A stretch of 63,589 nucleotides of DNA, the filler included, from Octopus bimaculoides (Eukaryota), in assembly GCF_001194135.2 (NCBI RefSeq). It is 5 parts of 5 records of this genome, joined end to end, with 100 filler letters (N's around TTAATTAATTAA, not from the genome) between each part and the next. Parts side by side here need not be neighbours in the genome. Positions count along the whole stretch, not along the records: positions 1 to 28,311 come from NC_069000.1; 4 more parts are not named here. One strand, written 5' to 3'. This document shows, in pieces, positions 1-63,589 of the stretch. Each line of letters opens with the position of its first letter. Position 1 is the first letter of the stretch. The translations under genes were made by a program, and so were the position numbers. Below the pieces are notes generated by a model, which did not search any database, had not been told where the DNA came from, and saw only the letters and a list, made by a program, of their open reading frames with translations.

Positions 1-123
1 GCGTGTGTATGTGTATGTGTGAGAGAGAAAAGGAGAGAGAGTAAAATGCTACATTTGACAATTAAGCGTTGCCACATTAAATGGTTTCCTTAAATTCTCT
101 TTTGATCATCTGTTTTCTTTCAG

Positions 124-393
124 ATCCTGTTGATGCCATCAGACTAATTCCAGATGTCAGAGAATGGAGACTGGTTCGTGGCACCAAAAAAACATTCCGA
201 TGTGTAGCACTTGGCAACCCTGACCCCACAATCATATGGGAGTTCTTCCCACAGGCATCTCAAACTAGCAGGATATCTTGGGGTAGAACTATCAAACTGG
301 ACCCTGACACAAGTGGAGTCTATGTGTGTACTGCTAACAACACAGTTGGTGGAATTTCCTATAAATTGACCAAGACTTTGACCGTTACTGTCT
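124..393 (+). CDS. IgSF receptor copy 1, Ig domain exon 'Ig3-a' (I/C2-like set), phase 1-1
   Basis: Pyrimidine-rich acceptor ttttctttcag|124 and donor 393|gtaagt. The 270-nt exon encodes DPVDAIRL...TFRC...PTIIW...DTSGVYVCTANN...LTVTV, with the canonical Ig Cys-Trp-Cys and D-x-G-x-Y-x-C motif. Confidence 0.88.
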
Positions 394-596
394 GTAAGTC
401 AACCATCACTGCTTTCATCTCTCTCACTCTCTCTCTCTCCCTCACTCTCTGAATTCTTCCTTTCTATTGTCTTCGATTTTTACTCTCTTATTTTAACTTC
501 AAGAAGCATCATTTCTACCTGGCTATAATGACACACTATCTGTGTCCTTATACTTTCAAGCAGGGAATTCAGCATCCCCACCTTGCACGAAACAAC

Positions 597-766
597 ATCT
601 GTTGACTACATTATTTACATTTGACGGATATTTGTCCTCATCTTGTTTGTTGTTAACACAACGTTTCGGCTGATATACCCTCCAGCCTTCGTCAAGATGA
701 GGACAAATATCCATCAAATGTAAATAATTCCTCATCTCTTAAATATAGAACTGTATCTGTTGACTA
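597..766. mobile_element. 146-bp fold-back insertion (609-754) with 12-bp target-site duplication, Penelope-like
   Basis: Absent from the paralogous intron at ~3330-3347. Flanked by ATCTGTTGACTA at 597-608 and 755-766. Carries a 35-bp inverted repeat (611-645 / 693-727, 1 mismatch) and a truncated hammerhead core on the minus strand. Confidence 0.85.
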
Positions 767-970
767 GTTTGAGGGTCATTGCTCTTTATCAACACAGAGC
801 AGCTTTTTGGCTAGATGGCACTGCTGAGTTCATGGTTCAAATATATAGATTCCAAGGTGACACACAGCCACTGATCTAGAAATAGAAATACTATTATTTC
901 GAGAGAGACATTTAGAGAGAGACATTCAGTAACAATTCTTTAAAGTAATAGCTAATTACAAAACATATGA

Positions 971-1026
<56 letters not shown>

Positions 1027-1239
1027 CAATTTATGTATATATTAATATTATCTCGGTTGAAAAAACTTTGACAATTTAAATATGTTAATAGTTACAATGG
1101 GTAGCAAAAATCACACAAAAACCAGGATATCACACCCATTTTATAGGTAGAAATACAAAGTTAAAGGGATGTATTTTGAGTAGATATGAAGAATAATAAT
1201 AAATGGAGCAAAACACATATAAACAATAAGTTCCTTTAA

Positions 1240-1326
1240 TTCCTACATATGTTTCAAAATATATGTGCACTCTACTCCAAAGCAGTAAGAGGTGCTGGAA
1301 TTGCATATATATTCATCGTCAGGGAA
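1240..1326 (-). ncRNA. Minimal type I hammerhead ribozyme motif (Penelope-like element type)
   Basis: Minus strand reads UUCC-CUGACGA-U-GAAUAUAUAUGCA...UGCACAUAUAUUU-U-GAA-ACAUAUGU-A-GGAA. Stem I is 4 bp, stem II pairs 12/13, stem III is palindromic, and the cleavage triplet is GUA. Confidence 0.8.
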
Positions 1327-1479
1327 CCAAAATGCAGAAGCAAGATATATTCGAAATGTTAAGGTTACGTACGAGTTATAAGATTATATAGCTAAGTAAG
1401 TGACCATTAGAAACAAGAACACTGGTTTTCATAGATTTATAATGGGAGGGAGACTGTGACCGCTATACTAAAGGTATAA

Positions 1480-1701
1480 TCACCATTTTTTGCGAGAGTA
1501 ACGTTGGAAGTCCTGCACAGGAATTGAAACTTTGTGTTGGCAGTAACTGCGCTACACCAAACCCACCGGTTAAACAGGTCGATCAGTGCATTTTCACACA
1601 AACTGCAAGCCTAATGTTTCAAGTCACCAAAGCAACCATGGAGGCTACATGTAGAGTGGGGACAAGTTCATTGGAAGTAAAACAAACCTGGCAAGTAGAC
1701 T
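1480..1701 (+). pseudogene. 5'-truncated copy of the Ig2 (C2-like) exon
   Basis: About 95% identical to 26608-26794 and ends at a phase-1 donor (gac t|gtaagt, 1701). It lacks the first ~60 nt and the acceptor present in the 26547 copy. Confidence 0.75.
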
Positions 1702-2740
1702 GTAAGTTGTCTGCTTTTCTTTTCTATTGCTAACCACAGTGAGTTGGTTGGATTCTGTGTAAACAATGGATGGGAGGCAATGTGCCTTCATCAAGAGATT
1801 GGTGTTTAGGGATTTATTGGAACCGGTGTTCACCCAATACTCAAGATTCTTGGACTAGGTGTGAAGGTGGGAAATGATGTTGCCAGAAATTTGTTGGAAG
1901 ACTCTCACATAGCAAGTCATTACATCTGAGTTGTGAGAGAAGATGAGTGATGCAGGAAGAATGAGCATGGGAGAGGACAGANNNNNNNNNNNNNNNNNNN
2001 NNNNNNNNNNNNNNNNNNNNNNNNNNNNNNNNNNNNNNNNNNNNNNNNNNNNNNNNNNNNNNNNNNNNNNNNNNNNNNNNNNNNNNNNNNNNNNNNNNNN
2101 NNNNNNNNNNNNNNNNNNNNNNNNNNNNNNNNNNNNNNNNNNNNNNNNNNNNNNNNNNNNNNNNNNNNNNNNNNNNNNNNNNNNNNNNNNNNNNNNNNNN
2201 NNNNNNNNNNNNNNNNNNNNNNNNNNNNNNNNNNNNNNNNNNNNNNNNNNNNNNNNNNNNNNNNNNNNNNNNNNNNNNNNNNNNNNNNNNNNNNNNNNNN
2301 NNNNNNNNNNNNNNNNNNNNNNNNNNNNNNNNNNNNNNNNNNNNNNNNNNNNNNNNNNNNNNNNNNNNNNNNNNNNNNNNNNNNNNNNNNNNNNNNNNNN
2401 NNNNNNNNNNNNNNNNNNNNNNNNNNNNNNNNNNNNNNNNNNNNNNNNNNNNNNNNNNNNNNNNNNNNNNNNNNNNNNNNNNNNNNNNNNNNNNNNNNNN
2501 NNNNNNNNNNNNNNNNNNNNNNNNNNNNNNNNNNNNNNNNNNNNNNNNNNNNNNNNNNNNNNNNNNNNNNNNNNNNNNNNNNNNNNNNNNNNNNNNNNNN
2601 NNNNNNNNNNNNNNNNNNNNNNNNNNNNNNNNNNNNNNNNNNNNNNNNNNNNNNNNNNNNNNATGCTACATTTGACAATTAAGCGTTGCCACATAAAATG
2701 GTTTCCTTAAATTCTCTTTTGATCATCTGTTTTCTTTCAG

Positions 2741-3010
2741 ATCCTGTTGATGCCATCAGACTAATTCCAGATGTCAGAGAATGGAGACTGGTTCGTGGCA
2801 CCAAAAAAACATTTGACTGTGTAACACTTGGCAACCCTGAGCCCACAATCATGTGGGAGTTCTTCCCGCAGGCATCTCAAACCAGCAAGATATCTTGGGG
2901 TAGATCTATTGAACTGGACCCTGACACAAGTGGAGTCTATGTGTGTACGGCTAACAACACAGTTGGTGGAATCTCCAATAAGTTGACCAAGACTTTGACC
3001 GTTACTGTCT
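2741..3010 (+). CDS. IgSF receptor copy 1, Ig domain exon 'Ig3-b', phase 1-1
   Basis: Acceptor tttctttcag|2741 and donor 3010|gtaagt. 270 nt, open frame, 17 nt / 8 aa differences from 124-393. Confidence 0.9.
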
Positions 3011-3639
3011 GTAAGTCAACCATCACTGCTTTCCTCTCTCTCACTCTCTGAATTCTTCCTTTCTATTGTCTTTGATTTTTACTCTCATATTTTAACTTCA
3101 ATTCTTCTTTTCACCCTTATCATTTCTCTGCCTCTACCTGCAAACATCACAACTCTTTCTATCTGTTTCTCATTGGTAATATATATATATACATACACAC
3201 ACACACACACACACATATATAAATAGAATTATTAGCCCCTAGAAGCATCATTTCTACCTGGCTATAACGACACACTATCTGAGTCCTTATACTTTCAAAC
3301 AGGGAATTCAGCATCCTCACCTTGCACGAAACAACATCTGTCGACTAGTTTCAGGGTCATTGCTCTTTATCAACACAGAGCAGCTTTTTGGCTAGATGGC
3401 ACTGCTGAGTTCATGGTTCAAATATATAGATTCCAAGGTGACACACACAGCCACTGATCTAGAAATAGAAATACTATTATTTCGAGAGACATTCAGTAAC
3501 AATTCTTTAAAGTAATAGCTAATTACCAACATTATAACAACCCTTTTACCAGTGACTGGGGGAGTTGATATCATTTTCTTACCATGCTCTCGCTTGCTTC
3601 GTCTGTTTCTGATTAAAAAAATTTATTTATCACTTTAAG

Positions 3640-3753
3640 ATGATCTCCGGACAAAGCCAATGCCACCAACAATGATTGAAGAGCTTTCAACATGCAAACC
3701 AAATCCCAGAACCACAACAGAGAAAGCTGTTGCTTCTGCTGCTTCTGTTACAG
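3640..3753 (+). CDS. IgSF receptor stalk exon (Pro/Thr/Ser-rich), phase 1-1
   Basis: tttaag|3640 and 3753|gtaaat. In frame with Ig3-b, it encodes (Y)DLRTKPMPPTMIEELSTCKPNPRTTTEKAVASAASVT. Confidence 0.75.
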
Positions 3754-4596
3754 GTAAATGGATTTCCTGCCACCCGTCTTTGTTACATTGTTTTTGTTTT
3801 TGTTCAGCCCCAGGTCAGTCAGGCTTGAGAAAAAATTTGTTATTGAGACATACCACTAGGAGTACATTATCTAATGTGCTTTTTATCTATGTAAATATAT
3901 ACATATATATATATATATATANNNNNNNNNNNNNNNNNNNNNNNNNNNNNNNNNNNNNNNNNNNNNNNNNNNNNNNNNNNNNNNNNNNNNNNNNNNNNNN
4001 NNNNNNNNNNNNNNNNNNNNNNNNNNNNNNNNNNNNNNNNNNNNNNNNNNNNNNNNNNNNNNNNNNNNNNNNNNNNNNNNNNNNNNNNNNNNNNNNNNNN
4101 NNNNNNNTATGCATACACACACATATATACACATAACTTCACTAAACAGTATGAATAAATTATATTACATGTGTTTCCATAATGTAGCTATTTATTTGTT
4201 CTAAGTTGAATTATATAACCAGACCCTTTCAGCAGGCATTTTGAATAGTTCACAGATAAGATTGATCACACATACACACACATATCAGTACATGTATGAG
4301 TATGTATATATATATATATATATATACATATGTATGTATGTATATGTGTGTGTGTGTATATATATTTATATATATACATACACAAGTTCAGTTAAAGGTT
4401 AGATACCTCATTAAGGGATAAAAAATCGAATGAATTTACTGGTATATTACCTATTATAAATATTGAATATTATATTTAATATTCAGCAATAAGGTAATTG
4501 GTATAATCATTGAAGCTTGTCTCATATTTACTTCTTTCATTTGTGTTTTTTATTTTTTTTTTATTTCTAATGAATTTCTTCTTTTCTTTTGATCAG

Positions 4597-4710
4597 AAAC
4601 ACTGAATATTATGATTACAAGTGTCATCTCTACGTTGATCATCCTCATTGTTGTGACTGTCTTTGCCATCATTCTGTACAAGTATAGAGCTAGACCAGCA
4701 AAAATTCAAA
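4597..4710 (+). CDS. IgSF receptor transmembrane exon, phase 1-1
   Basis: Long polypyrimidine tract ending gatcag|4597 and donor 4710|gttagt. Encodes (E)TLNIMITSVISTLIILIVVTVFAIILY-KYRARPAKIQ, a hydrophobic helix followed by a basic stop-transfer stretch. Confidence 0.88.
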
Positions 4711-4999
4711 GTTAGTTTATGTCAATTAAGATTTCTTATAAACCACCTTTAAATTACATGTCTATGTCCACCTTGCCTTTGGTTTTAGTCCTTTTTTATA
4801 CCTGTAGGTAACATTTACCTTTCTTCCTTCTATATATTTACCTTTTACCAATCCTGTGAGTGAGTGAATGTTTGTGTGTGCTTGGTTTGATGTGTGTGTG
4901 TGAGTGTGTCTTTGTTTTTCTGTGTGTATGTACTTTACAGAAATGATCCTGTTCTCTTTAACCAATCCCATTAATTAAATCTCTCTTAATCTCTTTCAG

Positions 5000-5021
5000 A
5001 ACCTCGACGAGCTCCACAGAA
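5000..5021 (+). CDS. Probable 22-nt cytoplasmic micro-exon (KPRRAPQ), phase 1-2
   Basis: ctctcttaatctctttcag|5000 and 5021|gtaaga. Open in the frame coming from the TM exon. Confidence 0.5.
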
Positions 5022-5489
5022 GTAAGATAAGATTTCGCNNNNNNNNNNNNNNNNNNNNNNNNNNNNNNNNNNNNNNNNNNNNNNNNNNNNNNNNNNNNNN
5101 NNNNNNNNNNNNNNNNNNNNNNNNNNNNNNNNNNNNNNNNNNNNNNNNNNNNNNNNNNNNNNNNNNNNNNNNNNNNNNNNNNNNNNNNNNNNNNNNNNNN
5201 NNNNNNNNNNNNNNNNNNNNNNNNNNNNNNNNNNNGGGGTGGTGTTACTGCAGATTTCTATGTTTGTGTGTACATATATATATACACACAAATGGTGTAT
5301 GTCTGTGTGTGTGCCTATATGTATATATGAATATACATATGCCTTTTATCTTTTACTTGTTTGAGTCATTTGAATGTGGTCATGCTGGTGCACCACCTTC
5401 AATATATGGGTGTATGTGTATTAATTTTAGTAAGAATAGCTTTGACAATGTATTGTGGAAGGATTCCGATCACCCTTAACTGACCAGAG

Positions 5490-5680
5490 GTGGACGGACT
5501 CATTGCATACCAGTGCAATCTTCTCTCTTGCACACCACATCTGATGCTTTTTTACGCCCAATTTCTCTCTCAAGATGCTTACACTCTGTCATACATGCAC
5601 AGAGACCAATTCTCACTTTTCCTGTTTGTGCTTTCACAGTTTTACAAGTTCTTTGATGTTTTGTGACAATCTTCATGTGC
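5490..5680 (-). mobile_element. RTE-clade LINE, C-terminal fragment
   Basis: With frameshifts, the minus strand reads LREKLGVKSIRCGVQERRLHWY, similar to the RTE remnant near 24.6-24.7 kb. Confidence 0.6.
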
Positions 5681-5686
5681 ATATCA

Positions 5687-5780
5687 ACAGAATGGTATTA
5701 ACAGAATGGTATTAACAGAATGGTATTAACAGAATGGTATTAGCAGAATGGTATTAGCAGAATGGTATTAGCAGATGGTT
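5687..5780 (+). repeat. 14-bp minisatellite (ACAGAATGGTATTA)x~6.5
   Basis: Directly visible. The later units carry GCAG instead of ACAG. Confidence 0.9.
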
Positions 5781-5999
5781 AATGCATTTCATGAATGACA
5801 ACTAATTATTGTTAGGAATCACGAAAGTACTTCTAAAATTTCAGAGTCAAAAAGTTAAATGTGAAACAATCCATGCTGGAATATGAGTGTGCATATACAC
5901 AGAAATATATATACATCAATAGGTGTATATACATATACATCTGCATAAATATATATAGATAGATACAGATATATATATGTGTGTGTGTGTGTGTGTATG

Positions 6000-6030
<31 letters not shown>

Positions 6031-6066
6031 AAGGTATGTATAATCTGGTATTTATGTTTTCTCTAG

Positions 6067-6154
6067 CAACCGGAGACAAGTGAATATGATGAACGGAAAA
6101 CTGGGCCATGCCCATTTGCAAGGGACCCCAAAGAATATTCAGATGTATAACAAT
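6067..6154 (+). CDS. Probable cytoplasmic-tail exon (88 nt; reading frame uncertain)
   Basis: ttttctctag|6067 and 6154|gtgagt, an island of non-repetitive sequence. Frame 0 gives QPETSEYDERKTGPCPFARDPKEYSDV*. Frame 1 gives NRRQVNMMNGKLGHAHLQGTPKNIQMYNN. Confidence 0.55.
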
Positions 6155-6533
6155 GTGAGTGAACTCATTTCCCTTCTTTCTGGTAAACACTCACGCATAC
6201 ACCTGCACAAATGCATGCATACACCCATATACACATACGTACACACACAATGTCCCCTTTTCCTCGCTTTGATATGTCAAATGGAATTTATTGAGGAAGA
6301 TTTCTCTAGGTTCATGCCATTCCTGTCTCCAATCGTCACCGTTTTCCAAGCAAGGTTATATTCTGCATGGCCAGACATGTTTCTTTATGGCCATTTTGGA
6401 CCCAATGGCATCACTTGTAACAAGATGATGCTTATTTACAAACATTATGTGATCTCAGGATAAGGTGACATTCATACACACACACACACACACACACGTG
6501 AGTGTGTGTGTATACATATATACCAATACACAC

Positions 6534-6580
<47 letters not shown>

Positions 6581-6800
6581 GGTTTTTAACTTTTAAATTT
6601 TCATATTCAAAAGAGAGAATCTAGTTAATGATCCCCTAAGGTAAGTTCTTATGCTATATTGGTAACGGTTGCTACATCCTCTGGAAAATTATTATATATA
6701 TATATACATTCTACAGAATATGTTTTGTGGCTCTGCCATTTTCAACCCATTGCATTCTGTTTGCATTTTCATGATACTTATTCCGTTGTTCTTTTGCCAG

Positions 6801-7017
6801 GCATTTGACTGCTGAGGAGAATGAAGAAGGCCTACCTTACATGAAATTTGCTTCAGATGACAATCACTGCAGTAGGAAACCACTGGTTCCCCTCCCACCA
6901 CAATTCTTACAGCTAGGACACAATATTACCAAGCGACTAGAGAGGAGAGCTATCTCTCTTTCTCTATGCCTCTCTCTCTCTCTCTTTCCCATTATTTCTC
7001 TCTATCTATCTGGCTAG
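6801..7017 (+). CDS. Possible terminal cytoplasmic exon
   Basis: gttgttcttttgccag|6801. Phase-2 entry gives HLTAEENEEGLPYMKFASDDNHCSRKPLVPLPPQF..., while phase-0 entry gives AFDC*. The 3' part runs into a (CT)n repeat. Confidence 0.4.
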
Positions 7018-7369
7018 CTATATGTGCAGGTGTCTATCTGTGTAGGTAACTAATTAGCTAACTCTCATTGTTCTATAAAGATAAGCTGTCTCTTTTCATG
7101 TCACACCCTGATCTCTGTAAAATATTTCTCTCTTAACTGCTGCATTCCACATGTGGCTCCATGTGTATGTCCGTGTGGGTGTCTGTGTATTTGTGAACAG
7201 AGTGCATCAGTTTTTTGAGGTTGTTTCTATGAATTTATAGAAAGACACATAGTTCCTCAACAAAACGCCATATTTGAAAACCAATTGGTACGAATAATCT
7301 TGAGAGTTGTTTAACCACACTTATTTAAGGAATCCACTTTAATATAGGGGGTCAAAAATATTGACATGT

Positions 7370-8130
7370 CTCTAATCAGATGACCTTTATCAATTTTGGT
7401 CATACTGCTGAGGATGGCAGACTCAAATTCGTATGGTGTTATGGGGATGTTCATTGAGCTCTCTCATGATTATGTCCCATGTGTAATAATCCCTTGATAA
7501 TTGCCGAGGTAGAAGGTCATGGGTCTAGGAGAATATGATCATGGTGATTGTTATGCATCCACACTTGGGATGTCCTAGCCTTATGAACTGGAGCAGAGAC
7601 AGTCTTCCATTGCATCTGTTGTCTATCCAGGAGGACTCACAACTTTCTGCAACACTTCTGTGCAGACAGCAACATTGACTTTTAAGCCCTGTGAAAAAAG
7701 TGATGAGGCGTGACATCTTTGTCATTGCTGACACCTCCTAGAACCCTCACGCTCACTGGGAATCTTTGTATGCATGACCATTGGAACCTCGTCTGCTCTT
7801 CCCTCGGTTTATCCTTGGACCTGATTGAAAGTTTTTGTTCCTCAGAGGAAAACCAAAACTCTCCAGCCTCTTGGTGTTTCATCTTCTTTAACAATCACTC
7901 TGCACAGATGGAAAAATTCTCTCTTCTTACATCTGACATAAGCTGAGCACTCCACATCACATACGAGTTGTAACAGATCCCCTCCTGCACAAATCTTCCC
8001 ATGATGCATTCTGAATACTTGAGGTCCTTTGCAATGGCTCTGAATGACTTTCCAAGCATTTTATCAATTATTCTTGGTTTTTTTGTACAAAGTTATGTGT
8101 CCTGGTGGTATTAGAACCCTGTGTAACATG
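7370..8130 (-). mobile_element. Decayed Tc1/mariner transposase, most like the DD37D (maT) group
   Basis: ORF 7682-7894 reads KHQEAGEFWFSSEEQKL...FPVSVRVLGGVSNDKDVTPHHFF. Frameshifted downstream pieces read APVHKARTSQVWMHNNHHDHI and DYYTWDIIMRELNEHPHNT. These match the FSDEK / FP..VMVLGVVS..GDV / D.AP.H / LDY..W motifs. No TIRs could be delimited. Confidence 0.75.
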
Positions 8131-11100
8131 CTTTGTGTTTAGCTGCTGATGTTGGATCCCCATCAACAGTTTTCATTTCCTTTTGTACTTTGACAGCAGA
8201 GTGTCAGGTAACTGTCAGGAAGCATGCTATCTCTATATCTCTATGCTGCACTTTTAAGGCTACAATTACAGATGAACCTTTTCCTTTTCTGAGTGAACCT
8301 GATGTCTGACATCCTTCGTCTGAAAAGTAAGGAAAAAAACAAGTTAGGAGAAACTTAGTATTCTTGAAAGAGGAGTCTTCAACAAACTGATGCACGCTGT
8401 GTGTATGTAAGTAAGTACACACACACAAAATCACATATATGACACACATAACATCTCTACATTGTTGAAAATAAACTAAATACAAGGTAAGAAATTAGGG
8501 GAAGAACTTTGGTAGGTCTTCTTTTCACTAGAATCTTCCTCTAGCTCTAATGATGTATGAAATCAAATGTATACCTTTTGATCTGTAAGAAGAATGGCTC
8601 AGGAAATAACTGTTCTTTCAATTGCTTGATTAACCGATGAATTAATAAACTCATTAAGCATTTTACTACTCAAAGTCAATTGACTACACCAAGTGGCATC
8701 CCAATTACAGAAATATCAAGTTGCCTAGAATATTGTATACACAGGCATTGATTGTCAGAATTTCTTGTCTCTGCTTTGTTGTAAATCATGTTACATATAA
8801 AAATAAAAACAGTTTTCAGGTCTATTAAATGTTTCTCTTGTTTCTATGTTGTTTTACATTGCTTTACTTAATTCGTAGAAATGAAACAAAATATTAATTA
8901 TTCTGAGCATTGAACAACAGACCATGCACTGGTGCCACTATAATAATCATAGCTCTCTCTCTCTTCTTGTTCAGTTTGTAAGTTTTCACCTTGATGTTTC
9001 TCACCCAACTCACCTGGAACTTCTGTTTCCTTGAATTTCTGTGTATATACAGACGTTAGGGCCTGATTAAAACCCATAAAGACTCTAAACATGTAAAAGC
9101 TTTTCATTCTCCCAAATATATTTATTTAAAAATACAAACAATATAGACCATAAATTTCAATTCTTCAAAATGGGAAGACCTCCAATCATTCACTGATATT
9201 GGCCATCGCATAAAGTTGTAAATGTTTGTTCTACCAAACAAATTTCTGAAAATCCACAATTATCCATGAATGTTTTATAATAACAAATAAAAAGAATGGG
9301 CTGAACAAATCATTTTACAACTTCAACTGTAACATTATGTAAACCTCATAAGAGGAAAAGAGTTAACTCTAACAATACGTACTTGGACATAGTATTGCAA
9401 GAGAAAAACAGTGTGAGGAACAACGTTACCATGTTCTAATGCAAGAGGCTGCAAAATATTGCTTATTCTGGGTGTTAAAACAACGGATCATACACTAGGA
9501 ATGAAAGAAATTTAAAACAAGCAAAAACTACAACGATGGTGAAGTTTCTCTTAGTCTTTCTTCTAATGAGTCATTCGTTGAGAGTTCCTGGTTTCAAATG
9601 ACTTCACTACAATATTTTTTTCTCGTTTACACGACTCGACATTCCAGGAACTCACTTAAATTTCTTTTCGTTATCTGCTACCTGTATTTCTTCTGCCAGA
9701 ACATGAAATTATGGGAAGTCGTTGGTCGTACTTTTAAAGGTTCTTCTTCCAATGGTTGCGTCTGTTAACAAATGAGAGATCAACTAAAGCGTTTAATGTC
9801 AACACACCTGGCTAACGCAATGAAATGCTAATTGCGACGAGCGACTGACGTAACCCTCTCACCTGTGTGACTGAGAATGACGTGAATGGAAAACAGAGAT
9901 AAAGAGAGGGGGAAAGGAGCGGAGATAAAGAGAAAGGCAAAAGTTGATATAAAGAGAGTCCGAGGGGTAGTGAGAGTGAGAGAGAGAGAGAGAGAGAGAG
10001 GAAATGTGACAAGAGCTGGCCAGTAGGATTGGTGACAGGTAGAAACTAAAAGCAGAAGGATAGACAAACTTTAGAGAGAGAGAGCTTGCGTGCGCAAGAA
10101 GAAAGAGACAAAGGCATAGAAGTTGACAAAAGAGAGAGAGAGAGAAAATTGAGACATGTAAGACGAATGAACAGGTAGGAATTGGGGAGTAGAAAGGTAA
10201 ATAAGTAGAAGAAATAGAAATACAATTTACGGTGGAAAAAAGGACGTTAAGAGATAGATAGATAGTGGAGGAAGAGAAAGACTAAAAGAGATAGCAATTA
10301 GAACTTGAAGTGTGCCTCTGTGTGTATGTGGTGTGTGTATGTGTGTTTAGAGGGAGAGAGGTTTTATACACACGCAAATGCGTGTGTGTATCTCAAAGTA
10401 TCGAAGGGGAACGACAATAATATAATAAATTTGATGTTAATCTAGTCCAGATAACATTTGAAGCATGTTTGTTTATCAACGATTTCCAAATAACCATGAA
10501 GAACAATTTCCGTTTCTCTCTCTCTCTCTCTCTCTCTCTTCCTCACTCCCCTTTCTCCCCCCTCTCTCTCTCTTCATTCGTTTATCTATAAATTGAAATT
10601 CATGTGCTTTTTTTTAAAAATAAAACTCTATCTAGTTAGTACTCGCCCAAGCTGGAGCGATCATGTGAACATATGAGTTGATTTTGCTGTTATTAAGACA
10701 CAAGCTAGGTTTAACTGAGTTGACCTTAAGGCCAGAAAACATTTTAAAATCCCGTCTCTATGACTTTTATTTTAAGACGTCTGGGTGTGATTTGAGGAAA
10801 TTTTGACAGCGATTTCTAATGGACAAAGTATTCGAAGAGGGAGCAAATTAAATTTTGAACCCCCCCCCATCAAACAAGTGGGTGAGCCTATTGAAAAGAA
10901 GGACCGTAGGGGACATTGTTTAACTGACACGGGATCTCTTCATACATAGACAAATAGATATGTATACATCTAATTTAATACTTTACAAACCCATTTAAAA
11001 AGACATAAATGTATTCTTCATGTAAAAGAATAAATATTTCTTTTTATTTATAGAAGGGGAAGAGCGACTCATTATTCAATAGTACACACTTTGTAACTTT

Positions 11101-12037
11101 AACCGTCCAATCCCTCCCCTCTCTCTATTCATTGTGTCTGTGTGTATATATATATATATACACGCACGTACTTATATACATACACATGTATATAGACACA
11201 CCTTTCTATTCTTTGAATCCACAATAATAATACTTTTATGCGTGTGTGGGAGAAAGAGAGAGGGAGAGTGTGTTACGTACTGTTTGAATACCGTGGTAGA
11301 TGACTATGCAAACACACACACTCCACACTCGAGTACATTCCCTCCCACTCGCACTCATACTCCATTTCAAAATGGCTTCTATATCAACCCTGATCCAGCA
11401 AGTGGTTGCTGTCCTGTAAAAAAGAACTCACTTCAAACTTTTCCTGCACTTTCTTCTCCCGTCCATCTGCCCCACGATCGTTCTGCTCCATCATTCTTTT
11501 AATAATTTTACCTCTTCTTTCTATAATTATCCCTTTTAATCAACGATAACAACCACCCAGCACCTGCAAAGCAATCACTTCGGATTATTATTTTTTTAAT
11601 TTATTTTCTTTTCTACTTTTGCACATTTCCATTTCAATTACCTCCTTCCAAACGGATTAATTAATCAAGATGGACTTTTTTATGGCGATTTCTCAACCTC
11701 TAACGACTTTCTTATTATTGTTGTTTTGTAAGTATTTTTTTGCATTCAAAAATTGTTTCTAACCAATCTTAAACACTGTCCTTCTCTCTTTCTGACATAC
11801 ACATATATATGTATATAACCATATATGTATAAAATTAAGCAATGTTTTATTATTCAAAGTGTATACGAAGCAATATATATATATATATATATATATAATG
11901 TGTGTGTGTTTGTGTGTATTCTTTCTTTTATATATATACACGTGTGTCTATCTCCCCCTTCTCCCTCTCTCTCTATATATATACGTGTGTGTATATTCTT
12001 TCTTTTCTGTTTATATATATATATAAGATTTCTCCTA

Positions 12038-12072
<35 letters not shown>

Positions 12073-12551
12073 TACACGTGTGTCTCTATCTATCTCTCTG
12101 TCTATATATATACACACCCTCCTCTCTCTCTCTCTCTATATATATATATGTGTGTGTGTGTGTGTATATAATATACACACGTCATATATATATATACACA
12201 CGCCCACAACTCTTTCTCATATATGTGGTCATCTTTCGTTTTCACCTGTATATATATACACACACATACATACACACACACATACATACACACACACCTT
12301 TCCATCTACATACACACACGTCTCTCTCTCTCTCTCCCCTTTATGACACCACACCTTCTCACATATTTACTGTTTTATGTCATGTTCTGCCTCTCTTCTC
12401 TTCCGACCTCCAAAACTAGGACAAGATAACACAAGTCGGTCTGCTGAGAATTTAATCTCAAGTTTAAAATTATTTCTATCTCCGGGCAAAAAAGCTTTTA
12501 CGATGTTTTTTTTTCCACTTTAATTTTAAAATCTTTAAATGAACTTTAATT

Positions 12552-12583
<32 letters not shown>

Positions 12584-14417
12584 CACACACACTCAAATAC
12601 TCGCACACGTGAATTGAAGGAAAGAAACTTAGAAAAATATTCGGGTTTTGAAATGAGAAATATTACTTAAATAGTGAAATGGATCTCTGTCGTTGGACTT
12701 TGACAATTCTGTTGTTCAATCTACCGAATTTGCTGCTGAATTAATAACTAAGTGGTTGAGTATTCTATAGACATGTCTACCTTTTAACTTTTATTCTCAG
12801 GCAAAATTGGTGTGACTCAGTGGACGAGGCTGTACATTCTTAAAAATATAAATGCAATCCATAATAATCAACGGGCTTCAATACAATTTCCGTTTTCCCT
12901 GTTTCACTTACGCAATGTGGATCAACCCGAAGCGGAAAAAATGCCATTTATCTAAGATACCAGGATCTTGTTTCTATGTAGTCCCTGGGGCACAATTGCG
13001 GGTGGAGGTAAAGCATGCGTACACTACACGTTTTCGGCGTAACAAAAGCCCTAATCCTAATCCTAAACTCTAACCCTCACCCCTAAACACCGGGTGTACG
13101 TATTATTTACTTTTGCCTAATTGTATAGGTATTCCTTGTATAAGAGGGTCGGGTGAACTTTCGAAATTGCTGTCCCAAAAAAGAAAAAAAGTAGATACAT
13201 TTTTAATCATCTGTCTCCACCCGTGCCTTTGGAACTGCAAATAAAAATCATCATTTTAAAGGTGATTGCTGTTCCTAATGCACGATGCAGAGTAGAAGAA
13301 GACATTCAAAAACAATTCATGATTTAAATTTCTATTTTTAAGATTTCCCCCTTTTATTTTGAAATGTGTGGTGCTTAAAATGTCTGCAAAAACTCCAACC
13401 AAACAGAGGAATTCAAACTTGTGTGACCACCATTCCGATAGTCCCGCCGTTATATCTAGGCTTCCCTTTTTCTTATTTAAAATGTCAGGATGTAAATAGA
13501 GAAGAAACCGCCACTGTCTTTCCAGCTGTGACCATCGCGGTCTTTTGTTTATTTTTTAAAGGGTAGCTAGATATGGGCGAATGGTTTGTAGAATCGTCAG
13601 AGCGTCGGACAAAAATGCTTAGCGTTATTTAATTGCTGTCTTTTAAATTCTGGGTTCGTTTCTTGCCAAATACAACTATACTTTTGCATCCTTCCGAACT
13701 CGATAAAATAAAATGCCACTCTAGTGCTGGGATCCATTTGTGTTCCGAATAAAGTACCCTAGATGTGAACGGACTTATGAGAGAAGACACAACCTTATCT
13801 AACGTACCCACCCCCTTTATTTTTGTTTTTGTTTTTTAACACAGTGGGGGTAATTTGAAAGATATTTGCTCCCATTTCTAGGAACTGCCAAGCTGTAACA
13901 TAGACGTTCCTTCGTATCTGCAATTGATACGCATACACACACATACACACGCTTTTACACTCGCATTAATGTAGGTTTGTCGTGACTTCATCTGTTTCAG
14001 ACACACATCTCTGAGTGATGAAACCGAGGAGGTAGAAGGGAAATAACAAGTACCAGATGGCAGATTGATAGTATGTAGTTGGATAGAGAAAACTAGGGTT
14101 CCTTCTACGTTGTTGTGAGATGTAGCCGCCTAGTTCGTCTCAGATCACACTGTGTCGCCATAAAACGGAAGAAAGATACATAGAAATATGTAGTTTGTGA
14201 TAGACTAAAAGTTGTCAGGATCATGGCGGGAACATCTTTCCCTGAAGGGGATCTGGGCCTATTTACGGTGAAACAAGCAACATGTAGACATACAGATACA
14301 AGTATAGCTGTGTGATTCTGAAGAAGACTGGCAGTTGCCCATCTTTGACCACAACGCCCATGCGTGCACCTTAAATGGAAGATGCTTATTGCTCCTAAGT
14401 TTCCTTAGCAGTTACCT

Positions 14418-15000
14418 ATCATCATCGTTTCATCATCGTTTAACGTCCGCTTTCCATGCTAGCATGGGTTGGACGATTGACTGAGGACTGGTGAAACCAG
14501 ATGGCTACACCAGGCTCCAATCTGATTGGGCAGAGTTTCTACAGCTGGATGCCCTTCCTAACGCCAACCACTTCGAAAGTGTAGTGGGTGCTTTTACGTG
14601 TCACCGGCACGAAGGCCAGTCAGGTGGTACTGGCAACGGCCACGCTCAAAATGGTGTATTTTACATGCCACCTGCACAGGAGCCAGTCCAGGGGCACTGG
14701 CACGATCTTGCTCGAATGTCTTTACATATGCCACCGGCACAAGTGCCAGGAAGGCACAGGTGCCATCATATATATATCATCATCATCATCATCATCATCG
14801 TTTAACGTCCGCTTTCCATGCTAGCATGGGTTGGACGATTTGACTGAGGACTGGTGAAACCGGATGGCAACACCAGGCTCCAGTCTGATTTGGCAGAGTT
14901 TCTACAGCTGGATGCTTTTCCTAACGCCAACCCCTCAGAGAGTGTAGTGGGTGCTTTTACGTGTCACCCGCACGAAAACGGCCACCCTCGAAATGGTGTC
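14418..15000 (-). mobile_element. Two tandem copies of an RTE-tail repeat ending in (GAT)n (family D)
   Basis: 14418-~14768 and 14776-15000 are near-identical (catcatcgtttaacgtccgctttccatgctagcatgggttggacg...). The same family occurs at 21140-21330, 42806-42975, 45140-45322, 57305-57475 and 58355-58730. Confidence 0.8.
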
Positions 15001-16159
15001 NNNNNNNNNNNNNNNNNNNNNNNNNNNNNNNNNNNNNNNNNNNNNNNNNNNNNNNNNNNNNNNNNNNNNNNNNNNNNNNNNNNNNNNNNNNNNNNNNNNN
15101 NNNNNNNNNNNNNNNNNNNNNNNNNNNNNNNNNNNNNNNNNNNNNNNNNNNNNNNNNNNNNNNNNNNNNNNNNNNNNNNNNNNNNNNNNNNNNNNNNNNN
15201 NNNNNNNNNNNNNNNNNNNNNNNNNNNNNNNNNNNNNNNNNNNNNNNNNNNNNNNNNNNNNNNNNNNNNNNNNNNNNNNNNNNNNNNNNNNNNNNNNNNN
15301 NNNNNNNNNNNNNNNNNNNNNNNNNNNNNNNNNNNNNNNNNNNNNNNNNNNNNNNNNNNNNNNNNNNNNNNNNNNNNNNNNNNNNNNNNNNNNNNNNNNN
15401 NNNNNNNNNNNNNNNNNNNNNNNNNNNNNNNNNNNNNNNNNNNNNNNNNNNNNNNNNNNNNNNNNNNNNNNNNNNNNNNNNNNNNNNNNATATACATATA
15501 TATATATATGTATGTATGTATATGATGGACTCTTCTGTTGTTAGATGACGTATGAGGGTCCAACAGTTTATTGTACAACCACCCAGATGATTTGTTTATA
15601 GTGATCATATGCTTGTGTACACATAAGCTCACTCTGGCCGTCAAATCAACATTACCTGTACAGGTGCAACAGGTGCTACATGTCAGATGATGAAATAATC
15701 AAAGAGCAACGTGAAGTGACGTGCTTTGCTCAAGAACACAACACAACACCCGGTCTAGGAATTGAACCCACGATCTCACTGTTGTGGGTGCCAGCACCCT
15801 AACCACTGAGCCATGCACCTATGTATGTATGTATGTATGTGTGTGTTACTATCTCCTTTGTTTGATGTGCAATGGTTGTGAGTGCCACTATAATGCAGGC
15901 AGTGTCCTTTGTTTCCAATCATCTTCGATGTCTGATCATGGAGTGAATGTTATTTTGCTTGGGAACAGGTGAGGGTTGGTGACAGCAAGGGCATCCAACT
16001 GCAGAAATTCTGTCAACAAATTGTCTGACCCATGGAATCATGGAAGAATAGACATAAATTGAGAACAATTATATTGGGTTTTAACAAAAGTCTGTACCAT
16101 TTTCTAACTTTATTCAACCATGTGAAAAGCACCCACTGCACTCTTGGAGTGGTTGGCAT

Positions 16160-16245
16160 TAGGAAGGGCATCCAACCATAGAAACTAAGTTATGGGGACA
16201 TAAACACACCATCACTGGTTGTCAAGCAGTGGGGTAGGAGGACAA

Positions 16246-16279
<34 letters not shown>

Positions 16280-16445
16280 GTGTGTGGCAGTCTTCTTTTA
16301 GTTTCCATCTACTAAATCCACTCAGAAATTATAGCTTTGGTCCAAAACTATAATAGAGGACACTTGCCTAAGGTGCCACATAGTGGGACTGATCCCAGAA
16401 CCCTAAGGTTTGGGAAGCAAGCTTCTTACCACATAGCCTTACCTG
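16160..16445 (-). mobile_element. tRNA-derived SINE family A, diverged copy
   Basis: Aligns by eye to the reverse complement of 54971-55350. Confidence 0.7.
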
Positions 16446-18990
16446 CTCCAAGTTAGAGCAAATGTCACAAGTCCTTTCCTTTGTCACTCTGATATTTCCA
16501 TTAGTCCATTGCCCTGGAAAGAGACTTTATTTCATAACCAAGGAATGATTAATGCTAAACTCGACTTTGGATTTGAAGTCAGAATGCTGGAATTGCAGAA
16601 TATTTTGTCCACACTTCAATTTGCTGCATAATATGTTACAATTCAGCTTTTGATGTGTTTTCTGCTGAAAGGGTCACAGAAGAATGGTGTATTTCTGTTG
16701 TAACATTTGTAGTATTAAATAGTCAGAGTGTAGAGTGGTCTGTTCTGTTGTGTAGAAAGAGCTGTTCTTCAAACAGTAATGTATATAAACAGCAAGATTG
16801 TAAAGCAACAGTGATAAATATATAGTAAACCATCTTATCTATGCATCAACATATGTAGACAATGTTGCTAGTGATTAGGTATGCCTGTTGATATAGCAGC
16901 ACACTAATTGCTGATTGATTTATAAGAATCTTATTAATTCACGAATCAATTAAAAACCACATCTGCAACTTTGTCACCACTACACTGCCATATGTAGCTC
17001 ATCTGTTTTCAGGGAGACATTCACTAGCATTCTCCCTAGTTCTGTGATATGAACCATTTTAAAAAGGTCTTAATTGAAAGCCTTCTGTCAAAATTCCATG
17101 TTAATTCATATTTTAAACACCAGATGAATAATAGCAAAGTTATTTTACTAAATTCTTTCATTTTCAAAATGATAAATAATTGAAATTAAATTAGTCGGAA
17201 ATTGAACCCACAATCTAGTAATTGTGAGTGCAATACCCTAACCGCTAAGCCATGCATCTTCACACACACACACACATTTTACTTGTTTCAGTTGTTTGAC
17301 TGTGGCCATGCTGGAGCACTGCCTTTAAGGGTTTTAGTCAAACAAATCAACCTTAAAACTTATTTTTTAAAGCCTAGTACTTTTTTTTTCTCCTCTTTTT
17401 TTACATCCTGAAAGAATGAAAGGCAAAGTCAACCTCAGTAGAATTTGAACTCAGAACATAAAGACAGACCAAATTCCATTAAGCATTTTGTCCAGTGTGC
17501 CAACAATTCTCTATAATAATAATAATCCTTTTCTACTCTAAGCACAAAGCTTGAAATTTTGGGGAGAGAGATAATCGATTACATCGACCCCAGTGTTCAA
17601 CCGATACTTATTTCATCTATGCCGAAAGGATGATAGGCAAAGTCTACCTTGGTGGAATTTGAACTCAGAATGTAGCAATGGGTGAAATACCCAACTAACT
17701 CCCTTATCACAAATTTCATGCCTTATGCTGATAGCAGAAAGGATTATATACTTGGTGAGAATTCTTGAAAATCTTATTCCAAAATTTGGTATACAAGTGG
17801 AATGAAAAGTGCTTAGAAATGTCAATGCTTTCTTCCTCTAAATTTTGCAATTTGACTGTAATAGTTTGGTATGCAAGGATTGAAAAGTTTCTGCTTCAGT
17901 ATACTTTCATTTGAACCGCGCTAGCATTGAAATATAGGCTATAAAATGATGAGGATCTTTTTGAGGTATGGGGGTATTTATTTTGAAATTCCTCTCCACC
18001 TTGGAAGTAGAAAAAGAATTGTTGACGGCAAGATTTGAACTCAGAACGTAAAGAGTCATAACCAGAAAGTGCTTTGTCCCATGGTTTTCCAAATTGTGCC
18101 AGCTACTTATTAACTGTAGATGTTTATTTTCCTTTCAAGAGTGTATTTGTGTGTACACAAGTCAAACAGGTGGTCGCCATAAAAGAAATGACTGTAGAAG
18201 ATGGTAGGAGGTGAAGGAGGAGGCAAATGCAAGAGATATGGCGGAGGGTAAGGAAGAGGTAAAGGACAGAAGAATACATAATATGAGGGAGGGGAGGGCA
18301 GCGGTAAGAGATAGAAAAGACTACAGAAACGAGAAGAGGTGAAGGACAGCAGATACTTGAGACGGAATAAAAGAGGGAGTGGGGCAGAAGACAAAAGATA
18401 GAGGAAGGAAGGTGAGGGAGAGAGAACTCAGGGTAGATACTTGAGAAGGGGGTAGGGGAGGAAGAGCAAATTGAAGAAAATGTGAGTGAGGGAAAGCAAG
18501 AGGTAAAAGATAACGAGACTACTTAAGAAGTGATAGGAGACTGAGTGACGGGGAAGGAAGTGATGAGCAGCAGATACATGGGAGTAAGAGTAGGAGGAAG
18601 GGCAAAGTCAAGAAAATGTGAGTGAGGGAAAGCAAGAGGTGAAGGGAATATATGGGAACTTTAGTGAGAGAGAGAGAGAGAATAAGGACTGTATAGAGAG
18701 AGTGAGTGTATGAGAAACACTTCGAGAAGGTTAAGGTTAAGTGTCAATCTACCTGCTGGCAATACAAAGTAGGACATTGGTGATTATAGTGGAGAATGTA
18801 ATTAATCGCCATAGAACGAAATAGGGGGGAAAGGGGGTGGAAGTAATTTTTGTTTGTGTGAAAAACATTCTCTTAGAATAGCTTTTTACACTGCAGAAAC
18901 TATTTGTCACTCGGTCCTTAGCTAGCTCACCATCTGTTTATCTATCTTTTTATGTCTATCTTATCTCAGTCTCTATTTATCTACCTAAGT

Positions 18991-19336
18991 GGAGGCGCAA
19001 TGGCCCAGTGGTTAAGGCAGCGGACTCGCGGTCAAAGGATCGCGGTTTCCATTCCCAGACCGGGCGTTGTGAGTGTTTATTGAGCGAAAACACCTAAAAG
19101 CTCCATGAGGCTCCGGCAGGGGATGGTGGCGAACCCTGCTGTACTCTTCCACCACAACTTTCTCTCACTCTTTCTTCCTGTTTCTGTTGTGCCTGTAATT
19201 CAAAGGGTCAGCCTTGTCACACTCTTTGTCACATTGAATATCCCCGAGAACTACGTTAAAGGTACACGTGTCTGTGGAGTGCTCAGCCACTTGCACGTTA
19301 ATTTCACGAGCAGGCTATTCCGTTGATCGGATCAAC
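18991..19336 (+). mobile_element. tRNA-derived SINE family B
   Basis: GGAGGCGCAATGGCCCAGTGG head with A-box and B-box-like GGTTTCCATTCCC. The shared body (AACTACGTTAA..GGTACACGTGTCTGTGGAGTGCTCAGCC) recurs at 22687, 30719, 62588 and 48190 (rev). Confidence 0.85.
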
Positions 19337-19565
19337 NNNNNNNNNNNNNNNNNNNNNNNNNNNNNNNNNNNNNNNNNNNNNNNNNNNNNNNNNNNNNNNN
19401 NNNNNNNNNNNNNNNNNNNNNNNNNNNNNNNNNNNNNNNNNNNNNNNNNNNNNNNNNNNNNNNNNNNNNNNNNNNNNNNNNNNNNNNNNNNNNNNNNNNN
19501 NNNNNNNNNNNNNNNNNNNNNNNNNNNNNNNNNNNNNNNNNNNNNNNNNNNNNNNNNNNNNNNNN

Positions 19566-19640
<75 letters not shown>

Positions 19641-19784
19641 GAACTGAGAACTTGTACATAGCTAAGTTATGTTGACAATATCAATTTCTTCATGAATTGT
19701 AACTTTGTCTTTGAGTGAGTGCTATTAGATAAATAAGGGATATCTAAGGAAATTAAATGTCACTTATCAGAAAAATTGCACAAA

Positions 19785-20127
19785 GGCAAAGGTGTGGCTG
19801 TGTGATAAATAGTTTGCCTCCCAACCACATTGCTTCAAGTTCAGTCCTATTGCATAACACCATGGGCAAGCGTCTTTTATGATAGCCCTGAGCCAACCAA
19901 AACCTTGTGAGTGGACTTAGTTGATGGAAACTGAAAGAAGCCTATAATTTGTTTGTGTGTGTATGTATATGTGTGTTTGTCACCCATTGCTTGACAATTG
20001 GTGTTGATTTGTTTATACAATTTTAACTTGGCATTCCAGCAGGCTTTAAATAGGCCCTAGGGTTGATTTGTTTCAAGTGGTGCCCTTGATTTTCCACAGT
20101 CCAGTGACTGAAACAAGAAAAGATTAA
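19785..20127 (+). mobile_element. tRNA-derived SINE family A, diverged copy
   Basis: Head GTGGCTGTGTG...TTCAGTCC, body and CAGTGACTGAAACAAG tail as in 54971-55350. Confidence 0.75.
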
Positions 20128-21485
20128 ATGATAAAGTAGGAAATAAAAGTGCAAATATTATTTAGACTAGTAGAAAACCATCCAGAAGGCAGTGTTTCTG
20201 CTAGTTCTATAAATGATGACATGTCATAATAGATTTGAAAGCTTGCAAGGCATAGATTTATTTAACTTTCTAAAAAGAAAAAGAAAAACTTCCCAAAAAC
20301 ATCACATTGCATCTTATAAACATGAAGTCAGGGTTTGAATTATCAAATGGTGAATCAAGTGTGTAGCAGTTCTCCATACTCTGGGTGACAAGCGATCTCT
20401 CTTACGAAACTGTTTATTAGTAAGTACATTCTACTGTAAGAAACACATATCTATCGTACTTACTGCATGTGAAATAATAAACCAGTCAGGCGGAAAATTT
20501 AGTGACAATGTGTGTGACTATAGACATGCAAAGAAACTAGCAACTGGTTTTCAAAACAAATAATTCTCTTCCAAAACTTTCAAAAGCCAGACCCAGTCAG
20601 TCATTTTCTAAGTTCAAATATTCTACACAGATGAATCATTTCATATAATGTGAACAAAGAAAGGAGGATAACTTGAAAAAATAAGGTATTATTGCCATAA
20701 TAATAATAATAATAATGGAGATTTTCAATATAATATGATATAATACTGACTAATAATCTAATAAATTGAATCATTGTAAACTGAGATGAACCCTCCACTT
20801 TTCTCTCCCACCCTCTTTACATGAAGGCCAAATTATAGAATTGCCAAAATGAGTAGTCATATTTTATGGTTGCTTTATACATAAAATTCTATAACCTGAA
20901 GTAGCCATAATGCAGGAATTGCATTTATGCATGTGTGTGTTCCCTATCTCCAGTTATCTATCACACAATTTTCACTCTGTGCACTTCCTCTTCTGTCTCA
21001 TATTCGCTTGGTACCCACATCTCACATTTCTTTCTTTCCAGGTGGCCAAGCCATGTATCACCTCTTCAGCAAGACACCCGCTCCTCTCTCTCCATCATAG
21101 TTTCTTATTCCTCTAAATTGAGGGGTCTTATTTTGCTGTAGTTGGCAACCTCACCTAAAAGGCACTCAGTACACTCTGTTAAGTGGTTGGCATTAGGAAG
21201 GGCGTCCAAATGTAGAAACCATGCCAAAGCAGACATAGAACTTGGCAGAAACCTCTGGCTCATCTGTTCTTGTCAAATTGTCCAACCCATCCCAGCATGA
21301 GAAAAGGACATTAAATGATGATAATGATGAGAAGATGCCTGGCCTAGTGGTTAAGGGTCACAAGATCAGAGTTTCAATTCCTAGACTGAGTGGCGCATTG
21401 TGTTCTTGAGCAAAACACTTCATTTCATGTTGTTCTGCAATCATTTCAATATCTGATGAGTGATATGCTTTTACAACTGTACAGC

Positions 21486-21526
<41 letters not shown>

Positions 21527-22686
21527 GAGTATGTTGGAAGAGTTTTCTACAGCCAGTATAGCTTTTTGTCACCAACCCACTCTTGTCCCAAGTGAGGTAA
21601 TAATCTCCCTGTCTATCAAACAACAATCGGCTGGAGTCACTTTCAGGGTGGACTACTAGCATGCGATGCTATCAGTGAAGCCATTGTTTGGATGTCAATG
21701 AGGGAAGCACACAAGAAGATACAAGAGAAATATGAAAACAGTGATACATGCACACAACTTGTGTGTTTGTGTATGAGTTCATATGTATATCTACACACAT
21801 AATCAGTGTCCCCCCAAAAATGAATACACACTTTGAATGCTGATGACTTAATTTTTATTTCATTTTATTAGATACTGATTTTTATAATCATCCAATCTGT
21901 ATATTCATTCTGAGGGTGGGATAACCTACATATATGCATATACAGCAGGTTTCTTTCAGTTTCCATCTACCAACTCCACTAAGAAGGCTTTGGTCAGCCT
22001 GGGGATTGAATAGAAGACATTCATTCAAGGTGTCATGCAGTGGGACTGAACTTGGAATCATGTGGCTCTTTACCACACACTCATACCTCCTACATGTGTG
22101 TGTGTGTGTGTATCTGTATATGTGTTTGTGTGTATATATACAGGATTTCCCAAACAATGTGTGCACACATTGAATAATAATATACTGTTTATTTAAATAC
22201 ATTTCAAATTTAATAGAATCTACAGACAGAATTTAATTTTTTTATAAACACCTGTTTTCAAACTGATGACCATTCCAGGCACCACTCATAACATGGAATT
22301 GAAGACATCAAGTAATATTTTGTTCTGTATTTGTACACATTCTCGATAACCCTCAGTTTGTTGACTGTTGCCAGTATTGTACAGTAAACTTTTAATTATC
22401 CCCATAAAAAGAAGTCTAAAAATGTGAGGCCCAGTGAATGTGGATGGTATTTTACTGAACCTCTTAATCCTATCCACCTGTTGGGCAAAATCTCATCAAG
22501 GTAGGCCCTTGCATTACTATGGTAGTGTGTTGGTGCCCCCATCTTGCTGGAAGTAAAACTCCATATCCTCAAAAACCTCTTGAATGTTTGGCATGACAGG
22601 TTGTCACAACAAAGTAGATGGGACCAATCACAGTACCATCCAAAAAGAATGGTTCAGTTAATCCTTTTGTATATGTACACATATGT

Positions 22687-22988
22687 GGAGGCGCAATGGC
22701 CCAGTGGTTAAGGCAGTGGACTTGTGGTCATAGGATCGCGGTTTCGATTTAAAGACTGGGCATTGTGAGTGTTTATTGAGCGAAAACACCTAAAGCTCCA
22801 CAAGGCTGTGGCAGGGGGTGGTGGCAAACTTTCTCACCACAACTTTCTCTCACACTGTCTTCCTGTTTCTGTTGTACCTGTAATTCAAAGGGGCCAGCCT
22901 TGTCACACTCTGTGTCACACTGAATCTCCCCGAGAACTACGTTAAGGGTACACGTGTCTGTGGAGTGCTCAGCCACTTACATGTTAAT
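22687..22988 (+). mobile_element. tRNA-derived SINE family B, 3'-truncated
   Basis: Homologous to 18991-19336 and 30719-31078. Confidence 0.85.
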
Positions 22989-23270
22989 AAATGAGCTGCA
23001 ATGTCATTGGTGCCAAGCTGTATCGGCCTTTGCCTTTCCCTTGGATAACATGAGTGGTGTAGAGTGGGGGAGGCTGGTATGCATGGGCGACTGTTGGTCT
23101 TCCATAAACAGCCTTGCCCAGATTTGTGCCTTGGAGGGTGACTTTCTAGGTGCAATCCTATGGTCATTTATGACCAAAGCAGGGTCACAACAATGTACAC
23201 ACATGTATATCAATATAGAGTCAGACATTCATGTTTATTCATCTTTCTGTGTGTCTTTCTATCATTTCAG

Positions 23271-23603
23271 ATGTTCCAGTTGTGAAATCTCAAGTAGTGA
23301 CATTCTCCATCTCTTCTTCAGCCAAAATTGGTGATTCTGCTCAGTTCTTCTGCAATGCCACCGCCACAGCAATTCAGTACAATGCTATTTTCAAGCATAA
23401 TAACGGCGACATTGCCAAAGTTTATTTACCTGGTAATGGAGGTAAAAGTCATCCCAATACTTCAGTCACTGTTTCAGGCAGCCAGGCTTACTATAAGTAT
23501 GACATCAGTTCTTTGTCTTGTTCTGTCCGAGGAATTTACATGTGTACGGTGATAACTGACAATGGTGCATTTAATAGTAACACTGTGACACTCGATGTTT
23601 TGG
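23271..23603 (+). CDS. IgSF receptor copy 2, N-terminal Ig (V/I-like) exon 'Ig1', phase 1-1
   Basis: ctttctatcatttcag|23271 and 23603|gtaagt. 333 nt, open: DVPVVKSQ...KIGDSAQFFCNA...VRGIYMCTV...VTLDVL. In phase with the 26547 exon (G+GT). Confidence 0.85.
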
Positions 23604-24394
23604 GTAAGTAGTTACCTTTATCTACTCTCACTTTTACTCCTACTCTGTTTCTCCCTCTTTCTGTCTGTCTGTTTATCTATCTGCTTTGGCATGGTTTTTA
23701 TGGCACCCAACACTTTATATTGTGTACTGGGTACTTTTCTCATACCACCAGCACTTGTGTGTTTGCCATGCAGCTTGCAAGCCTACAAAATCTGAAGGGA
23801 TTCAGGGGTTGGAGGATTTAGGCTAACAGATGGGAATTAAGGTATGAATGGTGGTAGGAAGGAGGAGGTTCTAGTAGGAGGAGAACTACATAGCTGCTCA
23901 CATTTGGGAAAGAGTGAGAAATGCATCAGAAGTAGCTGCAAAGAGATAGTGGTGGTGGTGGAGGTGTTTAGGTGGCCTCTCAAGGTATGAAGTGAGTATT
24001 AGTGGGTGTGGGGCAGAGAAACTAGGAGTGGTGGGAGTGGGAGGCAAGAACACTCATGAAGATTGGGTAGGGTTGGAGGATGAATGCAGGAGTGATGATT
24101 GTCAATGATACCTGAATTGGGGAGGTCCAGAGATGCAAGAAAAGAATGGTACAGGATAGTAATGAAGATCCAGGTGATAAGGGTGGGACAGACAGGAGAG
24201 AGATGATGTTTGGTTAGGCTACAGAAAAGTGGGGAGAGTGAGAGTTAGACATATGTCTAATGGGGTGGGGGTGAAGGAGATGAATGTGACATGTGAATGT
24301 AGAGGACAATATTAATGGATAAAAGGGTGTGGTATCGGGACGGATGAGGCTGGGTCACTGCAGTGGGGCAGAGGGTGGATGAGGTGTCCATTAG

Positions 24395-25745
24395 TGCACC
24401 TATGTAGTTCGTACAGCAATAGTGCTTCCAGAAGTCAGTTTTGCTACAATAGGAGTGTCTTAAGGACCATGTGTCACCAGCCAGCTCAGTCCTTTGTCAT
24501 TTCCTCCATGAAGTTTAGGGTCCTCAGATCAACTTTCACTATTTCATCCCATGTCTTTGTGGATCTCTCCAGCCTCATTTAGTGATCAGCGCTTCTTTAT
24601 GCAGCAATCTTCACTCATATGCATCACATGACCATACTAGTGCAGTCTTCTTTCATGCACACTATGGCTGATTCCTCTTATACCTGGTTTTTCTCTCAGC
24701 ACATTTATACTATGTCATTATTCTCTCTCATATTACACATCCAATGGAGTATACTTGCTTCATTTCTTTCCTGTATTCCCACGCCTGCTGTGTTCAAGGC
24801 CCATGTCTCATTTCCATGCTGCATTGCAGTTCTAAACCAACCATCACACAATCTGCCCTTCATTCTGTGGGAGAAGACCTTTGTTGCCAGCAGCAGTAGT
24901 TAACTCCCTGAACTATTTTCAACACATTCTTCCTTAGGCTACTCTGCACTCAGATCAACCTCCTCCCTTGCTAATTAAATCTCCCAAGTTACAAAAAAAA
25001 AACTTCAACTACTTCTAATAAGCCATCCAGGCATTCAAGAGAATCTATTTCTGGTGTCTGTAGTACTTCACTGCTCCAGTGCATTTATCACATGAAGCTT
25101 AAGTTCTCTGCTAGTCTACCACATCTCTTGTGTGCCCATAGCTTACATTGGGTATAGCATATGATGGAGTTTACATCTACACCTTTTCTGCATATTGAGC
25201 AAGACCATTCGCTGGAGGTGCCAGAGTCCTGTCTTCTTTCCTTCTTACTAAAACTTTGTCAAGTTTACGTTATGACCTCTCAGTTCCATGCCTGGAATTA
25301 CTTCTCTAATTCTCATATAGATTCAGCTACGAGACCTAGATCATCAGTGTATAGGACTTCACATGGGCAACCAGTCTTAAACTCCTCTGTGATATCTTGT
25401 GGGACTATGATAATTAAAAGATTAAGGACAGAGCCTCCAACATATATTCTAAATTTGTCACTGAAGCCATCAGTTACTTATTTCATCTTTGTACCTGGCT
25501 TCTACAACTCTCACAAACCATAAGTCAACACAGTTTCCCTACTGCCCACCAGATTACTGTATGTGGTCTCCTAGTCTTGACGTGGAGTGCTTCATGCTGT
25601 CAGCGGTAGTATCATCATCGTTGCCATTGTTTTTATATCCTTTTTCCTATGTTGGATAGGTTGTCCTAATCCGGGTCAATTCTTATTCAGAGTTTCCCCT
25701 TGTCATTTGAATACAGATAGTACAAGGGTGCTCTTCCTGTCTTTA
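24395..25745 (-). mobile_element. Decayed RTE-clade LINE reverse transcriptase
   Basis: Frameshifted minus-strand pieces: GSVLNLLIIIV..EEFKTGCPCEVLYTDDLGLVAES (YADD-like), WAHKRC, LGDLISKGGG, HGNETWALN, RNEASILHWMCN, ERRLH.YGHVMHM. Confidence 0.8.
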
Positions 25746-26546
25746 AGCCTCATCTCTTTCCATGCCACAAACTGTACAATGGCCAGGCATATATTCATGG
25801 AACATTGCAAACAAACAACATCAAATGTACAATGAGGATGAAGATACGCAACAGGTTTCTTCCAGTTTCCGTCAACCAAATCCATTCACAAAGCTTTCAT
25901 CCAACCAGGGATTTCATAGAAGACTCCTGTTTTANNNNNNNNNNTGGTGGTGGTGGTGGTGGTGGAGGTGTTTAGGTGGCCTCTCAAGGTATGAAGTGAG
26001 TATTAGTGGGGGTGGGGCAGAGAAACTAGGAGTGGTGGGAGGCGGAGGCAAGAACACTCCATTCACAAAGCTTTCATCCAACTGGGGATTTCATAGAAGA
26101 CTCCTGTTTTAGCTGCTGCAAAGTAGGATTGAACCTGAAATTATAGATGATGGGGGTGGTGTCAAGTAATAGCTGTCTTTGTTAGTTCCCTGCCACAGAA
26201 TCAACCCTTTTAGCTAAGAACCCCCTGTTAGAGTGTCAGCCCTTTTCATTAAGAACTATTTGTTGACTCCCTGGAAAGTGCATTGTAGGAGAGGGAGAGG
26301 GAAGTCTGTACTGTGTGAGTGGGAGAGGAGATGGTGTACTCTGGAGGCCATGGGGGAGTATCAGGTATTTTGATCAATAAACAAGGAGTAAAAACTTTCT
26401 TTCTTAGCTCACTGCTATATGTCAGCCGTTTTCATTAGGAACTATCTGTTGACTCCCTGAAATTGTTGATAATTCTTAACTTCCCTAACAATATTTTTTA
26501 TTGTATTTAAATGTCCCTTTTTGTTTCTATTTCTTTTTTCCTTCAG

Positions 26547-26794
26547 GTCCAGCTGGAACTCCCAGTTTAAAACCTCTTTCTTATAATCAAATTCTCAATG
26601 ACAGTGTCACCGTTTCTTGCGAGAGTAACGTTGGAAGTCCTGCACAGGAATTGAAACTTTGTGTTGGCAGTAACTGCGCTACACCAAACCCACCGGTTAA
26701 ACAGGACGATCAGTGCACTTTCAGACAAACTGCAAACCTAGCATTCCAAGTCACCAAAGCAACCATGGAGGCTACATGTAGAGTGGGGACAAGT
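26547..26794 (+). CDS. IgSF receptor copy 2, Ig2 (C2-like) exon, cut by an N gap
   Basis: ttcttttttccttcag|26547. Encodes GPAGTPSLKPLSYNQILNDSVTVSCESNVGSPAQELKLC...MEATCRVGTS. The paralogue at 1480-1701 shows the missing 3' end and donor. Confidence 0.85.
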
Positions 26795-27548
26795 NNNNNN
26801 NNNNNNNNNNNNNNNNNNNNNNNNNNNNNNNNNNNNNNNNNNNNNNNNNNNNNNNNNNNNNNNNNNNNNNNNNNNNNNNNNNNNNNNNNNNNNNNNNNNN
26901 NNNNNNNNNNNNNNNNNNNNNNNNNNNNNNNNNNNNNNNNNNNNNNNNNNNNNNNNNNNNNNNNNNNNNNNNNNNNNNNNNNNNNNNNNNNNNNNNNNNN
27001 NNNNNNNNNNNNNNNNNNNNNNNNNNNNNNNNNNNNNNNNNNNNNNNNNNNNNNNNNNNNNNNNNNNNNNNNNNNNNNNNNNNNNNNNNNNNNNNNNNNN
27101 NNNNNNNNNNNNNNNNNNNNNNNNNNNNNNNNNNNNNNNNNNNNNNNNNNNNNNNNNNNNNNNNNNNNNNNNNNNNNNNNNNNNNNNNNNNNNNNNNNNN
27201 NNNNNNNNNNNNNNNNNNNNNNNNNNNNNNNNNNNNNNNNNNNNNNNNNNNNNNNNNNNNNNNNNNNNNNNNNNNNNNNNNNNNNNNNNNNNNNNNNNNN
27301 NNNNNNNNNNNNNNNNNNNNNNNNNNNNNNNNNNNNNNNNNNNNNNNNNNNNNNNNNNNNNNNNNNNNNNNNNNNNNNNNNNNNNNNNNNNNNNNNNNNN
27401 NNNNNNNNNNNNNNNNNNNGATGGTCATCAGCATTTCATTATTTTTGTGGTTTATCAACATCATGTACTTAGACCTGGGGCAAATCAAATATGGTGTCCA
27501 TGACTATATGTAAAATGCTGTGGAAACCATCTGCTGGTATGTCTGGAC

Positions 27549-27780
27549 GAGCGACGAGCTGGCAGAATCGTTAGCACGCCTGGCGAAACGCTTAACGGTA
27601 TTTCGTCTGTCGTTACGTTCTGAGTTCAAATTCCGCCAAGCTCGACTTTGCCTTTCATCCTTTCGGGGTTGATTAAATAAGTACCAGTTATGCACTGGGA
27701 TCAATATAATCGACTTAATCCGTTTGTCTGTCTTTGTTTGTCCCCTCTGTGTATAGCCCCTTGTGGGCAGTAAAGAAATA
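27549..27780 (+). mobile_element. tRNA-derived SINE family C
   Basis: GAGCTGGCAGAATCGTTAGC head, GAGTTCAAATTCC B-box, core GCCTTTCATCCTTTCGGGGT.GAT.AA.TAAGTACCAG and tail TAAAGAAATA. Many other copies or fragments occur in the window. Confidence 0.85.
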
Positions 27781-28311
27781 GGTGTGTCTGGACAATGTAC
27801 ACATCGGAATAAATTATTGAAGACACGGTTTTCCACCTAATGCTTTTTGGAGAGTCATCTCCACTGCATCAAATCGTAGCCTACTGGCAAACAAGCAAAG
27901 CGCATATATTGAACGCATGTGTTCGATATTGTCTACAACAGTGGTGCTGCTTCTCATTCATGCATTCATCCAGGCATACCAGCAGATGATTTTTATCCCA
28001 TTTTACGTATAATCGTAGGCTGGCTGTTCAATTTGCCTCAGGTTCAGTTCAGGTAAATGATGTTGATAAGCTACAAAAGTGGTAAAACATCAATGTCCAT
28101 TGCTCTTGTATGGAACTTGGATTGAGTTGTCTCACCTGCCTGTGATTTTCAGGTGTTTTAACATCCAGTACTTTGAGAAAGTCATCTCTACTGTGCCAAA
28201 TCATAGCCAACTGGCTAGGTGTACATGTAGAAGTGTATCCCTATATTGGGATGGGTATAAGGAAGGGTATATATGCATGTAGTTTGTGTGTGTATGTATA
28301 TATATATATAT

Positions 28312-28411
28312 NNNNNNNNNNNNNNNNNNNNNNNNNNNNNNNNNNNNNNNNNNNNTTAATTAATTAANNNNNNNNNNNNNNNNNNNNNNNNNNNNNNNNN
28401 NNNNNNNNNNN
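28312..28411. other. Assembly scaffold-join spacer (44 N + TTAATTAATTAA + 44 N)
   Basis: The same 100-bp construct occurs four times in the window. Confidence 0.92.
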
Positions 28412-29666
28412 CATATTATTTTCAAATAGTAGAAAATCTTTAGCAAAGTGAAAACAGTACTTATCCAAATTTTTCCGTAATTCAAACTGAAAAACTAAGA
28501 CGTTATCTAATAGCTATAGCGTTTTAAGCAAGAGTTCGCGCGAAAATACTACGTTAAAAAAGAACGTTAAAATAGAGAATAGAATACGAAAGCATGAATG
28601 AAATAATAATACTTAAATAAATGAATGAAAAATTTAAAATTTATATAACTAACAACATAAAAAGAACAAAAAACTATAGTTATCTTATATATATATAAAT
28701 GTATATATATATATATATATATAAATGTATATATATATATGCATGTATGTATATATATATATATATATAGGGAGAGGGAGAGAGAGAGAGGGAAATTCAT
28801 GCACACACACACATAAATACGTAGAGATAGCAGTTTTATGGAGAAATATTGCATTGTTTAACCGTTTGTGAGGGCTTCATAAAAGTGAAAAATACCAGAT
28901 TTAAAACAAAAGCATATTCTAAAATGTATATAAATAGAATTAATACGAAATTACATTTGAAAACAATATCAAGTTACATATTATATAAATACGCATATAA
29001 TATGTTCAGTTTCTAAATATATTTATATATCTTTTTATTTATTTTAACATGTAGCTTCATTGTATTTTCAATCAAGTGCCACTTCGTGTTAACTGTATTG
29101 ATGCATTTGTGTTTATCTATATAAACACAAATGTACAGACACACATACATATATAGATACACACACACGCACACACACGCGTGTAAATGTCGAACGACGT
29201 GAATGAGTGTTCAACACCGCATTGGTGGATAGAATTTCTTTATTTGTGTATAAGGGCTACCATTTGTTTCATGTTTAGACAATTATCTTAACATCTTCAC
29301 AATTTTTCAAGCCGATCACATGAAGGAATAGCGTTCGTCTTTAATGAAAGGCATTTCAGTTGTATTTATCTTATCGCCTTTCAGCATTCAAGGACTACAA
29401 TAGGTCTTAGTTTTTAAGAAGCTAGTGTGTGATTTGATAGAGTTAGCTGTCATTTCTATCAAGTTGAACGACTACGTATAAGGTCACGATGTGGCTTGTG
29501 TTGTTCGAGCTGTTGAAACAATGCTTTGCGATATTTCTACCGGTGCTTTACTCTCAGAGACCAAACCCAGCAAAAATCAACTTTACCCTTTTTTTCTTCC
29601 CTTTTCGGAACCAGTGAAATATTAAGATCGATTATTACTATTCTTCTTCAGAAGACGTTTTGTTTA

Positions 29667-30105
29667 GACACAGGCATGTCTGTTTGGTTAAGAAGCTCGC
29701 TTTGCAGCTACGTGATTTCAGGTTCGGTCCCACAGTGCGGGACCTTGGGCAACTGGGCAAGTGTTTTCTACTATGGCCTTGAGCCGACAAGTATCTTATG
29801 AGTGCATTTACTAGATGGCAGCAGTGAAGCTCGTCACGCGCGCGCGCGCGCACACACACACACACACACATTTACACACATATATATATATGCGCGCGCT
29901 TGTTCATGTTTTTCCTCCAAAACCGATTGACAACCGGTGTTGGTGTGTTTACTTCCCAGTAACTTAAGCGATTCGGCAAAAATATTCGATGGAATAAGTA
30001 CCAGGCTTTAAAAGAAAAAAAAAACATATTGGGGTCGATTAATTTGACTGAAACAATTCGTCAAGCCGGTGCCCCAGCATGGCCGCAGTCTAGTGACTGA
30101 AATAA
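29667..30105 (+). mobile_element. tRNA-derived SINE family A, diverged copy
   Basis: Head, internal microsatellite and CCCCAGCATGGCCGCAGTC tail as in the family A consensus. Confidence 0.75.
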
Positions 30106-30109
30106 ACAA

Positions 30110-30545
30110 GCGTAGGAGTGGCTGTGTGGTAAGTAGCTCGCTTACCAACCACATGGTNNNNNNNNNNNNNNNNNNNNNNNNNNNNNNNNNNNNNNNNNNN
30201 NNNNNNNNNNNNNNNNNNNNNNNNNNNNNNNNNNNNNNNNNNNNNNNNNNNNNNNNNNNNNNNNNNNNNNNNNNNNNNNNNNNNNNNNNNNNNNNNNNNN
30301 NNNNNNNNNNNNNNNNNNNNNNNNNNNNNNNNNNNNNNNNNNNNNNNNNNNNNNNNNNNNNNNNNNNNNNNNNNNNNNNNNNNNNNNNNNNNNNNNNNNN
30401 NNNNNNNNNNNNNNNNNNNNNNNNNNNNNNNNNNNNNNNNNNNNNNNNNNNNNNNNNNNNNNNNNNNNNNNNNNNNNNNNNNNNNNNNNTGCTCCAGCAT
30501 GGCCGCAGTCAAATGACAAACAAATAAAAGAGTAAAAAGAGTAAA
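30110..30545 (+). mobile_element. tRNA-derived SINE family A, young copy (internal gap)
   Basis: Head GCGTAGGAGTGGCTGTGTGGTAAGTAGC and tail GCTCCAGCATGGCCGCAGTCAAATGAC...AAAAGAGTAA flank the N run. Confidence 0.8.
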
Positions 30546-30718
30546 TAAGAAATAAAAGAATCTATATGGTCTGGTTGCTGCTGTTGTCACAGATTCTTTT
30601 TACCTTGCTGCTGATGATGAAGCTATTGTTTGTTGCTGCTGATATCATGGCTACAGCTGCTGCTGTTGATGTTGCTGTTGTTACAATGATTTATTTACTG
30701 TATCAGTCGCTGATGTGT

Positions 30719-31078
30719 GGAGGCGCAATGGGCCAGTGGTTAGGGCAGCGGACTCGCGGTCATAGGATCGCGGTTTCGATTCCCAGACCGGGCGTTGTGT
30801 GAGTGTTTATTGAGCGAAAACACCTAAAAGCTCCACGAGGCTCTGGCAGTGGATGGTGGCGAACCCTGCTGTACTCTTCTACCACAACTTTCTCTCACTC
30901 TTACTTCCTGTTTCTGTTGTGCCTGTAATTCAGATGGTCAGCCTTGTTACACTGTGTCACGCTGAATATCCCGAGAACTACGTCAAGGGTACACGTGTCT
31001 GTGGAGTGCTCAGCCACTTGCACGTTAATTTCACGAGCAGGCTGTTCCGTTGATCGGATCAACTGGAACCCTGGACGG
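30719..31078 (+). mobile_element. tRNA-derived SINE family B, near full length
   Basis: Homologous to 18991-19336 and 62588-62930. Confidence 0.88.
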
Positions 31079-31104
31079 TCGCTGCTGTAGTTATTATTTC
31101 TGTT

Positions 31105-31635
31105 AAGGCGGCGAGCTGGCAGAAACGTTGGCACGCCGGACGAAATGCTTAGCAATATTTCGTATGTCATTACGTTCTGAGTTTAAATTCCGCCGAGGTC
31201 GACTTTGCCTTTCATCCTCTCGGGGTCGATAAATTAAGTACCAGTTACGTACTGGGGTCGATGTAATCGACTTAGTTCCTTTGTCTGTCCTTGTTTGTCC
31301 CCNNNNNNNNNNCTCTCGGGGTCGATAAATTAAGTACCAGTTACGTACTGGGGTCGATGTAATCGACTTAGTTCCTTTGTCTGTCCTTGTTTGTCCCCTC
31401 TATGTTTAGCTCCTTGTGGGCAATAAAGAAATAAGAAACGTTAGCTTAGCGATATTTCCTCTGTCTTTACGTTCTGAGTTCAAATTCTGCCGAGGTCGAC
31501 TTTGCCTTTCATCCTTTCGGGTCGATTGAATAGCTACCAGTTACGCACTAGGGTTGATGTAATCGACTTAATCCCTTTGTCTGTCCTTGTTTGTCCCTTC
31601 TATGTTTAACCTCCAGTGGGCAATAAAGAAATAAA
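31105..31635 (+). mobile_element. Head-to-tail stack of SINE family C copies
   Basis: One copy starts at 31105 and a second at ~31432. 31313-31397 repeats 31218-31302 exactly across a 10-N gap. Confidence 0.8.
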
Positions 31636-32034
31636 TATTTTGCCTGTCGCAAGGAGTGTTTCGAAAAAGATGGGAGTTTGTAGCACGTGTGTTGGGAGTG
31701 AATGAACCTGTTTGAGCGGGAACATAAAAGGAAAATAAAGTTTTCAGTGTGAGTATGTGGTTTGTGGGGTCGACCACGTCCTCCAGTTCATCTTTGTTAA
31801 CCATTCGTTTTTTTTTTTTTACTTCACCAGTATTCATTTTTGTAATTTTTAACGTTTATCATCACACTGTTTCTCTCATTCGATCCCCGACTCCTTGTCT
31901 GTCTATCCTTGTTTCGTCTTCTCTCCATTTATAACCTGTATGGTGAATAAAGATAAGAGTTATTATTGCTGTAATTTATTTATTTATTTATTTATTTATT
32001 ATTGCTGTTGTTATTTTAGTTCATTTATCTTTTC

Positions 32035-32225
32035 GACTTTTTTCAGTGAAAAGACTGCAACGATGCTGGGGCACCGCCTTGAAGAATTTTGGTCGGACGA
32101 ATCGGCATCCGTACTTATTGATTGTTTTTCTTTTTAAAACCCGGTGACTATTCTATCGTTTTTTATTTGCCGAACCGCTAGGTACAGGGATGTAAACACA
32201 CCAACACCAGTTGTCAAGCGGTGGT

Positions 32226-32276
<51 letters not shown>

Positions 32277-32832
32277 CATATGATTTAAAAGATCCTACCA
32301 GTTTGCGCTATTTAGCCATGGCCTGGGTCAATCTTTGGCCAAAACATAGCTATGGGATCTTTTCCTTTTCGCCTGCACATAGAAAAAATAATTTTTTGTA
32401 ACTAAACACTTTCAAAATTCGTATACTGGTAGAATGCGTCATTTAAAACATCATTTACTCTTGGCGTTTTTAAGAAAATTCTTTATTTTCGAAGTTATTT
32501 CGTGTTAAAGTCGCCGTATTTCGGTAATTTCAACCAATCAATGACGTCTATTGAGGTGAAAGCAATTACTGCTGTCTACAAGACGTTCCGGCGGTGTATA
32601 TTTAGTTTGTCACTGTTATTTCTGATATATTTACATTTGAGATACACGTGTGTATAGTTTAATCAATTCAGTTATTAGTTATTTTTTCAGTTTTCTCTAC
32701 CAAATCCACTCACAAAACCTTAGTCGGCCCGAGACTATCGTAGAAAGACAGTTGCTCAAGGAGCGACACAATGAGACCGAACCCGAGACCATGTGATAAG
32801 CAAGCAAAGATTTTACCACACGGTCACGCCTG
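32035..32832 (-). mobile_element. SINE family A split by a ~400-bp nested unrelated sequence (~32275-32684)
   Basis: The tail half (32035-32228) and head half (32685-32832) are collinear and separated at the internal microsatellite. Confidence 0.65.
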
Positions 32833-34537
32833 TTTTTGTTCATGTTGTTGCTGTTTCTACCATTTTATTATTTTTTTATTACTCTAGTTGAAGGCGCAGC
32901 TATCACTTTATTTTTTTTTTATTGCTGTTATTATTTTTATCATAGTAGTATTTGTTGTTGTTGTTGTTGTTGCTGCTGCTACTGTTGCGGCTGCTATTTT
33001 GGTTTTTGTTGTTGTTGTTGTTATTGTTGTTGCTGTTTTTGTTTTTGTTGTCGTTGCTGCTGCTACTTTTTACTATTTCCAAAATGAACAAATTACAATG
33101 GTTTTGGTTCGAGACAGACATACAACAATAAATCAATCACCTAATTCACGAGAATGGCTATATGAAGTGTAAGAACGGAGAGGAGGTGGGGTGGAAAAAG
33201 AAAGAGAGAGAGAAAAAAAAAAGAGAAAGACATAAAGAGATAAAGAGCAAAAGAAAATCGAGTTAGAAAGACAGAGGGAACTAGTGAAAAAAAAAAAAAG
33301 GAAAAAAGGTGAGAGCTATTCAATGAATAAAAAAAGATAAAGAAAATTAATGAAATCACACGTCTCACCCGCTCTTTTTCTATAAATATATCTGTGTATG
33401 TATGAACGTGTATGTAGGTATGTGTATGAGGGTATACATATATGTGTATATATATATGTATATANNNNNNNNNNNNNNNNNNNNNNNNNNNNNNNNNNNN
33501 NNNNNNNNNNNNNNNNNNNNNNNNNNNNNNNNNNNNNNNNNNNNNNNNNNNNNNNNNNNNNNNNNNNNNNNNNNNNNNNNNNNNNNNNNNNNNNNNNNNN
33601 NNNNNNNNNNNNNNNNNNNNNNNNNNNNNNNNNNNNNNNNNNNNNNNNNNNNNNNNNNNNNNNNNNNNNNNNNNNNNNNNNNNNNNNNNNNNNNNNNNNN
33701 NNNNNNNNNNNNNNNNNNNNNNNNNNNNNNNNNNNNNNNNNNNNNNNNNNNNNNNNNNNNNNNNNNNNNNNNNNNNNNNNNNNNNNNNNNNNNNNNNNNN
33801 NNNNNNNNNNNNNNNNNNNNNNNNNNNNNNNNNNNNNNNNNNNNNNNNNNNNNNNNNNNNNNNNNNNNNNNNNNNNNNNNNNNNNNNNNNNNNNNNNNNN
33901 NNNNNNNNNNNNNNNNNNNNNNNNNNNNNNNNNNNNNNNNNNNNNNNNNNNNNNNNNNNNNNNNNNNNNNNNNNNNNNNNNNNNNNNNNNNNNNNNNNNN
34001 NNNNNNNNNNNNNNNNNNNNNNNNNNNNNNNNNNNNNNNNNNNNNNNNNNNNNNNNNNNNNNNNNNNNNNNNNNNNNNNNNNNNNNNNNNNNNNNNNNNN
34101 NNNNNNNNNNNNNNNNNNNNNNNNNNNNNNNNNNNNNNNNNNNNNNNNNNNNNNNNNNNNNNNNNNNNNNNNNNNNNNNNNNNNNNNNNNNNNNNNNNNN
34201 NNNNNNNNNNNNNNNNNNNNNNNNNNNNNNNNNNNNNNNNNNNNNNNNNNNNNNNNNNNNNNNNNNNNNNNNNNNNNNNNNNNNNNNNNNNNNGGTAAAT
34301 GATTCAAAGGGTAGAGAGTAAAAGCGTTGTTAGTTGAATAACAGCAAATAACCAAAAAAAAAAAAGTATTGATAGTGAATGGTCGACATTTTGTTTGTAT
34401 TTCCCTTGTGCGCGGAAAGATCTCTCGCTTTCTCTGCCTTTCTCTCTTCCTCTTTCTCTCTCTCTCTCTCTCTCCTCTTTCATTCAAGGTGTGTGTTTGT
34501 GTTTGTGTGTGTGTCTGCTTGTAAATTATATATAATT

Positions 34538-34705
34538 GGCGCAGGTCTGGCTGTGTGGTTAAGAAGCTTGTTTCTGAATCACATGGTTCTGGGTTCAATC
34601 CTACTGCATAGCACCTTGGGCAGGTGTCTTTTACTATAGCCTCGGGTCGAATAAAGCCTTGTGAGTGGATTTGGTAGACGGAAACTGAAAGAAGCCCGTT
34701 GTTCT
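34538..34705 (+). mobile_element. SINE family A, 5' half
   Basis: GGCGCAGGTCTGGCTGTGTGG...GGAAACTGAAAGAAGCCCGT. Confidence 0.8.
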
Positions 34706-34766
34706 ATATATATATACATATATTATTTATTGTAAATGTAAAATAAAAACAAAACACAAAGGATTA

Positions 34767-34830
34767 TGCGGTACACGTGTTTCAAGCTTTATAGTTGTTG
34801 CATCATAGTATAAAGCTATCTTCAGCCGCA
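34767..34830 (-). ncRNA. Minimal type I hammerhead ribozyme motif
   Basis: Minus strand reads UGCGG-CUGAAGA-U-AGCUUUAUA-(15 nt)-UAUAAAGCU-U-GAA-ACACGUGU-A-CCGCA. Stem I is 5 bp, stem II is a perfect 9 bp, stem III is palindromic, and the triplet is GUA. Confidence 0.82.
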
Positions 34831-35027
34831 AATGTATTCTTTCCCAAGAATTATATCAAACAGAATAAGTTAAAGTAGGAAGAAACATGATAGATAAAAG
34901 GTGAGATTCTGTTTGGTATTTTCCATTGTAATATGCCCCGACCACGATCTGGTATACAAAGGTGCTAACAATTATCAAGTATTACTTCTAACATTTACTT
35001 ATATATTATTTTTATAGATAGAGTGAT

Positions 35028-35240
35028 AAATTGAATATTAATTCAATTTAAAACCAAGTGGCCTAGCATATAAAAAAATCTGAAAATTCAGACAAAATTG
35101 TATTACACATGTATAAGGGATGACCACAAGGTGGACATCCAATATGCTAGAAAGAGGTCGGAGAACATTATTTTTTCTTTGTGGTTGAGTCGTTGATGAC
35201 CTCTTTCTAGCATATTGGATGTCCACCTAGTGGTCATCCC
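35028..35240. mobile_element. Penelope-like repeat fragment with internal inversion
   Basis: 35028-35158 matches 59003-59146. 35160-35236 is the reverse complement of ~59095-59182, which creates a ~48-bp inverted repeat. Confidence 0.75.
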
Positions 35241-35859
35241 TTATACACGTATATATATATATATNNNNNNNNNNNNNNNNNNNNNNNNNNNNNNNNNNNN
35301 NNNNNNNNNNNNNNNNNNNNNNNNNNNNNNNNNNNNNNNNNNNNNNNNNNNNNNNNNNNNNNNNNNNNNNNNNNNNNNNNNNNNNNNNNNNNNNNNNNNN
35401 NNNNNNNNNNNNNNNNNNNNNNNNNNNNNNNNNNNNNNNNNNNNNNNNNNNNNNNNNNNNNNNNNNNNNNNNNNNNNNNNNNNNNNNNNNNNNNNNNNNN
35501 NNNNNNNNNNNNNNNNNNNNNNNNNNNNNNNNNNNNNNNNNNNNNNNNNNNNNNNNNNNNNNNNNNNNNNNNNNNNNNNNNNNNNNNNNNNNNNNNNNNN
35601 NNNNNNNNNNNNNNNNNNNNNNNNNNNNNNNNNNNNNNNNNNNNNNNNNNNNNNNNNNNNNNNNNNNNNNNNNNNNNNNNNNNNNNNNNNNNNNNNNNNN
35701 NNNNNNNNNNNNNNNNNNNNNNNNNNNNNNNNNNNNNNNNNNNNNNNNNNNNNNNNNNNNNNNNNNNNNNNNNNNNNNNNNNNNNNNNNNNNNNNNNNNN
35801 NNNNNNNNNNNNNNNNNNNNNNNNNNNNNNNNNNNNNNNNNNNNNNNNNNNNNNNNNNN

Positions 35860-36197
35860 TGCAAGACTCCTGATGTGAAATCATGTGTTGAAACAGATAT
35901 TGTTGTATTTCGAGATGGTCATTTTTTTCTTTTTTGCCAAATAAACACATGCACTATGTATTTGTTCTTCATTCGTTTATTACTGTTCTTATTCTAACTC
36001 TTGCTCCAATGAAGTGGAGCACGAGCACACACGAAGACGGAAAGTGTCACTGAAGAGGTCACAGGTGTGTGACAAAAGATTTCTGGACAATGGACATGAG
36101 TTAGAATAAGAACAGTAATAAACGAGTGAAGAACAAATAATATACAGTGCGTGTGTTTATTTGGCAAAAAAGAAAAAAATGACCGTCCCGAAATACA

Positions 36198-36200
<3 letters not shown>
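35860..36200 (+). mobile_element. Non-autonomous element with ~105-bp inverted arms and a central degenerate hammerhead-like motif
   Basis: 35897-36002 is the approximate reverse complement of 36093-36200. A second copy lies at 38855-39140. Confidence 0.7.
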
Positions 36201-36228
<28 letters not shown>

Positions 36229-36584
36229 TGTATGTATCTACATGCAGTGGGTGAGAGAGAGTGTGAGACAGAGACAGAAAGAAAGAAAGAAAGAAAGAAA
36301 GAGTAACTAAACCATATAATTATTTTTTATATTACCGGCCGAAAATGTATAAAACCAATTCGTTAGTAAATATAAAACAGCGATTTTTTTTTGTCTTCTT
36401 TATATTTCCTTGTTTTTGCCTTAAAAAATTGGTGAGTTGGGAGGAGCAGTGAGATATTAATGGAGGAGAACAGGAAAGAGAAAATCAGAGGGAAAGTGGA
36501 ATAGAGACGGAGAAGAAGATGTGCACATGAAAAGAGAGTGGTGGATATATAAAGGCCCGAAATTTAGAGGAGGGAGGGCTATTG

Positions 36585-37142
36585 GGTACTTATTTCATCA
36601 CTTCGAAAGGATGAAAGTCAAGGTCGACCTCGGCGGAATTTGAACTCAGAACGTAAAAACGGATGAAATGCTGCTAAGCATTTTGTCCAGTGTGCTAACG
36701 ATTCTGCCAGCTCGCTGCGTTGGGTGTGCGTGTGTGGTGTGTGGTTGTAAGTTATNNNNNNNNNNCTCTAGGCACAAGGCCCAAAATTTTGGGGGAGGGG
36801 GCCAGTCGATTAGATCGATCGAGTACGCAACTGGTACTTAATTTATCGACCCCGAAAGGATGAAGGGTAAAGTCGACCTCGGTGGAATTTGAACTCGGAA
36901 TGTAAAGGCAGACGAAATACCGCTAAGCATTTCGCCCGGTTTGCTAACGTTTCTTATTTCTTTATTGCCCACAAGGGGCTGAACATAGAGGGGACAAACA
37001 AGGATAGACAGAGGGATTAAGTCAATTACGTAAGTGAAAGGCAAAGTCGACTTCGGCGGAATTTGAACTCAAACCGTAGCGGCAAACGAAATTCCGCTAA
37101 GCATTTCGCCCGGCGTGCTAACGTTTCTGCCAGCTCGCTGCC
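36585..37142 (-). mobile_element. Cluster of SINE family C copies and fragments
   Basis: The reverse complement of the family C head (CTGCCAGCTCG) and core (GATGAAAGG..AAAGTCGAC) recurs three times. Confidence 0.8.
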
Positions 37143-37211
37143 TTATATATTTATATATTAGAGAAGTTAACCCAGGAGGTTATGAAATAGTGTGATGTAC
37201 TTACATACAGA

Positions 37212-37252
<41 letters not shown>

Positions 37253-38854
37253 GGGTAACAGTGAATGATGTTCATGTTCATTTTTATTACTCCTTCCTAT
37301 TAGCAGCATTAATAGGTCGAATAATAATTTATATGACGTTAACTTTTGTGAGTTAAACATAACTTGTTTTGCATTATCACAGCAACATTTTTAAGTGTTT
37401 CATATAGCTCTGATAGAAACATAGAAGTGTCATTTATTTTCTCGATGAGAAAGAGAGGTATTTTTTCTGTACAAAAAAAAAAAAAAATCACTGATGTTTA
37501 AAATATCGGATTCCGAAGGCTGTTTTGAAAATAGCTACTGATATATGTACAGCTGTAGCAACAACTGTTTGTCGCAACATACTTCTTGAACGATCTCCAT
37601 TGCGGATATTAATTCTGGTCGGAGTGACTTCTGTGTTTCACGTGCAGAAAGACCGCACTTGTAAACCTCACCGCTTGACAACTTGCGTTGGTTTGTTTAC
37701 GTTTATCAAACTTAACGGTTCGGCAAAATAAGAATAAGTACCAGACTTAAGAAATTTTACTAGGGTCAATTTGTTCGACTAAGCCCTTCAAAGCGGTGCA
37801 CCAGCATGACCGTATTCCAATGACTGAGATCGGTAAAAGATAAAGATAACGGGTGAAAGAAGATATTTTTCCTTATAATAAACACAGAGGACTTCAAAAA
37901 TGTTTTGATTATGTTACCTTTCTTACGATACTTGAAAAATATTCTTTAATCCAAGCATATGAGTTCCATACTGGTTGAGCTAAACTAATAATTTCTTACA
38001 TGGTTGCAAAGACGGGTATTTGTTCAGAAAGCAACAATTGATTATATTAGATCTTTCTACCTAAGCACAAGCTCTGAAATTTGGTGTGGGGTACTAGCCG
38101 ATTAGATCGGTGGCAATGCTGAACTGTTACTTAATTTAAACTCAGAACGTAAGGGCTGAAGAAATGTTGCTAAACATTTTGTCCTGCTCCTTAATATTCC
38201 TAATATTCCTTAATATTCTGTCAGCTCACCACATTTTTAATTATTTTAAATAAATCCCCAGTAAAAAAAGGTAAAGATCTCCTTCGGTGATTAATGACCA
38301 TGGGATTGCACTTAGAAAATTACCCTCCAAGGCACAAGTCCGGGCAAGGTTGTTTATGGAAGACCAGTAGTCGCCCATGCATATCAGGCTCCCCTCTTCA
38401 CGCCACCTCTATAATCCAAGGAAAAAGGCAAAAGCCGATAGATTGGCACCAGTGATGTCGCAAATCAATTCTACAGCTGAATGAACTGAAGCAAAGTGAA
38501 ATAAAGTGTCTTGCTCAAGAACGAAACCCGGTCCGGGAATCGAACTCACTATTGTATGATTTTGAGCCTGATTTTCTAACCACTGAGCCCGTACTTGACA
38601 AGTATTTATATAATCGACCCCGAAAGGCAAAATCGAACCCGATCGGTTTTGAATCCAAAACGTAAAATGCTGGAGCAAATACAACAAACCATTTAGCCTG
38701 ATGCTTTACCATTTCTGCCACCTCCATTACCAAATCCACCTCTAATCCCAACTCCCCCTCACCCTACGGTTAGCCAATTCATAATGATTGCAGATTATTC
38801 AATAATCTAAAACCTTACTAAATTCTACCAAATTAAAACAGACAAATGTATTTT

Positions 38855-39140
38855 TTGCAAGGTTCCTGATGTTAAATCGTGTGTTGAAACAGATATTGTT
38901 ATATTTCAGGATGTCCATTTTTTTTCTTTGACACATCACAGAAAGACACAATGAACTAAACCAGACAGAAGGAGACACATAGGATGGAGAGTCACTGAAG
39001 AGGTCACGGAGTGAGTGGCGAAAGACTTCAGACAAAGGATTTTAAAATAAGAATAATAATAAAGCTGTAGTGAAGAACGAGTATATAGTGCATATGTTTA
39101 TTTGGAAAAAAAAGATGACCGTTCCGAAATATAACAATAA
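38855..39140 (+). mobile_element. Second copy of the inverted-arm element (shorter left arm)
   Basis: Homologous to 35860-36200. Inverted ends are TATTGTTATATTTC... / ...GAAATATAACAATA. Confidence 0.7.
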
Positions 39141-40741
39141 GATAAAGTATTTTTAATATATTTTTTCAAACATAAAAATTCGGGCATATTTATTTTTATC
39201 CTAAATCCCTCTGAAATGCTTAAATTATTCATTACATCTGAAGCTTTAACATCCACGTACTGTTTGTGTTTCACCTCGTATCAGCCTTAGGCAAGTAAAT
39301 CTATAATGAAAGGTTTTGCAGTCTTGCCCATCTCGTCTCTTTGCTTTCAGTCACAATATATAATGACCTCATTATCCAATGTGCCCTTTCATTTATAAGA
39401 CAGCAAGCGTGTTATTTGAGGGAGATTTGCTTACTATTTCTAACATGTTTACATCGTAGAGGTACCCTTATTAGTTTTAAGCCTCATTTGTTTTCTATGG
39501 AGCCGTAATTTCTAGGTCTGTGGAGCAAGTGTTTGTTTTCATACTAAGTAGGCTAAAGCAAACTGTTTTGTTGGAGAGCGTTCTACAATAAAAACACAAC
39601 ACAATAATTTCTTTATAAACAGATGTACATGTGGTGTGTGTGTAGGGGGGCTGGATGTGTTGATGTGCGCGAAAGGAAATTATTTGTTGTTTTATAATTT
39701 TATCCAGCTAGATTTAGTGTAACGAGTAAACTTATCTGTATATATGTCGTTCATTTAACTAATACATTATGTTTCTTTTAAGTTGTTTATTTGTGATAAG
39801 ATAAAATTGTTATAGGCTCCGCTGTGAAAAAAAGAATTCATCAATGATTTTAAAATTTGTTTGGTGCTATTGATTAAGACAATAAGGTGGCAAGTTTGCA
39901 AAATCTGTTGAGAGTCGGACAAAATGCATTGCAGGATTTTGTAAAGACAATTTACGTTTTCAGTTTAAAACATTCGGAAATCAACTTTGCATTTCATCCT
40001 TCGGGATTCAGTGTAATATACCCCCATGGGGGCCTTCTGCAATTGTGGGTGATATATTAAGACAGTATTAGTACACAAGACATATAACCATTTTTTGTTT
40101 TGTTTTGAGCACACCTATAAACTCCTTATTTATTCATTCAATATTCTATTACGAAAGCAAATTCCGCCGAGGTCGTCTTTGCCTTTCATCCTTTTGGATT
40201 TGATAAAATAAGTATCAGTTGAGTACTAAGGTCAATTAAATCGACTTATTCCTCATCCAAACTTTCGAGCCTAGTGCCAAAATTTGAAATCAGTTCTCTA
40301 TTACGAAAGACTTCAAGAGCGTTTAACGGTTCCAGTAGAGCAACACTTTTGACGCGGTATCGTATACTGAATGTAATACAAATTACTCCGCCAAGTTATT
40401 GTCAGAGGTTTCTAATTTGAATCCCACTTGAACTGAAGCTGTTCTGACATTTCGGCACAAATCATAACAAGCAAGCCCAACAACAATAATTCGCTTATAA
40501 CATCTATGTGAGCACTTACCAACACACACAAAACCAATTGTTTAGGGTAAATGGAACATAAGAATAGAAACTTCATCGCGCTAACTTTAACCTGAGGTTC
40601 GCCATCCGCAGAATTTACACAAACGCTTGCAGCGAATAAAGTTAATGTAGATAATTACAATAATTTTATTGAATGTATGTACATCTATGCTTGTATATAT
40701 CTTATGTGAATACACACATACACCTGAATTTATATACCAAT

Positions 40742-40780
<39 letters not shown>

Positions 40781-40880
40781 NNNNNNNNNNNNNNNNNNNN
40801 NNNNNNNNNNNNNNNNNNNNNNNNTTAATTAATTAANNNNNNNNNNNNNNNNNNNNNNNNNNNNNNNNNNNNNNNNNNNN
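40781..40880. other. Assembly scaffold-join spacer
   Basis: 44 N + TTAATTAATTAA (40825-40836) + 44 N. Confidence 0.92.
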
Positions 40881-41065
40881 TTTGACATCACATGATGGTT
40901 GCAAACATGCATGAATGCCATACGAGCGATGTCATTTGTTGTTTCGTTTCCAGGCTTCTGTAGAAAAAGAACTTACCTGATCCAGCCATGCAAAAGTATT
41001 ACCTTGCTTGGAAACAGGTGAGGTTGTCCACTAGACACATGCAAGCATGGAAGGGTGGACATCAA

Positions 41066-41245
41066 ATGACGACGCTGACCGTGATGATGATGGTGATGCA
41101 GATGGTTATGATGATGATGAAGGTGAGGATGATGATGATGACAATGATGGTGGTGGTGATGATGATGCTGATGACGACGGTGATGACGATGATGATGATA
41201 ATGGTGACAAGGACGACAACAATAATGACGATAACGATGATTTAC
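41066..41245 (+). repeat. Degenerate (GAT/GAC/GGT)n trinucleotide tract
   Basis: Directly visible. It produces spurious poly-D/M/H ORFs. Confidence 0.9.
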
Positions 41246-41646
41246 AAATGTGACAAGGAGTACGAAATACATACAGCAGGGTATATATCGTCAAAGGTGG
41301 TGATTCACGGCTGTACTAAACCGCATAATAACACAGTGAATTACCTGCTTCATACGAAAGTTCCACATGCAAGTACGTCTTTATGTGTGTGTGTGTGTGT
41401 GTGTGTGTTAATCCAGGGAACATAGGAGATTTTCGTTAATGAGGATCTCGAACTAAGCTGCTAATTTGTACTCATTAACGATATTGGAAGACCATCATTA
41501 CAGGTGGTCTAATTAGTATGACTGTCTTTATCACCAAATGGCTTGGTTGACGACAATGTAAAACCAGTGATTACCAAATATACATACACACATATATATA
41601 TATATATATACATACATACACAAACACAAATATATGTATATATATA

Positions 41647-41684
<38 letters not shown>

Positions 41685-42970
41685 CTTACATGTATATACA
41701 CATGCATATGTAAACATATATGAACTCAAACATACACACACACACACATATATATATATGTGCAGAAACATATATACATATATATATATACATAGAAACA
41801 GATATAATATACATATATATATACGCACAAAAACACACACATAGAAAAACATACATATAAACAAAAACACATATGTATATATATATATATACATACACAC
41901 AGAGTCTTTCTCTCATACACACCCACTCACACATATACTGATAGAAAAACACAGACATATAAACAAAAACACATTTGTATACACACACACACACATACTC
42001 TCTCTTTCTCTCATACACACCCACTCACACATAGATTTAAACATATTTTTGACAAATATATGTCAACAAGTTTTGCTGTAAGCAGAACCTAGTTTTGCAG
42101 AGCACAGTTCTTTGAGCTTCATACAAAGGACAGCCGCTGCCGCCGCCGCCACNNNNNNNNNNNNNNNNNNNNNNNNNNNNNNNNNNNNNNNNNNNNNNNN
42201 NNNNNNNNNNNNNNNNNNNNNNNNNNNNNNNNNNNNNNNNNNNNNNNNNNNNNNNNNNNNNNNNNNNNNNNNNNNNNNNNNNNNNNNNNNNNNNNNNNNN
42301 NNNNNNNNNNNNNNNNNNNNNNNNNNNNNNNNNNNNNNNNNNNNNNNNNNNNNNNNNNNNNNNNNNNNNNNNNNNNNNNNNNNNNNNNNNNNNNNNNNNN
42401 NNNNNNNNNNNNNNNNNNNNNNNNNNNNNNNNNNNNNNNNNNNNNNNNNNNNNNNNNNNNNNNNNNNNNNNNNNNNNNNNNNNNNNNNNNNNNNNNNNNN
42501 NNNNNNNNNNNNNNNNNNNNNNNNNNNNNNNNNNNNNNNNNNNNNNNNNNNNNNNNNNNNNNNNNNNNNNNNNNNNNNNNNNNNNNNNNNNNNNNNNNNN
42601 NNNNNNNNNNNNNNNNNNNNNNATATGTGTGTGTGTGTGTGTAGGTGTATGTATGGCTGTGAGGTTAAGATCATGTAGGAGGCCATGTGGTATCAGGCTC
42701 AGTCACAATGAGCTGCACCTTGACGACATGTCTTCTACTACAGCCCCAGACAATTCCTTATGAGTGAATGAATTTGGTTGATGGAAACTTGTGGAAGCTT
42801 GTCACATCATCATCATCATTGTTTAACATCCGTTTTCCATGCTGGCATGGGATGTACGGTCTGACTGGGGACTGGCAAGCCAGGAGGCCGAACTAGGCTC
42901 CAATCTGATCTGGCAAGGTTTCTACAGCTGGATGCCCTTCCAAACACCAACCACTGCAAGAGTGTAGTGG

Positions 42971-43011
<41 letters not shown>

Positions 43012-43054
43012 GTACTCCAACATGACCACAGATGCATGGCTGAAAAGAGTAAAT

Positions 43055-43441
43055 GAGTGTGGCTGTGTGGTAAGAAGCTTGCTTCTCAAACCACATGGTT
43101 CCTGGTTCAGTCCCACTGTGTAGCACTTTGGGCAATTGTCTTCTACTATAGTCTTGGGCTGATGAAAGCCTTGCGAGTGGATTTGGTAGACTGAAAATAA
43201 AAGAAGCCTGTTCTATATATATATGTGTTTATGTCTGTGTTTGTAACCCCACCATCGCTTGACAACCGATGTTGGTGTGTTTACGTCCCCTTAACTTAGC
43301 GGTTCGGCAAAGAGACCCATAGAATAAGTACTAGGCTTAAGAAAAAATAAGCACGGGGGAGGGGGGGTTCGTTTGACAAAAGATTCTTCAAGGTGGTGCC
43401 CCAGCATGGCCACAATCTAATGACTGAAACAAATAAAAGAT
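43055..43441 (+). mobile_element. SINE family A, near full length
   Basis: Collinear with 54971-55350. Confidence 0.85.
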
Positions 43442-43478
43442 ATACTTACGTACATACATACATGTAAATATCTATATC

Positions 43479-43515
<37 letters not shown>

Positions 43516-43543
43516 GTATGTATGTATGTATGCATATGTATAA

Positions 43544-43597
<54 letters not shown>

Positions 43598-43834
43598 ATG
43601 TATATATATATCTCTGTATATTTCTCTGAATATATATATATATTATATATATNNNNNNNNNNNNNNNNNNNNNNNNNNNNNNNNNNNNNNNNNNNNNNNN
43701 NNNNNNNNNNNNNNNNNNNNNNNNNNNNNNNNNNNNNNNNNNNNNNNNNNNNNNNNNNNNNNNNNNNNNNNNNNNNNNNNNNNNNNNNNNNNNNNNNNNN
43801 NNNNNNNNNNNNNNNNNNNNNNNNNNNNNNNNNN

Positions 43835-43880
<46 letters not shown>

Positions 43881-45139
43881 ATGCTTAACTATACAAATCA
43901 TACCAGTATGGACAACATGACAGTGAATGATGTGGATTATACACACACACACACACACACAAACATACATACAAATACACACACATACATAGGTGTGTGT
44001 GTGTGTGTGCGTGTACATGATGTTCCTTCATTAGCTTGTGAACGTATGTACAATTCTAATGCATTTTGAAGCTTAATCACTGCTGGCCCCTCACACTTCT
44101 GATGGACATTGGCTACAATACAACATATTTATATTCTGATGTGGATTATTCCTATAATCACTGTTGTCAGCAGTCACATAACCGAATGGCTCTTTACTAA
44201 CAACAATGTCTCAAAGGACAACTTGAAAATACATGCGTCACTCAATACAGAACAACATGATGCAACAAGAAAGCCTATATGTGTCATTCCACTTGCTAGA
44301 AATAGCAGTCAAATTGTCCTCAAACTAAACCAGAAAGTTTATTGTCTTCATTATTGTTTTTGGAAAAGGATATGTTAAATGATGTGATCAGGGGTACACT
44401 GTTCCCAAACCCTTAAAGTGCAGGGTAGTCATGATAGGGTCTGCTTAATAAGGATTGACTTGGGGCTAGGGGCTAAAGAACAACAGCAGTGCCATACAAA
44501 TCGAAGACATACAAATTACTTTAACATCAGAGGAACCAACAACATTATATCAGGCAAACATGCTAGAACCAGTAGCCAAATGTCCTTCAAATTACACTAT
44601 CTTGTATTCAAAAGCATCAGACATTGGAATCAAATAATATAGTTCTAGGTATGTGAAGACAATACCTAAGAACTGGATGGAACAGTCAAAGCTAGAATTC
44701 ATTTGAGGTTGATTTGCTTGACAGAAACTCCAGCATGGCCAGTGAAATGACTAAAACTATTGAAGATAAAAAGCACCAAGAACAGACACTTTGCTGTATT
44801 TTTTTCTTTCATACATTTATCTCAGACATTCTTTGGTACATATATTATACTAATAGTACGCCTATTGCCCAACCTACATGCACTACTCCTTCATTTGAAT
44901 ATTTTGGACTAGGGGTGCTTCACGCATTCCTTCATTCTGAGTTCAAATTCCGCTGAGGTCAACACTGCCTTTCCTTTTGTCAGTGTCAATAAATTAAGCA
45001 AAAGTGAAATTCTGGGGTCGAGGTACTCGACTAGTCAGATAAGAAATTTCATCCTTTCAACCTCGTTCATGTACTCCTGTTTCTGCGTAGATAATAATCC
45101 TACTCCCCACCCCCACAAGCGCGGTCGTTGCCAGTACCA

Positions 45140-45322
45140 CCAGACTAGCTCTCGTGCCGGTTGCACGTAAAAGCACCCACTACACTCTCGGAGTGGTTGG
45201 CGTTCGGAAGGGCATCCAGATCAGATTGGAGCCTGGTGCAGCCATCTGGTTTCACCAGTCCTCAGTCAAATCGTCCAACCCATGCTAGCATGGAAAGCGG
45301 ACGTTAAACGATGATGATGATG
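45140..45322 (+). mobile_element. RTE-tail repeat (family D), internally deleted, with (GAT)n tail
   Basis: Reverse complement of the 14418/14776 copies, ending ACGTTAAACGATGATGATGAT. Confidence 0.8.
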
Positions 45323-45329
45323 ACTATTA

Positions 45330-45370
<41 letters not shown>

Positions 45371-46011
45371 TGCTGTTTCTTGTTACCAGAGCAATGCAAT
45401 CACCTCGAATTCTTCGCTATGTCTATTAGCGTGTCTTAATTATCGACAAGTTGGGTGGCAGCTTCTGCTGGGCCTTCGTCATCCGTCTCTTGATGTCAAT
45501 GGTTATCATTATTGAGAGATTATTAGAGACGACGTCATCGCCGCCACCATCGCTGCCACTGTCGTCGTCGTCGTCATCGTCGTGTTGTCATCATTGTGCT
45601 GCTGCTATCGCTGCTGCTGTTGCTCATCAAAATGTAATCAACAGTTCCTTACACTTATCTCTCTCTTTGGTAATCAACTCTGTAAACTGAATCAACAACA
45701 TCAAGGAAACAAAAGACACGTGCACACACACACACGCACACATGTACATTTGTGCAAGTGTGTGCTTGTGTGTGTGTGTGTAATGAGGAACGACACACAG
45801 CTAAAATAATGCAAAGGAATCTCTTTTTCTTAACCAAGTGAAATGTGATGATATGCGATGATAAAAGAAACAATACAACAACAAAAGAGAAAAAAAACAA
45901 AACAAAACATAACGAAGAAGAAATCAGAATGCAAAAATATTAAAAAGAAACAAAAATGCATGAACACATGCACACACACATATACACACATATATATACA
46001 TACACACACAA

Positions 46012-46069
<58 letters not shown>

Positions 46070-47809
46070 GCATATATATATTGACATACACACATGTACA
46101 TCTATATCTATATATATATATACATACACACAGATACACGCACACATATATATACATACATGTGTAAATATATATATACACACATATATACACATATATA
46201 CATACACACACACACATATATATACATATGTACATACACATGCATGAAAAAAAGCACAAACACTAAGAAGGCCTCAAGAAAGTTTTCATCAATGATGTTG
46301 ATGATGATGATGATGATGTTGATGATGATGATGATGATGGCTTTTGAATCTTTTTTGTTTTTTTTACTTTTGTCGTGTTTTTTTTTGGAGGGTGGAGAGT
46401 GGAAAGAATGACAGAGGGGTGGGGGCGCGTAGCAGGGTGGAAATATTCATCCCATGTTTAATGCATTAACAGGAATAAATCCAAAAAAAAAAGAAATTAC
46501 AAAAATTAAAAAAAAAAAAGGAACAAAAATAATAAATAAATAAACGAAGGACACAAATATAATAAAATAAATGAAACGAAATGATCAAGACCAATGGAAG
46601 AAGAAGAAGAAGATCAAGAGGAAGACGAAGAGAGAAAGATGTGGGTTTTTTTTTTTTGTCTTCGGAGTAATGAGCAACATATTTTCAACATGTGGGTGAA
46701 TAATAAATATCTGCTCATTTGTGGTGCAACATAAGCTTTCATCAAATTAATGCCACACACACACACACATACACAAGTGTAGCATTAAATTAGTGCAGTA
46801 TTGCATGGCTAGTGCCAAATTAGAGGGAATTAGGGAGAAAGACAGAAGAAAGGAAGAAGAGAGAGACAGATAGAAAGGGAAAGAGAGAGGTCATTATTAT
46901 CATGTAAACAGAACCACCACCACCACCACCACCACTAACACCACCACCGCCACGACGACGATGACGACCACCACTAACACCACCACCACAACGACAACGA
47001 CGACGACCACCACCACTGCTGCCGCTGTCCCCATCTCCCTTGTTTCGTCTTCTCTTCTTTATAGCTGTTGTTGGTTTTGTTGCAGCTGGAGTCCTCTTTG
47101 TCCCCAGGCCATATCTGACCGAGAAGGCATCCACCAAGAGGTTCCATTTGTGACCATCATGTCCCTACCATCTCCTTGCATATCAACTGTCCAAACCACA
47201 GCTCTGTTTACTTAAGAAAACGGTGTCTAATAATCTAAAGCAGATTTGGTTAGTTGTTATTTCTAGTAGGTCAATTATAGAGATATGTGGCTTAGATGGT
47301 TACGGTGTTGCATTCCTAATAGTAAGATTGTGGTTTCAAATCCTGGACTGGGCAATGCATTGTGTTCTTGAGTAAAACACTTAATTTCACATTACTCCAT
47401 TTCATTCACCCGGCAATGGTGAGTAACCCTATGACAGACTGGTGACCTATCCAGGGGGAATATATATGCCATGGAATCCAAGAAATCAACTGTATGAGCC
47501 TATGGCTTGATGATTGCTAGTCAGTAAAATTTCTCGGAAACTGAGGTAGTTTAGTTGTTAGTTGTTTTTGTTGTTGTTATTTAACCCTAGGTCAGCCATT
47601 GACACAACACACCTATGATCATATGTGTTGCAGTTGTGCTCATCACATCTTATTATTTTTTTCCTGCCAAATGAAATCGTAGTTGTGGCCAATGCTGGTG
47701 TTATGTAAATGGCACCTGTGTCGGTGACATGTAAATGCACCTTTTGAGTGTTGGGCTTCATGAAGGCTATGTGGCCGATGCCGGTGGCACATAACCAGCA
47801 CATATATGC

Positions 47810-47958
47810 GACAGGCTTCTTTCAGTTTCCGTCTACCAAATCCACTCACAAGGCTTTGATCGGCCCGAGGCTATAGTAGAAGACACTTGGCCAAGGTGCC
47901 ACGCAGTGGGATTGAACCCGGAACCATGTAGTTCGCAAGCAAGCTACTTACCACACAA
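47810..47958 (-). mobile_element. SINE family A, 5' half
   Basis: Reverse complement of the head of 54971. Confidence 0.8.
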
Positions 47959-49590
47959 GCGATTTAAACTAAAATCTTCCATGAAAATTCCATGTTAATT
48001 TATTTCCCAGTCACCATTTTAGCAATGACAGAGTTATTTCAGTAAATTCTTCAGTATTTCAAGAATTAATTCAAACAAAGGCAGCACATTTGGAGAGGAA
48101 TTTGGTAACAAAACCGGTTTCCAGCAATAACCAGTGAGTCCATCTTAAAGTTAGAATGACAGCCTGGCTTTTTGCCAGTTGTGACAGAATGTTCTAGTTG
48201 ATCCGATCAATAGAACCACCTGCTTATGAAAGTAATATACAAGTGGTTGAGTGCTCCACAGACATGTGTATGTTTAACATAGTTCTTAGGGAGATTCAGA
48301 GTGTGACAAGGCTGGCCCTTTGAATTACAGGTACAACCCATTTTTGCCAAATGAGTGGACTGCAGTGATGAGAAATAAAGAGACTTGCTCAAGGACACAT
48401 CACGTTGTGAGGAATCTAACTAAACACACCTTACGGTCGGTCGTGAGCCAAATTGCCCTAACTACTAAGGCACGTGCTTTCACAGACAGGTGAGCAGTCA
48501 TGTAGAGGGGTCACTACCTCTGGCATGGTGGTGGCGTAGTGGCAGCGGGTGATGAGTGTTTTTGTGGTGGCATAGGGAGGTGGGGAAGGGGATTGTGGGG
48601 ATTGTTTGTTACACTGGTGGTAGTGGCGGTGGGGGTGAAGGTTAGTTTGATGATGGTGATGATGATGTTGGCGATTGCTACGTTGATGATGGCTAAGATG
48701 ATGATGATGATGGCGATAGATATGACAACAGTTTGATAATGGCAGTGATAATGGTGATGGTTATGATAGAGATGATGGTGATGATGACAATGATGGTGAT
48801 GATGATGATCGTGATGATGATGATGTTGGTTACGACAAAGAGGAATGAGGAAAATTGTAGTTGTAGTAGTGGTGATGATGATAGCAGTGGTGGTAGTAGT
48901 AGTAGTAGTAGAAGTAGTAGTAGTAGTAGAAGTAATAAATATAAGTAGATCAGGGCAATCTAGTAGAAGAACCAAAATGAAACACTGGAATCGGAAACGA
49001 TGACAACAACAACAACAGCAGCAGCAGCAGCAAGCAAACAGATCCAGTGTGGTGCATGTCAGAGAGGACGCCTTATAGAAACCCTTTAAAAGCAGAACAT
49101 CGATTTAATAGTTGACAAGCCTATCTCCTGCAGTCTGGCAATTCAATAGAGATGCAAGCAGAAGTGAGGTGTCAGTTGTGGGGTTAGATTTCAATACTTA
49201 GCATTAGAGTACTCAGTGGGAGTGGTGGTGGTGGTGGGAGTGGTGGTGGTGAGGAAGGACCTGTCTAAGGAGATAATTGACTGAGATTGGTTAATGGAAA
49301 GGTATAGGAGTGAGTGTGTGTATGTGAGAGAGAGGGAGGGGGAGGGAGAGGAAGGGAAGCAGTCAGACTGTTTAAGGGATGTAGGTGTATATATGCACAG
49401 ATGAATGTACAGGTATGTATATATAACTCAATGACAATGGAATAAAGAGATGAGGGTGAGGGAGAGAGAGAGAGAGAGAGAGTGTGTGTGTGTGTGTGTA
49501 TGTGCATAAGTTTTGCACACACACATATGTATATACACAATCATGTATCGATGTATGTTATATACACATGTACATCTCTCTCTCTCTCTC

Positions 49591-49639
<49 letters not shown>

Positions 49640-50117
49640 NNNNNNNNNNNNNNNNNNNNNNNNNNNNNNNNNNNNNNNNNNNNNNNNNNNNNNNNNNNNN
49701 NNNNNNNNNNNNNNNNNNNNNNNNNNNNNNNNNNNNNNNNNNNNNNNNNNNNNNNNNNNNNNNNNNNNNNNNNNNNNNNNNNNNNNNNNNNNNNNNNNNN
49801 NNNNNNNNNNNNNNNNNNNNNNNNNNNNNNNNNNNNNNNNNNNNNNNNNNNNNNNNNNNNNNNNNNNNNNNNNNNNNNNNNNNNNNNNNNNNNNNNNNNN
49901 NNNNNNNNNNNNNNNNNNNNNNNNNNNNNNNNNNNNNNNNNNNNNNNNNNNNNNNNNNNNNNNNNNNNNNNNNNNNNNNNNNNNNNNNNNNNNNNNNNNN
50001 NNNNNNNNNNNNNNNNNNTATATATATATATATATTATTTTTATTATCATCATCATTATATATATATATATACACATAAATATATACAAGTTTGTGTACA
50101 TGTGTATATACATTCAC

Positions 50118-50160
<43 letters not shown>

Positions 50161-50741
50161 CATACATGTTTATACATATACTTGCATATACACACATGCA
50201 AAAAAAATGTACATGTATATATAAATAAGAGGGTGTGTGTGTATTAATGTACTTTTATAAAGATAGAAAGGTAGATATATGTTCATATGCATATATGATG
50301 TAATATATACGCTATATATCTATATATATATATATATACACACATACATATGCCCATACACATATACTCTTGAAGAAAGTAAGATGTAAGGAAATCTAAT
50401 AACATTCAAATGAAATCTTAATATCATGAAGCAATCCAAGAAATTCTTAGTAGCAGCTGACACTGGAACCAGTTGTTGAACTTCTATCTGTTACTGTTGA
50501 GATTATCTCAACAGATTTAATTAATCAATGCTTCCTGCTTATCCTAATGAGCAACACACAATAGTACCAATATAGAACTTACAAGTCGTTACAATACGTT
50601 GAAATTAACGTACTCCATTAACGTGCTCTTTAGATCAAGCACTCTGATAAATCAATCAGCGGTGTCTACGATGGGTCTTTTCTTTCTATTTTAAAATCCA
50701 CCCTGCTTTAGCCCTTAAATGTTCAAACCAGTTGTATCAAG

Positions 50742-51050
50742 CCCGAGGTGAACAGAAGAAGCTCTTGAAGAATACACTCAAGGCCTCACTGGAGAGCTCT
50801 GAGATCAATCCCTGACGCCTGGGAAATGCAAGCACAAGACTGGGGGCAGATGCACCAACAGAGGTGGAACCTCCCATGAGGTGAACAGGGTTGCAGACAC
50901 ACAAAGAAAATCCGAACACAGTAAGGGCAGAGCCAACTCCTTTGAAGAGCTTTCCGTGCACAAATCAGACTGATTGGCCATGGCTGGACACACCGTGCTC
51001 TGTCCTCATTTTCCACAAGATAACCTGGCTCATCGTTACAAACAATGGAC
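50742..51050 (+). mobile_element. RTE/BovB-type LINE 3' end, decayed
   Basis: GGTGAACAGAAGAAGCTCTTGAAGAATACACTCAAGGCCTCACTG resembles GGQKKRFKDTLKASL. It is followed by WE/IGHGWT remnants and a CTCATCGTTACAAACAATGGACAA-type 3' terminus. Confidence 0.65.
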
Positions 51051-51069
51051 AATTAATATTTTTATTATT

Positions 51070-51284
51070 AAGGCATCGAGCTGGCAGAATCGTTAGCACG
51101 CTGGACAGAATGCTTAGCAGTATTTCACCCATCTTTATGTCCCGAGTTCAAATTCTGCTGAAGTCGACTTTGCCTTTCATCCTTTCAGGGTTAATAAATT
51201 AAACATCGTTCATGTACTGACATTGATGTGATCAACTTACCCCTGCCCATAAGCTTCAGGCCTTGTGCTTATAGTAGAAAAGAT
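51070..51284 (+). mobile_element. SINE family C
   Basis: AAGGCATCGAGCTGGCAGAATCGTTAGC head and family core. Confidence 0.8.
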
Positions 51285-51672
51285 ACTCTTTACTCTTTTA
51301 CTTGTTTCAGTCATTTGACTGTGGCCATGCTGGAGCACCGCCTTTAGTTGAGCAAATCGACTCCAGGACTTATTCTTTGTAAGCCTAGTACTTATTCTAT
51401 CCGTCTCTTTTTGCCGAACCGCTAAGTTATGGGGACGTAAACACCCCAGCATCAGTTGTCAAGCGATGATGGGGGGACAAACACAGACACACATATATAT
51501 ACATATATACGATGGGCTTCTTTCAGTTTCCGCCTACCAAATCCACTCATAAGGCTTTGGTCAGCCCGAGTCTATAGTAGAAGGCACTTGCCCAAGGTGC
51601 CACGCAGTGGGACTGAACCCGGAACCATGTGGTTGGTAAGCAAGCTTCTTACCACACAGCCACTCTTGCGCC
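51285..51672 (-). mobile_element. SINE family A, full length
   Basis: Near-exact reverse complement of 54971-55350. Confidence 0.9.
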
Positions 51673-53293
51673 TATGATTTATGATTATTATTATTATTAT
51701 TATTATTCAACATCTTCTATTCCATGCTTGCATGTTTTGGACAGAATTTGTTGAGGCAGATTTTGTTAGGCTGGGTGCTTTTCCTGTTTCCAACCTTCTC
51801 CTGTTCGTTAGTAAAGTAATACTTCCCCCCGCAACCAGATATCTCAGCAGAAGACTGCAAATGATGGACACCGCATGCATGACAGTGACACTTGCTTACA
51901 ACTGTCATGTGATGTCAAGGCAAGAAGACAGTAACACACACACACACACACACACACATACATGATGGGTTTCTTTCAGTTTCCATCTACCATATCCACA
52001 TGTTCATGCATAATGTTAACAACATAGGAATGTTTGATAATTCAGAAAACTGCAAAGTCTGTGGGGCTGGTTTTTTCCTCAATGAGCTGTAGAGATTTGG
52101 CAAGAACCGGCAGCGGAATGTCGTTAAGGGTGTGCAGTTTAATAGCATTGAATCTGAAATTCAAGATGTCGACAGCTGCTTTTGTGTAGCTAACAAATGA
52201 AATTTAATTCCTGGCTGGTCTCAGAAAACCAAACTTCACGAGTGCACACCGGTGGATATTGCCACCAAAAGTCTTAGATTTCACATTCCATCCCCACTCC
52301 TCAGAAAAATAAAGAGTCACAATCATAATGTTATTCTTTCTTCCCTTGTTAAAAACTGATATGTTATTATTATTATTATCATCATCATCATCATCATCAT
52401 CGTTCTAGGTGAACTGATAGACTCTGTAGTGTATCAGGCAAAATGCTGAATGACATTTTACCTGCCTTTATATTCTGAGTTCAAGTTTTACTGAGGTTAA
52501 CTTTCCAGTCATGTACTGGGGTCGATGTAATCGATTATCTTCACCCCGCCAAAAAAATTTCAGGCCTTGTGCCTATAGTAGAAAGGATTATCATTTATTA
52601 TTATTATTGCTATTACTATTACTATTATTATTATTATTATTAGCATTGTTATTATTATTGTTATTATTATTATTATCATTATTATTATTGTTATTATTAT
52701 TATCATAATTATTTCCTCCATTCATCCATCTTCTCTGCCCACTCTCCTTGGGAGGGTTGTGGGGTTTTGAGTCCTCGGGCACCTCCCTCCATAGGGTCCT
52801 ATCAAATGCAACCGTCAATTCAGACTTTCCAGCTGGATTCCCAAGCACGACCAAGCGAGACTATATGGACCCCATTAGCCAAACCCTCTCGTTCTTCGTC
52901 TCCCCTTAAGGTCTCCTGCCAGTTGGCTTGGCTTGAGGGAATCCATCTTGCAATCGCTATTACAATTATTATTGTTATTATTATTTAAGACGTTGCACAG
53001 TATCCGATATCGTGATGTTGTTTGATTNNNNNNNNNNNNNNNNNNNNNNNNNNNNNNNNNNNNNNNNNNNNNNNNNNNNNNNNNNNNNNNNNNNNNNNNN
53101 NNNNNNNNNNNNNNNNNNNNNNNNNNNNNNNNNNNNNNNNNNNNNNNNNNNNNNNNNNNNNNNNNNNNNNNNNNNNNNNNNNNNNNNNNNNNNNNNNNNN
53201 NNNNNNNNNNNNNNNNNNNNNNNNNNNNNNNNNNNNNNNNNNNNNNNNNNNNNNNNNNNNNNNNNNNNNNNNNNNNNNNNNNNNNNNNNNNNN

Positions 53294-53472
53294 TTATTAA
53301 TATAAATCGTTTATTATTATTATTATTATTATTAATATAAATCGTTTATTATTATTATTATTATTATTAATATAAATCGTTTATTATTATTATTATTATT
53401 ATTAATATAAATCGTTTATTATTATTATTATCAATATAAATCGTTTATTATTATTATTATCAATATAAATCG

Positions 53473-53511
<39 letters not shown>

Positions 53512-53520
53512 CATTATTAT
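53294..53520 (+). repeat. Compound minisatellite: AATATAAATCGTT spacer + variable (TTA)n, x6
   Basis: Directly visible. Confidence 0.9.
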
Positions 53521-54274
53521 TAACGTCATCATTATAAATAGTTTGCTACAATATTTTGTGATAATAATGTAATGCAGCAGTAGCGCTACCAATAGTAGTA
53601 GTAGTGGTAGTAGCAGCAGCAGCAGCAATATAATCTTGGCAATTACGATGATGAATTATGCCAACAACATCAAACAACAACTATGTTGGTAAAGTCTACT
53701 TGCTGTTTTCTAAACTTGATCCTTCCTTTCACTCGATTCTAAGTCAAGCACTGTTCCCCTTGGGGACCCGTCAGTACTATGCCTAGTTTTCTTTTTGTTT
53801 TTTTTTTTATATATAGAAGAGAATTTTTTGATTTATAGTTTTTCTATTCGTTTTCTTTATATTTTGTTTTCTTTACCTTTTTTTTGGCCCCTCCCCCATC
53901 CACCCATCTCAAATAATATTAATCATTAAATTTGCAGTTTAAGTAGTTAGTTCTCTCACAAGGTCCCTGCCAAAATATTTGAATGAGTTTGAGATAATAT
54001 TTTTCTGCTTGGCTGACAATGCAACTAAAATAAATAAATAAATGAATGAAAATATGCAAAAAAAAACCCAGAAAAGAAACAAGAAAAAAAGAAGGTGGAA
54101 AGAGAGGAATTTCTGCTGCCTCCGGAGACCTTTAAAAGTTTATGAAAAGCAATCGCTTAAGTATCAAGACACATGATGTAACGTCAAGCAAATTAACCCT
54201 CAACAAACAAAGAAAACAGTTTTAAATAGTCATCTGATACAAACTGTCTTGGATTATTATCAACAATTGAGGTG

Positions 54275-54392
<118 letters not shown>

Positions 54393-54761
54393 TTTGCTTT
54401 CAGTAGCAGACTCTTGAATTGAAGAGGCTAGATTTTTGGTTACTGCATTCACACTGTGTTGTGTTTGCTAACAGAGCAATACCAAATAAAATTTATTTGA
54501 AATTCCCCAAAGGATTTCCTCAAACTTGTCCCAGATCATTATCAGTTAAGGGTTCTGTTTACCAAAGCAAAATTGGGGTCCTCTCATACATTTACTCCAA
54601 GAATTCAATGATACTCACCGAATAAAAGACAACAAACTGATAAGACTAAGTGCCTTTTTCAAGCCAAGTGATTACAATGACAACAGAAAATGCGTGTGTG
54701 CGTGTGTCTTTCTTTGTCTTTGTCAGTCCATCTTTCACCCTGAGAGAGAGGGAGAAAGGGA

Positions 54762-54876
<115 letters not shown>

Positions 54877-54970
54877 TTGCTGTGTAAAAAAAATGTTAGA
54901 AACAATTTAAGCATCTCTATCCAACATACACTAAGATAGCAAGAAAAGAGAAGTTTGCTTTTAATTGATA

Positions 54971-55350
54971 GGCGCAGGAGTGGCTGTGTGGTAAGTAACT
55001 TGCTTAACAACCACATAGTTCTGGGTTCATTCCCACTGCATGGCACCTTGGGCAAGTGTCTTCTACTATAGCCTCGGGCTGACCAAAGCCTTGTGAGTGG
55101 ATCTGGTAGATGGAAACCGAAAGAAGCCCATCATATATATGTATATATGTGTGTGTTTGTGTGTCTGTGTTTGTCCCCCCAAACATCACTTGACAACCAA
55201 TGCTGGTGTATTTAGGTCCCTGTAACTTAGCGGTTCGGCAAAAGGGACTGATAGAATAAGTACTAGGCTTACCAAGAATAAGTCCTGGGGTCGATTTGCT
55301 TGACTAAAGGCGGTGCTCCAGCATGGCCGCAGTCAAATGATTGAAACAAA
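54971..55350 (+). mobile_element. tRNA-derived SINE family A, full length (reference copy)
   Basis: GGCGCAGGAGTGGCTGTGTGG (A box) ... GGGTTCATTCCC (B box), TTGGGCAAGTGTCTT domain, internal (TA)/(TG) microsatellite and GGCGGTGCTCCAGCATGGCCGCAGTCAAATGA tail. More than 12 copies occur in the window. Confidence 0.9.
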
Positions 55351-55964
55351 TAATGTGTGCCATACTAATTTGAAGAAGTGAAATGCAAGGAACTTTTTAC
55401 AGAGCTTCTGAGATAAATGAGGGAAGGGATGAAGAAAGCAGAACCCCGAAGTTAGTCTGAGACATTGCAGAAACTCAGTATGGGAATCAGATCTGGATAA
55501 ACAATCAGATCTGGATAAACAATCAGAAAGCTTCAAGATTAATTCATGATTACTTCAAACAACATGAAGAAATAAGCATCACATTGGACAGAAGAATCTG
55601 ACTGCGAAGGGGTCAAAGACATTTTTCTAAGGAGTCATGTGGCAGGAGCAAAACAACATGGTGGCAGAGCGAACTCTTTAATCCCAAGACCAAGTTTGTT
55701 CAAATAATGAAAAGATTCCCTCACACTATTCTTTTATTCTGTAATTCTTTTATTCTGTAATTCTTTTAGTTGGTTCAGTCATGACTGTGGCCATGCTGGA
55801 GCACTGCCTTTAGTTGAACAGATCAACCCTAGAACTTGTTCTTTGTAAGCCTAGTACTTATTCTATCAGTCTCTTTTGCCAAACTGCTCAGTTATGGGGA
55901 CATAAACACACCAATATCAGTTGTCAAGCAATGGTGGGGGGACAAATACAAACGAACATATATA

Positions 55965-56064
55965 NNNNNNNNNNNNNNNNNNNNNNNNNNNNNNNNNNNN
56001 NNNNNNNNTTAATTAATTAANNNNNNNNNNNNNNNNNNNNNNNNNNNNNNNNNNNNNNNNNNNN
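55965..56064. other. Assembly scaffold-join spacer
   Basis: 44 N + TTAATTAATTAA (56009-56020) + 44 N. Confidence 0.92.
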
Positions 56065-56275
56065 CTCCATTTACTAAATTTATATATTTACTCAAGTACC
56101 CAAAATAACAAGGAGTTTCTACCTCATAAACAGGAGTTACACCACAGTCATTTTGTGATCTTTGCTACCCTGGTATCTATTTACCAATTTATTTTGTCCA
56201 AGTTAATTATAATTTTTCAGCAACCCCTTGTGTGTATGTATGTGTATATATATATATATACATATATAGATAAAT

Positions 56276-56668
56276 ACTCTTTTACTCTTTTACTTGTTTC
56301 AGTCATTTTGACTGAGGCCATGCTGGAGCACCGCTTTTAGTCGAGCAAATTGACCCCAGAACTTATTCTTTGTAAGCCTAGTACTTATTCTATTGGTCTC
56401 TTATTGCTGAACTGCTAAGTTACGTGGACGTAAACACACCAGCATCGGTTGTCAAGCGATGGTGGGGGAACAAACACAGACACACAAACAATCATACACA
56501 TATATATATATACATACATACGACGGGCTTCTTTCAGTTTCCATATACCAAATCCACTCACAAGGCTTTGGTTGGCCTGAGGCTAAAGTAGAAGACACTT
56601 GCCCAAGGTGCCATGCAGTGGGACTGAACCTGGAACCATGTGGTTGGTAAGCAAGCTACTTACCACAT
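56276..56668 (-). mobile_element. SINE family A, almost full length
   Basis: Reverse complement of 54971-55350 minus the first ~15 nt. A tail-half copy lies at 55765-55964. Confidence 0.88.
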
Positions 56669-56730
56669 ATATAAAATTAATATAGACAGCCATGTGCAAT
56701 GTGTTAATAAAAAAGAAAACTATGATTGTC

Positions 56731-56870
56731 ACTAAATATAACGAAGGTGTTAGAACACCTACATTGCTAGAAATAGGAGCTAAAAAGCTCTAATGCTAAC
56801 TACAGCATTAGAGTTTTTTAGCTCTTATTTCTAGTAATGTAGGTTTTCTAACATCTTAGTCATATTTAGT
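56731..56870. repeat. 140-nt fold-back: 67-bp inverted arms with a 6-nt loop
   Basis: 56731-56797 versus 56804-56870, with 7 non-Watson-Crick positions. Confidence 0.9.
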
Positions 56871-56876
56871 CACTCA

Positions 56877-56932
<56 letters not shown>

Positions 56933-56947
56933 NNNNNNNNNNNNNNN

Positions 56948-57001
<54 letters not shown>

Positions 57002-58365
57002 TTATACCAGTCCTAAACTGATTAATTAATTATTGATCCCAGAGTTACGGATGGCTGAGTTCACCTCAGTGGGATTTGAACTGAGGATGCTAAAAGCTAG
57101 AACAAGTATTGTTTGATCCAGGGGTCGGTGACTTTTTTAACCAGTTACCCAAAAATATATTTATTTACACTGAAGAAACCCTGAAAGAAAGAAAATGATA
57201 GATTCTTTGAATTCAAAAGTTTTATTGAATCTATTTATATGGAGAATACAATTATAAATATAAAAAGTGTGCCAAAATTGACCTCACCTGTGCTTGTGCT
57301 ATGTAAAAAGCATTAAGTCCACTCTGTTGAGTGGTTGGTGTTAGGAAGGGCATTCAGCTGTAAAAATTCTGCCAAAACAGTCACAGAAGTCTGGTGCAGG
57401 CTTCTGCCTTGCCAGCTCTTGTGAAACCATTCCACCCATGCTAGCATGGAAGGCAGACGTTAAACGATGATGATAAAACAAATGCAATAAAATAAATTAA
57501 TATCTTCATTTTGAAACAAAAGGATTTTCTAGAAACTTTTGCATCAAAATTGGGGCATTTTGATGCCAGAGCAATTTGAATACAGTTTTCAGGGTCCAAT
57601 CGATTTTGTTAAAGGGCTGAATTGAATAACTACTTAAATCTACTTAAAGAAAACAAAAAAACATGTGTGTCAAAAGATAAGGTTAAGGGACAAATAATAT
57701 CTGTTTAGTCACTTGACAATGCATTAGCAACCAAATTGTCTGTAGTTTAAAATGATGTGATGTCTGCTAAACATGTCCATTACTTTGGACAGATGCAGCG
57801 TTGCCTGAAGAAAAATTTCTGTCGTAACAAGGAACATGCTTTGCATATAATTTTACTTATGTCTAATGAGTCCTTATAAGCCCCAAGAATTTCATTTTTA
57901 TCCCACTTGGGGTAATTTACCCCAGTTCGCCAACCCCTGCTCTAATTACCACCAATGTATTTCTTTATTTATTAACTTCCCAACCATGTTGTCTTGGGTT
58001 CAGTCCCACTGTATGACATCTTGGGCAAATGTCTTCTGCAATAACCCTGGTTGTCCAAAGCCTTGTGAGTAGATTTGTAGATGGAAACTGAAAGAAACTT
58101 ATCATATATATTTCACTACATCACTGCATCAACCAGACTACTGGATGTTGCTGTTGCTATAAGCTGTTAGTCACATTTCTTGAATGGCATACCAGTCTGT
58201 TGCCAGGGTTACCTATTTACAGCTGAGTGATCTGCAGCAACATGAAATGAAGTGCTTTGCTCAAGAACACAATGCGCAGCCAGTCTAGTCACTGAAACTA
58301 TGACCTTGTGATCATGTGTGCTAACCAGTAGGCCACAGGCCTTCACACACAAACACACACAATAT

Positions 58366-58411
<46 letters not shown>

Positions 58412-58935
58412 ACATCAACATCATCAACATTTAGCATCTGTTTTCCATACTGGCATGGGTTACCTGGTTTCACTGAGACTGGTAAGCTGCAGACCTGTCT
58501 GATTCAGCTTCGTTTCTATGGTTAGATGTCCTTCCAAATGCCAACTACTTCAAGAGTGTAGTGGGTGCCTTTTACATGTCACCAGTATAGGTGCACTTTA
58601 CCTGTCATTAACACTGGCTATGACCAGAATTTCACTCACCTTGACATGTCTTCTCAAGCACAGCAAATTGCCAAAAGTCTCGATTATTTGTCATCATCTC
58701 TGTGAGACCCAGCATCTCAAGATCATGCTTCACCATTGTGTTCTATGTCTTCTTGTGTCTATTTTTTCCACACATTCCCTCCATATATATNNNNNNNNNN
58801 NNNNNNNNNNNNNNNNNNNNNNNNNNNNNNNNNNNNNNNNNNNNNNNNNNNNNNNNNNNNNNNNNNNNATATGTGGTACTCATCGACTTGCAATCCCTTA
58901 GTGGGTTAGATTCACAACCCCTAACTCTCTTGGAG

Positions 58936-58985
<50 letters not shown>

Positions 58986-59002
58986 AATTATTATTTATAT
59001 AT

Positions 59003-60230
59003 AGAGTGTGATAAATTGAATATTAATTCAATTTAAAACCAAGTGACCTAGCATATAAAAAATCTGAAAATTCACAAAAATTGTATTACATGTGTATAAG
59101 AAGGGATGACCACTAAGTGGACATCCTATATGCTAGAAAGAGGTCATCAACGACCCAACAATAAAGAAAAATAATGCTCTCCAGAAAAATTTTTCGCAAA
59201 ACACCAGAGCATAAGCAGGCAAAACAAAATGAGAAATATACAGAATAAAGAATTAATTGTGTACTGGTTTCGAACATTAACGTTTTACTTACGTAACAAC
59301 ATCCGTGTTCTCATCAGCACAATCGTTCTAGAATCATCCCTTCCATTTAAATAATGAAAATACGCTCATTAAAAAATACAAACCACAACTAAATATCCTA
59401 GAGAAAATCTAATTTGTTCTTGGAAAACGACCAGAGATAACAGGTATAAATTATAAAGTTTAAGTAACAGGCTTCCCCAAGAACTTATGTCACCTCAGAC
59501 TAAACCAATGAAAATTTTCTCTGGTCAAAACCAGATTCTTAGAAAAAAGCAAATAAACATTGACTTGACTGAACCAGTAACTTCTTAAGGGAACTAACCC
59601 AACCAACCAACCAACCAGAATGCTCGATGACCATCAGGCAAAAACAAGTTGCTGAGTCTCTGCCAGGATGTGGAACTTTGCCAAAACAAGAATATTTTGT
59701 CTAAAACAGAAAAAATTTTTGCTCAAAAAAGTGACATCATGAAGCTTACAACCAATCAGAACTTGTTCCTTGAGCGTGGTCATCAGATAATGAAAATGTT
59801 TGACAAAAAAATAACATCACCAGGAAGCTAACCAGCCAGAATGCTAGACTTTGCTGAAGCAAAAATATTTTGACCAAAACATCCACGTGAAAAACAAAAA
59901 GACGTCATGGAAATTACCACCAATCAAAAGTTGATCCTTTTCAATAAAGATATAAATACCAAAAGATTTGAACTTATAACATTTTGAACTCTAACAAGTT
60001 AAGAAGGTGGAGAAACCCGTGCACTTTGACTGAAATTGAGGAAAGAACTACAGGCCCCACAACAAAAAGTGTAAAAAGACTTTTTTCTTTCTCTCCCTCT
60101 TTTTCCACCTATACTTTTTTAAAAACACTCGATATGACTGAACTTTCATTTGTTATGATCTTCACCAAACATTTACATTTTTATATTACTATCTATGCCT
60201 GCAAAACTCACTGAAATTTCTGTCAACTTT
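59003..60230. mobile_element. Penelope-like element remnant
   Basis: Shares 59003-59182 with 35028-35236 and contains the hammerhead at 59256-59323. On the + strand, ~59346-59411 reads LNNENTLIKKYKPQLNILEKI*, resembling the E..I....P.LN end of Penelope GIY-YIG domains. The 3' boundary is approximate. Confidence 0.55.
59256..59323 (-). ncRNA. Minimal type I hammerhead ribozyme motif
   Basis: Minus strand reads AUUGUG-CUGAUGA-GAACA-(29 nt)-UGUUC-GAA-ACCAGU-A-CACAAU. Stem I is 6 bp, the G10.1-C11.1 pair is canonical, and stem III is an imperfect palindrome. Confidence 0.78.
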
Positions 60231-60649
60231 TGAACAGTTGATCATTTAAACATGTTTGGCTGATTTTTACCTAGTAAACTTTAAACTCTCCAAAACTTTT
60301 TATTTATTTATTTGTACAATTGATAAGCAAAAAATTGTTGAAACTGGTTTGGTAGTTGAATAAATCTATTACAAAATTTCAAAATGACTACACATTTTGA
60401 GATTCAGGAGCATTTTCAAAGCCCTAAACAAATTCTCCTATATTTTTTCTAGCGTTGGAATAATACACTTCTTCTCTCCATATATATATAGTCAATCCAA
60501 ACAAGAACAAGCAAGAAAAAAAAAACAAGGACGTGGTACAAGTATTGTGTTATTGGACACTCAAGAAAGAAAAGAAAGAGTGTAGAAAATATTTTTATAC
60601 ACAAAGGGGAGACCATTGACAGGACTCCTTAAATGCTAAAAAGGCCATT

Positions 60650-60935
60650 TAAAACCCAAACCATGTAAAAGAGAATTCATGAGGCACACCATAATAACAT
60701 TAGAATGAACAAAAAAATGAATTAGTTAATCTTGAACTTGAGTTTCACTATTGGAGCATCCACCTCTACAACTAACTGGGTCACCTAGATAACAGAAGCT
60801 ATCTACTACATCTAGCTTATCCCCCTGGCAGTTGATGGAGTCTAATTTCTGTACATTTTTGGTGTTCATTGTACCTGTGCATCTTCCACACACAAAAGCT
60901 ATTTTCTTGTTCCTCTGATATTGTTGCACCTCTTA
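60650..60935 (-). mobile_element. RTE-clade LINE fragment
   Basis: ORF 60726-60929 reads FVCGRCTG...KLDVVDSFCYLGDPVSCRGGCS, the same post-RT segment as in the 24.9-25.1 kb remnant. Confidence 0.75.
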
Positions 60936-61121
60936 TGTGTCCATAGCGTACACTGCGTACATCTTATGGAGTTTCTACCTATGACTTTACTTCAGATCGA
61001 GTAGCGCCATCTACCTGAAGGGATTCGTGATTTGTCTGCCTTCTTACTTACTAACACTGGTTTTCGCTAGGTTAATTCTAAGGCCCTTCGATTTTAGACC
61101 TTGCTTTCATACCTGATATGT

Positions 61122-61164
<43 letters not shown>

Positions 61165-62159
61165 TGTGTGTGTGTGTATGTGTTTGTGTATATATATGTG
61201 TNNNNNNNNNNNNNNNNNNNNNNNNNNNNNNNNNNNNNNNNNNNNNNNNNNNNNNNNNNNNNNNNNNNNNNNNNNNNNNNNNNNNNNNNNNNNNNNNNNN
61301 NNNNNNNNNNNNNNNNNNNNNNNNNNNNNNNNNNNNNNNNNNNNNNNNNNNNNNNNNATATATATATAATTGAATAAGTTGGAGACAACAAGAAGGAGTA
61401 CAGAGGAATATTTATTTGTAATCACTACCGTTGTTTCCAAGCACTATAATGATTACAAATAAATATTTCTCTGTACCCCTTGTTGGCTCCAACTTATTCA
61501 ATTATCCATTCACACATTACAGAAGTCCCAATACAAACCTAGCAATAGGTATAATACTATTGTTGGATGATAACACTGGGTGAAATCTCAAGGGGATGAG
61601 CTTTATACTGTGTTCTACTACTTTCTTAACAGAATATAACCTAATATTTATGAATATGTATTTGTGTGTGTGAGTGAGTGTGTGTGTGTGTAGGGGGGTG
61701 TCTTTGTTCTGGTGTTTGTACCCCACCACTTGACAACTGGTGTTGGTTTGTTTATGCCCCCATAACTTACCACATCTGCAAAAGAGACTGATAAAATATA
61801 TGTCAGGCTTTAAAAGTAACTATTAGGGTTGACTGGATTAAAAAACACCCTTCTAGGTGGTGCCCCAGCATGGTTGCAATCCAATGACTGAGACAAGTAA
61901 AAGGTTTACTCTGTCCTGTATTTTGGATAGAAACTTTCTCGGTGCAGTTATTCAAAATATCTTTCATTTTTCACTTGTTTCACTCATTCAACTGCAGCCA
62001 AGCAGTTGAATGAATTGAACCCCAATACTTATATTTTTTTCAAAGCCTTGTATTTATTCTATTGGTCTCTTTTTGCTGAATTTCTAAGTTATGGGGATAT
62101 AAACAACCCAACACTATTTGTCAAGTGGTGGGAGAGGAGAACAGACACACACACACACT

Positions 62160-62487
62160 ATTCTTTTATTCTTTTGTTTCAGTCATCTGACTGTGGCCAC
62201 ACTGGAGCACCGCCTTTAGTCGAACAAATTGACTTATTCTTTGTAAGCCTAGTACTTATTCTATTGGTCTCTTTGGCCAAACCACTAAGTTTCAGGGACA
62301 TAAACACACCAACCTCAGTTGTCAAGCAATAACAGGGGGACAAACACAGACCCACACACATAAACTTATATGTAAGATGGGTTTCTTTCAGTTTCTGTCG
62401 ATCAAATCCACTCACAAGGCTTCAGTTGGCCCAAGGCTATAGTAGAAGATACTTGCCCAAGGTGCCACACAGTGGGACTGAACCTGT
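62160..62487 (-). mobile_element. SINE family A (head cut by the join); further fragments at 61690-62150
   Basis: Reverse complement of the family A body and tail. Confidence 0.85.
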
Positions 62488-62587
62488 NNNNNNNNNNNNN
62501 NNNNNNNNNNNNNNNNNNNNNNNNNNNNNNNTTAATTAATTAANNNNNNNNNNNNNNNNNNNNNNNNNNNNNNNNNNNNNNNNNNNN
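62488..62587. other. Assembly scaffold-join spacer
   Basis: 44 N + TTAATTAATTAA (62532-62543) + 44 N. Confidence 0.92.
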
Positions 62588-62930
62588 TAGGGCAGCGGAC
62601 TCGCGGTCATAGGATCGTGGTTTCAATTCCCAGACCGTGCATTGTGAGTGTTTATTGAGCGAAAACACTAAAAAGCTCCATGAGGCTCCGGCAGGGGATA
62701 GTGGCGAACCCTGCTGTACTCTTCTACCACAACTTTCTCTCACTGTAATTCAAAGGGTTTGCCTTGTCACACTGTGTCACGCTGAATATCCCCGAGAACT
62801 ACGTTAAGGGTACACGTGTCTGTGGAGTGCTCAGCCACTTGCACGTTAAATTCACGAGCAGGCTGTTCCGTTGATTGGATCAACTGGAACCCTTGACGGC
62901 GTAAGCGACGGAGTGCCAACTAACTAACTA
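62588..62930 (+). mobile_element. SINE family B with complete 3' end and (AACT)n tail
   Basis: Homologous to 30719-31078 and extends to GCGACGGAGTGCCAACTAACTAACTA. Confidence 0.88.
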
Positions 62931-63154
62931 GTATATATGTATGTTTGTGTATATATGTATGTGTGTATATATATATATATGTGTGTGTATATATATATAT
63001 ATGTATATATGTGTATATATATATATATGTATATATATGTATATATATATGTATGTGTATATATATATGTATGTATATGTGTATGTATGTTTTTGTGTGT
63101 ATATGTATGTGTATGTATGTATATATGTGTGTAAGTATATGTGTGTGTATGTAT

Positions 63155-63210
<56 letters not shown>

Positions 63211-63589
63211 TGTAGTAGCTGAATAGTCCATTATTGCCCGGCAATATCTACAATAGAATGTCTTATATAAATTTTTGTTTATTCGTTGTCAGACCAAGCC
63301 TTCCATGACAGATAGTATTCTTGGTCAGGACAGATTTGTACAAATTTTCAAAAAAATTCTTCATTGAGGATTTTTTCCTTTTTAAATTACTGTTCGACCG
63401 CTTTACATGATTTTATTCGTTAAAACTTAGCAAAACTTCGGAAGTTCTTACAACTTGGGTCGTCATAAACCTTTGATTTCATTTATTTATTGAAAAATCC
63501 TCCTCATAATGATTTTTCTTTCACTTTGTGAAAATTCCAGCAGAAAATGCCAGCTTCCAAATCTTGTTTTCTGATTAGGTAAAATTGAT

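What the first reader, a model, noticed from the sequence alone, without database searches (positions are those of the whole stretch)
124..26794. Tandemly duplicated, apparently uncharacterised IgSF membrane receptor (Ig1-Ig2-Ig3-stalk-TM-Tyr tail)
Seen: every Ig, stalk and TM exon is phase 1-1 with good splice sites. The two partial gene copies, linked by the shared Ig2 exon (1480-1701 vs 26547-26794), together imply a V/I-C2-I ectodomain, a stalk, a TM helix and a tail with possible tyrosine motifs. Established: this layout is typical of vertebrate paired/inhibitory immune receptors (CEACAM, Siglec and SIRP types) and of adhesion receptors. Inference: this is a local, recently expanding octopod receptor cluster, a candidate for immune or neural recognition. 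I do not recognise the gene.
Basis: partly seen in the sequence, partly recalled or inferred. Interest (0 to 1): 0.72.

Follow-up and report, generated by a model that had tools for sequence, protein, structure and literature searches.

The report
Tandem octopus Ig-receptor gene pair
The window holds most of one gene and the front half of the next in a tandem pair of uncharacterised octopus cell-surface immunoglobulin-type receptors; the family is conserved across molluscs, and in octopus its outermost domain evolves unusually fast.

Summary
The exons are real. The window is Octopus bimaculoides chromosome CM046620.1. It carries two head-to-tail paralogues of a type I IgSF receptor: signal peptide, V-like Ig, C2-like Ig, I-set Ig, Thr/Pro-rich stalk, TM helix, tail.

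- Gene A covers 124-6815. Its first two exons lie upstream of the window. It has a short tail ending AFDC*.
- Gene B starts at 11670 and is cut at 26794. It is the orthologue of O. sinensis LOC115221682, which has the long tail.
- The same short-tail then long-tail pair sits in the same order in the gapless O. vulgaris assembly, inside a cluster of at least 10 units. So the two copies are neither haplotypes nor one mis-scaffolded gene.

- The "Ig2 exon" at 1480-1701 is a 5'-truncated fragment with no good acceptor.
- The I-set exon occurs twice (124-393 and 2741-3010), in an arrangement bounded by gaps that cannot be verified here.
- The family is not octopod-specific. Gastropods, bivalves and a nemertean have roughly 500-aa members with a strongly conserved tail. 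That tail carries ITIM- and ITSM-like tyrosines, which octopods have lost.

Between the two window genes the V-like exon gives dN/dS of about 2.9, while its flanking introns are 94-96% identical. Function is untested.

The parts
124..393 (+). Gene A, I-set Ig exon, copy 1 (membrane-proximal domain type); 270 nt, phase 1-1
   Evidence: Pfam I-set 25.1 bits against a cut-off of 23.7. 88.8% aa identity to O. sinensis P0001 residues 226-314. Splice sites checked.
46..966 (+). Duplicated block (I-set exon plus about 570 nt of downstream intron), paralogous to 2663-3532
   Evidence: Self-BLAST gives 92-97% identity, and the second copy starts at the first base after the gap. The two exons differ at 17 of 270 nt, dS 0.127, dN/dS 0.38. 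The downstream intron matches the short-tail gene intron of O. vulgaris and not the long-tail gene intron.
1474..1701 (+). 5'-truncated Ig2 (C2-like) exon fragment. Homology starts at 1480. The donor at 1702 is good and the acceptor is poor.
   Evidence: The NCBI models P0004 and P0011 skip it. The 2015 model P0006 starts inside it.
2741..3010 (+). Gene A, I-set Ig exon, copy 2
   Evidence: 100% match to P0006 and P0011.
3640..3753 (+). Gene A, Thr/Pro-rich stalk exon (short-tail type); 114 nt, phase 1-1
   Evidence: 63-65% aa identity to the O. vulgaris P0005 stalk.
4597..4710 (+). Gene A, transmembrane exon (ETLNIMITSVISTLIILIVVTVFAIILYKYRARPAKIQ); phase 1-1
   Evidence: The TM helix is modelled in the orthologous type.
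5000..5021 (+). Gene A, 22-nt cytoplasmic mini-exon (KPRRAPQ)
6067..6154 (+). Gene A, cytoplasmic exon (NRRQVNMMNGKLGHAHLQGTPKNIQMYNN), which holds the only YxN tyrosine
6801..6815 (+). Gene A, last coding piece, AFDC plus the TGA stop. Downstream, to about 6950, lies a decayed relic of the ancestral tail exon, out of frame.
   Evidence: The same GCATTTGACTGCTGA is found in the O. vulgaris short-tail gene.
11670..11727 (+). Gene B, exon 1: start codon and signal peptide MDFFMAISQPLTTFLLLLF, donor gtaagt, phase 1
   Evidence: Homology to the gene A signal-peptide exon region and to the start of O. vulgaris L006.
23271..23603 (+). Gene B, N-terminal V-like Ig exon; 333 nt, phase 1-1. This is the fast-evolving domain.
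   Evidence: Against the gene A V exon: dN/dS 2.94, with 45 non-synonymous and 5 synonymous differences, Fisher p 0.017. The flanking introns are 94-96% identical and the exon is 85% identical.
26547..26794 (+). Gene B, Ig2 (C2-like) exon, cut by the assembly gap about 34 nt before its donor
   Evidence: Collinear with O. vulgaris L006 44331-44715.

Best explanation
**Shown.** The window is O. bimaculoides chromosome CM046620.1, about 44.786-44.814 Mb. It carries two head-to-tail genes of one IgSF family. The protein layout is signal peptide, V-like Ig, C2-like Ig, I-set Ig, Thr/Pro-rich stalk, one TM helix and a cytoplasmic tail.
- Gene A (124-6815; its signal-peptide and V exons lie upstream of the window) is a short-tail paralogue. 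A stop codon at the start of the last exon removes the conserved C-terminal module. O. vulgaris shares that stop.
- Gene B (11670 to beyond 26794; the rest lies beyond the window) is the orthologue of the long-tail gene LOC115221682.
- The family is a conserved mollusc and nemertean gene of roughly 500 aa. Its tail carries IEEPPEKPxNN, PDLV, LxY(A/I/S)xLxFDDKPRSRKP, a second tyrosine 22-28 residues later in (T/S)xYxx(V/I), and a C-terminal MPxV.
- The octopod long-tail proteins examined (O. sinensis, O. vulgaris, Argonauta) keep the backbone of this tail but lack both consensus tyrosine motifs.
- In Octopus the gene has multiplied locally. Ectodomain exons are homogenised within species, while the V-like exon accumulates amino-acid changes faster than silent or intronic changes.

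**Inferred.**
- The V-like tip binds a fast-changing ligand, either a microbe or a polymorphic self or partner molecule.
- The long-tail form signals through the conserved tail. Ancestrally this would be by tyrosine phosphorylation and docking of a tandem-SH2 phosphatase of the SHP-2 type. In octopods some other route, still to be found, would be used.
- The short-tail copies, such as gene A, bind similar ligands without that signal and so act as decoys or modulators, in the manner of paired receptors.
For: **Identity and anatomy**
- The window is 100% identical to L001 9921-38231.
- The exon map comes, and the spliced gene A equals XP_014771964.1.
- The full-length architecture is seen in P0001, P0008 and P0009.
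- The AlphaFold model has three Ig domains (pLDDT mostly above 90 for D2 and D3), a disordered stalk and a TM helix at 359-378.
- Pfam finds I-set for D3, and C2-set_2 for D2 of the Pomacea and Lineus members.

**True paralogues in conserved order**
- In gapless O. vulgaris OX597833.1, the short-tail gene lies at 4.420-4.439 Mb and the long-tail gene at 4.452-4.504 Mb, on the same strand.
- Window 7067-26794 is collinear with L006.
- The cluster holds at least 10 units.

**Family breadth and tail conservation**
- Exhaustive HMMER gave 454 hits. The roughly 500-aa members align in a single stretch through the TM and tail.
- Taxa are listed.
- Alignment A2 has the invariant columns P443, S445, R446, P448 and V465.
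- A cephalopod-like transcript, P0190, keeps LYYAEL and MPQV.

**Old tail truncation**
- The same AFDC-TGA is present in O. vulgaris, and the downstream relic needs frameshifts to be read.

**Selection gradient**
- V exon dN/dS is 1.6-2.9 within species. The window pair gives 2.94, p 0.017.
- Ig2 is about 0.8-1.4 and I-set 0.4-0.7.
- Within-species dS of the V exon is 0.05-0.07, against 0.14-0.22 between species.
Against: - No expression, ligand or signalling data exist. I found no paper on the family.
- The dN/dS excess rests on single exons of about 110 codons. Only one pair reaches p below 0.05, and mosaic gene conversion could inflate the contrast between exon and introns.
- The short-tail genes have no charged TM residue, so they do not meet the classical definition of an activating paired receptor.
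- The octopod long-tail proteins lack the ITIM- and ITSM-like tyrosines, so the phosphatase-docking mechanism cannot be assumed for the genes in this window.
- Fold and sequence matches to solved structures are generic three-Ig matches at 13-19% identity.
- Gene A may be partly decayed: it has a truncated Ig2 fragment, and O. vulgaris lacks two of its tail exons.
Confidence: 0.7

Rival explanations
1. It is a nectin/CADM-type adhesion molecule. Its three Ig domains would hold cells together by homophilic or heterophilic trans-binding, for example in the nervous system or in epithelia, rather than acting as a recognition receptor.
For: - The domain order is the same (V, C2, C2/I, TM, short tail).
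- Automatic names are CADM1/2/3/4-like and nectin-1/3-like.
- A profile match to CADM4 (5zo1) covers 73-337 in one stretch.
- Foldseek hits nectin-3 and CD155 with TM-scores normalised to the target of 0.53-0.59.
- The gene appears as one locus, often with several isoforms, in each non-octopod listed in the look-ups; copy number was not counted. That would fit a housekeeping adhesion role.
Against: - The tail has no 4.1/FERM-binding motif and no EYFI or (E/A)xYV C-terminus. It has its own conserved module ending MPxV.
- Dozens of unrelated IgSF proteins score as well or better.
- A V exon dN/dS above 1 and local gene amplification are unusual for homophilic adhesion molecules.
Confidence: 0.2
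2. The duplication is an assembly artefact: the two copies are haplotypes, or one gene scaffolded twice. A narrower version holds that only the intragenic arrangement is an artefact. That arrangement is I-set 124-393, then the Ig2 fragment 1474-1701, then I-set 2741-3010. It could come from interleaved or chimeric short-read contigs.
For: - This is a gap-rich short-read assembly.
- The repeat block starts exactly at a gap edge (2663), and Ig2 of gene B ends at a gap edge.
- A clear local mosaic exists at 25945-26111.
- Homology of the first block ends at a (TA)30 run, where contigs can be chimeric.
- The gapless O. vulgaris orthologues have a single I-set exon and the canonical exon order.
Against: **Against the two-gene version**
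- The stalk, TM and tail differ, each has its own orthologue in O. vulgaris, and the order and collinearity over 20 kb are the same.

**Against the intragenic version**
- The two I-set exons differ by 6.3% with dS 0.13, and both are intact. That is too divergent for alleles.
- The I-set copy 1 intron is of the short-tail-gene type, so it is not a stray piece of gene B.
- Tandem exon duplications do occur in the gapless O. vulgaris cluster: Ig2 twice in L004 and the stalk twice in P0012.
Confidence: 0.05
3. Gene A is a decaying copy (a pseudogene or on its way to one), not a working short-tail receptor.
For: - The stop removes the conserved tail, and the sequence downstream has drifted.
- There is a truncated Ig2 fragment inside the gene.
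- The O. vulgaris orthologue lacks the 22-nt and 88-nt tail exons.
- Ig2 dN/dS is near 1.
Against: - All other exons are open with canonical splice sites.
- The I-set exons are under purifying selection, dN/dS 0.38.
- The stop is shared by two species while the ectodomain, stalk and TM stay intact.
- Many short-tail units are kept in O. vulgaris.
Confidence: 0.15

Closest known systems
Predicted proteins of the same family: O. bimaculoides XP_014771964.1 and XP_014771957.1, UniProt A0A0L8IEN7, O. sinensis LOC115221682, O. vulgaris CAI9737183-88
   Same: XP_014771964.1 is encoded exon for exon by gene A. LOC115221682 is the full-length orthologue type of gene B.
   Different: - All are automatic models with conflicting names: FGFRL1, roundabout 2, CEACAM5-like, CADM2-like.
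- XP_014771957.1 joins the gene A I-set exons to the gene B stalk, TM and tail across 40 kb, so it is a chimera.
- Both NCBI models start at an ATG inside an intron, because the true 5' exons lie beyond a gap.
Tandem-ITIM receptors that dock SHP-2: SIRP-alpha (SHPS-1), PZR (MPZL1), PECAM-1
   Same: - Non-octopod family members have LxY(A/I/S)(D/E)L and, 22-28 residues later, (T/S)xY(A/S)(D/E)(V/I).
- From my own knowledge, this matches the ITIM and ITSM consensus and the spacing used by tandem SH2 domains.
- NCBI named the Dreissena member 'tyrosine-protein phosphatase non-receptor type substrate 1-like'.
- An unrelated oyster Ig receptor with two ITIMs acts as an inhibitory receptor in haemocytes (PMC11841013).
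   Different: - The two window genes lack these motifs: gene A is truncated, and the gene B type has LSSMEV and TYNTTL.
- The ectodomain is V, C2, I rather than V, C1, C1.
- No sequence relationship beyond generic Ig was found.
- Phosphatase binding is untested.
Nectin and nectin-like (CADM) adhesion molecules
   Same: Three Ig domains in V-C2-C2-like order, a single TM and a short tail. They are among the structural matches.
   Different: The tail motifs that define them are absent. This family has a different conserved tail. The V domain evolves fast and the gene has been amplified locally.
Vertebrate multigene paired-receptor clusters (CEACAM, SIRP, Siglec, KIR types)
   Same: - Tandem cluster.
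- Near-identical ectodomain exons beside divergent TM and tail regions.
- Long-tail and short-tail forms.
- Fast evolution of the membrane-distal domain and signs of gene conversion.
   Different: - The short-tail forms have no charged TM residue.
- The octopus long-tail form has no ITIM.
- The family arose independently in lophotrochozoans.

Membership tests
Immunoglobulin superfamily, type I single-pass receptor | Ig-fold domains with the B-F cysteine pair and core tryptophan, a signal peptide, one TM helix and a cytoplasmic tail | tested here: met
   - Pfam I-set and Ig_3 score above their cut-offs.
- Invariant columns C155, C208, C251, W263 and C293 in A2.
- The model shows three Ig sandwiches and a TM helix at 359-378.
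- The signal-peptide exon is at 11670-11727.
The mollusc and nemertean 'FDDKPRSRKP-tail' IgSF family (unnamed; defined here) | V-like, C2 and I-set ectodomain plus a tail with IEEPPEKPxNN, PDLV, FDDKPRSRKP and C-terminal (M/L)PxV | tested here: met
   - Gene B type: all four tail motifs are present in P0001 and in the gene B tail exons just beyond the window.
- Gene A: the ectodomain and TM match. The tail keeps only remnants (KPRRAPQNN, MYNN) and stops before FDDKPRSRKP, whose out-of-frame relic lies at about 6802-6900.
ITIM/ITSM inhibitory receptors (SIRP-alpha, PZR, PECAM-1 type) | One or more cytoplasmic (I/V/L/S)xYxx(I/V/L) or TxYxx(V/I) motifs | tested here: not met
   Neither motif is present in the gene A tail or in the octopod long-tail proteins. 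At least one of the two consensus motifs is present in 11 of the 13 non-octopod members scanned, and both in 9.
ITIM/ITSM inhibitory receptors (SIRP-alpha, PZR, PECAM-1 type) | Phosphotyrosine-dependent binding of the SHP-1, SHP-2 or SHIP phosphatases | not testable with these tools
   This needs pull-down or phosphopeptide binding with the molluscan SHP-2 orthologue.
Nectin / CADM | A C-terminal PDZ ligand (nectin (E/A)xYV; CADM EYFI) and, for CADM, a juxtamembrane 4.1/FERM-binding motif | tested here: not met
   The C-termini are LPCV (octopods), MPxV (other members) and AFDC (gene A). The motif definitions come from my own knowledge.
Nectin / CADM | Specific sequence relationship (best reciprocal similarity) to nectin or CADM ectodomains | tested here: inconclusive
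   CADM4 is matched at E 3e-25, but contactins, Robo, DSCAM, CEA, ALCAM and others score higher. Foldseek identities are 13-19% across many families.
CEACAM | An N-terminal V-type domain without the intradomain disulfide, followed by C2-set A/B domains; a vertebrate family | tested here: not met
   The N-terminal domain keeps both cysteines (C46 and C102 of P0001, nearly invariant in A2). The 'CEACAM5-like' names are automatic. The definition comes from my own knowledge.
Paired activating/inhibitory receptors | Closely similar ectodomains joined to divergent TM and tail regions within one cluster | tested here: met
   Ig2 is 94.7% identical at the nucleotide level between genes A and B, against about 47-54% aa identity for the TM and tail exons (the stalk was not compared directly between the two types). 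The same two tail types occur in O. vulgaris.
Paired activating/inhibitory receptors | The short-tail member has a charged TM residue that recruits an ITAM adaptor | tested here: not met
   The gene A TM, IMITSVISTLIILIVVTVFAIIL, has no Lys, Arg, Asp or Glu.

The most novel reading that the evidence does not exclude
The ancestral gene is a lophotrochozoan-wide inhibitory-type receptor that docks an SHP-2-like phosphatase through a tandem ITIM/ITSM tail. Octopods then rewired it. They lost both tyrosines, amplified the gene into a cluster of long-tail and short-tail forms, and put the V-like tip under diversifying selection. The result would be an independently evolved invertebrate counterpart of the vertebrate paired-receptor clusters (SIRP, CEACAM), engaged in pathogen or self/partner recognition.
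Probability: 0.25. Interest if true: 0.7.

Novelty: new member of a known kind. Interest (0 to 1): 0.45.

Why it matters
Cephalopods have no antibodies, and few of their surface recognition receptors are known.

- **A candidate receptor set.** This locus offers a defined, small and testable set: a gene conserved across molluscs, with a tail built like those of vertebrate phosphatase-docking receptors. In Octopus it has become a local multigene cluster whose outermost domain changes fast.
- **A handle on two questions.** It bears on ITIM-type signalling outside deuterostomes and on how octopus cells tell ligands apart.
- **A practical correction.** The public O. bimaculoides models for this locus are misnamed, start inside an intron, and in one case fuse two genes.

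Tried and rejected
- **Composite three-domain query in the word-indexed search**. It found only seven Octopus proteins and suggested an octopod-only family. The exhaustive HMMER search overturned this.
- **Tail-only profile search**. It returned only short fragments, one from a land snail. It did not even return the known members, so it says nothing about other phyla.
- **Solved structures, by sequence and by fold**. Only generic multi-Ig matches came back, so no family could be assigned.
- **Literature**. Nothing on this family. The oyster 'CgNCAM1' with two ITIMs has an FN3 domain and 617 aa, so it is a different gene.
- **Idea that the contig 1-1981 is the missing I-set region of gene B.** Rejected because its intron matches the short-tail-gene intron of O. 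vulgaris, not the long-tail one.
- **Idea that AFDC* is a sequencing error.** Rejected because O. vulgaris has the same codons.
- **An in-frame alternative acceptor or donor that would restore the long tail in gene A.** None found by reading the sequence. Only skipping the 88-nt exon would put the relic in frame, and that is unsupported.
- **Other checks.**
  - tRNA and Rfam scans found nothing.
  - Pfam on intronic and intergenic ORFs gave only a weak PHD-like match.
  - P0001 is not on record in the contig index.
  - Loci L003 and L005 were fetched but were not available to scripts.

Full report
**1. What the window is**

Positions 1-28311 are 100% identical to Octopus bimaculoides assembly GCA_001194135.2, chromosome CM046620.1, at L001 9921-38231. 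This is a short-read assembly, and the piece lies between gaps of 2153 N and 5996 N. Composition and microsatellites are typical of octopus DNA.

**2. Are the exons real?**

Yes. A six-frame scan and tblastn with Octopus proteins place these exons on the + strand.
- I-set Ig: 124-393.
- Ig2 fragment: 1474/1480-1701.
- A second I-set Ig: 2741-3010.
- Stalk: 3640-3753.
- TM: 4597-4710.
- 22-nt mini-exon: 5000-5021.
- Tail exon: 6067-6154.
- Last coding piece: 6801-6815 (AFDC, stop).
- Then, for the next gene: signal-peptide exon 11670-11727, V-like Ig exon 23271-23603 and Ig2 exon 26547-26794, cut by a gap.

Splicing the first set without the Ig2 fragment gives XP_014771964.1 residue for residue. 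All Ig, stalk and TM exons are phase 1-1 with canonical sites, except the Ig2 fragment.
- Homology of the fragment to every other Ig2 exon begins exactly at 1480, about 60 nt into the exon.
- Positions 1020-1479 match nothing related.
- The nearest in-phase AG (1472-1473) has no pyrimidine tract.

**3. The gaps**

No reading frame crosses a gap except Ig2 of gene B at 26794.
- The three gaps in gene A (1982-2662, 3922-4107, 5039-5235) are intronic.
  - For 1982-2662 and 3922-4107 the flanks lie in the order of their O. vulgaris counterparts. For 5039-5235 only the protein alignment shows that no residue is missing, because O. vulgaris lacks the two tail exons that flank it.
- The gaps at 15001-15489 and 19337-19565 lie in intron 1 of gene B, and 25935-25944 lies in intron 2.
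  - Window 7067-26794 is collinear, block by block, with the gapless O. vulgaris locus L006. This validates order and orientation there.
- At 25945-26111 the assembly holds a mosaic: a copy of 23941-24055 followed by a repeat of 25881-25934. The mosaic has no counterpart in O. vulgaris.
- The contig 27420-28311 matches only a dispersed repeat and cannot be placed.

**4. Two genes, not one**

The full-length proteins of O. sinensis (LOC115221682, 465 aa) and O. vulgaris (CAI9737188) read: signal peptide, V-like Ig, Ig2, I-set, stalk, TM, 91-aa tail.
- On the O. bimaculoides chromosome, gene A has its signal-peptide and V exons 2.4-5.8 kb upstream of the window. It ends at 6815.
- Gene B starts at 11670. 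Its stalk, TM and tail exons lie 7-11.6 kb beyond the window.
- The two genes have different stalk, TM and tail types, about 47-54% aa identical.
- Each type has its own orthologue in O. vulgaris, where the short-tail gene (4.420-4.439 Mb) is followed on the same strand by the long-tail gene (4.452-4.504 Mb).

So the copies are neither haplotypes nor a scaffolding duplicate, and the pair predates the split of the two Octopus species. NCBI model XP_014771957.1 ('FGFRL1 isoform X1') is a chimera of the gene A I-set exons and the gene B 3' exons.

**5. The cluster**

In O. vulgaris, the models CAI9737183-88 and a 723-aa neighbour together hold at least 10 V-domain units between 4.29 and 4.50 Mb, in both orientations. 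Several are fused by the annotator. The composition of the units varies.
- Some are V, Ig2, stalk, TM with no I-set exon.
- One gene has two tandem Ig2 exons.
- One has two stalk exons.

Exon duplication therefore does occur in this cluster.

**6. The unresolved piece**

The block 46-966 (I-set exon plus intron) recurs at 2663-3532, starting at the first base after a gap.
- The two exons differ at 17 of 270 nt (dS 0.13, dN/dS 0.38), and both are intact. That is too divergent for alleles.
- The intron after copy 1 is of the short-tail-gene type, so it is not a stray piece of gene B.
- A tandem duplication running from mid-Ig2 to about 570 nt past the I-set exon would give exactly the observed order.
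- However, the first block ends in a (TA)30 run, and the O. vulgaris orthologues have one I-set exon each.

I rate a real intragenic duplication and a contig-level artefact as roughly even. Only long reads or PCR can decide.

**7. The family is old**

Exhaustive HMMER with the 465-aa protein gave 454 hits.
- The giant hits are generic Ig repeats.
- A set of roughly 500-aa proteins aligns in one stretch through the TM and tail. It includes Argonauta (52% identity), the gastropods Pomacea, Babylonia, Haliotis, Littorina, Nucella, Patella, Lottia and Lymnaea, the bivalves Dreissena, Mizuhopecten, Ruditapes, Crassostrea, Mya, Mercenaria and Mytilus, and the nemertean Lineus.
- Their automatic names disagree widely.
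- The tail is the most conserved part: IEEPPEKPxNN, PDLV, (Y/F)NN, EDxLxYxxLxFDDKPRSRKP, a second tyrosine, and a C-terminal MPxV.
- Pfam has no model for the tail, and there is no FN3 domain.

**8. Tail motifs**

- Of 13 non-octopod members scanned, 11 carry at least one consensus motif: LxY(A/I/S)(D/E/Q)L at the first tyrosine or (T/S)xY(A/S)(D/E)(V/I) at the second. Nine carry both. In the 12 members that keep both tyrosines, the two lie 22-28 residues apart.
- From my own knowledge, these fit the ITIM and ITSM consensus and the spacing used by the tandem SH2 domains of SHP-2, as in SIRP-alpha, PZR and PECAM-1.
- Octopus long-tail proteins read LSSMEV and TYNTTL, and Argonauta has no tyrosine at either site. 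An unnamed cephalopod-like transcript (P0190) keeps LYYAEL and MPQV. The loss therefore looks octopod-specific.
- The gene A tail has a single YNN.
- Its stop codon (GCA TTT GAC TGC TGA) is shared with the O. vulgaris short-tail gene. Downstream, the ancestral tail exon survives only as an out-of-frame relic.
- The O. vulgaris short-tail gene has also lost the 22-nt and 88-nt exons.

**9. Evolutionary pattern**

Nei-Gojobori estimates give the following.

| Exon | dN/dS |
|---|---|
| V-like, gene A vs gene B | 2.94 (45 non-synonymous, 5 synonymous differences; Fisher p 0.017) |
| V-like, O. vulgaris pairs | 1.6-2.7 |
| Ig2 | about 0.8-1.4 |
| I-set | 0.4-0.7 |

- The V exon is 85% identical between genes A and B, while its flanking introns are 94-96% identical. 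Thirty-two of the 34 replacements fall in the middle 70 residues.
- For the V exon, within-species dS (0.05-0.07) is below between-species dS (0.14-0.22). Yet the two tail types are older than the species split, so the ectodomain exons have been homogenised by gene conversion or repeated duplication.

**10. Structure**

The AlphaFold2 model has three Ig sandwiches, a disordered stalk, a TM helix (359-378) and a disordered tail. Foldseek and profile searches against solved structures return many three-Ig ectodomains at 13-19% identity: MAG, CD22, LRIG1, DIPs, SYG-2, CEACAM6, CD155, nectin-3, SIRP-alpha and CADM4. None stands out.

**11. Interpretation**

- *Shown:* a conserved lophotrochozoan IgSF receptor gene. 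In Octopus it exists as a cluster of long-tail and short-tail forms with a fast-evolving tip.
- *Inferred:* the V-like domain binds a changing ligand. The long-tail form signals through the conserved tail, ancestrally by phosphotyrosine docking of an SHP-2-type phosphatase. The short-tail forms act as decoys or modulators.
- *Rivals:* nectin/CADM-like adhesion, assembly artefact (credible only for the intragenic I-set duplication) and decay of gene A are weighed in the rival section.
- No expression or binding data could be obtained here, and no paper on the family was found.

**12. Verdict**

The genes are already in the databases as misnamed predictions. The kind of system, a clustered IgSF receptor family, is well known. 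What is new is the family-level picture: the conserved tail, the octopod loss of its tyrosines, the old short-tail paralogue and the excess of replacements in the V domain. Interest is moderate.

Noticed in passing
window 81-123 and 2698-2740: Both NCBI models for this locus start at an ATG (MVSLNSLLIICFLS) that lies in the intron just upstream of the I-set exon. The real 5' exons sit beyond a 2153-N gap. The 'signal peptide' of these models is therefore intron sequence read through the acceptor.
   Followed up: yes
window 25945-26111: Right after the 10-N gap the assembly holds a 113-nt copy of 23941-24055 and then a 54-nt repeat of 25881-25934. The gapless O. vulgaris locus has neither. This looks like a gap-closing artefact inside an intron.
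   Followed up: yes
window 6802-6950: An out-of-frame relic of the ancestral tail exon lies downstream of the gene A stop. It still reads EEGLPYMKFASDDNHCSRKPLVPL, which keeps the ITIM-position tyrosine that the long-tail octopus gene has lost. Skipping the 88-nt exon 6067-6154 would put it in frame. No evidence that this happens.
   Followed up: partly
window 27556-27783 (also 17410-17674 on the minus strand): A unit of about 185-230 bp that is single-copy here forms a tandem array of about 10 copies in O. vulgaris (L002 36586-38423). It also recurs at several places in L001 and L006, so it is a satellite or dispersed repeat.
   Followed up: partly
window 14418-14976: Two copies, 92% identical and 361 bp apart, of an element of about 200-270 bp abut the gap at 15001. 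The element recurs many times in both orientations in L001 and L006, which fits a SINE-like interspersed repeat and probably explains the gap.
   Followed up: partly
window 24607-25416, minus strand: Intron 2 of gene B carries open frames on the opposite strand, including a Cys-rich stretch with a weak PHD-finger match (E 4e-4, below the cut-off). The region has a 63% identical counterpart in an O. vulgaris intron (L002 20025-20863). It is probably a transposable-element remnant.
   Followed up: partly
window 7528-8092 and 22289-22653, minus strand: Broken open frames here look to me like Tc1/mariner transposase pieces (for example ...DEILPNRWIGLRGSVKYHPHSLGLTFLDFFLWG). Pfam gave no hit at E 0.01 or better for the fragments submitted, so this rests on my reading only.
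   Followed up: partly
window 18113-18743: A purine-rich low-complexity stretch on the + strand (GC skew +0.47 over 18001-19000) gives long spurious open frames on the minus strand.
   Followed up: no
L004 12729-13004 and 13576-13851 (O. vulgaris): One O. vulgaris cluster gene has two tandem Ig2 exons in a gapless assembly. The annotated proteins P0012 and P0189 are fusions of three receptor units each, and some of those units lack the I-set exon. Domain composition therefore varies within the cluster, and the annotation merges neighbouring genes.
   Followed up: partly
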